DNA of 64,000 bases from Lytechinus pictus (GCF_037042905.1 NC_087260.1:22754001-22818000); one strand, 5' to 3'; shown: positions 1 to 64,000, numbered from the stretch's first letter. Program-made: numbers and translations. Notes: generated from the letters alone by a model not told the origin.

Positions 1-510
1 TGTTTTTACATGTCCGGTACACTGCATACAAGTTTTCGATATGTTAGAAATGGAATACGCCTACAAACAGGACGAATTATTTAATCGTGGTCGTCAGGCT
101 ATAAAGCCCATTTGAGATCTGATGAGTAAGTAACTTCGTTTGAATAAACCTTATTTCCATAGAGGAATCGTAAACGTATCTGTATTTTGCTCACAATAGG
201 CCGTGTTGGAGTTGAATTACAAAAACATTTCCTCTGATAACATGGCAATATCCGCCTCGTGATAAGGTTACCTTATTTTGTCCGGCCCTGAAAACTGGAG
301 TTAAATAGTAATGGCACCTCGTCATTCCGGACTTTTCGCATTTACTACGGGCAAACTCTCACAACGCACCAATTCCTTTGAAAATGCAAGTCAAATCACA
401 ATGGAGAGCCGAGAGGCCTTTGTCGAAAGTTGGTGGACCGGGACAGCATCGGAATCTCTTCCACTGTAAGCGTAGCTACTTACTTTGAAATAATATTTCC
501 CTTTTATTGT

Positions 511-856
511 ATTCTGCCGTCGTTCAGTCTCCAAATCTGGTCCAAGCTTCTCCTCACTTTTATATCTCTTTTGGGGGGCAGATTCGCTCACAGAAGTCTA
601 TTGTACAGCGTGATACACTCTCTCATTCCTCTGATATATACCAAATCCCCCGCTCACTCATCCCAAATCATGGAAATTAAGCATCTTGGGAGATATTCGG
701 TATACAAATCAACTTGATTTATTCAGAGCTTATATCTTACAACCACACGCCATCGCAGCTCCCAGCGAACTGACGTACTTATCCATAAAATGGCAAAGAA
801 TCACAAAACGATCAAATTATAACATATAACTTTAAGGTACAACTCATTATGCTACA
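511..856 (-). mobile_element. Diverged, truncated solo LTR of the same family as the element at 7465-10467
   Basis: Reverse complement starts TGTAGCATAATGAGTT at 856 and aligns with the LTR (GTACGTCAGTTCGCTGGGAGCTGCG, GAATAAATCAAGTTGA, CCAAAAGAGATAT..GTGAGGAGAAGC) down to about 511, with many substitutions. Confidence 0.85.
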
Positions 857-1225
857 AAATCATTAAGCATGCGCCACTCAACTGCTCAGTGGAGAGTTCC
901 AGTCTTTCTTCGACAACAACATGTAATAATATACAAATTAATTTCTTAAAGTCATTTCCCTATAAAATTCTCTTTTTGTTCCTGTTTGTTTGTTTGATTT
1001 TTTTGCAATAAAGTAGTAACACATGTAAAGGTAAATTATATCTGAAGAGAAGAAATGATATACATGGTTAATAACAATGAAAATGAACCGAAAAACAAAA
1101 TTGTTGGGTAGCTTCATTCATTGGCGTAAATCCATGACGTCATATTCAAGTGCGGGTGAAACAAGTAGACAACCACCACCTCCTGAACGATAGCTTCACC
1201 GCTTGGATTTACGCGAGTGGATATA

Positions 1226-2813
1226 TTATATTTTATACTTGTTCATTTCCTTGAAGTATGGCATTGAAGCGTTCGCAAGCTTCTTGACATCAGACTCCAA
1301 ACTGTGCACAGGTGTGGCTGGTCTAGGTGGCATAAACCCATCTGAATATTTCGCCGTGTCATAAAATGCTCCAAAGTCCTCCAATGATTTGTCGACCGTC
1401 ACTTTCCAGGTCTTGGTGACATCCGCAGAGGCATCCCATTGGAGAAGTGAATCGCTGTACGGAAGACCGGTCAGATGACAGAACTTCTTCAGCACCCCAG
1501 CGGGGTCGGCCAACAGATCATCGGTGTTGAGGACGATTGGGTTGGGATCCACGTTGTCTCGGATGTACTTCCAGATTTCAAACGCGCTGCTGAAAAACTC
1601 AGGAGGCTTTAAGAAGGGGTCGTTTTTCTCGAGGTTAAAGCTCTCCGGGTCCGCTGTCCACAAACCGAATTTCATTGTCTGGCAAACAATCGCCTTCCTA
1701 TAGGAGTCAAAGATTCTGTAGGGATCCCGGATAAGGAAGACGTGCTTGAACCCCTTTGGCAAGTATTGGCGGGATTTATCATCAGGAAAAATGAAGGCAC
1801 CTTCTTTGGCTAAGATGTACTTGCTCGTTGACGATTCCATTTTCCGTTTCACGTGACCGTACCTATAATGAAATAACAGAATTATTTATTTACATTCGAT
1901 TGGCAATGGCCATATTGACATGTATCAAGGTGAATTCCACAATGACAGATTGCATATTATTACGGATTTCTATACGAATAACGACGACTACTTCAATAAC
2001 TACCCACATGGGTGTGTATTACATTAATGATATGGGTGTGGAGGAGTGATTGAGATCTTGACTTTTCTTTGAATCTACGATATGATATCTGAATATTTTC
2101 TTAATTATTGTATCCAACTGTTTCTAATAAATTTACTCTAATCTGCAACGCCCAAAGTTTGACTCGGTGATGATTAGGATCAAAATTACCTTTATGGTGT
2201 CATGGTGGCTCAGTGGTATAGAGCGCCCGCCTCATGAACGGGAGGTCATTGGGTTCGATCCTTGACTGAGTCATACCAAAGACTTATAAAAATGGGACCT
2301 TCTTGTTAGGTGCTCGGCCTTTAGATTGGAGAAGGGTAATAATGACATTATGTTATGCAGGGCCCGCTGGTACAGCAGTTTCCTAACTGACGTGGCTACC
2401 CTGAGTATATATAACGTTATTATTATTATTATCATCATCATCGTTTAAAACGAATGCTACCAAAACAACCCAGAAAAGTCGAATACAAAATCAATCACTA
2501 TTTCGCAAATTCAAACAAAATGCGATAACTTTATTACTCACATTATCCTTTCTGGATCAACTTTGCTGCCCGCTAGACGCTCTAACTTAGTTGCTGCTTC
2601 CTGAGCCCTTTCTTCGTTTCCTTCATAGTCCATAGGAATCTCTTCCCCAGTAGTAAGCAGATACTCCTTTCTAGCAATATTGCAGGGGACAAAACATTCA
2701 AACCAAACTTCCATACCATCAATGGCGCTCAGACATTTACACAAAGCCGTCGATATGGTTCTTGGGACAACCCACAAGAAGAGGCGAACAGGTTTACTTT
2801 CAAAATCTGTCAT
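1226..2813 (-). CDS. Sulfotransferase-fold (Sulfotransfer_5-like) protein, array gene 1; exons 2813-2542 and 1862-1226; 302 aa
   Basis: Donor GTGAGT after 2542 and acceptor TATAG before 1862 give an in-frame phase-2 join (909 nt with stop). Motifs: LWVVPRTISTA (5'-PSB-like), HVFLIRDP...S (3'-PB-like), TDDLLADP..VLKKFC..TGL. Confidence 0.9.
2196..2431 (+). mobile_element. tRNA-derived SINE (central domain resembles MetaSINE) in the gene 1 intron
   Basis: A box TGGCTCAGTGG, B box GGTTCGATCC, then GAGTCATACCAAAGACTTATAAAAATGG and a (TTA)n tail. Confidence 0.75.
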
Positions 2814-3052
2814 TTTCAGTGATGTTGATCAAGCAACTTCTTGACTGTTCACTAGAAATGAATCTAACATTAGTTGCAGTAAGTTCTTAAACGAGATCAA
2901 AATCATAGGTGTATTAGTATACGGTTACAATGTTGACGGTTCCAGTTGACGACTTTGATTTATTTACATACCCTACCTCTTTCCGGGCCTCTTTCTAACA
3001 AACGTAAATGTCAAAATGAGTCGTATGAAGAATTGCGAGATTGAGTAAACAG

Positions 3053-4266
3053 CAGTAGTGTATCAAGGGAGGGGCGAGGGGGCACGTGCACCGGGCGCCA
3101 CTTTTAGGGGGCGCAATAAGGGAAAGGGGGCGCGAATAAAGAAAATGAAAAAATGAACAAAAATTGTCAACTTTTGTGTATACCTAAAAGTCAAACTTAA
3201 GGAATGAAGTCGCAGAAAAGGAAGACAACTGAAGGTGATTAATACCCCCGTCCTATGCTTTTACCATGGTAATGCAGTTTCGAACCTATGTAGAAAAATC
3301 TTGCATGTTTTTACCCAAGGTTGGATACACTGTATTCGTGCCAATTTTTTATCAGTGATATGCTTATTCTTTCCAAGAATTCCAACACACAGTCCTTAAA
3401 ATATTTCTTTTTCAAACGCATATCATATATTAGTTTTATCTCTAGCTGCTTGTAAGCATTTTGATATGTTAATGTTCATTTATTGTTACAAACAGTTCTG
3501 AAATACATCTTTTGTTTTCTTGTTTAATTAACAAAGACTTGTAATCACGCCCTGATTTAATAAGGTAGATAGTTAGATCTACACCCTCTTCATTAATTTT
3601 TACAAACAATCGTCTCTTTTTAGGAGAAGATATATTAACCAAATCATCCCGCGCTTCGCGCATGCATTTCACCGATGAGATACGTATGGGAAGTTCATGA
3701 ATTCATAAGAATACCCCTTACAATTGTCCCCTTTCAGGTAAGTATATCAACAATTTCAGCTCATCGCTCGTGCCTGCATTAATTGCTTAGTTAGACCCGC
3801 ATCGTAGGATTATTTCTCCCTAAAATGTCCCGATTTCAGGTCTAAATATCAATAATTTGCGGCTCGAGCTTCGCGTTCGCATTAATTGTTTAGAATATTC
3901 AGTCTTAAGATCTTACAAATGAATTTAAAAAACAGACTCACGCTTTGCCCTCGTATTAGGTCGATAAGTTATTTAATGAGATCCATGATTCCCTGTCATA
4001 ATTTTTTATCTATGATAAATGTTCCCTTTTCAAGTCAGAAGATCAATACTTTTCAGTTCGCACTTCGCGTTCGCATTCATTGTTAAATTAGATACGAATC
4101 ACATTTACGATAACAAAAAACCAACAATGACTATTCCGTCTTAACGTCTATTGAAAAAATATTTGCACCCGCATTGCTATTTATATGTATATTTATGTAT
4201 TACACTTTGAAAGGGGCGCGATTTTAGCACTTGCCCCGGGCACCGTTTGTCCTACATACGCCACTG
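3053..4266. mobile_element. Non-autonomous hAT-like DNA element about 240 bp upstream of gene 1
   Basis: Termini CAGTAGTGTA...TACGCCACTG; 8-bp TSD GTAAACAG at 3045-3052 and 4267-4274. Confidence 0.8.
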
Positions 4267-4590
4267 GTAAACAGAGCCCAATGTCATCATTTTCATATCG
4301 TAATGTGATCAAAGGTCGAAATATAATCATCAGGGGTGAAGCCAGTACATTCTCAAAAAGGGAGGGCAGACATCATATACTTTCTCACTTGAAACAATAC
4401 AGGAGTAGTAGAGTAACGCCCTAAAAACTCTGTTGTTAACACTCTTCCTCCTTTTTTTCTCTCTCTTTAGATATAACAAAAGTCAAGAGGGTCGCCGCCT
4501 GCTGCCATTCATCTAATAAGAAGTACATTCCTTTGTTGACCTACTGACTTCATCCCTCTCTATTTCATATGTGAACCGAAAAATGTTCGA

Positions 4591-5150
4591 CATCACGAAC
4601 TACGGTGCACTTTGATTGATTCCATTTCAGAATTCCCCTTTTTTGTAGACCATAAACTATTTGCCTGTTGAATCTCGGTCAAATAGTCAACATTCGCCCT
4701 TTGATAAATATTGTTCAATGACGTTTATTGGTTATGAAAATTCAAACACGTTCACATTTAAATTTATCTGAAAGTTTTTGGCTATTTATTTTGTTAGTGA
4801 TTGCAGTAGTAACTTTCCATTGCGACTTGTATTCAGTTCTTCCGGTTCAATCAACGGAAAACATGAATGGAATTTATTTTATTTTATTTTTTGTTTTGCT
4901 GTTATCACGATACAATCAATTTCTATTAATTTGTAATCACCTCCATTGCTTTTAATAATCTAATATCATTACACGAACTACGGTGCACTTTGATTGATTC
5001 CATTTCAGAAATACCCTTTTTTGTAAACTATAAATTATTTGCCTTTTGAATTTCGGTCAAATAGTCAACATTCGTCCTTCGATAAATATTGTTAAATGAC
5101 GTTTATTGGTGTTCTCATTTAATTTTTAATTGAAAGCTTTTGGCTAAGTA
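4591..5150. repeat. Local direct duplication of about 150-200 bp (4591-4790 vs 4968-5150)
   Basis: CACGAACTACGGTGCACTTTGATTGATTCCATTTCAGAA...GATAAATATTGTT.AATGACGTTTATTGGT occurs twice. Confidence 0.85.
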
Positions 5151-5974
5151 TTATTAGTCTAATCAGGCTGTTTGACCACCCAAGAATTAAACTATAAGAT
5201 AGAATTGTACATTTCAATTAAAATGAATTTAATTTATATATCAATATTTCCATTATCGAAGCTCACAAGCTGTCAAAACATAAAAAAAATCAATAAACGA
5301 GTATCAGCCAAATTTGGAACAATCTGTATCAATTCAAATTAGTACAAATTGTGTAATGGGCGACAATTTTTGGTAAAATTTTGGTTCTAGGTTTCTTTTT
5401 GCCGACACAAATTGGCACAATATGCTTAAAAATTGGGACCGGCACGTGCAGCAGAAATTGTCACAAGGCGGCAATTTGTGGTGCAACACACCTCCATTGC
5501 TATAATATCAATACGGGAATGATGACTTTTTTTATTTGAGCAAACATTTCCTCACATTCGAAGCGTTCATCGAATTTAAACACATTTTCATAAAAGGTAT
5601 TACATTTTTATCGCCATCGATATTACCTTGACCCAATGAACTTTTCATTCTTACTTGAGCAAATATTTGTTTTCTTATTCCAAGCGCTCCCATAACTCTT
5701 TAGACTGCGATCATTCAAAATTCTCGAAAAATATAAGTAATAATATTGAGCTCTAGCTAAATTTATATCATTTTATTTTCATTTATTTAATGAGATTCTA
5801 ATTCAATGATACATATTTATTTAAAAGCATGACACATGTAAATGCAATTGAGAAATGTTTATCAAGGTAAAGCAAGTAAACAGAAAACGAAACTTAAATA
5901 AAGCACTTATCACTTCGGAATGATTCTGTTTATTGGATAACAACGCTATTTATCAAAATATTTGTAAAGCTATA

Positions 5975-6223
5975 CACTCTAAAAAAAATATTGGGTAAAA
6001 GTGCTCCATAAGGGTAATTATGCATCCAACCAACATTGGGCATTTATTTTGGGCATTTTTATTTATCCAGTGTGATGAAAATTTTGCCCATTCTAAAGTA
6101 ATTGCTGCTTATTTTGTAACCTTGCTGGACAATATGATTCCCGCATTGGGTAAAATACTGCCCAAAATTGGTTGGAATTACCCTCGTGGTGGTAAAAAAA
6201 TTACCCAATATTTTTTTACAGTG
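5975..6223. mobile_element. MITE with CACT...AGTG termini (EnSpm/CMC-like)
   Basis: TIR CACT.TAAAAAAAATATTGGGTAA; flanked by TA on both sides. Confidence 0.7.
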
Positions 6224-6430
6224 TAGAAGCGTCTCGACCCGGGTCTACTCGATATATAACATGATACCTATGTGCCACACGGAAGACGAAAATAGGGGGC
6301 TCTGGAACTAAATCTGGGTCTTAAAATCGGCGTCTACGGAACGGCTCTTATAAACGATTGCAAAAAATGCAATGCTCTGGAAGTGACCACGTCAAAAATA
6401 GGGATCTCCGGAACGTAGCATGGTAGCAGC

Positions 6431-6971
6431 CCCGGGGGGGGGGCACTTGACCAAAAAAGTGGTAGGGGTGTGCCGCGGGCGAGACAAAAAACGGGGGCCT
6501 TGGAGCGGGCTTATTGTAAAAAGGAGGGTCCTCGGAACGGGCTTCGGAACTACAATTTTGTGAAAACGGGGGTCCTTGGAACGGATCGCCAGCGTGCGAG
6601 TACGTGTGTATGTACCCCTATGGAACGGGCATGCGTGCATGATGCAGCTATACGCGGCCTCCGCTGGGTGCGCTAGCGCAGAGACGATGGTCGGACAGCG
6701 CTCGGCGGCCGCTTTTCACCAAAATTGCAGCAGATCAATGCGACCGGAACGGCGTAACGAAAAATATACAAAGCTTTGGAGCGGATTTCTTTCTTTTTTT
6801 TTCTCGATAAGAACAAAGTGCTATGCCTTGGAGCGGCTTTCTTTGTTTTTTGTCTCGATAAGACAAAAATGCTATGCCTCGGAACGAAAATTTGAGTGTG
6901 AAAATGGGGGTCCCCTCCGCGGCACATACCCACTATGCATTATATACTGAGTGCCCCCCCCCCCCCCCGGG
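6431..6971. mobile_element. MITE with CCCGGG(G)n termini, nested in an older related element (about 6238-7155)
   Basis: TIR CCCGGGGGGGGGGCACT; 8-bp TSD GTAGCAGC at 6423-6430 and 6972-6979. The host has subterminal IR TGATACCTATGTGCC / GGCACATACGTATCA and the same GGAAC-type internal motifs. Confidence 0.8.
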
Positions 6972-7464
6972 GTAGCAGCTAGCGCTAGCGACAGTGTAAG
7001 TGCAAAACCACGAGAATTTGAGGGTCTCTGGAACGGGGAAAATATGAATTTTGCTATGGCATTCTAAGTTGGTGATGCTCTGGAACGGAAATTTAAGCTG
7101 AAAATGGGGTCTCGACCACGGCACATACGTATCATACATTTATACTATAAGTAGTCACGACGCGTCGCGACGGCGTGTTCTACCGGGTAATCGTTTTGAA
7201 CAACACATGGGTGAAGAGTGGCCCAGTGCGAACAGTCGCCTATGAAACGTGGGATTCGAATCGGTTTGTGACGGCAGTCTCCGTTCGCGGAGCGGGAGTG
7301 CAATGGGTGTGGAGTGGGGGGTGACCCCACCCTTTCCAGACAAACAGGGAGTAAGGGTGGGGTTGGCTTCCTCTAAAGGGTCGGTTGAGGCAGGGGAGTC
7401 ACGCGCCCTTTAATATTTGCAAATTTATTCAGAATCAACAAAAAATGCAACCTCTCGTTGATAT

Positions 7465-10400
7465 TGTAGCATAATGAGTTATACCTTTAACATGTATTTC
7501 ATAGTTTAATCATAGAGGGCGATATTTTAGTTGTGATATGCTTTGAGATTATTGGAGAAGTACGTCAGTTCGCTGGGAGCTGCGGTGGCGTGCGGTTGTA
7601 AGATGTAAGCTCCGAATAAATCAAGTTGAACTGTATATTGAATATCTCCCAAGTTGCTTCATTTGTATGATTAAGGGTGAGTGAGCGGGTGATTCGGTGT
7701 ATTTCAGAGGAGCGAGAGAGTGTACCACGTTGCACAATATACTTTTGTGAGCAAATCCACCCCAAAAGAGATATATAAGTGAGGAGAAGCGTGGACCGGG
7801 TTCTGGAGACTGCGAGACGGCAGAACGCTACCCCGACAGAGCTCGGTTACGCCACACTGGTGGCCGCGGTGGGATTGAACAACGTGGTATTGGAAGCTCA
7901 TTCAACTTAGGCGCCTGTATTACAGGGAGCGCCACGTATATCTCCTATGAAGATCGCCAGGAGAGAGGGGTAAAGAGAGCGCCGAGGAAGGGTGCCTGGA
8001 GAGAGGCAAGAAGAGAGCGCCTATGCACGTTGGTGAATAGCACCCGGAGTGTGTGTGTTGGCGACAGCGTGGATAGCGCAGAGGAAGGGAGCCTGGAGAG
8101 AGGCAAGAAGAGAGCGCCGATGCACGTTGGTGAATAGCGCCCTGGGTGTGTGTGGCGGAGATAGTGCCGACACACGTTGGTGAATAGCGCCCTGGGTGTG
8201 TGTGGCGGAGATAGTGCCTACACACGTTGGTGAATGGCGCCTTGAATGTGTGTGGCGGAGGTAGCGTCTATGCACCCTGGTGAACAGCGCCCTGAGTGTG
8301 TGTGGCGGAGATAGCGCCTACACACGTTGGTGAATGGCGCCTTTGGTGTGTGTGTTGGCGACAGCGTGGAGAGCGCCGAGGAAGGGTGCCTGGAGAGAGG
8401 CAAGAAGAGAGCGCCTATGCACGTTGGTGAATAGCGCCCGGAGTGTCTGTGGCGGAGATAGTGCCTACACACGTTGGTGAATAGCGCCCTGAGTGTGCGT
8501 GGCGGAGGTAGCTCCTACACACGTTGGTGGATGGCGTATTGAGTGTGTGTGGCGGAGGTAGCGCCTATGCACGTTGGTGAATAGCGCCCTGAGTGTGTGT
8601 GGCGGAGATAGCGCCTACACACGTTGGTGAATAGCGCCCTGGGTGTGTGTGGCGGAGATAGTGCCTACACGCGTTGGTGAATAGCGCCTTGAGTGTGTGT
8701 GGCGGAGATAGCGCCTACACACGTTGGGGAATGGCGTATTGAGTGTGTGTGGCGGAGGTAGCGCCTATGCACGTTGGTGAATAGCGCCTCGAGTTTGTGT
8801 GGCGGAGATGGCGCCTTGAGTGTGTGTGGCGGAGATAGCGCCTATTGAGTCGGTGTGTAGACGACAGCGTGGATAGCGCCTATACATGTAAATGTATAGC
8901 GCCTACGACGAGTGGCTGTGAAGAATGGATCTGGAATTCCTTGCAGGATAAGTGCAGCGTGGAGATGGGGATCTCTGAACGTCGAAGAGAAGTACTTGTT
9001 GGATATGCAGATACTAGCAACGAGGGAACTGGAGCTGTCCTATGTTGGGAAGGAGCAAGTCATATCCTATGCTAGTGGGGTACTGCATTCAGAAAGCAGA
9101 GAAAAAACTACTATGGGGCTCAAAAGGAGTCATGGGCCATGGTAGTATTTCGGAGCTGCAACAGAACTTCTATGGGCGGAGATCAGGACGGATCATCGGG
9201 CACTTGGTTGGATCTTTGCAGACGCAAGGGTGGTTGCCGTGGAACTTGACATCAGCAATGAGCAGATACCAACAGAAAGAACCTTCGATCAGGTAGATCT
9301 TGGAAGCGGAGCATCAGTCAGTCGACCGGCCCGATTGGTCAACGGTGGCTTCAAAGTCTAGTGTGGAGAAGTCCTATTGGAGGATGCACAGCTGGAGATG
9401 AAGCAAGACATACTCTACAGGAAGTAGGAGTGTGACCAAGGTCGGAATGTAACATGGCATGTGATGTTGGTCTTCAGATAGATAGTTCGAAGGAATTGCG
9501 TTGGATGCACATCCGCTGATTGTTACGACAGGGTAACGCCTTGGCCTCCAAAGAAGTCTTTCATAGAGAGAGATCGAGATGATGAAAAGTAGTTCTAGAC
9601 ATGCACCTTGAAGAAACCCCCAAGAAGAAATCCTCTAGCACTTCAATCCGCAGAATAGATATTGGACATAACTTTCGCTATAACTTTGTGCCAGAAACAG
9701 TAAAAGACTCTGATGCATTTGATTTTGTATTCAAAATGTTGTTTTATGCCTTGATGTATGCTTTATATTTTTGCTTCCATGTTTTCCCTTTCCTATTTTC
9801 TAACCTTTCTTATGTAATTCTCATCTTGACATTTTCCTGATCTCAATGCTACTCTCTTTACTCTTTCTATCTATTTCTGTATATAGATTATTTTGGTTGT
9901 TAAGAACGGTACTTCCTTTATGTACAATGCCAATGTATATACCTGTATATTTTTAACATTGTTTTAATGTTTTCTATAATTCTTGGGAAGAGCGAGATAA
10001 CATTTAAAGAAATTCATGTTTATGCTTTGTTGTTAATACCTGGTCCGAGGACAGCCCAGACTTGGGGAGGGGCTGTGTAGCATAATGAGTTATACCTTTA
10101 ACATGTATTTCATAGTTTAATCATAGAGGGCGATATTTTAGTTGTGATATGCTTTGAGATTATTGGAGAAGTACGTCAGTTCGCTGGGAGCTGCGGTGGC
10201 GTGCGGTTGTAAGATGTAAGCTCCGAATAAATCAAGTTGAACTGTATATTGAATATCTCCCAAGTTGCTTCATTTGCATGATTAAGGGTGAGTGAGCGGG
10301 TGATTCGGTGTATTTCAGAGGAGCGAGAGAGTGTACCACGTTGCACAATATACTTTTGTGAGCAAATCCACCCCAAAAGAGATATATAAGTGAGGAGAAG

Positions 10401-10467
10401 CGTGGACCGGGTTCTGGAGACTGCGAGACGGCAGAACGCTACCCCGACAGAGCTCGGTTACGCCACA
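7465..10467 (+). mobile_element. Non-autonomous Ty3/Gypsy-type LTR retroelement, 3.0 kb; LTRs 7465-7856 and 10076-10467
   Basis: Two 392-bp TG...CA LTRs with one visible mismatch; 4-bp TSD ATAT. PBS TGGTGGCCGCGGTGGGATT at 7858 is complementary to a tRNA-Leu-like 3' end; purine tract GGGGAGGGG precedes the 3' LTR. Frameshifted RNase H remnants (DTSNEGTGAVL, GKEQVISYAS, TDH) at about 9000-9270. Confidence 0.92.
7975..8885 (+). repeat. Tandem minisatellite with ~50-bp unit inside the LTR element
   Basis: Unit CACACGTTGGTGAATAGCGCCCTGAGTGTGTGTGGCGGAGATAGCGCCTA, interspersed with a longer variant containing GAGGAAGGGTGCCTGGAGAGAGGCAAGAAGAG. Confidence 0.9.
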
Positions 10468-11472
10468 ATATTATATTGTTGGCGTTATCATTATAATTTG
10501 ATATACATTATATCTTTGAAAGAAAAAAGCTATTACTTAAAATTATGTTAAAGTCCCCCGGTTTTCTCGATAGGGTGCGTTAATTTGACGTCCCTCCCTC
10601 AACCTACTCTTTCAAGAAATCCCCCTCCCCCTGTTTGGAAAGGGTGCAACCATCCACTCCACATTGTCGCTCCAAGAACGCAAGTCATTCAAACACACGG
10701 CGCTCTGATTCTATAGGGCCAGAATAATAGGCCTATACGTCTTTACTTCTGCTTATTATATTGTATATTTTCATTGCACAATGGCATTAGACGATCAGCA
10801 AAATTAAATGTGGGATTGAGTATCGTGGCACCCTATAAAGATATGAAATTTATTTCACACGGAAAATGAGAGGAAATGCAAATACTGATTTTATGCAGAA
10901 CCGCAACTCAGAATGTCCATCTGATAGGTGTAATTTCTATTTTTTTAAATGACAAGTTATTTGCATAATGCTAACGATGTAGGCCAACTAATAACATTTT
11001 CTTACTTATTTAAAGAAAGTCTAGTGCTTACTGATAAGTATTCATTGAAAAGACCTTCATGACTGTATAAAGGCGAGAAGAGGGTTAATTGACACTGCAA
11101 GGGTGTGACGGTAAGCATGTTAAGTGGGTATAGGGTTTAAGAAAGTAAAACAGGAAAAGGAGATCGAATCAGGGAAAAGGAACAAATCGAAAGATTCAAT
11201 ACTAAAGATGAACAATTAGATACATAAAAAGTAGTACTCAGAGGAGCGTTTTATCGCCATTTATATAATATGTTGTTAGATCTGACAACTTTCCTTGGTT
11301 ATGATTGAATAGGAAGTATAGGTATCTGACTGTTACCATGGTGACTGTCGGACAAAGCAGATTTGGTCGGCAAAAAATCCGACAAGTCCTTTCATGAAAC
11401 GCTTTCCAGGTGTGGTTCAACAGATGGCTTATTTAGCCCTCATTTTTATCTACGCATGTTTAGCTCGGTGAA

Positions 11473-12607
11473 TTATATTTTGAATTTGTTCATTTCCTCG
11501 AAGAAGTGCATTGAATCCTTTGCAAACTGCAAGGCATCTGGCGACAATCTGTCCTTGCTTATAGGAGGTTTAGGTGGTAGAAACTGGCTCGAGGTTACTG
11601 CTGTTCCGTACAAGTGAACCGCTTTTTCTACAGTGTCATCGCTGGCAACTTTCCAGGTCTTGGTGATGTCCGGAGCGGAATCCCAATGAAGTAGTGAATC
11701 ACTATAGGGAAGACCGGTCAGATGGCAGAACTTCTGAAGCACCTCAACGGGGTTGGCCAACAGATCATCAGTGTTGATGACAATTGGGTCAGGATCAGTG
11801 CTGTCACGAACGGATTTCCAGATAGAGTGCATCATAGAAAAGTACTCGTTAGAATTCCTCACCAATATGTCATCTTTCTTCAGGTCGAATTCCCTCTCGT
11901 CAGCAGCGTCACCTTTCCGAAGACCTACGCTGACAAGATGATTGTATAGTGCTTTTCTGTAGGAACTGAAAACTGTGTGTGGATCCCTGATGAGAAAGAC
12001 ATGTTTAAAGCCCTTTGGTAGATATTGCCAGACTTTATCATCTGACAAACTCACGACCCCCTCTTTTACCAGCTGGTACTTGCTGGTAGACGACTCCATC
12101 TTCGTCTTGATATTGCCATACCTAAAGAAAACAGTGTTTGAAACAAATGAAACATTATTGGCATTAAGTCCTCCATGCAATGCCAACAAATGTCAATGAA
12201 CCTTAACGAAAAAAAGTAATTAAATAGATAGAGAAAGTTCAAACAAGCTTGATTCTGAAATTTCATCCAAATCTAATGTAAATTAGGAAATTTATGACAT
12301 TTTAATTCGGTTTTTCGCCTCTAACTTACATGATTCTGTCGGCCTCTACTTTTCCACCCACAACACTACCCAAGGTCGATGCTGCTTGTTTCATCGTCTC
12401 TTCATTTCCTTCATACTCCATTGGTAAATCTTCACCAGTAAATAGAATATATTGTTCCTTTGCCATATGGCAGTATGTAAAACATTCAAACCAAACCTCC
12501 ATGCCGTCAATAAAACTGAGACATTTGGTAAGGGCGGTGGAGATCGTTCGTGGAACATGCCACAGGAAAATTCGCATATGTTGATGTTCCTCATCATTGT
12601 CCGCCAT
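11473..12607 (-). CDS. Sulfotransferase-fold protein, array gene 2; exons 12607-12330 and 12121-11473; 308 aa
   Basis: Donor GTAAGT, acceptor TTTAG, 208-bp phase-2 intron; motifs LWHVPRTISTA, HVFLIRDP, TDDLLANP. Confidence 0.9.
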
Positions 12608-14371
12608 TATGGAATATAATGTTGTATGAAGAGATGAAATAGTATACTACTAACATTATGATTAATGAAAGATAAGATTAAGCTTTGATTAGGAACACAC
12701 AAAAAGGGGACTTTGATCTATATACCTTCGTCATGACCCGCATTTAGATATTCGTTATGGCAAGACTGGAATAGGTGTCTAAACAGCTGCAGCGGACGAG
12801 GTGGAGGAGAAGGAATATCCCCAGGTTTCAAGGTGGTGGTTAGAGGAGCCGGGGGGTAGGGTATATGTAAATCATCCCCATGTTTTAAGATATATATTCT
12901 TGCGATAACATGTTGCAAATGAAATAGAATTCTCATTTGGGTTGCATAAGGTTTTCCTTTCTAGCATTCTAGATTTGCATGGGTACAACCTCGGGTTTTA
13001 ATAACCCACCAAATTCCAAATATAGCGTCCCAGGCGGTCAATTTATAATTATATTTGAATATGTTATCTTATGCATTCGGTAGCATGAAAGGACATTTTC
13101 AGTTCGCTTAATTAGTACAAATTGGCACGATTAGCAGTCATATAAGCTGGAATTATCATGCATGTTAAAAACGTTGCATAAATATCACAAATGATTCAGG
13201 ATTCAAGGTTTCGTTATTTTCACAGAAATTTTTATTTCAGTAAAAAAAATCAATGTGAGCACAGGCACACATAATAAATGATAAATATAATTATCAGCAA
13301 AAAGTGAAAGTAAATATGAGATCAAGTTAAAAAAAGAAGCAGAATATGTGAAGAGATATCCCCTTATTTACAAACACACCGAGGTTAAACAGTAGAACAG
13401 GGGCGGATCCAGGATTTTCCCAAATGGAGGCACATTTTCCCGAGGAAAAATTTGACAAGCAAAAAAAAATAAATAAAAAAGGTTTTCAACCCAAAATTAA
13501 GGAAATTTCGTCTATGACAAAATTTTACATGAAAAAAAAGAAAGAAAAAGGTCTTCACTTTCAAAACGGGGGAGGGGGTACACTTCTGTTTTAACGGCAT
13601 TTTTACATTACACAATTGAACAGGATATGGATGCTGGATATCGGAGAGTGTATGGTAATGGTCTATCGCCATCTACCATTTGTGGAAGGGGGGTATAATA
13701 GACTTTGAAAATATGAAAGTTACAAAAGTCAACACAGATAAAATCATAAGAGCATGATTACATTTACATAAGAATATAAATCAAATTATATAACAAACTA
13801 AAGTGTTCCATTACTATTTAAGAAGTTCGATATCAAAGTATTCAATTGTTTTGGACCATCAAACCATACAGTCTCATTCTATCGTTATCCTAAGACATGA
13901 TTTGACAATAATTCAAAATTAAACAATCTAAGATGTATAGTCAGAATTGTTAGAATTACTTTTTGTTATGTTTCGAAAATGAAGCCCTGGGAAAATTGTA
14001 TATTAGATAGTCGTCATTTTATGCTTCAAATAGTGAAAATGCTGGATCACCATCCGAATTTTATTTCACAGACTCCATGTGTTACAATAGGAGTCGCCAT
14101 TAGAAAATATAAATCATGTTGTTAATTTTTTTTCAGTCACAGTTACATGTATCTTGAAAGTGTCTGCGCAAATTTAATATGATTTTTTTTTCAAACATAA
14201 GACCTTAGTAATACAATTAGAAGTTCCATAACATACATACATTACAAAAAAGAGAAGGGGCAATTAACGTATTGCTCAATTTTGGAAGAGGGCTTATTTT
14301 TTCATGAAAATATTTATGTTCTACAACAATCTTCATCCTTTCATTAGTCAACGGATGTTTCAGATTTTTAT

Positions 14372-15988
14372 TCATATTTTCATCTTATTCAGTTCTTCGT
14401 AATAGGGCATAGCTTGCTTGGATAGTCGGATAACATCTCGTGGCATCTTTTCTACTGGGACGGTTGGCTTTAGCGGGAGAAACCCGTCTGAGAAGACTGC
14501 CGTTTCAAAGAAGGCAACGGACAACTTGATGATGTCGTCGCTCGCTGTCTTCCAGGTCTTGGTGATGTCCGGAGAGGCATCCCAATGAAGTAGTGAATCA
14601 CTGTAGGGAAGACCGGTCAGGTGACAGAACTTCTTCAGTACCTTCGCAGGGTTGGCCAATAGATCGTTTGTGTTGATGACAATTGGGTCGGGGTCCAGGT
14701 TGTCTCGAACGTATTTCAAGAATTCTAAGGCTCCGCTGTAAAAATTGTTTGCCTTCGCGATTGGGTCATCGTATTCAATGTCGAATGCCTCTTCGTCGTC
14801 CGGATCACCCGTTCGGATACCAACGTTTGTGAGGTGTTTGTACATGGCTATTCTGTAGGAAGTATACAATCTATAAGGATCCCGAATGAAGAACACGTGT
14901 TTGAATCCGGATGGTAGGTATGGTCGAGTTGCCTTGTCTTCAAAAGCGAGATACCCTTCTTTGGCAAATATATACTTGCTAGTGGACCGTTCAATGTCCT
15001 TCTTCACGTAATCGTATCTAAACAAGAACAACGAAATATTGGTAAATTTATGTTAGTATTTCTAGTTTATATTACAATAATTTATGTCTTCAGCTCCCAG
15101 TGAAACAACCCCCCCCCCCCCTGTTCTGCTCTCACCCCCTTCCTTTTGTCGTTCTTTCCTTCTTTCTCATGTTCATATTCTTCATAGTATTTTGTCTGTT
15201 CCCTTTATTCCTCATCCTATTTCTTCTTATTTTTTTCCTAGCTCGTGCTGCCTTGAGGGCCGAATTAACGTATGCCTTGGCGTAATATCCGTCCTCTTTT
15301 GTCAGTCCACAAAATCAAAATGGCTCTTCTTCGTCATTTCATGCCTGATTTAAATTTAGTTTGCTTTTGTGATAAAACGATATAGGGGATTCCAACATTT
15401 TTAAATGCTTTTGAAACTCATTAAATATCTTTTACACAGAATGTTGAAATTTTGACTAAAAAATATCTAGCACAATTAAGAACAAATAGTGTTATATATT
15501 TATGTTGTTATAAGAAAAGATTTTGTATAATTCATACCAAAAAATTATATTTGGAAGAAGATAATTTTTTTTCTGAAATGAAATGAATTGAACCTGTGCT
15601 GCCCCCTCCAAAAAATAATAAAAGGGATATACAATCCTCCAAAGAATATAAGCTGTAAAATCTGCTTTGAAAAATACAACAATGAGGAATATAATTAAGA
15701 TCTTTTTCGTACTTACACCACTCGTTCTGGGACTAAGTCAGTTCCACTGAGACGCCCAAACAACTTGGTAGCTTCCCGTACTTTCTCTTCATTACCTTCA
15801 TATTCCAGGGGCATTTTATCACCCGTCCGATTCTCGTAATCATTCTTCACACTGTACGCTCGTGTAAACCGTTCAAACCATATTTCTATTCCTTCAACGC
15901 CACTCAGACACTTGCATAGAGCCGTCGAGATGGTTCTTGGCAAGACCCAAGCGATTATTTTAACCGGGGTTTGTTCGGAATCGGCCAT
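14372..15988 (-). CDS. Sulfotransferase-fold protein, array gene 3; exons 15988-15717 and 15017-14372; 305 aa
   Basis: Donor GTAAGT, acceptor TTTAG, in-frame join V|YDYV; motifs AWVLPRTISTA, HVFFIRDP. Confidence 0.9.
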
Positions 15989-18117
15989 TTTGGTTAAGTG
16001 AGAGAAAAATACAAACGAACGAGTTGCGTTAACAGTCAGTCCGCACAGCGTATGCTAATGAGCTACAGCTGGGATCCCGTTCAACTTCCCGTTCGCCGGT
16101 TTGGCCGAATTCGAACTCTTCGTGTATCACGAGAAAAAACGAGATTCTGCAAGGGGTCAACAAACTTACAGCGTGCAGCTTGGTGTTATTTTTTAGTGTT
16201 GCAGCATGCATGGGTAAGTTTTCAATGAATTCTACTCTTCAATTTGATACCAAAATCGCACATTTTGAGCGCAAATATGATATCATAACCCAGCAGCGAA
16301 TTCAGTGTAATTTCTGCTGTCTTTTCTCAACTGTTTTAGACCTAACGTTACATTTTCCGAGTTCCTGACTGGTATTGAAGTCGAAATTCGTCTTAAATTA
16401 TTTTTTTGCGATCTTGACTTTAGGCGAAGTCGGCTTCTAAAGATGAACGAGGGGCATGGTTCTTAAATTAGATTAGTTCTGAATTGAAGAGAACTACATA
16501 AAGTATAACAACTGACCTTGTACACAAACATTACAAAAAGGCAATATTGATAATTTGGAACTTAATTTCCGACCTTTGAACGTTGTATATAGAATGAACT
16601 GATTAAACATAAGTTCCAAGATAATCATTATTCTAAAAACATGTTGGAAATAAAATCTACCCCCTATGGAAAAACACAATATCTACATTTTGCACGAGTT
16701 GAAATATTAAGCATTTTTACGGCGGTTTTTTTTTTCATAGCCGCTCAAAACTATTTTATTTCTCAGTATTCTGTAATAATGAAATTGAAGAGCATATAAT
16801 ATGTGCCTATTTCAAGCCCCAAATAACAAATATTGGTTGTTGTTTTTTAGATATTGAAGAAAATGTAGATACTTTGGGGAAATTCGAACCGAATGCACGG
16901 TTTCCCCATGGAAAAAACGCAGTATCTACAGAAGAAAAGAGAATTCCATTCAGTTTTCATTACAATGAAATAACGAATCAATGTGTACGTCAGGGGAAAA
17001 ATAATAGCTTAGGAACACGAATGGCACGCTCTACTAACAAGGGCGCTCTCTGTGATAAAATCCCCCAAAATGGTTTCAAAAATTACACATAACATTAATT
17101 CTTGTAAAGAATGCAATTAACAAGTCTCCCGAGTTGCTGTGTTTATCTTTTATAACTTTTGAGTTTGTACTTAGATTTTTGTGTATTTACTAGCTTAGAA
17201 ATACTGGGGCAATACAGATCAGTGCACCCTCTACAAATCATGCCCTCTGTAGTAAAATTACCACAGAGGGCGTCCTTCTTGGTAAAGGGCGCCCTCCATG
17301 CATCTAAGCTATTATTTTCCCTTTAATTACATATGTACATTCTTTTGGTAGTGAAGCAATATCGACTGAGTAATTTATGATAAATATGAATTTAAGTAAC
17401 ATGTTATTCATCTGTAGATACTGCGTTTTTCCACTGGGAAACTGAGCATTCGCTTTAAATCTAAATACGTCAATATCTCAAAATACAACAACTTTTGTGG
17501 GGTTTCTTGGGGCCTGAAATAGGCACATACACAATCTGCAATTGACGATAAAGGAATACTTAAGAAATATTTTTTCGAGGACTTTGAAAGAATAAAATAG
17601 TATGCTTAATATTCTCAACTTGTGCAAATGTAGATACTGCGTTTTTTCCATGAGAAGCATATTTGCTTTTCACACTACATTCTTTCTTGCTTAATACCTG
17701 CAAGTTGGTGGGGCTAAGGGGGGTCTTAGCCCCACCAATTTCCCGGGGTTAAGCTTAGCCCGCTTTGTTTTCACACTACGTTTTAGCAAAGTGGGCTAGC
17801 ACGGTAAATAGTACGGTACTATCAGGCCCTGCAAAAAAGCAGGGTTAGCCGGCTTATTGTGGTGCTAGCAGCACAATCGCGGTGCTTAGAGATGCAGTGT
17901 GAACGAAACTGGGCTAATGAAAAGTGTGGCTAAGCATTAGCTAATCACATAAGTCAAAATTGCACGTTAATCGCACTCTGCCCGGTAAAATCATCAGTAT
18001 TCATGAGCTATGTGATAGTCCGGGGTGAAGGCGTTGACCCCGGCTAAGAAAATAGTATGGGGTTAAGAAAGACAGTGTGAATAAAAAAAAAGATAGTATG
18101 GGGTTAATATGGGTTAA

Positions 18118-18857
18118 CCCTAAGAAGACTGGGGGGCTGATTCAGCCCCCCCCCCCCCGGCCCCTCGACATTTTTTGCGATAAATCCGCCGCTTGAAATT
18201 TTTTGACCGCGTCGCTCGCTGACTACTTTTAAGTCTCGCGCAACTTTTGAGACCAAAATTGTGACCCCCGGGTACGCGGTTCCGAAATTACGCAACATTT
18301 TGTAAGTGCATGCAGACCCAAAATTACAAAAAAACGTGAATTTGTGTACAAACCCAATGCAAATAGTGTTTTTAGCCAAAATTCATAAATGTATCATTAT
18401 TTTTCCTTTTACTGCTTAAAATCAATTAATTTTATCTTTTATATGGTCAAAATAAAGTCCCCGACAATTTCCATTGAAAAAACAATAAAAAACAAAAAGT
18501 AAAAAAACAAAGAAATACATAAGAAATTTAGAAAAACAATAGAATACATAAAAATATAAATGTGATGTTGAAATTTTTGAAAAATAAATTTGATCAGATG
18601 CCTATCTAGAGTATGTGAAACAGAAATTAGCATTTTAGGGCCATTATTTCATTAATTAGAGCAAACTTATGATTTTACGCATAAATTAGCATAATTAATG
18701 AGCAATTAGATTTTTCGCAGAATTTGATATTATAGTTTTGTTGATAAGCGCGTGCCAATTTTTGTCGCGATCGCGCGATCGACGGCCGAGATGGGGCTGA
18801 ATCAGCCCCCCCCCCCCCCGTCTTCTTAGGCATCGAAATAGCCCAGTCTATTTAGGG
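18118..18857. mobile_element. piggyBac-like MITE, present only in duplication copy 1
   Basis: TTAA-CCCTAAGAAGACTGGG ... CCCAGTCTATTTAGGG-TTAA; absent from the paralogous site near 24800-24860. Confidence 0.85.
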
Positions 18858-20283
18858 TTAAAGGAAATGCAATAAAACGCATACCTAAGTTCAGTGTTGA
18901 TACTGCGTTTTGCAGTTACTAAAAAGTGGCTTTACCAAAAGAAATTCTGAAAACTGGATGTGTCATGTGAAAAAGGAAAGTTTACTAACCACTTTTCTGA
19001 AAAAAGTGAAAGTACTGTGTTTTTCCATAGGGGAGGGGGGCAGAAATAGACTGATATATATGCAAGTTGCACAAGGATTTCCTTTCTAGCATCCTATATT
19101 TGTGTACATCCTATACATTTGGGTACAACTTTGGGCCCTCCTCCGGCTTTGATAAACCACCAAATGCCAAATAAAATTCCCCAGGTGGTCCATATATTTC
19201 AATAATTATCTTCCAATTCGTTGGCCTGAAAGGATTTTTTTCAGCTCGATTATTTAGTGCAAATTAGTATGATTAGCAGTCATATAATGTGGAAGTATTA
19301 TGTATGTTAAAGTGGTCCTATAAATACAATCACAAATGACTCAGGAATTAAGGTTTCGTTCTTTTAATTCTATTTCTCTTTCTCTTTTTCTTTCAGTAAA
19401 AAAAAACTGGTCAATGTGATCGCAGGCATACATAATAGGCCATATGATATAGTTATCAGCAACAAGTGAATGTATATATGAAATCAGAAGCAGATATTGT
19501 GAAGAGATATCCCCTTATTCACAAACACACAGAGGTTAAAAAGTAGAATATCAAATAATAATACATTTGGGTATGAATGGGATGGATAGGACAGAGAAGG
19601 GAAATGGTGAGTTGCGAATCTCTTTTCGCTTTTTACAAAAGAATATGAAAGTAGGAAAACAATATATTACATGATTCAAGACAAATACATCATAAAAATC
19701 AGATTACATTTATAACAAAGGACGGATATGAAATTGGAGTTGTAATAAACTAAATACGGTTCTATTTCTACTAAGTAAGTTGATATCGAAAATGTCTTTG
19801 TACTACGTACACCATGCGAAAAACCATCCATTCTCATTCTGTTTGTTAAATCCCATTTTTAAAAGTTAACATTAAGTTGAGGGGACATTAAAACATGTTA
19901 AACAATCTGGTGTCCGAATTTTTAGAATTGTGTCTCATGTCTGTGATGCATTTTGAAATGAAGCCCCGGAAAAAATGTACCCGATAATCATGATTTAATG
20001 CTTCAAAAAATAAGAAAAAATGAACTCTGACCGGAAGAGTCATCTAAATTTTTATTTCAAATACATGTATAGGATACCATACATGCCATATGTTACAAAA
20101 AAGTCACCAGCAGATAAGCCAAATTACGTTGGGTTTTTTTTTTCTTCTTAGTAAAAAATACATTTGTCTTGAAAGTGTCTCAAAAATTCGATATAATCCT
20201 TGGTATTTTTTTAAATTCCTATGAATACACATCGAAGTTCAGGATTATTTCAAGATAAGACCTTTGTAATTTTGCGAATGTCT

Positions 20284-20888
20284 TTAAACGTCAAGTCCAC
20301 CCCAGCAAATATTGATTTGAGTAAACAGAAAAAAATAAAACAAGCATAATGCTGAAAATTTGACCAAAATTGGTTGTAAAAAATAAAGTTGTGACATTTT
20401 AAAGTTTCGCTCATTTTTCACAAAACAGTTATATGCACAACTCAGTGTCATGCAAATGAGAGATTCGATGACGTCCATCACTCACTTTTTATTTTTTTTT
20501 ATTGTCTGAATAATACAATATTTCTATTTTTACCAATTTGACATTGAGAACCAACTTAACCGAACCATACATGCTATAACAATGGTAATGCCACATGTTC
20601 AGGGAGGAATTAAACTTTGTTTCACAGGACAAAGGGTGAAAATGAAAATATTTCATATTTCAAATAATAAAATACAAAAGAAATAGTGAGTAAGTGATGT
20701 CATCAGTCGCCTCATTTGCATTCTGACTAGGATATGCATAGAACTGTGTTCTGAAATTCAGCGAAACCTAAAAATGTCACAACTTTCTTATTTTACATCC
20801 GATTTTGATGAAATTTTCAGTGTTACGCTTTTTTTATTTTTCTCTTTTTATTCAAATATTATTTTTTTCGGGGTTGACTTGTCATTTA
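20284..20888. mobile_element. MITE (Kolobok-like) shared by both duplication copies (second copy about 26288-26896)
   Basis: Degenerate TIR TAAA.GTCAAGTCCACCCC / GGGGTGGACTTGTCATTTA with internal inverted symmetry. Confidence 0.6.
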
Positions 20889-21349
20889 TTAGTAGCATTG
20901 CCAGTTCCATATAGCATGCATTGCATATAAAGAGCGAGAGAAGGGCGGCAAATGTTTTATTACTGACCTAGCTATTTTTCCTGAACACACTAAAACAGAC
21001 ATGCACTGTCAATTAAATATTGCCCAAACATCATAGTGACAAAGTGTACACAGAACTTTTTTATTCATGCTATTTGAATGTCATTTTAACTATTGTGGCT
21101 TATAAGTCTACACGGGGACAACTGCATATCATTCAACTTATACTTGAGAGTAATTTGAGAGTAATTTAAATTATAACTTGTGTGATTTTTTCCACCGAAA
21201 AAACTCATCCTTTTCATTGTTTTTGTAGGTCTTCTCATTTTAAACATTATGTGCATTCAATATTGCTCAATTCTTTCGAATGGGTTTTATCTAAAGAAAA
21301 TAATTTCTTTCACCCTTTCATTTGTTAATTAATGTTTCAGATTTTGTAT

Positions 21350-23005
21350 TCATATTTTCATCTTGTTCAGTTCTTCGTAATAGGGCATAGCTTGCTTGGA
21401 TAGTCTGATAACATCCCGTGGCATCTTTTCTACTTGAACCGTTGGTTTTAGCGGGAGGAACCCGTCTGAGAAGACTGCCGTTTCAAAAAATGCATTGGAC
21501 AACTTGATGATGTCGTCGCTCGCTGTCTTCCAGGTCTTGGTGATGTCCGGAGAGGCATCCCAATGAAGTAGTGAATCACTGTAGGGAAGACCGGTCAGGT
21601 GACAGAACTTCTTCAGCACCTTCGCAGGGTTGGCCAACAGATCGTTTGTGTTGATGACAATTGGGTTGGGGTCCAGGTTGTCACGAATGTATTTCAAGAA
21701 TTCTAAGGTTCCGCTGTAAAAATTGTTTGCCTTCGCCATTGGGTCATCGTATTCCATGTCGAAGGCCTCCTCGTCGTCGGGATCCCCCGTCCGGATACCA
21801 ACGTTTGTGAGATGTTTGTACATGGCTATTCTGTAGGAAGTGTACAATCTGTAAGGATCCCGAATGAAGAACACGTGTTTGAATCCGGATGGTAGGTATG
21901 GTCGAGTTGCCTTGTCTTCAAAAGCGAGATACCCTTCTTTGGCAAATATATACTTGCTAGTGGATCGTTCAATGTTCTTCTTTACGTCTCCGTATCTAAA
22001 CAAGTACAATGAAAATATTGGTAGATGCATTTTGATACTCAATTAGTTCTGATTTTCTTTTGAAAGTATTTCATACATACTAATTACTATGTGTAATTTG
22101 ATATCCCCGGCAAACATTTTTTACCCCCCCCCCCCCCCCCGTTTCGCTCCCATCCCCTTCGATTTCTGATTCTTTACTTCTCCTTGCTTATGTTCACACA
22201 CTTTTCATACATTTTCAATCCCCCCCCCCCTTTTGTTTCGTTTCTCCTCGTTCATCCTACCATTATTTATTCTATCTTTTGTTTTATCCAGCCCTTCAAG
22301 CCGGAAAAGCTTATGCCACGGCCTAGCGTCCGTCGGCTTTCGTCAGTCCATAATTTCAAAATGCTCCTTTTTCGTCATTCAATTCATTTCACATTCAAAT
22401 ATTTTCTGCAGTGGGGGTCTAAATTTAGGATAAGATTAGACCAACCTTCGGAATCAATTAAAATTTGGATAATTGTTTAGGGTGAACATTCTCTGAAAAC
22501 CAAAAACGGTCAAAATGTCACCTCTATATCAGTATTCCAACTCAATAGTAAAAAAAATATCACAAGCAAAAAACAAAAGCCATCAAAACTCTGTGCGGGG
22601 GTGGGCACTCCTCCCCTTCCACCTCTTTAAAGAAATAATAGAAATAAAAACAATTCCCAAGAATATGAGCCAAAGACATATGCTTTGAGAATCTAACATT
22701 GAGGAATATAATTTGTCGAGTTTTTGTACTTACACCGCTTTTTGGGGGACTACGTCAGTACCAATGAGACGTCCAAACAACTTGGCAGCCTCCCGTACCT
22801 GCTCTTCACTGCCCTCATATTCCAGGGGCATTTTATTGCCAGTCTGACTCTCATACTCATTCTTCATAAAGTGCGCTCGTGTAAACCGTTCAAACCAAAT
22901 CTCGATTCCTTCAACGCCACTCAGACACTTGCATAGAGCCGTGGAGATGGTTCTTGGCAAGACCCAAGCGATTATTTTAACCGGGGCTTCTTCAGAATCG
23001 GCCAT
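21350..23005 (-). CDS. Sulfotransferase-fold protein, array gene 4; exons 23005-22734 and 21995-21350; 305 aa
   Basis: Canonical GT-AG 738-bp phase-2 intron; same motifs as gene 3. Confidence 0.9.
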
Positions 23006-26000
23006 TTTTGGTTAAGTGAGAGAAAAATACAAACTAACGAGTTGCGCTAACGTATTTAAGAAACGATAAGTTCTGAAGAGAAAAAAACCACATAGAGTAT
23101 AACACAGGGAGGTGCTATCTTGGTGTCAGTAACCATTGACCTTGAACACACAAACGGCCAACAAAGCAATATTGATAATTTGGAATATAATTTTTGACCT
23201 TTGTACGTTGTGGATATAATAAACAGATAGGATACGAGGCCTCATTTATCGCTCCTATTTTCGATAAAGTTATTATAAATCAGTCCAAGGTCATCATTTA
23301 ATCTCAATGTCAACATTTCAGCTTGCATGGATGTTATATATTTCCACTTTATTACAAGTAATTTGCCCTTATTCCCTTGTCCTCTCTTACTCTGTATTTG
23401 TCTGCCTCATAGCCTTTAATCCTTTGTCGTTCTCCCGTGGCTTTATCTTCTTTTACCCTTCATTCTCTCCTTATCTCTCTGTCTGCCCTCTTTCTTCCAT
23501 ATAACCTCCTCCTCATTTTGGGGTTCTTTTCTTTATCGCTTCTGTATACCTCCTCTATTTTTTTGAAGAAAATGTAGATACTTTGGGGAAATTCAAACCG
23601 AATGCACGGTTTCCCCATGGAAAAACGCAGTATCTACAGAAGAAAAGAGAATTCCATTCAGTTTTCATTACAATAAAATAACGAATCAATGTGTAAGTCA
23701 AGGGAAAAATAATAGCTTAGAAACACGAATGGCACGCTCTACTAACAAGGGCGCTCTCTGTGATAAAGTCCCCAAAATGGTTTTAAAAAATTACACAAAA
23801 CATTCTTGTAAAGAATGCAATTAACAAGTCTCCCGAGTTGCTGTGTTTATCTTTTATAACTTTTGAGTTTGTACTTAGATTTTTGTGTATTTACTAGCTT
23901 AGAAACTCTGGGGGCAATACAGATCAGTGCACCCTCTACAAATCATGCCCTCTGTAGTAAAATTACCACAGAGGGCGTCCTTCTTGGTAAAGGGCGCCCT
24001 CCATGCATCTAAGCTATTATTTTCCCTTTAATTACATATGTACATTCTTTTGGTAGTGAAGCAATATCGACTGAGTAATTTATGATAAATATGAATTTAA
24101 GTAACATGTTATTCATCTGTAGATACTGCGTTTTTCCACTGGGAAACTGAGCATTCGCTTCAAATCTAAATACGTCAATATCTCAAAATACAACAACTTT
24201 TGTGGGGTTTCTTGGGGCCTGAAATAGGCACATACACAATCTGCAATTGACGATAAAGGAATACTTAAGAAATATTTTTTTCGAGGACTTTGAAAGAATA
24301 AAATAGTATGCTTAATATCCTAAACTTGTGCAAATGTAGATACTGCGTTTTTCCATGTGAAACATATTTGCTTTTCACACTATACTTTTTTTTGCTTAAC
24401 CCCTGGAAGTTGGTGGGGCTAAGGGGGGTCTTAGCCCCACCAATTTCCCGGGGTTAAGCTTAGCCCGCTTCGTTTTCACACTACGTTTTAGCAAAGTGGG
24501 CTAGCACGGTAAATAGTACGGTACTATCTGGCCCTGCAAAAAAGCAGGGTTAGCCGGCTTATTGTGATGCTAGCAGCACAATCGCGGTGCTTAGAGATGC
24601 AGTGTGAACGAAACTGGGCTAATGAAAAGTGGGGCTATTAAAGCATTAGCTAATCACATAAGTCAAAATTGCACGTTAATCGCACTCTGCCCGGTAAAAT
24701 CATCAGTATTCATGAGCTATGTGATAGTCCGGGGTGAAGGCGTTGACCCCTGCTAAGAAAATAGTATGGGGTTAAGAAAGACAGTGTGAATCCAAAAAAA
24801 GATAGCATGGGGTTATAAGGATAGTCCGGGGTTAAAGATAGTATGGGGTAAAGATAACGCAGTGTCAAACGCATACCTAAGTTCAGTGTTGATGCTGCGT
24901 TTTGCAGTTACTAAAAAGTGGCTTTTCCAAAAGAAATTCTGAAAACTGGATGTGTCATGTGAAAAAGGAAAGTTTACTAACCACTTTTCTTTAAAAAAAA
25001 GGTGAAAGTACTGTGTTTTTCCATGGGGGGGGGGGCAGAAATAGACTTCTGATATATATGCAAGTTGCACAAGGATTTCCTTTCTAGCATCCTATATTAA
25101 TTTTTTGTGCATCCTACATTTGGGTACAACTTTGCATGGGCCCTCCTCCGGCTTTGATAAACCACCAAATGCCAAATATAATTCCCCAGGTGGTCCATAT
25201 ATTTCAATAATTATCTTCCAATTCGTTGGCCTGAAAAGAAAATTTTTCAGCTCGATTATTTAGTGCAAATTAGTATGATTAGCAGTCATATAATGTAGAA
25301 GTATTATGTATGTTAAAGTGGTCCTATAAATACAATCACAAATGACTCAGGAATTAAGGTTTCGTTCTTTTAATTCTATTTCTCTTTCTCTTTTTCTTTC
25401 AGTAAAAAAAAACAGGTCAATGTGATCGCAAGCATACATAATAGGCTATATGATATAGTTATCAGCAATAAGTGAATGTATATATGAAATCAGAAGCAGA
25501 TATTGTGAAGAGATATCCCCTTATTCACAAACACACAGAGGTTAAAAAGTAGAATATCAAATAATAATACATTTGGGTATGAATGGGATGGATAGGACAG
25601 AGAAGGGAAATGGTGAATCGCGAATCTCTTTTCGTTTTTTACAAAAGAATATGAAAGTAGGAAAACAATATATTACATGATTCAAGACAAATACATCATA
25701 AAAATCAGATTACATTTATAACAAAGGACAGAAATGAAATTGGATTTATAATAAACTAAATACGGTTCTATTTCTACTAAGTAAGTTGATATCGAAAATG
25801 TCTTTGTACTACGTACACCATGCGATCAACGATCCATTCTCATTCTGTTTGTTAAATCCCATTTTTAAAAGTTAACATTAAGTTGAGGGGACATTAAAAA
25901 CATGTTAAACAATCTGGTGTCCGAATTTTTAGAATTGTTTCTCATGTCTGTGATGCGTTTTGAAATGAAGCCCCGGAAAAAATGTACCCGATAATCATGA

Positions 26001-27381
26001 TTTAATGCTTCAAGAAAATTAGAAAAATGCACTCTGACCGGAAGAGTCATCTAAATTTTTATTTAAAAAACATGTATAGGATACCATACATGCCATATGT
26101 TACAAAAGAGTCACCAGCAGATAAGCCAAATTACGTTGGGTTTTTTTTCTTCTTAGTCAAAAATACATTTGTCTTGAAAGTGTCTCAAAAATTCGATATA
26201 TTTTCCTTGGTATTTTTTATTCCTATGAATACACATCGAAGTTCAGGATTTTTTTAAGATAAGACCTTTGTAATTTTGCGAATGTCTTTAAACGTCAAGT
26301 CCACCCCGGCAAATGTTGATTTGAGTAAACAGAGAAAAATCAAACAAGCATAATGCTGAAAATTTGACCAAAATTGGTTGTAAAAAAGAAAGTTGAGACA
26401 TTTTAAAGTTTCGCTCCTTTTTTATACAAAACAGTTATATGCACAACTCAGTGTCATGAAAATGAGAGATTCGATGACGTCCATCACTCACTATCTCTTT
26501 TGTTTTTATATTGTCTGAATAATACAATATTTCTATTTTTACCAATTTGACATTGAGAACCAACTTAACCGAACCATACATGCTATAACAATGGTAATGC
26601 CACATGTTTAGGGAGGAATAAAATTTTGTTTCACAGGACAAAGGGTGAAAATGAAAATATTTCATATTTCAAATATCAAAATACAATAGAAATAGTGAGT
26701 AAGTGATGTCATCAGTCCCCTCATTTGCAATCTGACTAGGATATGCATAGAACTGTGTTCTGAAATTAAGCGAAACCTAAAAATGTCACAACTTTCTTAT
26801 TTTACATCCGATTTTGATGAAATTTTCAGTGTTACGCTTTTTGGATTTTTCTCTTTTTATTCAACTCAATTTTTTTCGGGGTGGACTTGTCATTTATTAG
26901 TAGTATTGCCAGTTCCATAACATACATTGCATATAAAGAGCGAGAGAGGGGCGGCAAATGTTTTATTACTGACCTAGCTATTTTTCCTGAACACACTAAA
27001 ACAGACATGCACCGTCAATTAAATATTGCCCAAACATCATAGTGACAAAGTGTACATAGAACTTTTTTATTCATGCTATTTGAATGTCATTTTAACTATT
27101 GTGGCTTATAAGTCTACACGGGGACAACTGCAAATCATTCAACTTATACGGCTAATGACCCTTTGGGTTTTGCTTTCAAAATATATTTGAGAGTAATTTA
27201 AATTATAACCTGTGTGATTTTTTCCACCGAAAAAACTCATCCTTTTCATTGTTTTTGTAGGTCTTCCCATTTAAAAACATTATGTGCATTCAATATTGCT
27301 TAATTCTTTGGAATGGGTTTTTTCTGAAGAAAATAATTTTTTCACCCTTTCATTTGTTAATTAATGTTTCAGATTTTGTAT

Positions 27382-30300
27382 TCATATTTTCATCTTGTTC
27401 AGTTCTTCGTAGTAGGGCATAGCTTGCTTGGCTAGTCTGATAACATCCCGTGGCATCTTTTCTACTTGAACCGTTGGTTTTAGCGGGAGGAACCCGTCTG
27501 AGAAGACTGCCGTTTCAAAAAATGCATTGGACAACTTGATGATGTCGTCGCTCGCTGTCTTCCAGGTCTTGGTGATGTCCGGAGAGGCATCCCAATGAAG
27601 TAGTGAATCACTGTAGGGAAGACCGGTCAGGTGACAGAACTTCTTCAGCACCTTCGCAGGGTTGGCCAACAGATCGTTTGTGTTGATGACAATTGGGTTG
27701 GGGTCCAGGTTGTCACGAATGTATTTCAAGAATTCTAAGATTGCGCTGTAGAACTCGTTAGCTTTCATGAGTGGGTCGTCATATTCAATGTCGAATGCCT
27801 CTTCGTCGTCCGGATCACCCGTTCGGATACCAACGTTTGCAAGATGTTTGTACAAGGCTATTTTGTAGGAAGTGTACAATCTGTAAGGATCCCGAATGAA
27901 GAACACGTGTTTGAATCCGGATGGTAGGTATGGTCGAGTTGCCTTGTCTTCAAAAGCGATATACCCTTCTTTTGCAAATATATACTTGCTACTGGATCGT
28001 TCAATGTTCTTCTTTACGTCTCCGTATCTAAACAAGTACAATGAAAATATTGGTAGATGCATTTTGATACTCAATTAGTTCTGATTTTCTTTTGAAAGTA
28101 TTTTATAAATACTAATTACTATGTGTAATTTGATATCCCCGACAAACAATTCTTACCCCCCTCCCCCGTTTCGCTCCCATCCCCTTCGATTTCTGATTCT
28201 TTACTTCTCCTTGCTTATGTTCACACACTTTTCATACATTTTCAATCCCCCCCCCCTTTGTTTCGTTTCTCCTCGTTCATCCTACCATGATTTATTCTTA
28301 TCTTTTGTTTTATCCAGCCCTTCAAGCCGGAAAAGCTTATGCCACGGCCTAGCGTCCGTCGGCTTTCGTCAGTCCATAATTTCAAAATGCTCCTTTTTCG
28401 GTTCCATGACAATTGCTCCGACGACATTTGCTCCGCCGACAATTGCTACGCAAAATACGACAACTGCTCCGCCGACAATTGCTCCGGACAGTTGCTCCGT
28501 CGACACTTGCTCCGCCGATATGTGCTCCGTCGACACTTGCTCCGCCGATATTTGCTCCGCCGATATTTGCTCCGCCGACATCTGCTCCGCCGACATCTGC
28601 TCCGCCGAAAATTGCTCCGCCGACAATTGCTCCGCCGATAATTGCTCCGCCGACATCTGCTCCGATTATACGACAATTGCTCCGCCGATATTTGCTCCGC
28701 CGACATCTGCTCCGATTATACGACAATTGCTCCGCCGACAATTGCTCCGCCGACATCTGCTCCGCCGTAAATTGCTCCGATAATGCGACAATTATTTTTT
28801 TTTTTTTAATTCGTACTTTCATACGCATGACAATTGTAGCACAGGCTGAAGGCGTCAATTTACCATGGAGCATAGCTCCATGAATTTACAAGGTAAACTT
28901 AAACTATGCTTGCATGATATATTATACAAATAGCGAATAGGCATGAGTGCGATGGTGCGAGATTTCGCATGAGGTGAAAGCAAGATGCTCTATTCAACGA
29001 GGCGTTAGCCGAGTTGAATAGAGTGTTTCTTTCTTTCACCGAATGCGAAATCTCGCACCATTGCACGAATAAGAATATTCGCTATTTGTGTTGTACAACG
29101 CCTCGGAGTTTAGCGAATTTATGAAAAAACAAAGAGTTTTTCCTGCAGTAATCTATGAAAAGGGAGCAAAAATATGGAAAGCGAAAAGCAAAATCCCACA
29201 AGCGAACACCTCGGGCAGCATTGCGCATTTAGCCTGCAGGCTATACGCGTATTAATTGCACCTGCATTTTTACTGAGCGCAATGAATTGAATCGTATTGT
29301 GACGTCACCTCCTAAAGCCGTGCAACGGTACATTTTGGACGGTACATTTTGGATGGTACGTCTTTTGTGCAGCGGTACGAATGTTTGACATTCAGCCTCC
29401 CATTTGCTCGCGTACAACAAGCTAAGTAGGCGTTGTACAATACATGTCATACACAGGGGCCGCGGAACGGTTTTCAAAGTGAGGGCTGAGTCAAAAGTGG
29501 GGGGGCTGTCCATGATAAAATCACAATCATATGGTCATTCTTACGTTTTTTGTACACGGCTTTGGAAAATTGGGGGGGGGGGGGGCTAAAGCCCCCCGGC
29601 TCCGCGGCCCCTGATACATGCATATAGAAAGAAATAGAAAAAAAGGGTAAGCACAAAGGAGGGATAGATATTCTTAATGCTTATTCATGGTGGGGGGAGC
29701 ATTTGTGTAAGTTTTATTACGTGCCTGGCGATTAAAATGAAGAAAAAAAAACGCGTTTTCATGTAAATATTATAACCATATAGCCAATTAGACATATCCC
29801 ATTCTTAGCGTCAAAATCGCTCAGACTGGCGAAATATGCTCCGAAGTGGAGCCATTTGCTCCAGGTGAAATTCAACGGTATACCCCACCTTATTTTGTCG
29901 AAAACCTGTACTGTAGTCACGCAAACATGACCAAGACATTCAGTAAGTAAAGAAAATACCAACTTGTGAAAGGCTACATGTCGTGTCACCTTCTCGGCAC
30001 ACCCCTCCACTCTGGTTTCCATATCCTCTCGTACACACAGTGCTCTCAGTCTGGTCTCCACATCCACATCATGTCATACACACCGTAAGTTTTTAGATTA
30101 TGATAATACTGTATATAATAGTGAGTTGGTTTTTGTTTTATGTTGATCATGATTGTTTTCTTCACTGATAGAAAAAGGATAATTAATTTTTTTTTAATAA
30201 TCCAAAAATAAAATCCATATGTTCTGTTTTATATAGTTATTAGTCAAGATTACTTTAGTTCGCATTAGTTCTCATTGTTTATACGTTCTAATTCTTATGC

Positions 30301-33300
30301 ATTATTCCGATTGATATTGTACTTTAAATTTGACTATGTATTGTTACTTTGATTTTGTTGTGCTTTGTGAACGGAAAATGAATAAATCTTAATCTAAATC
30401 TAAATATGGTCCGCCAATAGTCGAATTATATTCATTATGATGTTATAATGTAAGTAACAATTTGTTGTTGATGGGGGATATAATTTTACACGTATAGTTT
30501 CAAAAAATAAAAAAAATCAATCAAACAAGATTTTCTTCTATAAATGATATTCCTTCATGTGTATATGGCCGCCTATGTATTTTCCAAGAATGAACTATAT
30601 GAGAAGAAAACGTGTGTTCATGTACTTATTATCATTATCATTGTACCACCATTATCATCATCAGCATCATTATCAGCATCTTCATCATCACCATCATTAT
30701 CATTGTCGTCGTCGTTTTGCTTATGCGGAAATCAAACAAAAATGATTGTGAAAAGGGTTATGGAGGGAAAGAGAGAGAGAGAAAGAGGGGGAGTGAGTGA
30801 GAGCTTGAGGAAAAAAGGAGGTGTATGACTTATTATTTCTGAATATCGCGATTTCTGTTTATTCATGGGATTGAAATAGAAGGATAAACTTAACAAGTTC
30901 TTGTCATTATCATTTTTTTATTTGATTTGAGAGTAGTGTCATTTTCAAAACCTTTCTTAGCAGCAAGGAATACTGAATCTCATTTCCACAATGTGCATCT
31001 GAATGCACAATGCCTGTGTTTCTAACATGTACCCAAATTACCAAATTTAAAGAACACATGTTAAGATCTAATGAATCACCAAAATAATCCGTTCTATCAT
31101 GATCAGCAGGCATAACAGCCTATATACTCTTCAATACTTCAATTACAGTTTGTCGAAAGAAATAACACAAAGAAAAGGAAATATATAGAATTGTAACTCT
31201 GGTAAATATATCAAAAATATTCAATTAACGCATCGTGCTCTCATTTCTTTTACGAGATATCTCCCCCCCCCCCCCCGAGATATGCTTCATGTTTACAATT
31301 TAAAAAAGGCGTATAAATGTCCCCTTTCCATGTCAATAACAGCTCGTGCTTTGTGCTCGCATTATAAATTCAGTGAGATGCGTATTGGGTTTCATGAATT
31401 TGTAACTATATTATTGCTGGTATATATATTATTGTCTTTTAAAATTAACATTATTTGTTTAGACGTAATGAGAGAGATACATACATATATTCATTTATTA
31501 TAATATATTTATATTGTCGCTATTGCACAGAATAGAACAAAAATACAACCGAAGTCTAGTTTTATAGTAACTCACCAGTAGCGTAATGAGCCAACAAAAA
31601 AAAAATGGAGGGGGCGAGACAAGGATGACATTTATTTTCCTTTCCTTTATTCTTTTTTTTTTGGTAGGGAGAATGGGGGGATCCGTGACCCCTAGCACGC
31701 CCCTCCCCCATCTGTACGCCAGTGATGATCATACTTTCGTTTGAAACAAATTGAAAGAAAAAAAGTGCAAGGGTAGATAAGGCCGAAGACGTAAATAAAA
31801 ATTATTGATAAAAATATTAATAATTATAATACTGATAAATATACAATAAATCAAGCGGTCACCAATAAAAATAAACAACGTGAAAGAACAGAACGAGAAA
31901 GAGAGAGAGAGAGAGAGCCCGCGCGAATGTATGGTGTATAAGTTGCTGGAAAGCAGAAGAGATATTGTGTCCAGCACCCCCCCCCCCCCCCAAATTCTCT
32001 CCCCGCTCAAGACCGGAGTGAAACCAATGATAATAATATATGAACAAAAATCCAGATTCACAATTTCAATGGGGAGTGTGTCATTCCCCTTCTCCGTTAC
32101 AATTTGTCAAGTGGCAGCGGCAGGGAGAACAATTTGTTTTGTTTTTTAAGCAGAAAGCTGTGATGATAGGGGGAGAATAAAATAAATAAAACATTAACGA
32201 ATAACAAGAACAAAACAACGACAAAACAATTTGTATCTGGATGAATTTTTTATCATTTAACATAGACCAACTTGGAGAAATAAGATGTTCATGCAATTGT
32301 CGTATAATCGGAGCAGATGTCGGCGGAGCAAATATCGGCGGAGCAATTGTCGCGGAGCAATTGCCGTATAATCGGAGCAGATGTCGGCGGAGCAATTGTC
32401 GGCGGAGCAATTTTCGGCGGAGCAGATGTCGGCGGAGCACATGTCAGCGGAGCAAATATCGGCGGAGCAAATAACGGCGGAGCAAGTGTCGACGGAGCAC
32501 ATATCGTCGGAGCAAGTGTCGACGGAGCAACTGTCGGCGGAGCAATTGTCCGGAGCAATTGTCGGCGGAGCAATTGTCTTATTTTGCGTAGCAATTGTCG
32601 GTGGAGCAGATGTCGGCGGAGCAATTGTCGGGTCACCCCTTTTTCGTCATTCAATTCATTTCACATTCAAATATTTTCTGCAGTGGGGGTCTAAATTTAG
32701 GATAAAATTAGACCAACGTTCGGAATCAATTAAAATTTGGATAATTGTTATGGGTGAACATTCTCTGAAAACCAAAAACGGTCAAAATGTCACCTCTATA
32801 TCAGTATTCCAACTCAACAGTAAAAAAAAATATGACAAGCAGAAAACAAAAGCCATCAAAACTCTGTGCGAGGGTGGGCTCTCCTCCCCGTCCACCTCTT
32901 TAAAGTAGAACTATATTGAAAATCGTAAAAATGGAGAATCATATATCAAATTAAAGGAGAAAATAAGGAGAACACGATGGTGTAAATCATTTATCATGGA
33001 GACCGATGGAACTCAGTTAATTGATAGTTTAAAGTTCTCTCTCTGAATGCTTCAAACACGCAGAATTACGTCCGCGAAATTGGGGATTTTTTATGACGTC
33101 ACTTTCTGTACGAGAGGCGTGATTGGCTCTCCAACGTAAAGCTCCACTTGCATGCAGAACCTGTTGCGAGGGTGCGTTTTCTTCACATTGTCACTGAATA
33201 CTTCGATCCCGAAATGAAAGAAAACCCAGAATTTTATCTAGATTTGGATTTTCAAATTGATGATTATGAAGATGAAGAGAATGATGATGAAGTTTCTAGC

Positions 33301-35283
33301 TCTAGAAAAACAAAGTGACGTGGATAGAGGTATACATTAGGGGAATTACGCCGGTGATTATGAGTCGGACAATTCAACTTGCATGCCGATTCGCTACCAA
33401 CACATGCAGCTGATGGCTGCTCCGCGGGTCAAATCCATGAAAATGAATTCCATCACGACCACATCCAGACAGAGTCTCTTTCTTCTATTAACAACATAAT
33501 GAGAATGAAAATAATGATATAACTGTACTTACAAACAAGTGAATATATCCGAACCTAGGCTGAAGGTAAATCAACTCAAGGAATAACAGCAGACGATATG
33601 CACCGACGATGAATTTCACGTGGCTGGGAGATTGTCACTCGTTCTGTTAGATAAAATTTCTATCTCATTATTTTGACTAAATTACGAAACTCGGAGGATT
33701 AGTATTCTACATAAAAATTAAGTAACACCTGGTACTATTTTTTGAATTACGATAAAACCTTTTTGAAGCAAAGAAAATGAGGTAAATTAAAATTAGATAT
33801 AAATTAAGATCATCCGCCTAGCTCGCATTCGATTGTAAACAATCAGCAAGGCGAGCACATAGAGTTGGATAAAGCTACGCTCCAACTCTATGGGCGAGCA
33901 AGCCACTGAACTGAAAATACGTATTTTCAGTTCAGTGGAGCAAGCTGGCCATGTGCTTTTGGTTGTTTGTTTACAATCGCATGCGGCTAAGTGGATGATC
34001 CTTTATATCTTATTTTAATTTACCTCAATTTCTTTGCTTCAAAAATATTTTATCGTAATTCAAAAAATAGTACCAGGTGTTACTTAATTATTATGTAGAA
34101 TACTAATTATCCGAGTTTCGTAATTTAGTCAAAATAATGAGATATAAATTTTATCTAACAGAACGAGTGACAATCTATTCCAGCCACGTGAAATTCATCG
34201 TCGGTGCATATCGTCTGCTGCTATTTCTTGAGTTGATTTACCTTCAGCCTAGGTTCGGATATATTCACTTATTTGTAAGTACAGTTATTTTATTATTTTC
34301 CTTCTCATTATGTTGTTGATAGAGGAAAGAGACTCTGTCTGGATGTGGTCATGCTGCATGGAATTCATTTTCATGGATTTGACCCGCGGTGCAGCTAGCA
34401 GCTGCATGCGTTGGTAGCGAATCGGCTTGCAAGTTGAATTGTCTTACTCATCATCACCGGCGTAATTCCCTTAATTTACCACCATCCACGTCACTTTGTT
34501 TTTCTAGAGTTAGAAACTTTATCATCATTCTCTTCATCTTCATAATCATCAATTTGAAAATCCAAATCTAGATAAATTTCTGGGTTTTCTTTCATTTCAT
34601 GATCGAAGTATTCAGTGTCAGTGTGGAGAAAACGTACCCTCGCAACAGGTTTTGCATGCAAGTGGAGCTTGACGTGGGAGAGCCAATCACGCCTCTCGTA
34701 CAGACAGTGACGTCATCAAATTCGAGTCAATTCAGAGACCGATGCGAGGCATATTTCGGAGAGGCATTTTAGCGCTTTTTAATTGGCGATTTCCACCTTA
34801 TGTATTATTTTCGTTATTTTTGAATGACCTAATGGTAATCCTCACATCATTACCTTTCCACTGATATATAATAAGGCCATATTCATAATCAATATATTTC
34901 TCTTTTAAAGAAATAATAGAAATAAAAACAATTCCCAAGAATATGAGCCAGACAGATGCTTTTTAAAATCTAACATTGAGGAATATAATTTGTCGAGTTT
35001 TTTGTACTTACACAGCTCTTTGGGGGACTACGTCAGTACCAATGAGACGTCCAAACAACTTGGCAGCTTCCCGTACCTGCTCTTCACTGCCCTCATATTC
35101 CAGGGGCATTTTATTGCCAGTCTGACTCTCATACTCATTCTTCATAAAGTGCGCTCGTGTAAACCGTTCAAACCAAATCTCGATTCCTTCAACGCCACTC
35201 AGACACTTGCATAGAGCCGTGGAGATGGTTCTTGGCAAGACCCAAGCGATTATTTTAACCGGGGTGTCTTCAGAATCGGCCAT
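27382..35283 (-). CDS. Sulfotransferase-fold protein, array gene 5; exons 35283-35012 and 28027-27382; 305 aa; intron expanded to about 7 kb
   Basis: Both exons open and splice sites intact. The intron equals the gene 4 intron plus two large insertions (28400-32637 and 32904-34904). Confidence 0.85.
28400..32637. mobile_element. Foldback (TU-like) element, 4.2 kb, with terminal inverted arrays of a 15-bp repeat
   Basis: Arrays of TGCTCCGCCGACAAT variants at 28408-28780 and inverted at 32293-32630. GG...CC termini; 8-bp TSD CCTTTTTC (28392-28399, 32638-32645). Empty site visible in the gene 4 intron at about 22365. Confidence 0.88.
28920..29442. mobile_element. Asymmetric hairpin element nested in the foldback interior (possibly Crypton-derived)
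   Basis: Imperfect ~170-bp hairpin at 28925-29095 with loop GAGGCGTTAGCCGAG. The right end GGCGTTGTACAATA is complementary to both the left terminus and internal GTTGTACAACGCC. Confidence 0.5.
32904..34904. mobile_element. 2.0-kb TTAA-target DNA element (Kolobok-like), mostly one long palindrome
   Basis: TSD TTAA (32900-32903, 34905-34908); degenerate TIR AGTAGAACTATATTGA / AAGAGAAATATATTGA. Inverted arms at about 33093-33845 and 33965-34717. Empty site CCTCTTTAAAGAAAT in the gene 4 intron. Confidence 0.85.
33858..33937. mobile_element. Two ultra-short TIR-only insertions (35 bp at 33858-33892; 34 bp at 33904-33937), each with an 8-bp TSD
   Basis: GGCGAGCA-[CATAGAGTTGGA...TCCAACTCTATG]-GGCGAGCA and GAGCAAGC-[CACTGAACTGAAAATAC|GTATTTTCAGTTCAGTG]-GAGCAAGC. 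Confidence 0.8.
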
Positions 35284-36217
35284 TTTTGGTTAAGTGAGAG
35301 AAAATACAAACGAACGAGTTGCGCTAACGTATTTAAGATACGATAAGTTCTGAAGAGAAAAGAACCACATAGAGTATAACACAGGGTGGTGCTATCTTGG
35401 TGTCAGTAACCATTGACCTTGAACACACAAACGGCCAACAAAGCAATATTGATAATTTGGAATATAATTTTTGACCTTTGTACGTTGTGGATAGAATAAA
35501 CAGATAGGATACGAGGCCTCATTTATAGCTCCTATTTTTTATAAAGTTATTATAAATCAGTCCAAAGTCATCAGTTAATCTCATTGTCAACATTTCAGCT
35601 TGCATGGATTTTATATATCTCCACTTTATAACAAGTAATTTGCCCTTATTCCCTTGTCCTCTCTTACTCTATATTTGTCTGCCTCATAGCCTTATCCTTT
35701 GTCGTTCTCCCGTGGCTTTATCTTCTTTTACCCTTCATTCTCTCCTCCTCATTTTGGGGTTCTTTTCTTTATCGTTTCTGTAAGCCTCCTCTCTTTCTTT
35801 CTCTTTCAAACCATTTCCTGTATGCCTATATACTCCCCCGGCCCCCAACCCCCTTTTTTATCTCTCCTCTATCCCCATTACTATCTCCCATCCTCTTTCT
35901 CTCTGGTAATCCCCGTCCTGTCTTACCTTCCTCGCCCTAAATAAATAATTATATATCATGACAGAAACGAATGAAGAGAACAATATAGTTCCCCTCGACT
36001 ATTGTTCTCTTCACTCATTTCTTTCACTACATATTTGAATAAAAGATTTGCTAAATGCGTTGTGCATCTGTAATTTCTCACATATGTATATATATACATT
36101 TATATACCATTGTTCTCTTCATCCATTTCTTTCACACAATATTTAAATAAAAGAGTTGCCAAAGCTGTAGTACATGTATAACTTCACACATTTATATATA
36201 TACATTTATATATATAG

Positions 36218-37668
36218 TGTCACGAATTTGTATTTGTACTATACTGTCATTCTTGGTATTCATTGAGAGCAAAGCATTCTCGAGTTTGTAAATCGCATAG
36301 CTTGCGGGATGTCTACATCTCGTTCTGCCTGAGCGTCCTTCCAACATTCCCAGCTGAGGTCAGACATTATTTATTACCTGGGCCTCGCTCGTCAAGAGCG
36401 ACTGTCCTTCGCTTACGTAACGGCGAGGATAGTCTCTCAGTCGCGTGCGGCCTCGCCCAACGATGTCAGACCTCTGTCGCGTGCGACCTCGCCTGACCTC
36501 ACGCCGAGGACAGTTCTGTTTTGCATAAGTCCAGGGCCTCGATCGCTCGTAAACAGAGTCTGCCCTTGTGTTATGCAACATCAAGGACCGACTCTCAGTC
36601 GCGTGCAGCCCATCTATGCCGAGGACGAATGCTGTTCTTGGGAGAGGGATAGAAACAAGCTCAAGGATGCTTTGCTCGATTTAGCTCTCTATAAAAGGGG
36701 TGGTAATTCGCATTTGGGGAGAGTTCCTCGGGGCATGTCGTGGAGTCCTTTTCATTTGAGTGTAGTTGGACTGTATCCCCGGGGGGGGGCCACTTACATT
36801 GACGAGTGGATACCATGCGCGACCAAAAAAACACGTAAAAAGGATGTCTTTTTCAAGATAGGGCACGTTACGTACGTAACGTGATAAGGGTGTCAAAAAC
36901 ACAAAAATATTGAAAAAAGGGTATCTATTTCGCTCGGAAAATATACGTGTTTAGGGTCAAATATGCGGGGATGATAAAACAAAATCAAAATGTTTCATAA
37001 AGGATGTCCTTTTTGCCCCAACACTACGTGTTTAGAGTCCGATTTGCGCGAGGTGTGGAAGGTCGGGCCTTACTAAACCAAAATAATGGTGTGTAACGTA
37101 AAACCGACGATCGGACGGACCCGTGACATAACAATAAAATATCGCTGTACTTGTTTAGGGGTTCATTTCAGGGAATACTTGCCAAGAGTATCGTTTTGTT
37201 TCCAATACTTGTTAAGGGGTGCATTTTCAGAATATTGAAAATACATCGCTGTACTTGTTTAGGGGCTCAATTCTGGGAATACTTGCCAATACTTGTTAAG
37301 GGTAGGGTTTCACACGCCAATGCTTGTTAAGGGGTGCATTTTCAGAATATGGAAAATACGTGTTTAGGGTGCTTTTCAAGACCCCGTGGTCGCGCATGGT
37401 ATCCACCCGTCAATGGAAGTGGCCCCTCCGGGACTGTATCTTATTCTTCGAACGTGTTTATTAATAAATGGACAGTCTAACCTAAAAGTCAGCCCTGGTT
37501 GTTTCACTTTGCTGTTTCCCACTTGTGAGAGAATATAGACACATGTACAGATAATTGACTTACGTTCTGACGGAACTGAAAGAGTTGAAGTAAGAACTTT
37601 GATACAGAGACAGTGAGAGGAGAGAAAACGAACACTTGTGAACTCAGTGAGATCTGTGCGAGCCTACA
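36218..37668 (+). mobile_element. Putative solo LTR (about 800 bp) interrupted by a MITE
   Basis: TGT...ACA ends, internal direct repeats, TATAAAAG at about 36690, AATAAA at about 37464; flanks ATATAG/CTATAG form only an imperfect TSD. Confidence 0.5.
36778..37432. mobile_element. MITE with CCCGGG termini
   Basis: About 45-bp TIR (GCCACTT.CATTGACG.GTGGATACCATGCGCGACC); 8-bp TSD ACTGTATC at 36770-36777 and 37433-37440. Confidence 0.85.
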
Positions 37669-38317
37669 CTATAGTGGTTTAATAATTTCCAACCCCCCTT
37701 ATAAATTCCGTAACAATATATTATGTATATGTATATGTGTGTGTGTGTGTGATGGGGTGTGTGTGTGCGTGGGTGGATGGGTGTGTGCTGAGGCGTGAAG
37801 GTGTGTGTGAGTGTTCCGTGGGTGTGTGCATTTACACGAATCGTTGATTTTTTTGTAAATAATTTTATATTTTGTTGTTATTGTTGGGTTGTTTTGTACT
37901 AAATCATTCTAAATTAATTTAACATACTTAGTACTCAAGCGAGCGCGCACACTCACTCACCTTGCACTCAAACACCAATCACAAACACTTTTTGAAAATC
38001 ATACTCTTTCCATTAATGCAGTTTTACATTACAAAATTATGTAAAATACTGCATATCCTTTAGTTATAAACCCAATATACAATACAATAAACATGACAAT
38101 AAATACGAACAATTTAATAATTTTCTTCAATATAAAACTTCATAGCACTTTGACAAATAATTTTACTGTAGCATTTCATAAACACTCAAACACGTTTAAA
38201 AAGAAATTATACTATTGGATGGGAGCCTGGCATTCCTTGTATGCTTGCGTACTGTAAACGGCTGCGTCCTTTGGAGAGCATCAGGAGCAGGGGCGTTATA
38301 CGGTAATGTATACGTGA

Positions 38318-39440
38318 TTCAATTCAATTCAATGTTTATTTTTAAAAAAAACATGAGTCGCAGCCAAATCAATGGCTGAATTGGTCATGTATTAAAAGTA
38401 CAAACAATTAAAAGACTCGTTCCATTTTTCAAAAATTAAAAAAAAATAATAATCTTGGTAAAAACTTACAAAATGAATATGTATGTAGTAAATAAGGCAA
38501 GAATACTTGGGCAATGAAAATAAGTAGACATAAGATAATGAGGAAGTGGTAAATTAAGGAGAATAAAACAAAATAAGCAAGTTTTAAAAGATCATTAAAG
38601 TATGTGGATATTCAATAGAAGTGTTACTTTCCTATTAATTAAATAATATAAATTTTTATTGCAAGTAGGCATATTTAAGGTATTGCTTTCAAATGAGTCT
38701 TTATTCAGGAGATTTGAGAAATATGATATGGGGCTATTGCGGAATCGGATTGAAGGAGGTTACCATGTATTAAATGTTGGATGTTTGGTTGAAGACGTTG
38801 CGAAATCCAGGCTGAGTTTCTCCCTTCTGAATTAAAGAATGAGATGATAGGCAAGCACTGGCATAATAATCTGTGTAGTTTTGGCCCAACATGATTCTAC
38901 AAGCTCTTTTTTTTATTTGCTCTAAACTTTTTAAATTTTTCTGTGTCAGTCCACCATCAAAAACTTGAGTGCAGTATTCCATAACAGGACCATATAGGAT
39001 ATTTTGAGAATGTCAGAACATTTTGAAAGGTTCAACTTAATGTGGTTTAGGGAGCTCCACTGATCTATATATATTGGACATTGTAGAAATGTTAATTCGG
39101 TGTATATATTTTTTACGACATTCCAACAAAGTAAGATCGTCTTCATATTTATATAGACTGATATATATTCACTAGCATCGTTGATCATAATCAGGAAGAG
39201 AATAGAACCTAATTTAGTGCCTTTGGGGTACGCCACCGTGATTGGGTAATTAGACAAAGTGCCTGATATTTTTTTACACGGTTAACGATTCTTCCCCAAA
39301 AACTTATAATCATTATATGACATTGATTATTTAATGATGCAAGATCGTACATTGAGTTTGATCAACTTTCTAACGATGTTATGATCCAGCCTATCAAAAG
39401 CCTCGGTGAAATTAGTAAACACAACCGTGGATAGACTCTT
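38318..39440 (-). mobile_element. Degenerate L2/CR1-like LINE 3' fragment
   Basis: Frameshifted RT remnants PKGTKLGSILFLIMIND and LEQIKKRACRIMLG; AATAAA followed by (TTGAA)n tail at about 38318-38340. Confidence 0.7.
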
Positions 39441-39543
39441 GCTATGTTATATGTGAAAACTGTGTATTATCATTATTGTATATATTTTAAGTCAACTTTT
39501 TTTTCATTGCTCATCGTTTTAAATGATAGTAGTTTTACCTCTT

Positions 39544-40564
39544 TCATATCTTAAACCCATTTATGTTTTCAAAATGTGGGATGGAGACCTTTGCCAGTTT
39601 TCTGACATCTGGTGCAAGTTTGTCTATGGGAATTGCCGGTTTTGGCGGAAGAAATCTACTGGAGAACAGTGCTGTTTTAAAAAACGCATTGGCCAACTTG
39701 ATGACATTGTCGCTAACCCTTATCCAGTTCTTGATCACATCTGGAGAAGCGTCCCAATGAAGAGAATCGCTGTAAGGAAGTCCGGTAAGATCGCAGAACT
39801 TCTGAAGCACATCAGCGGGGTTGGTCAACAGATCATCAGTGTTGATGACGATTGGGTTGGGATCCAAGTTGTCCCGGACGTAATTCCAAAGCTCTGTTAT
39901 TCCGCTGTAGAATTCGTTCGCGTTCATGACAGGGTCACCGTGACCGATGTCGAAGGCGCCTTCGTCGGCGGCATCCCCTGAGCGGATTCCAACATTTGTC
40001 AGGTGCTGATACATCGCTTTCATGTAGGATGTGAACAGTTTATGAGGTTCCCGGATGAGAAAGACATGCTTGAATCGTTTTGGTAGGTACTGCCGTCATT
40101 TCTTATCCGGAAAAGCCATCTACCCGTTCTTGACAAAGATATACTTACTGGTGGATGCCTCAAGTTCTTTCTGCACGTTATGGTATCTATAAGGAACCAA
40201 ACCAAAAAGGGCGTATTTAAATTGGTGATTGTGTTTCTCCCACGCTCAGGATGCTCACGCTACCACGTCATCATTTCTTGTTTCGTGTACTGAAACTTGT
40301 GCTATGCTACCTAATTTTTTCTTCCTAGTTTCTTGTCATTTCTACTTCCTTTTAGTTTATTTTCCTTTATTTTATTATTCGTTATCATTTTATGCCATGT
40401 CTGCTACTTCCAACTTGTACTAGTTCTTCTTCCTAAGAGTAGTTAGCTAGAGTTGCCAATGTTTTGAGTATCTACGCTACAAGACACTTGCATAAAGCGG
40501 TTGAGATTGTTCGTGGCATGATCCAAGCCATGATCCGTACAGGAGAACTTTGACAATCAGCCAT
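39544..40564 (-). pseudogene. Array member 6, pseudogene
   Basis: Exon 1 reads MADCQSSPVRIMAWIMPRTISTALCKCL, then homology is lost and a stop follows. Exon 2 from 40186 has in-frame TAG (KNG*) and TGA (DKK*) and a one-codon deletion (DSL-HW). Confidence 0.88.
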
Positions 40565-41075
40565 TTTGATTTCCAATCATGACTCGCAATTGAACTACAG
40601 GGAAACTCTGTGTCACTGTCCTCTATCCGTTTTGATTATTTTGTTTTAAGCAGTCTTCCCTGTCCATGTGATCGCGTTTTTTTTTTCGTTTCTATTTTCA
40701 TTTTGTTTGTTTTTTTTAGCAAAGGGCGAGTTCCATACCTAATTCAAAATAAAGACTCATTTTGGATACACGGATTGCAACGTATTTCCTAAATTATACA
40801 ATTAAATAGAACAGTAAATTAATCGTCAACTTATATCAAAATAATGTTATGTGGGAGCTACCTTTAACTTACATCTATCAAATACTTCATGCGTGTATAC
40901 AGAGTGATAGCGATTACAAAGTCCAAAACAGAAGTTGGTTTTTATAGGGACAATGGCTTTTTAAGAAAATTGGCTTTTTACGGAAATGTAATAATGATGC
41001 ATCAGTAAAATAGAATTATTATCAATGTTATTATTGTTATCAGTATTATCATAATTGTTATTGCACTGTACAATA

Positions 41076-41432
41076 NNNNNNNNNNNNNNNNNNNNNNNNN
41101 NNNNNNNNNNNNNNNNNNNNNNNNNNNNNNNNNNNNNNNNNNNNNNNNNNNNNNNNNNNNNNNNNNNNNNNNNNNNNNNNNNNNNNNNNNNNNNNNNNNN
41201 NNNNNNNNNNNNNNNNNNNNNNNNNNNNNNNNNNNNNNNNNNNNNNNNNNTAGTCGTAGTTAGTAGTAGCTAGTAATACTAGTAATATTAGNNNNNNNNN
41301 NNNNNNNNNNNNNNNNNNNNNNNNNNNNNNNNNNNNNNNNNNNNNNNNNNNNNNNNNNNNNNNNNNNNNNNNNNNNNNNNNNNNNNNNNNNNNNNNNNNN
41401 NNNNNNNNNNNNNNNNNNNNNNNNNNNAGTAC

Positions 41433-41478
<46 letters not shown>

Positions 41479-41670
41479 TAGTAGTAGTAGTATTCGTAGT
41501 ATTCGGAGTAGTNNNNNNNNNNNNNNNNNNNNNNNNNNNNNNNNNNNNNNNNNNNNNNNNNNNNNNNNNNNNNNNNNNNNNNNNNNNNNNNNNNNNNNNN
41601 NNNNNNNNNNNNNNNNNNNNNNNNNNNNNNNNNNNNNNNNNNNNNNGCTATATAGTAGCAGTAGTTGTAG
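41076..41670. repeat. (TAG)n microsatellite with three assembly gaps (N runs)
   Basis: N blocks flanked by TAGTAG repeats. Confidence 0.9.
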
Positions 41671-42569
41671 GGCGACGGTGTCACAATGGCGGGAAGTTTA
41701 TTTCCTTGAAAGAACTCGATTCTTTCCTTACATGCTTTACTAATGTCCCTTTTTTAAATGGATTCCCGCTTCTCAAAATAGAATAAAGCAGTCATAATAA
41801 TCTGGTGACGCACGTATCCAAAGTTATTAGAATGATGGTTTAGTAATTATGTCGACAATATTTGATTCTTTATATCGTGGCCAGAAGGAATATGTATTTT
41901 GATTGAATTTTTTTTAATGGGAGATCTTGAAAGTCGTGTGGTCGGCTAATCAACAGATGAGCACATAGGTTGACAACAAGAAGGAAAAAAAAAGAAAACG
42001 AAGAAAAGAGAATAGAAAGGAAAATAGATTCAAAGAGCGAGGTATGACCACAACGGAAAACAGGATGAAAATGGATAAGGAAATGCCCTATAAGACCTGC
42101 CCTATATTTAAATTCCGCCATATGTAAAAGAACATTTCCCAAGAGTGCAACAGATCCCCTCTGTTGCCAAAACCAAGTGCGTATCATATTTTTGGGTTCA
42201 TAAATGATGCAGATAGCCGCGAGTGGTCTTGTAATGATCCACCCCATTATCTCCATCGTTAATTCGAGAAGAGGCGTCCACCTCCAGCACCTTGACTTCT
42301 CGACTGATTATCATCATGGCGGGGGTGTACAATAACATGCAAATTGAAGCGATGGTCACTGTACACACATCTTACAACAATATCTTGTTCGAATCGATTC
42401 GATTACACGTGGGGCTGTCACCACGGTTACAGATGATATCATGAAACACAACTTTAGTTCACTGCAAGCAATAACCTATTAAAAGGAAAAGAGGGGTAAA
42501 ATAACTATAATAATGGTAATAATATTAATGATAATACTTCTAATAAGTATAATTATGATAATTTCTTCT

Positions 42570-43880
42570 AAAGTGTACCACGATGAGGCAAATAAACTTT
42601 TCCAAACTGGACCTCTTTCTATAACTACTTCTCCTGGCATTCACGTGGTATCGGTTGATAATCCCCTTGGCTCTTCTGATCGATTTGTGATATGTATGTA
42701 GCTAACTACAAGCAAAACTGGCTGTACGAGAAAGCTGACTGGGATAGTCTGCGCTCGTTCCTGTTTCAAGCTGACTGGTCCTCCCTTTGAAAGTCACATA
42801 ATGCTGATAGTGCTGATATCGCCTAGAACAGTTAGAAAGAAAACATTGGAGATGCAATGGACGTTTTAATTCACTACCATCCAGGACTATCGAACACACG
42901 TACTCGGATAAGCCATATGGTTCAATGGCAGATGTCATGACACTGTTATCCAAACAGAAGGCTTACAAACTGGCAAAAGAGCCATACAAGTCATCTTTGG
43001 CTCCTATTATTATGGAATCTAAATCTAGATGTCAGCGTACCATAATTATGCAGAGCACGTATAGTTCTCACAAAACCTAGAGCAGGAACTCAATTAAGCA
43101 TGCCAGCAATAAGCAGTGGTGGAAACTGGTCAAATATGTAACTGCAAGCAACAAGTCATCTGCTGTCCCTCCACCGAAAGATGACAATGGCCGTGCAGAT
43201 GTTACAAAGTTGAGCTCCTTATGCAGCACCTTCACTGCAAATGCGCATCTTGATGATAAGGGCCAAGTTTCTCCTATAAGCTGAAGTTGAAAACTGGTGA
43301 ATCTGTCTCTACCATCAGCTTCTGGCCTAAGGTTATCCTCAAGAAACTACGAAATCTTGACATATCCAAGGCAACTGGTCCAGATGGCATCAGCCACCGT
43401 ACTTAAGAACTGTGCACTTGAGCTTGCACCAGTTCTTTCAAAGCTATACCAGTTGTCCTTGAGCAGAAAAACCACACATTCAGAGTGGAAAACTGCCCAT
43501 GTTGTAGATGAGCCCAAGAAATGGAACAGCTGTATATATGCATCGAACTACAGGCTAGAGCAGCTGTACTCGCACTTCTTGATAGGCAGCGGAAAGCGAT
43601 CCGCCTCTAGAGAATTGAAGACAAACCAAGGTTTGCCTTTATCCACTTGAGCACCGGATAAATGTTGCATCTCTCTGAACATGTACCTTCTACCGTCACT
43701 TCTTCCTGAAACCATCCGATGAGTTGTCTGCATGGAACCCCCCCCCCCTTGGCCCCCAATGTCAGTTTGACACGCTCTACTGCAGCTGCCCATCCCTAAA
43801 GAGTCACTGTCCCAAAGTAAAACACTGTCTTGTCAAGGACAGCTCAGCTCTGGAACTCACTTCCTGTCAACACATTCATG
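42570..43880 (+). mobile_element. Degenerate, internally deleted CR1/L2-like LINE
   Basis: Remnants WWKLVK, VLKNCALELAPVLSKLYQLSL, WKTAHV..PKK..SNYR, SRTAQLWNSLP across frameshifts. Confidence 0.75.
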
Positions 43881-44063
43881 GGCCACTTATTATTATTTTA
43901 TGATCACAACATATCAGACCCAAAGAACTATAACAAAAAAATAATAATAAATAATAATAATGAAATAATTGAAAAAAAAACAATAATAATAGTAACTATA
44001 ATAGTAATAATCATCATCATCATCAGTTAATATCTTATCTGTTTTGTCTTCCATGATTTGGAA

Positions 44064-44416
44064 TAATAATAATAATAATATTCCGCATTTATATAGCGTT
44101 TAACACATCGGAACGACGTCTCTAAGCGCTTTACAGATATATTATTACCCCGGTCATCGGATCCTTGCATGCCCGCATACAATGTATGCACCTTCTCCAC
44201 TCCCTGGGGAGCATTCCAACAAGAGTTCTAAGACTCAATTGCTAGGCATACTACATCGGCTTTCGCATCCTACCGGGTACCCATTTAACACCTGGGTGGA
44301 GAGTGGCAAATTGTGGATTGACGCCTTGCCAAAGGACGCTAGGCCATGGCGGGATTCGAACTCACGACCCTCTGATTACAAGGCGAGAGTCAGAACCGCT
44401 ACACCACGGCGCTTCC
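44064..44416 (-). mobile_element. tRNA-derived SINE (CORE-like centre, L2-type tail)
   Basis: Reverse strand: GTGGTGTAGCGG A box, GAGTTCGAATCCC B box, CTCTCCACCCAGGTGTTAAATGGGTACC, tail AAGCGCTTAGAG...CGCTATATAAAT...(TAT)n. Confidence 0.8.
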
Positions 44417-45174
44417 ACGGAATAGATCCCGTCATCTGATCATTTCATCTAAACATGACGACATCCCATATCTCATCACACTGATCATCTCTTCGAAGGG
44501 ATACCACCATGAGATGCGATCCAAGAATTAACTCGTCATGTCATCTTTCGCTAAAACGATGTCGGCTTCCAAAGATGATTATTTCATATCTTGCTGGCAC
44601 GTTTAGGTTATAAGATTTAATAGAACACTGTCTTTACAATCTAGAGAACTGCACGTTGCGATGTGTTGGACGTCACACAATAAAAAACTGTTTTTCATTC
44701 TGACGTATTTATACAAGCTCTTTAAGTCACTGAGGAGCGAAATCTGAAAATTGAGTTAATTGCCTTCTTCCCCATTAGGAATAGGTCTTAACCTGGAATG
44801 GAGCTTTTGGTTTTCTGCTGCGTACAAGGAAACGTCGTCTGTCGGGAATTTAGATACAATGGTAATGGATCATCTCGAGCAGTAGATAAAAGGTCTCTCG
44901 TTTTAGGCTTTCCCATGATGGAAATATTCACTTTTTAAAAAAAAAGGCACATAATTGGATGTAATCTTGTTTCCAAAGCATTGCACGACCTTCTATACAA
45001 AGGCAGTATTTCGGTTTGATTTACTAATCAATATTGTCATGGTTAATATCATATCAATTGTTTAAAATATTAAACTAACCAAATCAAATAAAATCAGATA
45101 AAAGTAAATTATCAACATTATTTTTTATGTACAGTAGTACACTAATATAGTCTCAACCTTTTGCTCTTTTAAAT

Positions 45175-46471
45175 AACAATAGTGGAACGCCTCTGGCAGT
45201 CTCGCCTACGTTACGCGATTCAATATAGCAGCAGTGCTGACTTTGAAAAAACAACTATTGAATAATTATTCACAAAAAATAACATCCATATGATAATGAA
45301 ATACTATGTTAATTGACCCTAAATTTATGTGACCTGAAACTCATACAGGATGTTCAAAGATACATGATTACCCTTATGTCCAATTAATTTTCATGAACTA
45401 AATCTATAAACTTTCAAAGTTAAGATGAAATTCAGCAAATACCCCAACAGGTTAAAGTTCTTTGACCCTAAATGACCTTTGACCTTGATCATGTGACGTG
45501 AAACTTGCAGAGGGGATGTTTGATAATACTTTATCAACTTTACATCCGTTACATACGTTATGCGATTCAATATAGCAGCAGTGCTGACTTTGAAAAACAA
45601 CCATTGAATAATTATTCACAAAAAATAACATCCATATGATAATGAAATACTATGTTCATTGACCCTAAATTTATGTGACCTTAAATTCATGCAGGATGTT
45701 CAATGATACATAATTACCCTTGTCTAATTAATTTTCATGAACTAAATCTATAAACATTCAAAGTTATGATGAAATTTAGCACATACCCCAACATGGTTAA
45801 AGTTATTTGACCCTAAATGACCTTTGAGTTTGATCATGTGACCTGAAACATGCACAGGTCACAGGATGTTTGACAATACTCGATTACTCTTATGACCAGA
45901 TTTCACGAACCAGATCCTTAAACTTCTACAGTTATGATGACATTAAAAAAATAAACATTCGTTAAGATTTCGGTGTTGATTCCCACATGGCCTAGGTTCA
46001 TTGACCCTAAATGACCTTTGACCTTGATCATGTGACCTGAAATTCAGGCAGGATGTTTCGGAATACTTGATTAGTCCTACCGTTAAGTCCAATTGCTTCT
46101 TGAACTGGGTCCATATACTTCGTAAGACATGATGACATTTAAAAAAATAAGTAAGTTGGTTAAGATGTCAATGTTGGCCAGTGGCGTAATGAGCCAAATA
46201 TTTTCAGGGGGCTCGAAATGGCGTATCGCGTAAAATTGATAATAAATTGCGAGCGATCTAAGCGAGTGAGAAAAAAAAATCGACATTTTTATTACAAAAA
46301 TCCAAGTTTTGTGATAAATTGTTCACCATTATCCCTTACCTTTTCTCTTTTTCTTCTTGGTCGTGATTTTTTCTGCCCCCCTCTCCCACTGTTTGCACGC
46401 CCATCGACGCAGCCGCCGCCGTCGAAAAAGCGGCGCCTATAGTCTCGCTCTACTATGCAGGCGAGACAAAA
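45175..46471 (+). mobile_element. Helentron/HINE-like element with internal tandem repeats rich in TGACCTTTGACC
   Basis: 5' GTCTCGCC matches the 3' stem-loop GTCTCGC...GGCGAGAC followed by AAAA. Internal ~350-bp duplication and repeated TGACCCTAAATGACCTTTGACCTTGATCATGTGACCTGAAA; no TSD seen. Confidence 0.6.
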
Positions 46472-47056
46472 GCTATATATAGATCGCCCATTCTTTATTT
46501 TTCATGAAAAAGCATTATTTTTTTTTTCATTGTTTTGTAACGTCTTTTAATCTACCTGTGTGATAACTGCGTGCGTTTCATTGCATTGCAATGACCTGCT
46601 TTCTTTTTAAAGAATATAGAAAATGATGACACAAGCAAACGGTTAAGCTGGCTCGTATTATTCAGATTTATTATTCGGATTTAAAAACTTTAGAAAAGTC
46701 TATCAACAAATGAATCCAGCGTGTTGATTGAAAATCATTATAAGTTGAAGATATACTTGATTATAAGAAACCACATAAGATCTCATTTGCCGCATGATGA
46801 TATCTAGAAAAAAATATGGCAAAATGTTTGATGCATCCTGGAAAAAGAGTACAGAGAAAAACTCAATACTATTGTATTGAGGGAGAGTGGAAATACTCTC
46901 ATTTATTTATTTCAATAATACATGTATATACATGTAAAAACATACAAATATCATACATTATTTTAAACATAAATATACAAATATAATCATGAAACATTAA
47001 GATGAGATTTGAAAAAAAAATAATGAAAGAAAATGGTATCCCAAAAAGCCTCAAAG

Positions 47057-48574
47057 CACTGGCGTAAATCCGTGTTGATGGGTGGGGGGGATGACTGAAA
47101 TATTTTGGAATTTTTTGCAATCATGTTTTTAGATATGCAAGGAATTGTCATTGATATGTCCACAGTGGCGTACCGTGGGTCACGGCATTGGGGGAGGGGG
47201 GGGGGCACCAGCAACATTTTTGAATCACTGAGTGAGTGCGCTAAGCGCGCGCAGTTGCCAGTTATACTGACCTAATAGAGAAATTTTAAAGACAATGTCA
47301 TTAAACGGATATGTATCTCACTAATCAAATAATGCGAGCGCGAAGCGCGAGCTGAAATTTTGTTATATTCACACCTAAAAAGGGACATTATAATCAAATT
47401 TGTGTAATCATGATAGGAACCTGTCTCGCTAAACAATGCGAGCGCGAAGCGCGAGCTGAAAACTTAGATAATTCAGACCTGAAGTGGGGCAATCTAAGGT
47501 TTCTTTGTAGGAATTAACTAGGACCATACGTATTTCATTAACCAAATGATGCGAGCGCGAAGCGCGAGCTGAAAATTTTTGATATTCAGATCAGAAGAAG
47601 GGACATTTTATGGACTGATTTTAGGAATTCATGAAGAGCAGACATATCTCACCAATCCACTAATGCGAACGTAATCACGGACAGGAAATGTTTCATATAT
47701 ACGAAGACCTTAACATGAGGCAATCACTTTTTGAGTCATGAAAAAGAAGCATATGTAACTACGTAAAACAACGATAACTCAAGTGCTAGGAAATATATTT
47801 GGTTTATATTGACTTGAAAACGAGATGTTTTAGTACAACAGGATTATATATCTCGTTAAACAGACAATGCGAGCACCAGGAACAATGAAGACGTAGGCCC
47901 TGGGCAAATTATGTTTCATAAAGTTATGATAAAAATGTTTCTTATGTATATATAATGTAACATAACATAATTATAATGTAATATAACATTATAATGAATA
48001 ATATCTTCTTCTTTCCCACTTTGCTTCTCTTCCTTTCTCCCTATTGTCTCCTTTTCCCACTTTCCCCGTTTTTTATTTGGTCAGCCGATGGGGGGGGGGG
48101 GCCGGGGGGGGGGGTGTGCCCCCCATGCCCCCCGCGTAGTTACGCCACTGTATGTCCATATGGCAAATACCCTCCAATATTATTATCTTTTTTACCCCAT
48201 GATGGTTAATGGTTTTATTAGAGATTACATTCAAAATGTTTTGACATTCCATCTTAATCCCTAATTCCCAAAGACCCCAACATTGATGAATTGGAAGAAA
48301 CGGGGGTTTCTCTTCAATGTTATGATAAGGACATAAGTATTTCGTTTGGAAATGGTGAACTGGCTCTTTATTGTCATTTTATGATTCAATAATATTGTTT
48401 TATTTGTTAAGCGGTATTTTAGGAAGAATTTTCACCAATAAAACAATTATCTCTTGTGATTTTTTTTCATTTCTTTCGTAAAAACTGGGGGGGATGTTTG
48501 TACAGGCCATCCCCCCCTCCTCGAAAAGTGGGGGGGATATATCCCCCCCATCCCCCCCGGGATTTACGCCAGTG
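47057..48574. mobile_element. hAT-like MITE (host)
   Basis: TIR CACTGGCGTAAATCC; 8-bp TSD CCTCAAAG at 47049-47056 and 48575-48582. Confidence 0.85.
47163..48150. mobile_element. hAT-like MITE nested in the previous element
   Basis: TIR CAGTGGCGTA; 8-bp TSD TATGTCCA at 47155-47162 and 48151-48158; internal GCGAGCGCGAAGCGCGAGCTGAAA repeats. Confidence 0.85.
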
Positions 48575-49689
48575 CCTCAAAGGCTTGCAAAAAGGGAAAC
48601 CAAGAATGATCCCGCGGGTAAATCAAATACCCCAAATATGCGGCCGTATTATATTTGTGAAGCGATTTCAGCGAACCAACTGATGCAGTTCAACCTCAAT
48701 CATCAAGGTGCAATTTCAGGTGAGGTGAAATACCCAAAAATATTTAGGATCTAGCGCCAGGGCTAGTAATATTATGCTAGGTGATGCCACCATCTCCGCC
48801 GCGAATCCGCCGTAATTGGAAACAGAAATGGAACATTTTAAAATATAATAAAGTGTAAACTCTAAACGAGTAAATGGCCACAAATATAGGTTAGGATACC
48901 TCATTATCATCAACGCATGCGAATATTACACGTACGGTACATATACAATTCATCACGATTCCGTGATACAGTAATTCGAAATGCACAAGACTAAAGAGGT
49001 ATGGCAATTAGTTCCCCCAACAAGTCTGCGCAATTCTTGTAAAAGAAGAAATGCAACGAACACAAACGCTTGCAACACATAAGACAGATATTTATAAAGA
49101 CAAAATGGTGGAAAAAGAATGAATTTTGGGCATTTTATATGAATCATAATATTGATGGCCTCATAAGTCATAATGCAGCCTTTACTTTTTAGTTTCTCTT
49201 CAAAATACCTGAATCGTGTGCAAAGTGAATGGGTGCGCAGACATGGGGGGGATGGGTGTCCGGACACTATTTTTTAAGCCTTTTTTTTTTTTTACTTTGG
49301 ATTACACTAAAATATTATGAATTCAATAATACTAGTTGTCTTCTCTAATCTTGTTCTCTATAATTGCTACCATTTTGTATACCCAGTGGTTGTGTGTCCG
49401 GACGGGTTGGGTGTCCGGACACATGACTTTTACTCTCAATTTTGAAAAGTTTACAAGCAATGTCTTTAATTCTTTTTAGCACAGAATATAAGAAAATATT
49501 ATAAAGAACAAATATTGATGGTGAAAAAAAACTATTCAACCTATATTTTTGGTTTATTCCTGAGATAAAAACAAGGCTTCATTTCTGTTACGTGTCCGGA
49601 CACCCAACCCCCCATCCTACTAAAAATTGATGAAACTTTGCTTGTAAATTTTTCCAAATTATGACTTTCTAAAATTGATCGTCCTGACA

Positions 49690-50342
49690 TAGCCTTGAGG
49701 ACTCCCGGGGAGTGTTTCATCAACATTTTGGTCTGACAAGTTGTCAGATCTGACATCTTTCATTGATTCTGATTGGCTGAGAGGCACTATTACTATGGTA
49801 ACTGTTGGAAATAAAATGGGACTTGATAAAACGTCTGACAAGTGAAACGCTTCCCAGGTCTGATATTTTTTTATGTATTTTGACATGTACTTCTACATGG
49901 AGCCTTGACACTCTTTCCATAGACGCTGCAGCGAGACCTACACGTCCAGATGGATTTCCCTAGGAAATCCATAGTTAGAGGGTGAAATTGGTTTGTAGGG
50001 GTGAATTTTATTTATCTATGAACCTTCATGCGCCTAAAGTGTATAAAGGGATAAAAATTATTTCACTATAAATGGTAAAAATGAGACGTTTCTTACCAGG
50101 CCGATCTCCTGTAGATCCCTCGATCCGTTTGTCAACAAAGCAAAGTCAATAGACCTGACCCTTGAACTGCTTCCTTATGACGTACATGTACATCCGAATA
50201 GCGATGCCGTTTTGAAGAACAATTTATAGAAAAAAAATATTTCACAAATTTCAAAATTTATTACCTGATTATAAATAATTATGTATTAGATTTTACTATT
50301 TGTGAAACAATAATTTTTATCTATAAATTGTCCTCAAGGCTA
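49690..50342. mobile_element. Academ-like MITE (TAG termini, 9-bp TSD) with a small nested MITE at about 49706-49858
   Basis: TIR TAGCCTTGAGGAC; TSD GTCCTGACA at 49681-49689 and 50343-50351. Confidence 0.75.
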
Positions 50343-52023
50343 GTCCTGACACACAACAACTGGGTAGACCTCTATACCATTTTTTTTTTCAATCTGAAAA
50401 TGACTGCCCGAGGTTTTTCCAAGACAATCCTATAGACCCCATTTCTTTCAATTTTTTATGAGATATTTGGTACACTTACGTACTCATAATATAAGGAACA
50501 TTATTAACTTAAAAGATTTATTGAAATAAAAAGAAATTCATATTAAAAACTCAAGTCGTTAGGTGCGTAGACTTGGGGACCCAGGAAGACCCATAGCACA
50601 TTGGTAGTATGAGGACTGTTTTTGCTAGTTATCATTCATGCCATGGTTGTAGTTCGGCCTAGTTATGACTTCTGTTAATGTTTTATCATCATAATTAGAT
50701 CTAACAGATCTACATCTAGGCCTAGAACCCCCTAAGTCTTACTTAACTCTCCTTAATTTTTGTCGCTCACCCAGCCATGATTTGTATATGTTTTTACGTC
50801 TAACGTTAGATCTATATCTTTAATATTATTTTTCTGATCAAGCCAGGCATGGTCTTTTCTTGTTAAGCCTCTGTCTTTGTTTTACTTCTAGCCAAAGTCA
50901 GTTTAGATCACCTCGTTTCCCGTTTATCCCATCAAATATGTCTGGGTCAAATGTCAATCCATGTCAAATCAACTAGTGTTTGTCACCCGACCCCTCCGAT
51001 TTTCTTTATACTCACACCAAATGTTCCCCCAAGTGTCTGACGGAAAATTCCGAAATATTTTGCCCCATGGTCAAATGGTTGCTAAGATACAGCCTTCCTT
51101 TCGCAACTGACAAAGGAATTAGTAGAACACCTAAATAGAGAAGAATGAAGATGACAAAAGAGAATGAGAGGAAAGGAATTCAGAGTGGAAAGAATGGATG
51201 GCAACTGAATATAATTATGAACTTACATAACCTAAGTTCAGACTGCAAGGGCAGTACTGACAGAAATGTAAATGAACTTAAGTCTGGACAGAACAGAAAT
51301 GTAAAACTGCGTGGTGGCAAAGATAGCATGATAGGAGAAATAAACAAATAAGAAAATGCCAAAATAACTATCCTACACTAGTAATACATACAGTATCAGA
51401 TGCTTAGTGATTGGTCTGAATTTGTGAGTATATGTAATGAGGATACATAGTGTATATTCACCACTATGATACACTCATTGCTATTTTTATTGTCCAGAGT
51501 GTGTTGGAGATGAAAAAAGAGTGTCATATGCTCTTCTTGCAGTTCCACCCTAACCTTAAGTTCAATAGCGAGAGTTGACCTACCCATGGGCTTCCCACAA
51601 GAAGGGACTTGGGGGTAATTTTTACAATTAATTTTTTATTCAAATATTGAAAGATGGGGCCTACATCCTAGGCAATCCAGCGATGCAAAAATTATTTCGA
51701 ATTACAAGTAAAACTCAAAATATCAGCAAATTAAAAAGGGTATAATGAAAAAAATAATTGTGAAAATCATCCCTAAGTCCCTTTTTTACAGGAAGCCGAC
51801 AAAATTTAATTTTAGAAAGTCAAAAGGGGCCTAAGCTTTCGATCCTAGCAGAATCTTCGTCGGAGGCAAAATTTAATTTTGTTAAGATTACACCTGTGAA
51901 GTTGAACTCCGAAATTAGCCATCTAACTCCAGTAGTCACTCAACATTAACACATTAATTGCTTTGCTTCTATTTAGACTGGGTGATTCATTAATTGAATG
52001 ATTCTGACTCCACCCGACCAACC

Positions 52024-52127
52024 ATGGATATCCTGGAAAGAATCTATCCCAAGGTTTCTCGTCTGGAAGACTTTCTTCAAGTTCTGGATGGATGTCCACC
52101 CCTCTACATCCCCAAAGACAAAGCTGG
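52024..52127 (+). CDS. TERT: TERT coding exon 1 (exon begins at acceptor, 51977)
   Basis: MDILERIYPKVSRLEDFLQVLDGCPPLYIPKDKA(G); donor GTAAGG; pyrimidine tract plus TTTAG acceptor at 51976 implies an upstream non-coding exon. Confidence 0.85.
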
Positions 52128-55100
52128 GTAAGGAATTTAAACTTGTTCAATGTTTCACAAATACAATAATAATAATAATTCATAATCACATTTTAAATTT
52201 TAGTATTTGTTAAATAATAATTTTTATCTATAAATTGTTCTTCAAAATGGCATTTTGTAACATCGCTAATCGAAGGTACGTCATAACGAAGCGGTTCAAG
52301 GGTCAGGCCTATTGTATTTGCTTTGTTGACAAACGGATTGAGGGATCTACACGAGATCGGTCTGGTAAGAAACCTCTCATTTTTGCCATTCATAGTGGAA
52401 TAATTTTTATCCCTTCATACGCATTAGGCATTTGACGGTTCAAAGATCAGTAAAATTCACACTTATAAACCGATTTCACCCCGTAAATATGGATTTCCTA
52501 GGGAAATCCATCCGGGTGTGTAGGTCCCGCTTATGAATGTATGGAAAGAATTTCAAGGCTCCATGATGAAGAAATATTTGTCAAAATACTGAAAAATATT
52601 ATCATGGAGTCCTCAAGGCTAGATTATTCATTTGAATTGTGTTTTTCATTTCCATCCACACAAAAATGCGTCCACGAATGACTGGTATATTTCAAAGTTT
52701 GCCAAGTTCATTGTACAACATCCTCTAAATATGCCCCAAATATGCATTCAAAGTAGAAATGCAACAAATACCTTCATAGAGTGTTCGTTCATTGATGTGC
52801 TATTCTAGTCACCTGGTCTATTCAATTTCTTCATCCTGCTATGTAAGGCATGCATTTGTAATATCTTGCTTTGAAATCTGCCTATCATTATGAAAGAAAT
52901 GAATGGTCATTTGACCAAAATTGTCCATGAAGTAACTACGAACTGGTCTATTGGAGCAAATATCCCAAAAGAATTTGTGTGAAAAGTGGTGGCATATGGT
53001 ACCCTGTTTAGTACCCCCTTCTCTCTGCCTACATGTTGGCCTATATGCTGGCCTGTCATCATGGCCACGCCTGTATGGGATGATTCTCAAGATTTAACAT
53101 CATTTTGCAAACCTCACCAGATTCACTGAAAATGACATCAATTAGAAAGAAAAAAAAATCTCCCAAGCAGTAGGATTAGCCAGGAGCCTCGTAGAGACTA
53201 AAAATCATTTACTAACGTGTGCTTAAGTAACTCTCCAAGGAGCCAGGGATTGCGTCCCATTCATGTGCGTGTACCGCAAAAAAAAAATGAAATTTTTGCC
53301 CCCGACATTTCTTCTTTCCTTCTATCTAGCCCTAAATCATGAAAATGGGATAAAACTTCATTTCCGACATTTATATGACATTGATTTCATTTTCAAACAA
53401 GAATTCATTTAAAAACCGAGAAAAATATGAAAAGCCGGGGAAAACATGCCGCGATGTTTACGTCACCATCTTGTTTCTTTTTGTTCTTCGCCAAGATACA
53501 TGACGCATATCCTCCACCAGCAGGTCCAATAACAGATAATTATTCGCTTTTTGTTACAGATTTGATTATTGATGTTACAAGATTAAAACTACAAAATACT
53601 TTTATGTGCAGCAGGTCCAATTTGAGAAAAATATTTTTTTAATTCATATAGTTTACATTGATGTCTATGTAATAATTAACTATTAATGAGTCATTTAAAG
53701 AAAAAATAAAGGTATTTGAGACTCAAATATATATTTTTTTCATTATTTACAGAATGGTAATACCTATGACATATCAAAAATACTTTTTTGACCATTTTTA
53801 CCCTGTTCGCGAAATTGGACCACTTAATGAAATGCGACCATGTGTATTTGTGTGGTGGGGTAAGGCTGTAAGAGTAATATACTTTTTCAACACTTCAAAT
53901 TTCTCAAAGTTAAATATAAGAATGCTAAACATGTTTTAATTTTTTTAAAGAGTGTGGGAGACACACATGACACCGAGCACAAAAATTCCTGCGATTAGGA
54001 CTCTCTTTTTTTTTCATTTCCAAATGTTGGCAGGTCTTTTTATACAATGTTTCTAATCTACGAAGCGCTGGATACTAGATGTATTCCCCCTGTTTTGGCA
54101 TGGGGTGCTCGAGCTTTCACAGAATTTCTTCAATACTAGGTAACCACCTGGTTGGAGAGTTACAAACGTAGGCTTGAACCTTGTACCTTGTGGTACAAAG
54201 TCCAGAGCGTTTTCCGCTGAGCCACAAAACCTCTTATCTTTTTTTTGTTTGTCATCTGTTCTTCCTCTATGAAAGATACAAGGCCTTCCTTCACTCAACT
54301 CTGGTAGGAATCCCATCCAGTCATCTGAATTATAAAGGTCCTCTGGATTATACACAACACTCTGATCATATGGAGGTGATCAACAGAGTCATGAGAGTAA
54401 GTGGTACATTTCTTCTTAATTCTAAATCTTTGGCCCGTTTCTTTAGAAATCCTGTCTCTGCGGAAAGCCAAGTTGACAATAATCCTCTGTGAACAGATGT
54501 ATATCCTTTCCACATGCAAATTTCAATGTGTCTGCATTTTGTCTATTAAAGCAGTGTATTGTGTAGGTTGGCTTTCTATAGAGATTTTGTCGAGCTAGAG
54601 TTATGAAACAGACCCCTGTTAGTCCGACAGTCCACCTGGTTCCGGGGGAGGATGTTTCACAAAGATTTAATTATGACATAAGTCGCAGTTGCGTGCGGTA
54701 TAAATGTCATCTCCCCATTGGTCAACTCATACTAAGAGGACACACGTTACTCTGTATTAACTCTTAATGTGCCATTCGCTGTAATCAGCAAGGGCCATAT
54801 TTTTTTTCAAAGAGTCTATATTTAATTGTTTTATTTATAAAAAAAGGATCACTCCTAAGAAAATAATGTTAAACCTCTTGACCATAAGCTGAACTGAACA
54901 ATGGAATCACTCATGCATGCAATGTACTCCTCAAAATTCAATAGGCATAACAATAGCTGTATGACCATTGCACGAAAATGTGTTCGTCGCACTCCAGTGG
55001 ATGCACAGATATGTGATCATGGCACATTAAGGGTTAATAAGTTACGTGTTACATGTAATTTGCGCATCAGCATTTAAGCATTACTCTATTCACACTTCAC

Positions 55101-58100
55101 TTTGTTAAATACCCCCTGGAGGTATAAATGTTGATGGCCGTGTCACATCGTTCCGTGCAAGCCTTGCGCGTGACTCTTTTTGTTACCCGCATGTCGCCCA
55201 CATTGACAGTATCTCGCACGTATCAAGCACGCATCTGCCCTCGGGAGCGCATGCAAGTCTGATTTGCACACAAAAGTTTTGAAAATTTTATGCTCAAAGT
55301 TTGTTGCGGGTGATTGCCCGCAAATCACCCACAATAATTGCACAGAATGATGTGACAGGGCCTTTATACGGAAGGAATTATATTAGATAGGATGCCATTT
55401 TTTTTACTATGCCGTGCTATCAAGTTATTCCCAGACCTCTCTTCTGTAGTACATACCAATATTAATGGTGTTTTCTCCTGTTTGAATGTCAAACTTAGAC
55501 AATCAGAATTCTGTCATGTACTAGTTAGGACGATTTGGGGTCCTGATTCAGACCTGCCAACCAGTACGCGTTTGGCGTATTTAGTACGTTTATGCAACCA
55601 AAATACGGCAGTACGTTTTTTCTTTAAAAATATGTTTTTGTAAAAAAAAAATCGTAATTTATTGAGAAAAATCATCTCTTTATGTCTCTATTTCAGAAAA
55701 CTTGCACAAATATGGTTATTAGATCAATGTAATTTCAGGTAACTTTTTTTTTTCAATCATTTTGTTAAAACCAGGGTGAGATATACACATGTTTCAATGT
55801 TGTTGTTTTTTCATCTGCCAGAGCAGCTGGTTGTGCGCATTTTAGCTTGCAAGCAGCTTGAGCGCCACGATGAACAAGTGCGCCATGCATTTCATTATGA
55901 AATACACTTTTTGGGGGGAAAGTACATTTTTTTAAATCACAGAATACAATTTTTCATTCCCAGAGGTTGGCAGGTCTGCTGATTGGCCTCGCTTCGCAAG
56001 TTAACATGTTCGACCTACCTTGATTGATGTCTATGTGACTTCCTACAATTACATTGTACTCTGTCCAATTTTATTCATGGTATTAACAAATTGTTAGACA
56101 TGAGTTCATGTCTAACATGAGTCATGTTTATGTCTTACTGTAATAGGCAGAACAATTTATATTTGGTCAGTTTTATTCTAGTTTTCTATTATCGTACGTC
56201 CAAAACTGATATTGCTTGAATACAGTGGAAGTGTTGAGCTTAATGTATTTAAGAAAATTTCCAGGAATGGTGTTACCCAAATGATAGTGAGAATGAATTC
56301 TTTCACTACTACATAGAATGATTTCTTGAGTAATTGATTTTCTCTTTATATTTTTAATTTTGTAGAGACTCCAGCGCCAAGGACGATCTGGAAAGAATGT
56401 TATTCTCAACGGTTTTTCTTCTGTAAGTAAAATAGTTCTGTGGTTATTTGAGTAAGACATAGTGTTGAATTCAGTTACTAGAAAGAAATCAATTATGTAC
56501 TTGGTTAGAAGTGAATTTTAAATCAACAGTGTTGAAATAGTGCAGACATAATGAAATCATACCCCTTTTCTTTAATATCTTCTTCTAATAGAAAATTCAG
56601 TATTATGAACTTCTGGTGAAATTTATTTTATTTAAAGATAAATACCAGTTGTGTATGTATGTATAAATAGCTGTGGAAGAAAATGCGGAATTGCTGAGAA
56701 ATGAGCAAAATAAGCACAGATTTCCATCAAATGTCAAGGTATTTTTCAAAGCAATATTAATATGTCCCACATGTGCTTTTCTGTGTTAGTGATCATCAGA
56801 ATTATCGATTTTGAGCAAAGATTTCATGATTTTACAAAGAAAAGTTTACATTAACGTACCAGATCTAAATGTGTGGTTAATATTTTGAAAATTAACCTTG
56901 ATTTAAAAGACTTTCTCATGAAATAATTGTTTGCTGCAACTACATGTACTGTCTTTTACCTTCAATTCCTAGTGGAGATCAGAAGGTGAATGTGCAGGGA
57001 ACATAGATGTTCCAAACAACAATGTTGACCAACTCAAAATACCATTCTGGCGGAAGCTTTTAAGCAGGTGATTCCTTTTCCTCCTTCTCCTCCTCCTCCC
57101 CATCATTATCGTCATAACAATCCTCATTTTAATCATCATCATCATAGTAATCATCAGCATCATTATCGTCATTATCATCATCATCTTATTTTTCATTATT
57201 TGTACCATCCTCATTAAATGGTCATTATCATTATCAATATCATCATCATTATTATCAATATCATCATCACCACCACCATCATTATTATCAGTATCTTCAT
57301 CATCATCATTATTATCATCATCACCATCATTATCAGTATCATCATCACCACAATCATCTTCACCATTATTATTATTATTATTTATTCGGCAATTCACACA
57401 AAATATAACAATGTAAATGTGAGTACACAAACAATTATAAATGCAAAATCTTACTGGCGGTCCTCTGAATGCATCAGTTGGCTGCCAAGGAAGAGGAAAG
57501 CAAACTTAATCACTGTCACCGTAATGGTCCCTCTTCCCGACCAACTGGTGCACATAGAAGACCTGTAAGATATAGCATGAAGGTAAATAAAATGTAAAAT
57601 GTAAAACATTTCATAAACTAAACAACTAACAAAACAAAGTACAAGGAGAACATGAAACTAATATGTATGATGACACTAGGTCATGACACGATACTGAGCT
57701 TAAACATGAGGAATTAATTCTGGCTTAAAAACTATTGCATAAAAAGTAAAGTAAGCAAACTGAAACGATGAAGTATAAAACTGAGAAAAAAGAAGAAAAA
57801 AAAAAAAATATGAGAACATGTAGTAGCAAGCTGACAAGAATGTCTAAAATTATATATGTTGACCGGTATATAGAAGTTAAGAAAACATGGTAAAAGAAGT
57901 GAATAGGTACATAGGCTTAGTGGGCTTTAGGCGATTAAGGAAACTAGGAAAACACATTAAAGAACGAGTACTTCATATATTAAATTGTATACACAATTAT
58001 AATAAAGAAGCTGCGATGGAACTGTCCAGAAGATGTTTAAATAATGGCAGGAAAAAGAGGGGAAAAAAGCAAAAGAAAAAAGACTCCAGAGACATAAAAG

Positions 58101-61100
58101 CAGTATAATCAAAATTATAGTTTCGGCTCAAGAATGTCAAAAAAAAGTAGACGAATGAATGATTCCAAATCATACCGTAATTATTAAATTAACCGTAAAT
58201 TAAACAAAGACTTCAAAAGATAAAGTTAATTGAAGAAGATATGACTTTTCAGCCTGTATTGCCAGGTCTGAAATTTAGAGAGTACAAAGTCAATGCGCAA
58301 GTCCCGAGGTAGTTCGTCCCACAGTCTAGGAAAAATGTAAATGGCGGAATCACTTAAACGTTTCGTACGAGCCATCAGGTGATGGAACCTGATATCCTCT
58401 TGTCTCCTTTCTATAACTCTGATTTTCAAAGAAATATCACTGCTCTCAACAATGTTGTAGAGAGCTTTAGCCACGAAGTTAATGAGCAAATATTTCCTAC
58501 GGGATTCTAGCGAGACCCAATTAAGGAGTCTTAGACGCTCAGGATAGGGCATCTGCTGCCTGCGCTGTTTCAGGATGATACGAGTGGCTCTTCTTTGAAT
58601 ACTCTCAAGCCTGTCACCGAGATTCCTATTGGTGGGGTTCCACGCAGGTAAGCCGTACTCTAGTATCGGTAGTACTAGAGATTTGTAAAGTGCCAGGAGA
58701 GCTGAAGTTGCTAAACCCGATGACATGGAGGTGATCAATCCCAGCAATCTATTGGCTTTGCGGGTAATGTAATCAACGTGATCATCCCAAGACAGCTTGG
58801 TATTGATTATCACCTCTAGATATTTTGCTTGTAAGACTGGCTCAATGAGAGCTCCATTCAAATGATATACTGGTTCGGCGACGTTTTTCCTTAAACATGA
58901 AATTCGCATCACTTTCGTTTTGCTCACATTTAGCTTCATTCCATTGGAAACACACCACTGCGAAACCCTGTCAAGATCACGTTGTAATATTGCAGAGTCC
59001 GTGATATCACGTACAGGTCGGTAGATGATTGTGTCGTCCGCAAACAATGCACAAGGTGATTCCAAGCTATTAGGTACATCGTTGATGAACAAATTGAACA
59101 ACAGCGGACCTAAGACACTCCCTTGAGGAACCCCAGACAGGACAGGAGCCCACTCCGAGAAGGAACCTTTGTATAGGACACGGTGGCGTCGTCCGCATAG
59201 AAAGGATTTCATCCATGCCCAGAGGTTACCGCCAATATTGAACATTTCTGAAAGCTTACAAAGCAGGACGTCGTGGGGCATCTTGTCAAATGCACGAGAA
59301 AAGTCTAAGTAGACTACATCGACAGGACATGAACGCCGACCCTCCAGGCAGGTAAGCCACTCATTCGTAAGATGTAATAATTGGGTTACACAGGATTTAC
59401 GCTTTCTAAATCCATGCTGAACGCTGGTGATTGGGCAGTTAGTACTGAGATGGTTTTCAATTGCGCTCACTACAATAGATTCCATCATCTTACTGGCAAC
59501 TGAGGTAAGCGCAACAGGCCGATAATTAGAGGGATCTGACCTGTCACCAGATTTAAAAACTGGACAGACATTCGCTACCTTCCATGATCCCGGAACTTTG
59601 CCTGCCGACAGTGACAATGAGAGAATACGCTGAAATATATGTGAAGACACCGCGGCGGTTCGCTTTAACAGGACAGGGGACAAACCATCCACGCCAGGGG
59701 CCTTATTCTCTTGAAGTGAGTCCATGAGTCGAAAGATATCACTGGTCGAAATGTCAAATGACTGCAAGCATTCGATCGGAAATTCACATGACGGTGGAAT
59801 AGCTGGCACACATCTTTCCTCTGAAAAGGATGATTGAAAACAGCTGAGGAACTTACTTGCGATGTCGTGGGGTCTACTGAAGACTTCATCATTAACAACA
59901 AGAACTGGCGGAGGAGCGTTCCTTTTATGCTCTCGGATGAACGCGAAAAACCGCTTCTTATTATCGGGAAGAGAGAAAAGGTCATTGACATAGAGACTGT
60001 ATGAGGATCTGATGGCATATTTTGTCTTGTTCCGAATATTCTTGAAGGACAGCCAATCCTCTGCTATCTTTGACCTTGTAGCTTTCCTGAAGAGTTTGCC
60101 CTTCAATGAAATCATGGCTGTGATTTCCCTGGAAATCCAGGGCTTCCATCTCCTGGATCTCTTGGTTACTCGGGGGATGGCATCCTTAGCTGCAGCCTCG
60201 AAGATGTCTAAGAATCCTTCCCAAGATGCATCAACATCATTGGTATCAATAAAGAGTGACCAAGGAACCAACTGAAGCAAGCGGTTTAGATGATCGAAGT
60301 CACCTCGTTGATAAAGCATAAAGTTACGAAGAACATCTCTGGTTGTGAACGACTTATTATTCACGATCCGAAAATGAACGGCGAAATGGTCACTAGGTGT
60401 TGGATTAGGACACACACGTGTCTCAGCGAACAGATCATGACGATTGGTGAACAAGTGATCAATCAACGTTCCTCTGGTCGCATCATCATCATTATTACCA
60501 GTATCATCATCATCACCATCATCATTATTATTATTATTATCAGTATCATCATCTACATCATTATCATTTATGCTATCATCCTTATCATTGTACCATCAAC
60601 ATAATTGCCAATATCATAATCATTATTAATAGTATCATTATCATCATCACCATCATATTGATTCTCATCACATTGATTATCACCACTATTGTCATTTTCA
60701 TTTTTATCATCACCAACATCATTGTCTGTATGATAGCTGACAGCATGGTTTGTTTTATATTCATTTTATCATCATCACTGTCATTATTTTATTCAATCTG
60801 TTTTAACATTTGACCCATTGTATCACATTTGAATTCTCATAATCCTGTTTGTCAGTTTTCAAATGCAAACAAGAATTATAAATTAATTTCTAAATGTATG
60901 TTTTTATGAATTCTGAGATTGTTAAAGTCAGCTTTCTATTTCTGTCAATGTTTAGAATTGGAGATGAGTTGATGATGCATATCCTGGAGAACCTGTCTAT
61001 ATTTGCAGCAGCACCGCCATCTTGCTACATTCAACTCACAGGTGAGAAAGTTTTCCCAATAATTCAAATTTGCGTTTTTTTTATTTATAATAATAATAAT

Positions 61101-63286
61101 ATTACATAAAATTTATAAGGAACTTACTACTGGTGTTTCTAAGCGCACTGTGTTCTGTTTATGGTTTATACTTGGGATTAAAAGAAAGGAAAGAAAAAAT
61201 GTGGCAGGGGAAAATGACACAGCTAATGCAACTATACTTATAATAAAAAATCAAAACTGGTGTGCATCTCCAATTGACCGACCCACAACTGTGAATCATC
61301 TATTAAACGGGGTTTTTTTTAGTAGGGTTTTGAACTGATTCACAGACTTGGCATTATTAATGCAAGATGGTAGCTTATCCAAAGGGAAGGGGAAATTGAA
61401 GAAAAAGCGCAGTCACCATACTTTGCAGAGGTTCGAAGTCCAGGAATTAACTGCATTGTAGTTCAAGCTAGACAACTAGAATCAGAAAACTTTTCAGCAT
61501 TCAGTGCAACCAGCCATGTATCCAAGGTACCTTGTCAGAATTCAGAGCTCTGCATCATTTCCACAAGATTCCCGCAAGCAGCTTTTCATTACCAATCCTC
61601 ACATACTATCATTGAAAAATCAGGCAAAATCCGCTATGAGTAAACCCTATTAACCCTTTCCACGCGCACTTCGCACCAATGCACACTCGGTGCCGTGCAA
61701 ACTTCGCATTTCACACTCAACAAACAATGCATTGTTTCCCTCCCTGAAAATAATTCAGTACAGATGGGTTCATGGTCCAGCGCACAAAGAGTTAACTAAG
61801 TGCCTTTGGAAAATTCAATCATTTCTATTAACTCTTTGCATGCTGAATTAATTTTGGGGGGATAATAATGATAATTGTTTCCATGTTTTCTTTCATTCAA
61901 GATTTCCATATTGCACCATTGATACATATTATTATAATATAGATGTTATCCAAGAACTATTGCCTTTTATTAGCTTATCTAATTTGAAAGTAGGGAGGAA
62001 AACTAATTATTACGATTGTTGAATTTAATCTTACAAATATGCAAGATTGCAAAATCAGTGCGCAAAGGGTTACAGTTAACCTCTTATCTCCCAAATTATC
62101 TTAGATTAGGGAAATACACACTATACCCATATTACATTAAAACAGATAGATTGGGGTATTTTACTTAGCACACGAAAAGGTCACAAGTTTTATGTAAAAT
62201 ATTGCATAAAGGCAGGTTTAGCCTACAAACTACTTAATGAAACAATTCCATGGGGAACATTTTATGAGGATTTTGTTTTTCAGTGATTTTCACCCACTAA
62301 TCTGCTCTTAGCCAATCAGAGGCAAGTATTTCCAGTAGCTTATAATGTGAGTCAGGGAAAATCACTTACTTTTTGCTTCTTGAAACAGCCCCCTGGGTTC
62401 CGTCTTACAAAGAGTTGCGATTGATTTGATCAATTTCAACTATAATTATGGAAATCCATCGTCATAATTTTACTACCAAAGTTTTGCACAAAGTTCTTTT
62501 GTAACAAAGAGGAGCACATCAAATTGTCAAGACAACAATGAATGTACAAGTGTACATCCTATCTGGAGTCTGTTGCAGAAAGAGTTGTTTAAACGCAAGT
62601 CAAAAAATCAATCGCAAGTCCCAAATGCGTGTTGTTGTTTGGTTGAAAATCAAGGTGTTAATGATTTTTAGAGTTGCGATCGATTGCAACTCTTTCTGCA
62701 ATGGGCCCCTGGAAAACATTTTGGACAAACATGCATTTTAGATGTTGGGGTAGCTGACTTTCCATATTTGTGGTTGATCGGATCAATCGCAACTCTTTGT
62801 AAGATGGGGCCTAATTGATCCAATCAATCGTAACTCTATGGAAATTTAACAGTGTCTTAAAATTTTTCCACAAGAAATTTGCACAATGTCCTTTGTAAAC
62901 AAAGAGAAGCACAGTGAATTTTTTAAAGAAAACAATGCATGAATATACATCATAGCTAGAAAATATTTTCAACAAACATGCATAATACATGTTGATATTG
63001 CTGGCCATTCATAGTGGCGATTGATCGGATCAATCGCAACTCTTTGTAAGATGAGGTCCTGGTCTATGATTAGATGCCAATTTAAGTTTGTTGATCCACG
63101 TTCATCTTGCAGGATTCCCGGTCAGTCTGCTCATCTCATCAACACCATCCAACACAAGTCCAACGAAATCATCCATGAAAGAAGGAAAAAGTTGTCAATT
63201 TGAGGATGAAAAGAATGTGCGATGCAAGAGAAAGAGGGGAGAAAGAGAAGGGCACGATGAGGGAAATGCAAAATTCTTAAAAACTG
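52024..63286 (+). CDS. TERT: Telomerase reverse transcriptase, 5' partial (TEN domain and start of linker); coding exons 52024-52127, 54276-54396, 56366-56422, 56973-57067, 60956-61041, 63113-63286; continues beyond the window
   Basis: All introns are GT-AG with compatible phases (2,0,0,2,1,1). Spliced peptide: MDILERIYPKVSRLEDFL...KDKAGYKAFLHSTLV...EVINRVMRRLQRQGRSGKNVILNGF...PNNNVDQLKIPFWRKLLSRIGDELMMHILENLSIFAAAPPSCYIQLTGFP. This is colinear with the human TEN/GQ motifs (KNVLAFGF; WGLLLRRVGDDVLVHLL; APSCAYQVCGPP). Kozak ACCATGG with an in-frame stop upstream. Confidence 0.92.
52150..52621. mobile_element. Second, inverted and truncated copy of the Academ-like MITE, in the TERT intron after coding exon 1
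   Basis: Diverged reverse complement of 49690-50310 without the nested MITE; ends GGAGTCCTCAAGGCTA. Confidence 0.75.
54276..54396 (+). CDS. TERT: TERT coding exon 2
   Basis: YKAFLHSTLVGIPSSHLNYKGPLDYTQHSDHMEVINRVMR; AAG acceptor after a long pyrimidine tract; GTAAGT donor. Confidence 0.85.
56366..56422 (+). CDS. TERT: TERT coding exon 3 (57 nt)
   Basis: RLQRQGRSGKNVILNGFSS; TGTAG acceptor; GTAAGT donor. Confidence 0.85.
56973..57067 (+). CDS. TERT: TERT coding exon 4
   Basis: WRSEGECAGNIDVPNNNVDQLKIPFWRKLLS(R); CCTAG acceptor; GTGATT donor. Confidence 0.85.
57100..57385. repeat. Degenerate (ATC/ATT)n microsatellite; resumes at 60481-60720 on the far side of the LINE
   Basis: Direct inspection. 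Confidence 0.85.
57366..60480 (-). mobile_element. 5'-truncated CR1/L2-group LINE, antisense in TERT intron 4
   Basis: Long ORF2, about 850-bp 3' UTR, (TAA)n tail; truncated within the endonuclease domain at about 60480. Confidence 0.92.
58226..60466 (-). CDS. LINE ORF2 (APE C-terminus plus reverse transcriptase), 746 aa open frame, no native start
   Basis: SDH (APE), KAPGVDG, NYRPVALTS, QHGFR, YLDFSRAFD, GVPQGSVLGPLLF, FADD, LESIQRRATR. Confidence 0.9.
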   Translation of the reverse strand: MIDHLFTNRHDLFAETRVCPNPTPSDHFAVHFRIVNNKSFTTRDVLRNFMLYQRGDFDHLNRLLQLVPWSLFIDTNDVDASWEGFLDIFEAAAKDAIPRVTKRSRRWKPWISREITAMISLKGKLFRKATRSKIAEDWLSFKNIRNKTKYAIRSSYSLYVNDLFSLPDNKKRFFAFIREHKRNAPPPVLVVNDEVFSRPHDIASKFLSCFQSSFSEERCVPAIPPSCEFPIECLQSFDISTSDIFRLMDSLQENKAPGVDGLSPVLLKRTAAVSSHIFQRILSLSLSAGKVPGSWKVANVCPVFKSGDRSDPSNYRPVALTSVASKMMESIVVSAIENHLSTNCPITSVQHGFRKRKSCVTQLLHLTNEWLTCLEGRRSCPVDVVYLDFSRAFDKMPHDVLLCKLSEMFNIGGNLWAWMKSFLCGRRHRVLYKGSFSEWAPVLSGVPQGSVLGPLLFNLFINDVPNSLESPCALFADDTIIYRPVRDITDSAILQRDLDRVSQWCVSNGMKLNVSKTKVMRISCLRKNVAEPVYHLNGALIEPVLQAKYLEVIINTKLSWDDHVDYITRKANRLLGLITSMSSGLATSALLALYKSLVLPILEYGLPAWNPTNRNLGDRLESIQRRATRIILKQRRQQMPYPERLRLLNWVSLESRRKYLLINFVAKALYNIVESSDISLKIRVIERRQEDIRFHHLMARTKRLSDSAIYIFPRLWDELPRDLRIDFVLSKFQTWQYRLKSHIFFN
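60956..61041 (+). CDS. TERT: TERT coding exon 5 (GQ motif)
   Basis: (R)IGDELMMHILENLSIFAAAPPSCYIQLT(G); TTTAG acceptor; GTGAGA donor. Confidence 0.92.
61650..62072. mobile_element. Two adjacent small piggyBac-like MITEs (about 61650-61796 and 61827-62072); a similar one lies at 54757-55038
   Basis: TTAAC(C/T)CTT...AAG(A/G)GTTA(A) termini. Confidence 0.5.
62390..63060. mobile_element. Cluster of related Harbinger-like MITE copies
   Basis: Repeated terminus CCGTCTTACAAAGAGTTGCGATTGAT and its complement ATCAATCGCAACTCTTTGTAAGATG at about 62400, 62690, 62790 and 63035. Confidence 0.6.
63113..63286 (+). CDS. TERT: TERT coding exon 6 (start of the linker; basic cluster RCKRKR)
   Basis: TGCAG acceptor completes QLTG-FP, cf. 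human QVCG-PP; GTTAGT donor. Confidence 0.75.
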
Positions 63287-63637
63287 GTTAGTTTGTGTTT
63301 TATCATTCTCATAGAAGAATCTGGAAAGATATATGTGCTGCAACATCTCAAAATGAAAAATGAATTGCCACATAGTATTATGTTATTGATAATAGGTATG
63401 TATTTAAAGTGCTTGATATTATTTCTAAGCACTATTTGTATACATGTATAACTAAATTACCTAGATCCTGATTTGGATTCAATTGCTGTGCATCTTGCCA
63501 AAAAAAAAATATATATGGTTGCGCTTGTTATCATGATCCGTTTTTCACCAATCCGATATCATTCTATTGGAATATATTTCATGATATCACAATATCTGTA
63601 ATTATGACTGTATTGGCCATTTAATTGGCAAGTTCTT

Positions 63638-63935
63638 GGCCCGAATTCACAAAGGTGGTTTTTAAAACCATCGGTCAAACCCAAGGGTTATGCAGATTTT
63701 CTTTATAAATTTTCTGTGAGTCCACTCTTCAAACAGTGGACTCATGAATAAAATAGCGTATCTAACCATGGTAACAGGCGTAAATTCGGCACACTGTGAC
63801 AAAAGCGCGCATCAGCATTGGACATTTTTTATACACGCGCCCGATATGTGGTAAATTACGCATAATTTATACAGGAAATCTGCATAAACCATGGATTCAA
63901 CCGTGGGTTTTCAAAACCACCTTTGTGTTATGCCC
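63638..63935. mobile_element. Harbinger-like MITE
   Basis: TIR GGCCCGAATTCACAAAGGTGGTTTT / AAAACCACCTTTGTGTTATGCCC. Confidence 0.6.
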
Positions 63936-64000
63936 ATCGTTGCCTATGCCATAATTGCAATACAGTCAGCACCAATGCCTTGATGGACCAAACGTTGCAT

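Follow-up and report, generated by a model that had tools for sequence, protein, structure and literature searches.

A tandem array of Sulfotransfer_5 (PF19798) genes in the sea urchin Lytechinus pictus, with a putative TPST/CurM-type catalytic arrangement

The genes repeated along one locus of Lytechinus pictus raise the question of what enzymes they encode, and whether their departure from the classical sulfotransferase (SULT) signature points to a new chemistry. The DNA analysed was a 64,000-nucleotide stretch of L. pictus chromosome (the window; positions are counted from its first base), for which a first-pass annotation had described five intact paralogs and one pseudogene in one orientation with a shared phase-2 intron; this description was borne out by tblastn, splice models and RefSeq identity. 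The tblastn scan of the window located six exon-1/exon-2 pairs, every one of them on the minus strand; five are intact two-exon genes encoding 302–308 aa and one is a pseudogene. In the intact copies, exon 1 stops two bases into a codon and is followed by GTGAGT or GTAAGT, and AG precedes exon 2; this phase-2 GT..AG intron falls at the same residue (~91) in all five. The spliced models (A–E) are each 100% identical, residue for residue, to a RefSeq L. pictus protein.

Copy A (1226..2813, minus strand, as are all the following) is composed of exon 1 (2813..2542), a 679-bp intron and exon 2 (1862..1226); its 302-aa product is P0235 (LOC129279294), and orthologs are present in L. variegatus and S. 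purpuratus. Copy B (11473..12607) has exon 1 at 12607..12330 and exon 2 at 12121..11473, separated by a 208-bp intron, and encodes 308 aa (P0012; LOC129279694). The other three intact copies each encode 305 aa: copy C (14372..15988; exon 1, 15988..15717; intron, 699 bp; exon 2, 15017..14372; P0001, LOC129279111), copy D (21350..23005; exon 1, 23005..22734; intron, 738 bp; exon 2, 21995..21350; P0231, LOC135156963) and copy E (27382..35283; exon 1, 35283..35012; intron, 6,984 bp; exon 2, 28027..27382; P0232, LOC129279576). Comparison with the D intron revealed that the intron of copy E consists of the D intron plus two insertions (~28401–32637 and ~32906–34903), both with inverted-repeat structure. 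We considered whether exon 1 and exon 2 of copy E are separate, orphaned gene fragments and rejected this, since the intron of copy E is colinear with that of D apart from these insertions and RefSeq holds a single-gene model with an identical protein. The pseudogene, copy F (39544..40564), retains an exon-1 remnant (40564..~40481), in which homology is lost after 28 codons, and an exon 2 (~40200..39544) that is interrupted by two in-frame stops and has lost one codon; a genome search likewise marked stops within the match. A decayed, A-like seventh copy lies 7.3–8.5 kb to the left of window base 1 (G000:C16:22745517-22746658), indicating that the array extends past the window edge. In all, tandemly arrayed paralogs make up the locus: six lie in the window, five of them intact and one dead, and a further decayed copy sits just outside.

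Spliced transcripts, which the first-pass annotation had proposed to look for, were represented by a contig in run X1, only tentatively taken to be RNA, that is spliced exactly at the predicted copy C intron, with 15017 joined to 15717. No reads or contigs were found on the copy B exons in the four runs mapped, and no reads on B or C exons in the raw RNA runs X10–X12, of which ~6% was sampled, a result that is uninformative on tissue-specific expression. Ka/Ks was 0.20–0.30 among copies C, D and E, with D versus E showing 95% amino acid identity, a Ks of 0.083 and a Ka/Ks of 0.30; judged from these coding-sequence comparisons, the three copies are under purifying selection. The suggestion that the array evolves by birth and death is supported by copy F, the decayed seventh copy, the orthologs and the recent paralogs.

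Family membership was assessed with the whole-protein HMM score, against a gathering cut-off of 23.2 bits for Pfam PF19798 (Sulfotransfer_5). All five proteins tested exceeded this cut-off (35–51 bits): P0001 (copy C) scored 42.1, P0012 (copy B) 37.8 and P0010, a 97% identical stand-in for the copy A product, 41.5 bits, and the two L. pictus paralogs from outside the window (P0006 and P0013) gave scores of 51.3 and 35.3 bits; the scores are modest, and the best-scoring stretch lies mostly in the C-terminal third. The SULT family PF00685 (Sulfotransfer_1), in contrast, was absent or reached only 15.8 bits in a single paralog, against a cut-off of 22. All database relatives carried a precomputed PF19798 match. 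Neither NCBIfam nor a single-sequence PDB search gave anything meaningful, the best PDB match being a DUF (E 0.67). The family profile, compared with PDB sequences, matched CurM ST (E 2e-11) and OLS ST (E 5.7e-7).

The AF2 model of the copy C protein (pLDDT 95.2, pTM 0.92) begins its fold at residue 9 with the first core strand, and a Foldseek search against the PDB returned sulfotransferases for all of the top 20 matches, the best being CurM ST (4gbm, E 4e-7), followed by TPSTs and OLS ST. The proteins have, according to this model, the sulfotransferase alpha/beta fold with a central parallel sheet, as the first-pass annotation had anticipated. Peak 19-residue Kyte-Doolittle hydropathy was 0.9–1.4 across copies A–E, with no transmembrane or signal-like segment and no hydrophobic N-terminus, in agreement with the earlier view that a signal peptide and membrane anchor are lacking. 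The genes encode soluble enzymes of ~35 kDa in the Sulfotransfer_5 branch of the sulfotransferase superfamily, probably located in the cytosol. These features bear on the alternative that the array sulfates macromolecules, either protein tyrosines in the manner of TPST or glycans, instead of small molecules. We regard this as quite unlikely: the sulfotransferases known to act on tyrosines or glycans reside in the Golgi and carry a membrane anchor or signal, whereas the array proteins have no hydrophobic segment; the differences from TPST, with which 226–241 residues align at an rmsd of 4.6–5.7 Å, fall outside the PAPS core; and a family of ~75–80 fast-diversifying paralogs fits small-molecule diversity better.

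The motifs quoted in the first-pass annotation recur in all five intact copies, as W-x-x-P-R-T-I-S-T-A, W-F-E-x-F, K-E-G, H-V-F-x-I-R-D-P...S and N-T-x-D-L-L-A-x-P. The K-x-H catalytic His and the P-K-S-G-T-T loop are missing; K-E-G replaces K-T-H, and P-R-T-I-S-T is found instead of the loop. In the AF2 model, the 5'-PSB loop (P17-R18-T19-I20-S21-T22) follows strand 9–15 and precedes helix 21–28, and the 3'-PB motif is placed at the junction of strand 130–135 and helix 138–156. Alignment of the family profile with PDB sequences matched the 5'-PSB loop to PRSGST of CurM ST, with R18 on its Arg, E39 to the Glu of CurM 'PPELH', which we take to be the general base, K110 to the Lys of CurM 'DKSP', and R136/S144 to CurM VRHPYSVIES. 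Analysis of 49 relatives revealed conservation of R18 and R136 in all 49, S144 in 48, K110 in 47, E39 and H131 in 45, and S21 and T22 in 44; position 111 was acidic (D/E) in 49/49. The spacing from R18 to E39 is 21 residues, equal to that from Arg78 to Glu99 of TPST2, whose triad is Arg78/Glu99/Lys158 and whose alanine mutants at these residues lose activity (PMC10951654). The residue equivalences to CurM and TPST derive from the profile-sequence alignment and motif spacing, and on this footing the best reading of the catalytic arrangement is the known TPST/CurM type, with R18, E39, K110 and R136/S144 in putative individual roles. The active site, previously described as non-canonical, is so only in comparison with cytosolic SULT1/2, since the same arrangement, with Arg in a P-R-S/T-x-S-T loop, Glu as base ~21 residues further on and Lys on the following core strand, is established in TPST2, and the residues align with those of CurM.

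An active site of the TPST/CurM type is best read as serving ordinary PAPS-dependent transfer of sulfate, with no new chemistry. The opposing proposal, raised in the first-pass annotation, is that the altered motifs (Ile for the PSB Gly, K-E-G for K-T-H) signal a kinase-like or other group transfer; a further alternative is that the proteins bind ligands without catalysis. P-loop kinases have a fold related to that of sulfotransferases, and Foldseek did return weak matches to shikimate and adenylate kinases (E 4e-3 to 6e-3); moreover, none of the PF19798 members has a known activity, and the acidic residue 111 of all 49 relatives perhaps has a role unexplained by the TPST model. However, the array proteins lack a Walker-type G-x-x-x-x-G-K-[ST] loop, R136...S144 as the PAPS-specific 3'-phosphate motif varies little or not at all, the sulfotransferase matches are far stronger than the kinase matches, and the Gly position of the P-R-S-G-S-T loop is merely variable among PF19798 relatives (L/I/V/C/T). 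Purifying selection on catalytic positions argues against a pseudo-enzyme. Little thus speaks for a different chemistry, to which we assign a low probability. The Glu of K-E-G had been put forward as the base; the likely base is instead E39 in F-E-x-F, although the acidic residue 111 may have its own role.

The best explanation, which we consider probable, is that these Sulfotransfer_5 enzymes transfer the sulfo group of PAPS to the hydroxyl of a small acceptor, using a TPST/CurM-type layout; the use of PAPS and the small-molecule nature of the acceptor are the parts that we infer. In such a mechanism, the strand-loop-helix of W-x-x-P-R18-T-I-S21-T22 would hold the 5'-phosphosulfate, with Arg18 replacing the SULT lysine, and the strand and helix of H131-V-F-x-I-R136-D-P...S144 would bind the 3'-phosphate. 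Glu39 in W-F-E-x-F would act as the general base that deprotonates the acceptor, and Lys110, followed by the always-acidic residue 111, would stabilise the transition state. The acceptor pocket may be formed from variable helical segments (residues ~46–90 and 151–180) that differ among paralogs. Steroid, phenolic or aliphatic alcohols are plausible acceptors, because sulfated forms are typical of echinoderms, as reported for steroids and phenolics (PMC6780655).

A simple conjugation role is not guaranteed, since CurM ST, the closest characterised sequence relative, acts on a carrier-protein-bound substrate and uses sulfate as a leaving group. The array enzymes might likewise sulfonate a hydroxyl only to activate it, so that what is finally made, whether an alkene, a ring or a dehydrated compound, is free of sulfate, and precedents for this mode exist in CurM ST of curacin biosynthesis and LGS1 of strigolactone biosynthesis. 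CurM and OLS ST are, however, polyketide synthase domains located beside a thioesterase, whereas the urchin genes stand alone with no such partner in the window, and identity to them is only ~14–16%. Many stable sulfate esters accumulate in echinoderms (PMC6780655), which fits plain conjugation. We therefore consider an activating role very improbable, and plain transfer to a small acceptor remains the preferred reading.

Beyond the window, PF19798 comprises ~75–80 loci in the L. pictus genome, which places it among the larger enzyme families of this genome, and it reaches hemichordates and all five echinoderm classes; among the database matches, brittle star, Diadema and acorn worm each contributed tens of distinct proteins. 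Literature on PF19798 or Sulfotransfer_5 yielded lists and counts only, and our searches found no characterised member, activity or animal substrate, consistent with the earlier statement that no animal substrate is established; no echinoderm papers on these proteins were found, including under the 'BCAT-like' name. Sulfated steroids, saponins and phenolics are a well-known feature of echinoderms, and no characterised enzyme for these sulfation steps was found in our searches. The large shared family, the apparently intact TPST/CurM-type catalytic set and the purifying selection make these genes testable candidates for sulfation. It is possible, and we offer it tentatively, that the ambulacrarian expansion of PF19798 supplies the long-sought enzymes for sulfated steroids, saponins, phenolic or quinone pigments and aliphatic sulfates, with arrays specialised by acceptor class. 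If true, the array would belong to a toolkit, encoded by the animals themselves, for chemical defence or metabolite handling, parallel to and independent of the canonical SULTs. The array and its family offer concrete candidates for the sulfation of small molecules in animals by enzymes other than the classical SULTs, and L. pictus is tractable for knock-outs of candidate genes. The active site is best assigned to an already known type; the match of the motifs to a known mechanistic class corrects the idea of a new chemistry.

Comparison with known systems separates the array from characterised animal enzymes of the Sulfotransfer_1 type. Pigment cells of sea urchins have a canonical SULT, the product of sult1c2 (formerly Sult), for which the published probe encodes the G-D-W-K-N-H-F-T motif, and Renilla coelenterazine sulfotransferase (Coel-ST) was identified as Sulfotransfer_1; both belong to PF00685, not PF19798. 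The earlier proposal of quinone pigment sulfation finds no support here, the known pigment-cell enzyme being SULT1-type and of another family, and a link to bioluminescence was rejected since the Renilla enzyme allows no functional transfer to the PF19798 array.

TPSTs are Golgi membrane proteins acting on peptides. TPST1 and TPST2 (PDB 5WRJ, 3AP1-3) gave the best structural Z (13–14) to the copy C model and share with the urchin proteins the Arg-type 5'-PSB loop, the 21-residue Arg...Glu spacing and the Lys (K110; catalytic in TPST); unlike TPSTs, the urchin proteins have no Golgi membrane anchor, and they have no detectable sequence homology to TPST, which was not found among sequence-search matches even at E 10. 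CurM and OLS ST (PDB 4GBM, 4GOX) are bacterial polyketide synthase domains that act on carrier-protein-bound beta-hydroxyacyl chains, creating a leaving group, whereas the urchin proteins are products of free-standing animal genes; directly after the Lys, CurM has Ser, whereas the urchin family invariably has Asp or Glu. The N-terminal domain of plant 'branched-chain-amino-acid aminotransferase-like protein 1/2' and stand-alone bacterial and fungal proteins belong to the same PF19798 family, and clusters from plants, green algae, bacteria and fungi had predicted structures that matched the model (TM 0.67–0.71 by query); this agrees with the resemblance noted in the first-pass annotation, and some echinoderm members carry RefSeq names taken from the plant BCAT-like proteins. 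The urchin proteins stand alone at 300 aa, with no fused aminotransferase or rhodanese domain, and compared with the bacterial proteins (~237 aa) they have ~40 extra residues in helical segments. A further difference is the massive expansion of these proteins in ambulacrarians.

A tblastn search that used both exons of a single copy as queries revealed six exon-1/exon-2 pairs in the window (G000:C16:22754001-22818000), all on the minus strand: five intact genes (A–E) and a pseudogene (F). In A–E, exon 1 stops two bases into a codon, before GTGAGT or GTAAGT, and exon 2 is preceded by a pyrimidine-rich tract and AG; thus the intron is in phase 2 at the same residue in all five copies. The spliced products (A, 302 aa; B, 308 aa; C, D and E, 305 aa) were each identical to one RefSeq protein model, and copy C exon 2, used as a protein query, matched the Lytechinus pictus RefSeq protein LOC129279111 at 100% identity. 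In F, exon 1 is reduced to 28 codons, and exon 2 contains two in-frame stops and a one-codon deletion. A seventh, A-like and decayed copy was located at G000:C16:22745517-22746658, 7.3–8.5 kb left of window base 1; its aa identity is ~92% over residues 89–257, exon 1 survives only as residues 1–48, and the frame is broken near residue 256. A search of the next 40 kb upstream gave no additional array copy. The tandem array proposed in the first-pass annotation is confirmed and is slightly larger than described there. An older 201-aa RefSeq model (P0014, LOC129279573) is similar to F (39544–40200), with an unrelated tail at its end and Ser at the position of the second in-frame stop of F; this model may derive from a different haplotype or assembly version of the decayed copy.

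The 6,984-bp intron of copy E is interrupted, relative to the colinear 738-bp D intron, by two insertions of ~4.2 kb (28401–32637) and ~2.0 kb (32906–34903). The first is flanked by 278-nt inverted arms (28408–28685 and 32352–32629) built of a 15-nt minisatellite, and the second is a near-perfect palindrome with arms at ~33089–33803 and 34002–34720 and a loop of 198 nt; both have inverted-repeat architecture and look like foldback-type elements. Between A and B, a tandem array of a 50-bp unit (8012–8816; 14 copies, 79% matches) is nested in a 297-bp higher-order period, within a GC-rich stretch (GC 0.48–0.50) at 6–10 kb of the window. Directly right of the gene array, at 41076–41646, AT-rich low-complexity DNA contains N runs of 175, 136 and 134 bases.

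Comparison of the young paralogs C, D and E (Nei-Gojobori) showed Ka/Ks of 0.20 for C–D (Ks 0.22), 0.24 for C–E (Ks 0.24) and 0.30 for D–E (Ks 0.083), indicating purifying selection after recent duplication. The maximum-likelihood tree divided the array into three older lineages: A, B and C/D/E. S. purpuratus genes grouped with A and with C/D/E at moderate to full support, whereas B joined its S. purpuratus gene at no more than 86/84, and the tree left the fork uniting the three lineages unresolved. D and E formed a sister pair, for which the sampled rows included no L. variegatus counterpart. These lineages, the young D/E pair and the two decayed copies amount to birth-and-death evolution, as had been proposed from the sequence. 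Nucleotide identity of C to D and E was 87.5–87.9% in exon 1 (15717–15988) and 92.6–94.7% in exon 2 (14372–15017), whereas the order was reversed between D and E (98.2% in exon 1, 95.7% in exon 2); this uneven divergence between exons points to gene conversion or mosaic duplication among the array members.

For transcripts, four runs were compared with the B and C region (11300–16100). A 1,162-nt contig from one sequencing run (X1), 98.7% identical to the window, spans 14067–15017 and then 15717–15926; the segment that it omits coincides exactly with the 699-bp intron predicted for C, and it carries ~300 nt of 3′ UTR. Because the contig is precisely spliced, mRNA is the best explanation, although the assignment of X1 to a library type is a guess. 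No reads from B or C exons were found in three raw RNA-seq runs sampled at ~6%; within the compared region, their reads were confined to interspersed repeats. This coverage, at 11300–11460 and 13393–13714 only, was rich in variant bases, irregular joins and loose ends, a picture typical of interspersed repeats that are transcribed and not of the array locus. Expression was observed for copy C alone, in one sample. The array is real, partly expressed, under purifying selection and turning over.

Searched in six frames, the complete L. pictus assembly yielded 133 matching pieces, including ~75–80 C-terminal-exon loci (a lower bound for the family), mostly stop-free, and these loci lie on all but one of the 20 numbered chromosome-scale contigs. 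Further tandem clusters were found, for example, on C18 (7.18–7.25 Mb), C5 (39.5 Mb), C14 (14.7 Mb), C4 (5.7 Mb) and C8 (22.4 Mb); the C14 cluster (14.72–14.77 Mb) has an additional intron near residue 157. Four members carry the N- and C-terminal matches in a single open frame of 331–447 aa (G000:C4:5716296-5717369, C5:4320246-4320953, C3:74269632-74270417 and C4:31644884-31645717). These appear intronless and may be retrocopies, and retrocopying could account for the spread of the family to almost every chromosome. Relatives were found in sea urchins (Lytechinus, Strongylocentrotus, Diadema), brittle stars (Amphiura, dozens of proteins), starfish (Asterias, Acanthaster, Patiria), sea cucumbers (Holothuria), crinoids (Anneissia, Antedon) and the hemichordate Ptychodera flava (many proteins), under the RefSeq names 'uncharacterized protein' or 'branched-chain-amino-acid aminotransferase-like protein 1/2'. 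When 1.84 billion representatives were searched exhaustively with a single sequence, only 479 matches reached E <= 1e-3.

The full-length proteins scored 35–51 bits against Pfam PF19798 (Sulfotransfer_5; cut-off, 23.2 bits), with PF13469 and PF00685 below threshold. The AlphaFold2 model of C, which rests on a 49-sequence family alignment, was very confident (pLDDT 95.2, pTM 0.92), and its structural Z was highest for TPST1 (14.0), CurM ST (13.8), OLS ST (13.7) and TPST2 (13.2–13.4), followed by heparan-sulfate and glycopeptide sulfotransferases (10.5–11.6) and cytosolic SULTs (about 10). The closest predicted structures in the ESM Atlas belong to an echinoderm PF19798 cluster (TM 0.81); plant BCAT-like fusion proteins (TM 0.70), green-algal rhodanese fusions and Bacteroidota stand-alone proteins were also among the nearest, and a feature search added cnidarian and Mucoromycota PF19798 clusters. 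The family, the fold and the likeness to plant, bacterial and fungal proteins thus agree with the first-pass annotation, as does the lack of a signal peptide or membrane anchor: the highest 19-residue Kyte-Doolittle score was 0.9–1.4, without a hydrophobic segment. The first core strand of the model starts at residue 9, and the RefSeq models share the start Met with ours. The simplest reading is a soluble enzyme, the location of which we infer to be presumably cytosolic.

Literature on PF19798 contained lists or counts only, and no characterised member was found in it. Two functional leads failed: the sea urchin pigment-cell sulfotransferase gene is sult1c2, a canonical SULT, which leaves the link to quinone pigments drawn earlier unsupported, and the Renilla coelenterazine sulfotransferase belongs to Sulfotransfer_1. 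Since sulfated steroids and phenolics are described as typical of echinoderms (PMC6780655), small-molecule O-sulfation is a reasonable putative assignment. Its size, ambulacrarian range and orphan status make the family a worthwhile target for biochemistry.

The family profile, compared with all PDB sequences, matched CurM ST (E 2e-11) and OLS ST (E 5.7e-7). In the profile alignment, P-R18-S/T-x-S-T, W-F-E39-P/x, K110 and I-R136-x-P...S144 pair with P-R-S-G-S-T, P-P-E-L-H, D-K-S-P and V-R-H-P-Y-S-V-I-E-S of CurM ST, respectively. Among 49 relatives covering all echinoderm classes, R18 and R136 were kept in all 49, S144 in 48, K110 in 47, E39 and H131 in 45 each, and S21 and T22 in 44 each. The least conserved segments, residues 46–90 and 151–180, are helical or loop and flank the conserved core; judging from sulfotransferases generally, they would form the acceptor site. 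The signature had been called non-canonical, which holds relative to SULT1/2 but not overall, since at the sequence level it matches the Arg/Glu/Lys (TPST/CurM-type) class; the different chemistry suggested with it is accordingly unsupported. Ile at the PSB Gly position, taken as a special sign, falls at a position that is merely variable in the family (L/I/V/C/T). The Glu of K-E-G had been put forward as the base; E39, inside the F-E-x-F motif, would be the more probable candidate and is the most probable putative catalytic base. Position 111 is, however, Asp or Glu in 49/49 relatives, so the K-E-G Glu may contribute to the placement of K110 or the acceptor. TPST2 uses Arg78, Glu99 and Lys158 for catalysis and loses activity when they are mutated to alanine (PMC10951654); the Arg-to-Glu spacing of 21 residues equals that from R18 to E39 in the array proteins. 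The array belongs to a sulfotransferase family that is recognised by Pfam, though still an orphan, and that has a TPST/CurM-type catalytic set; nothing in it is categorically new.
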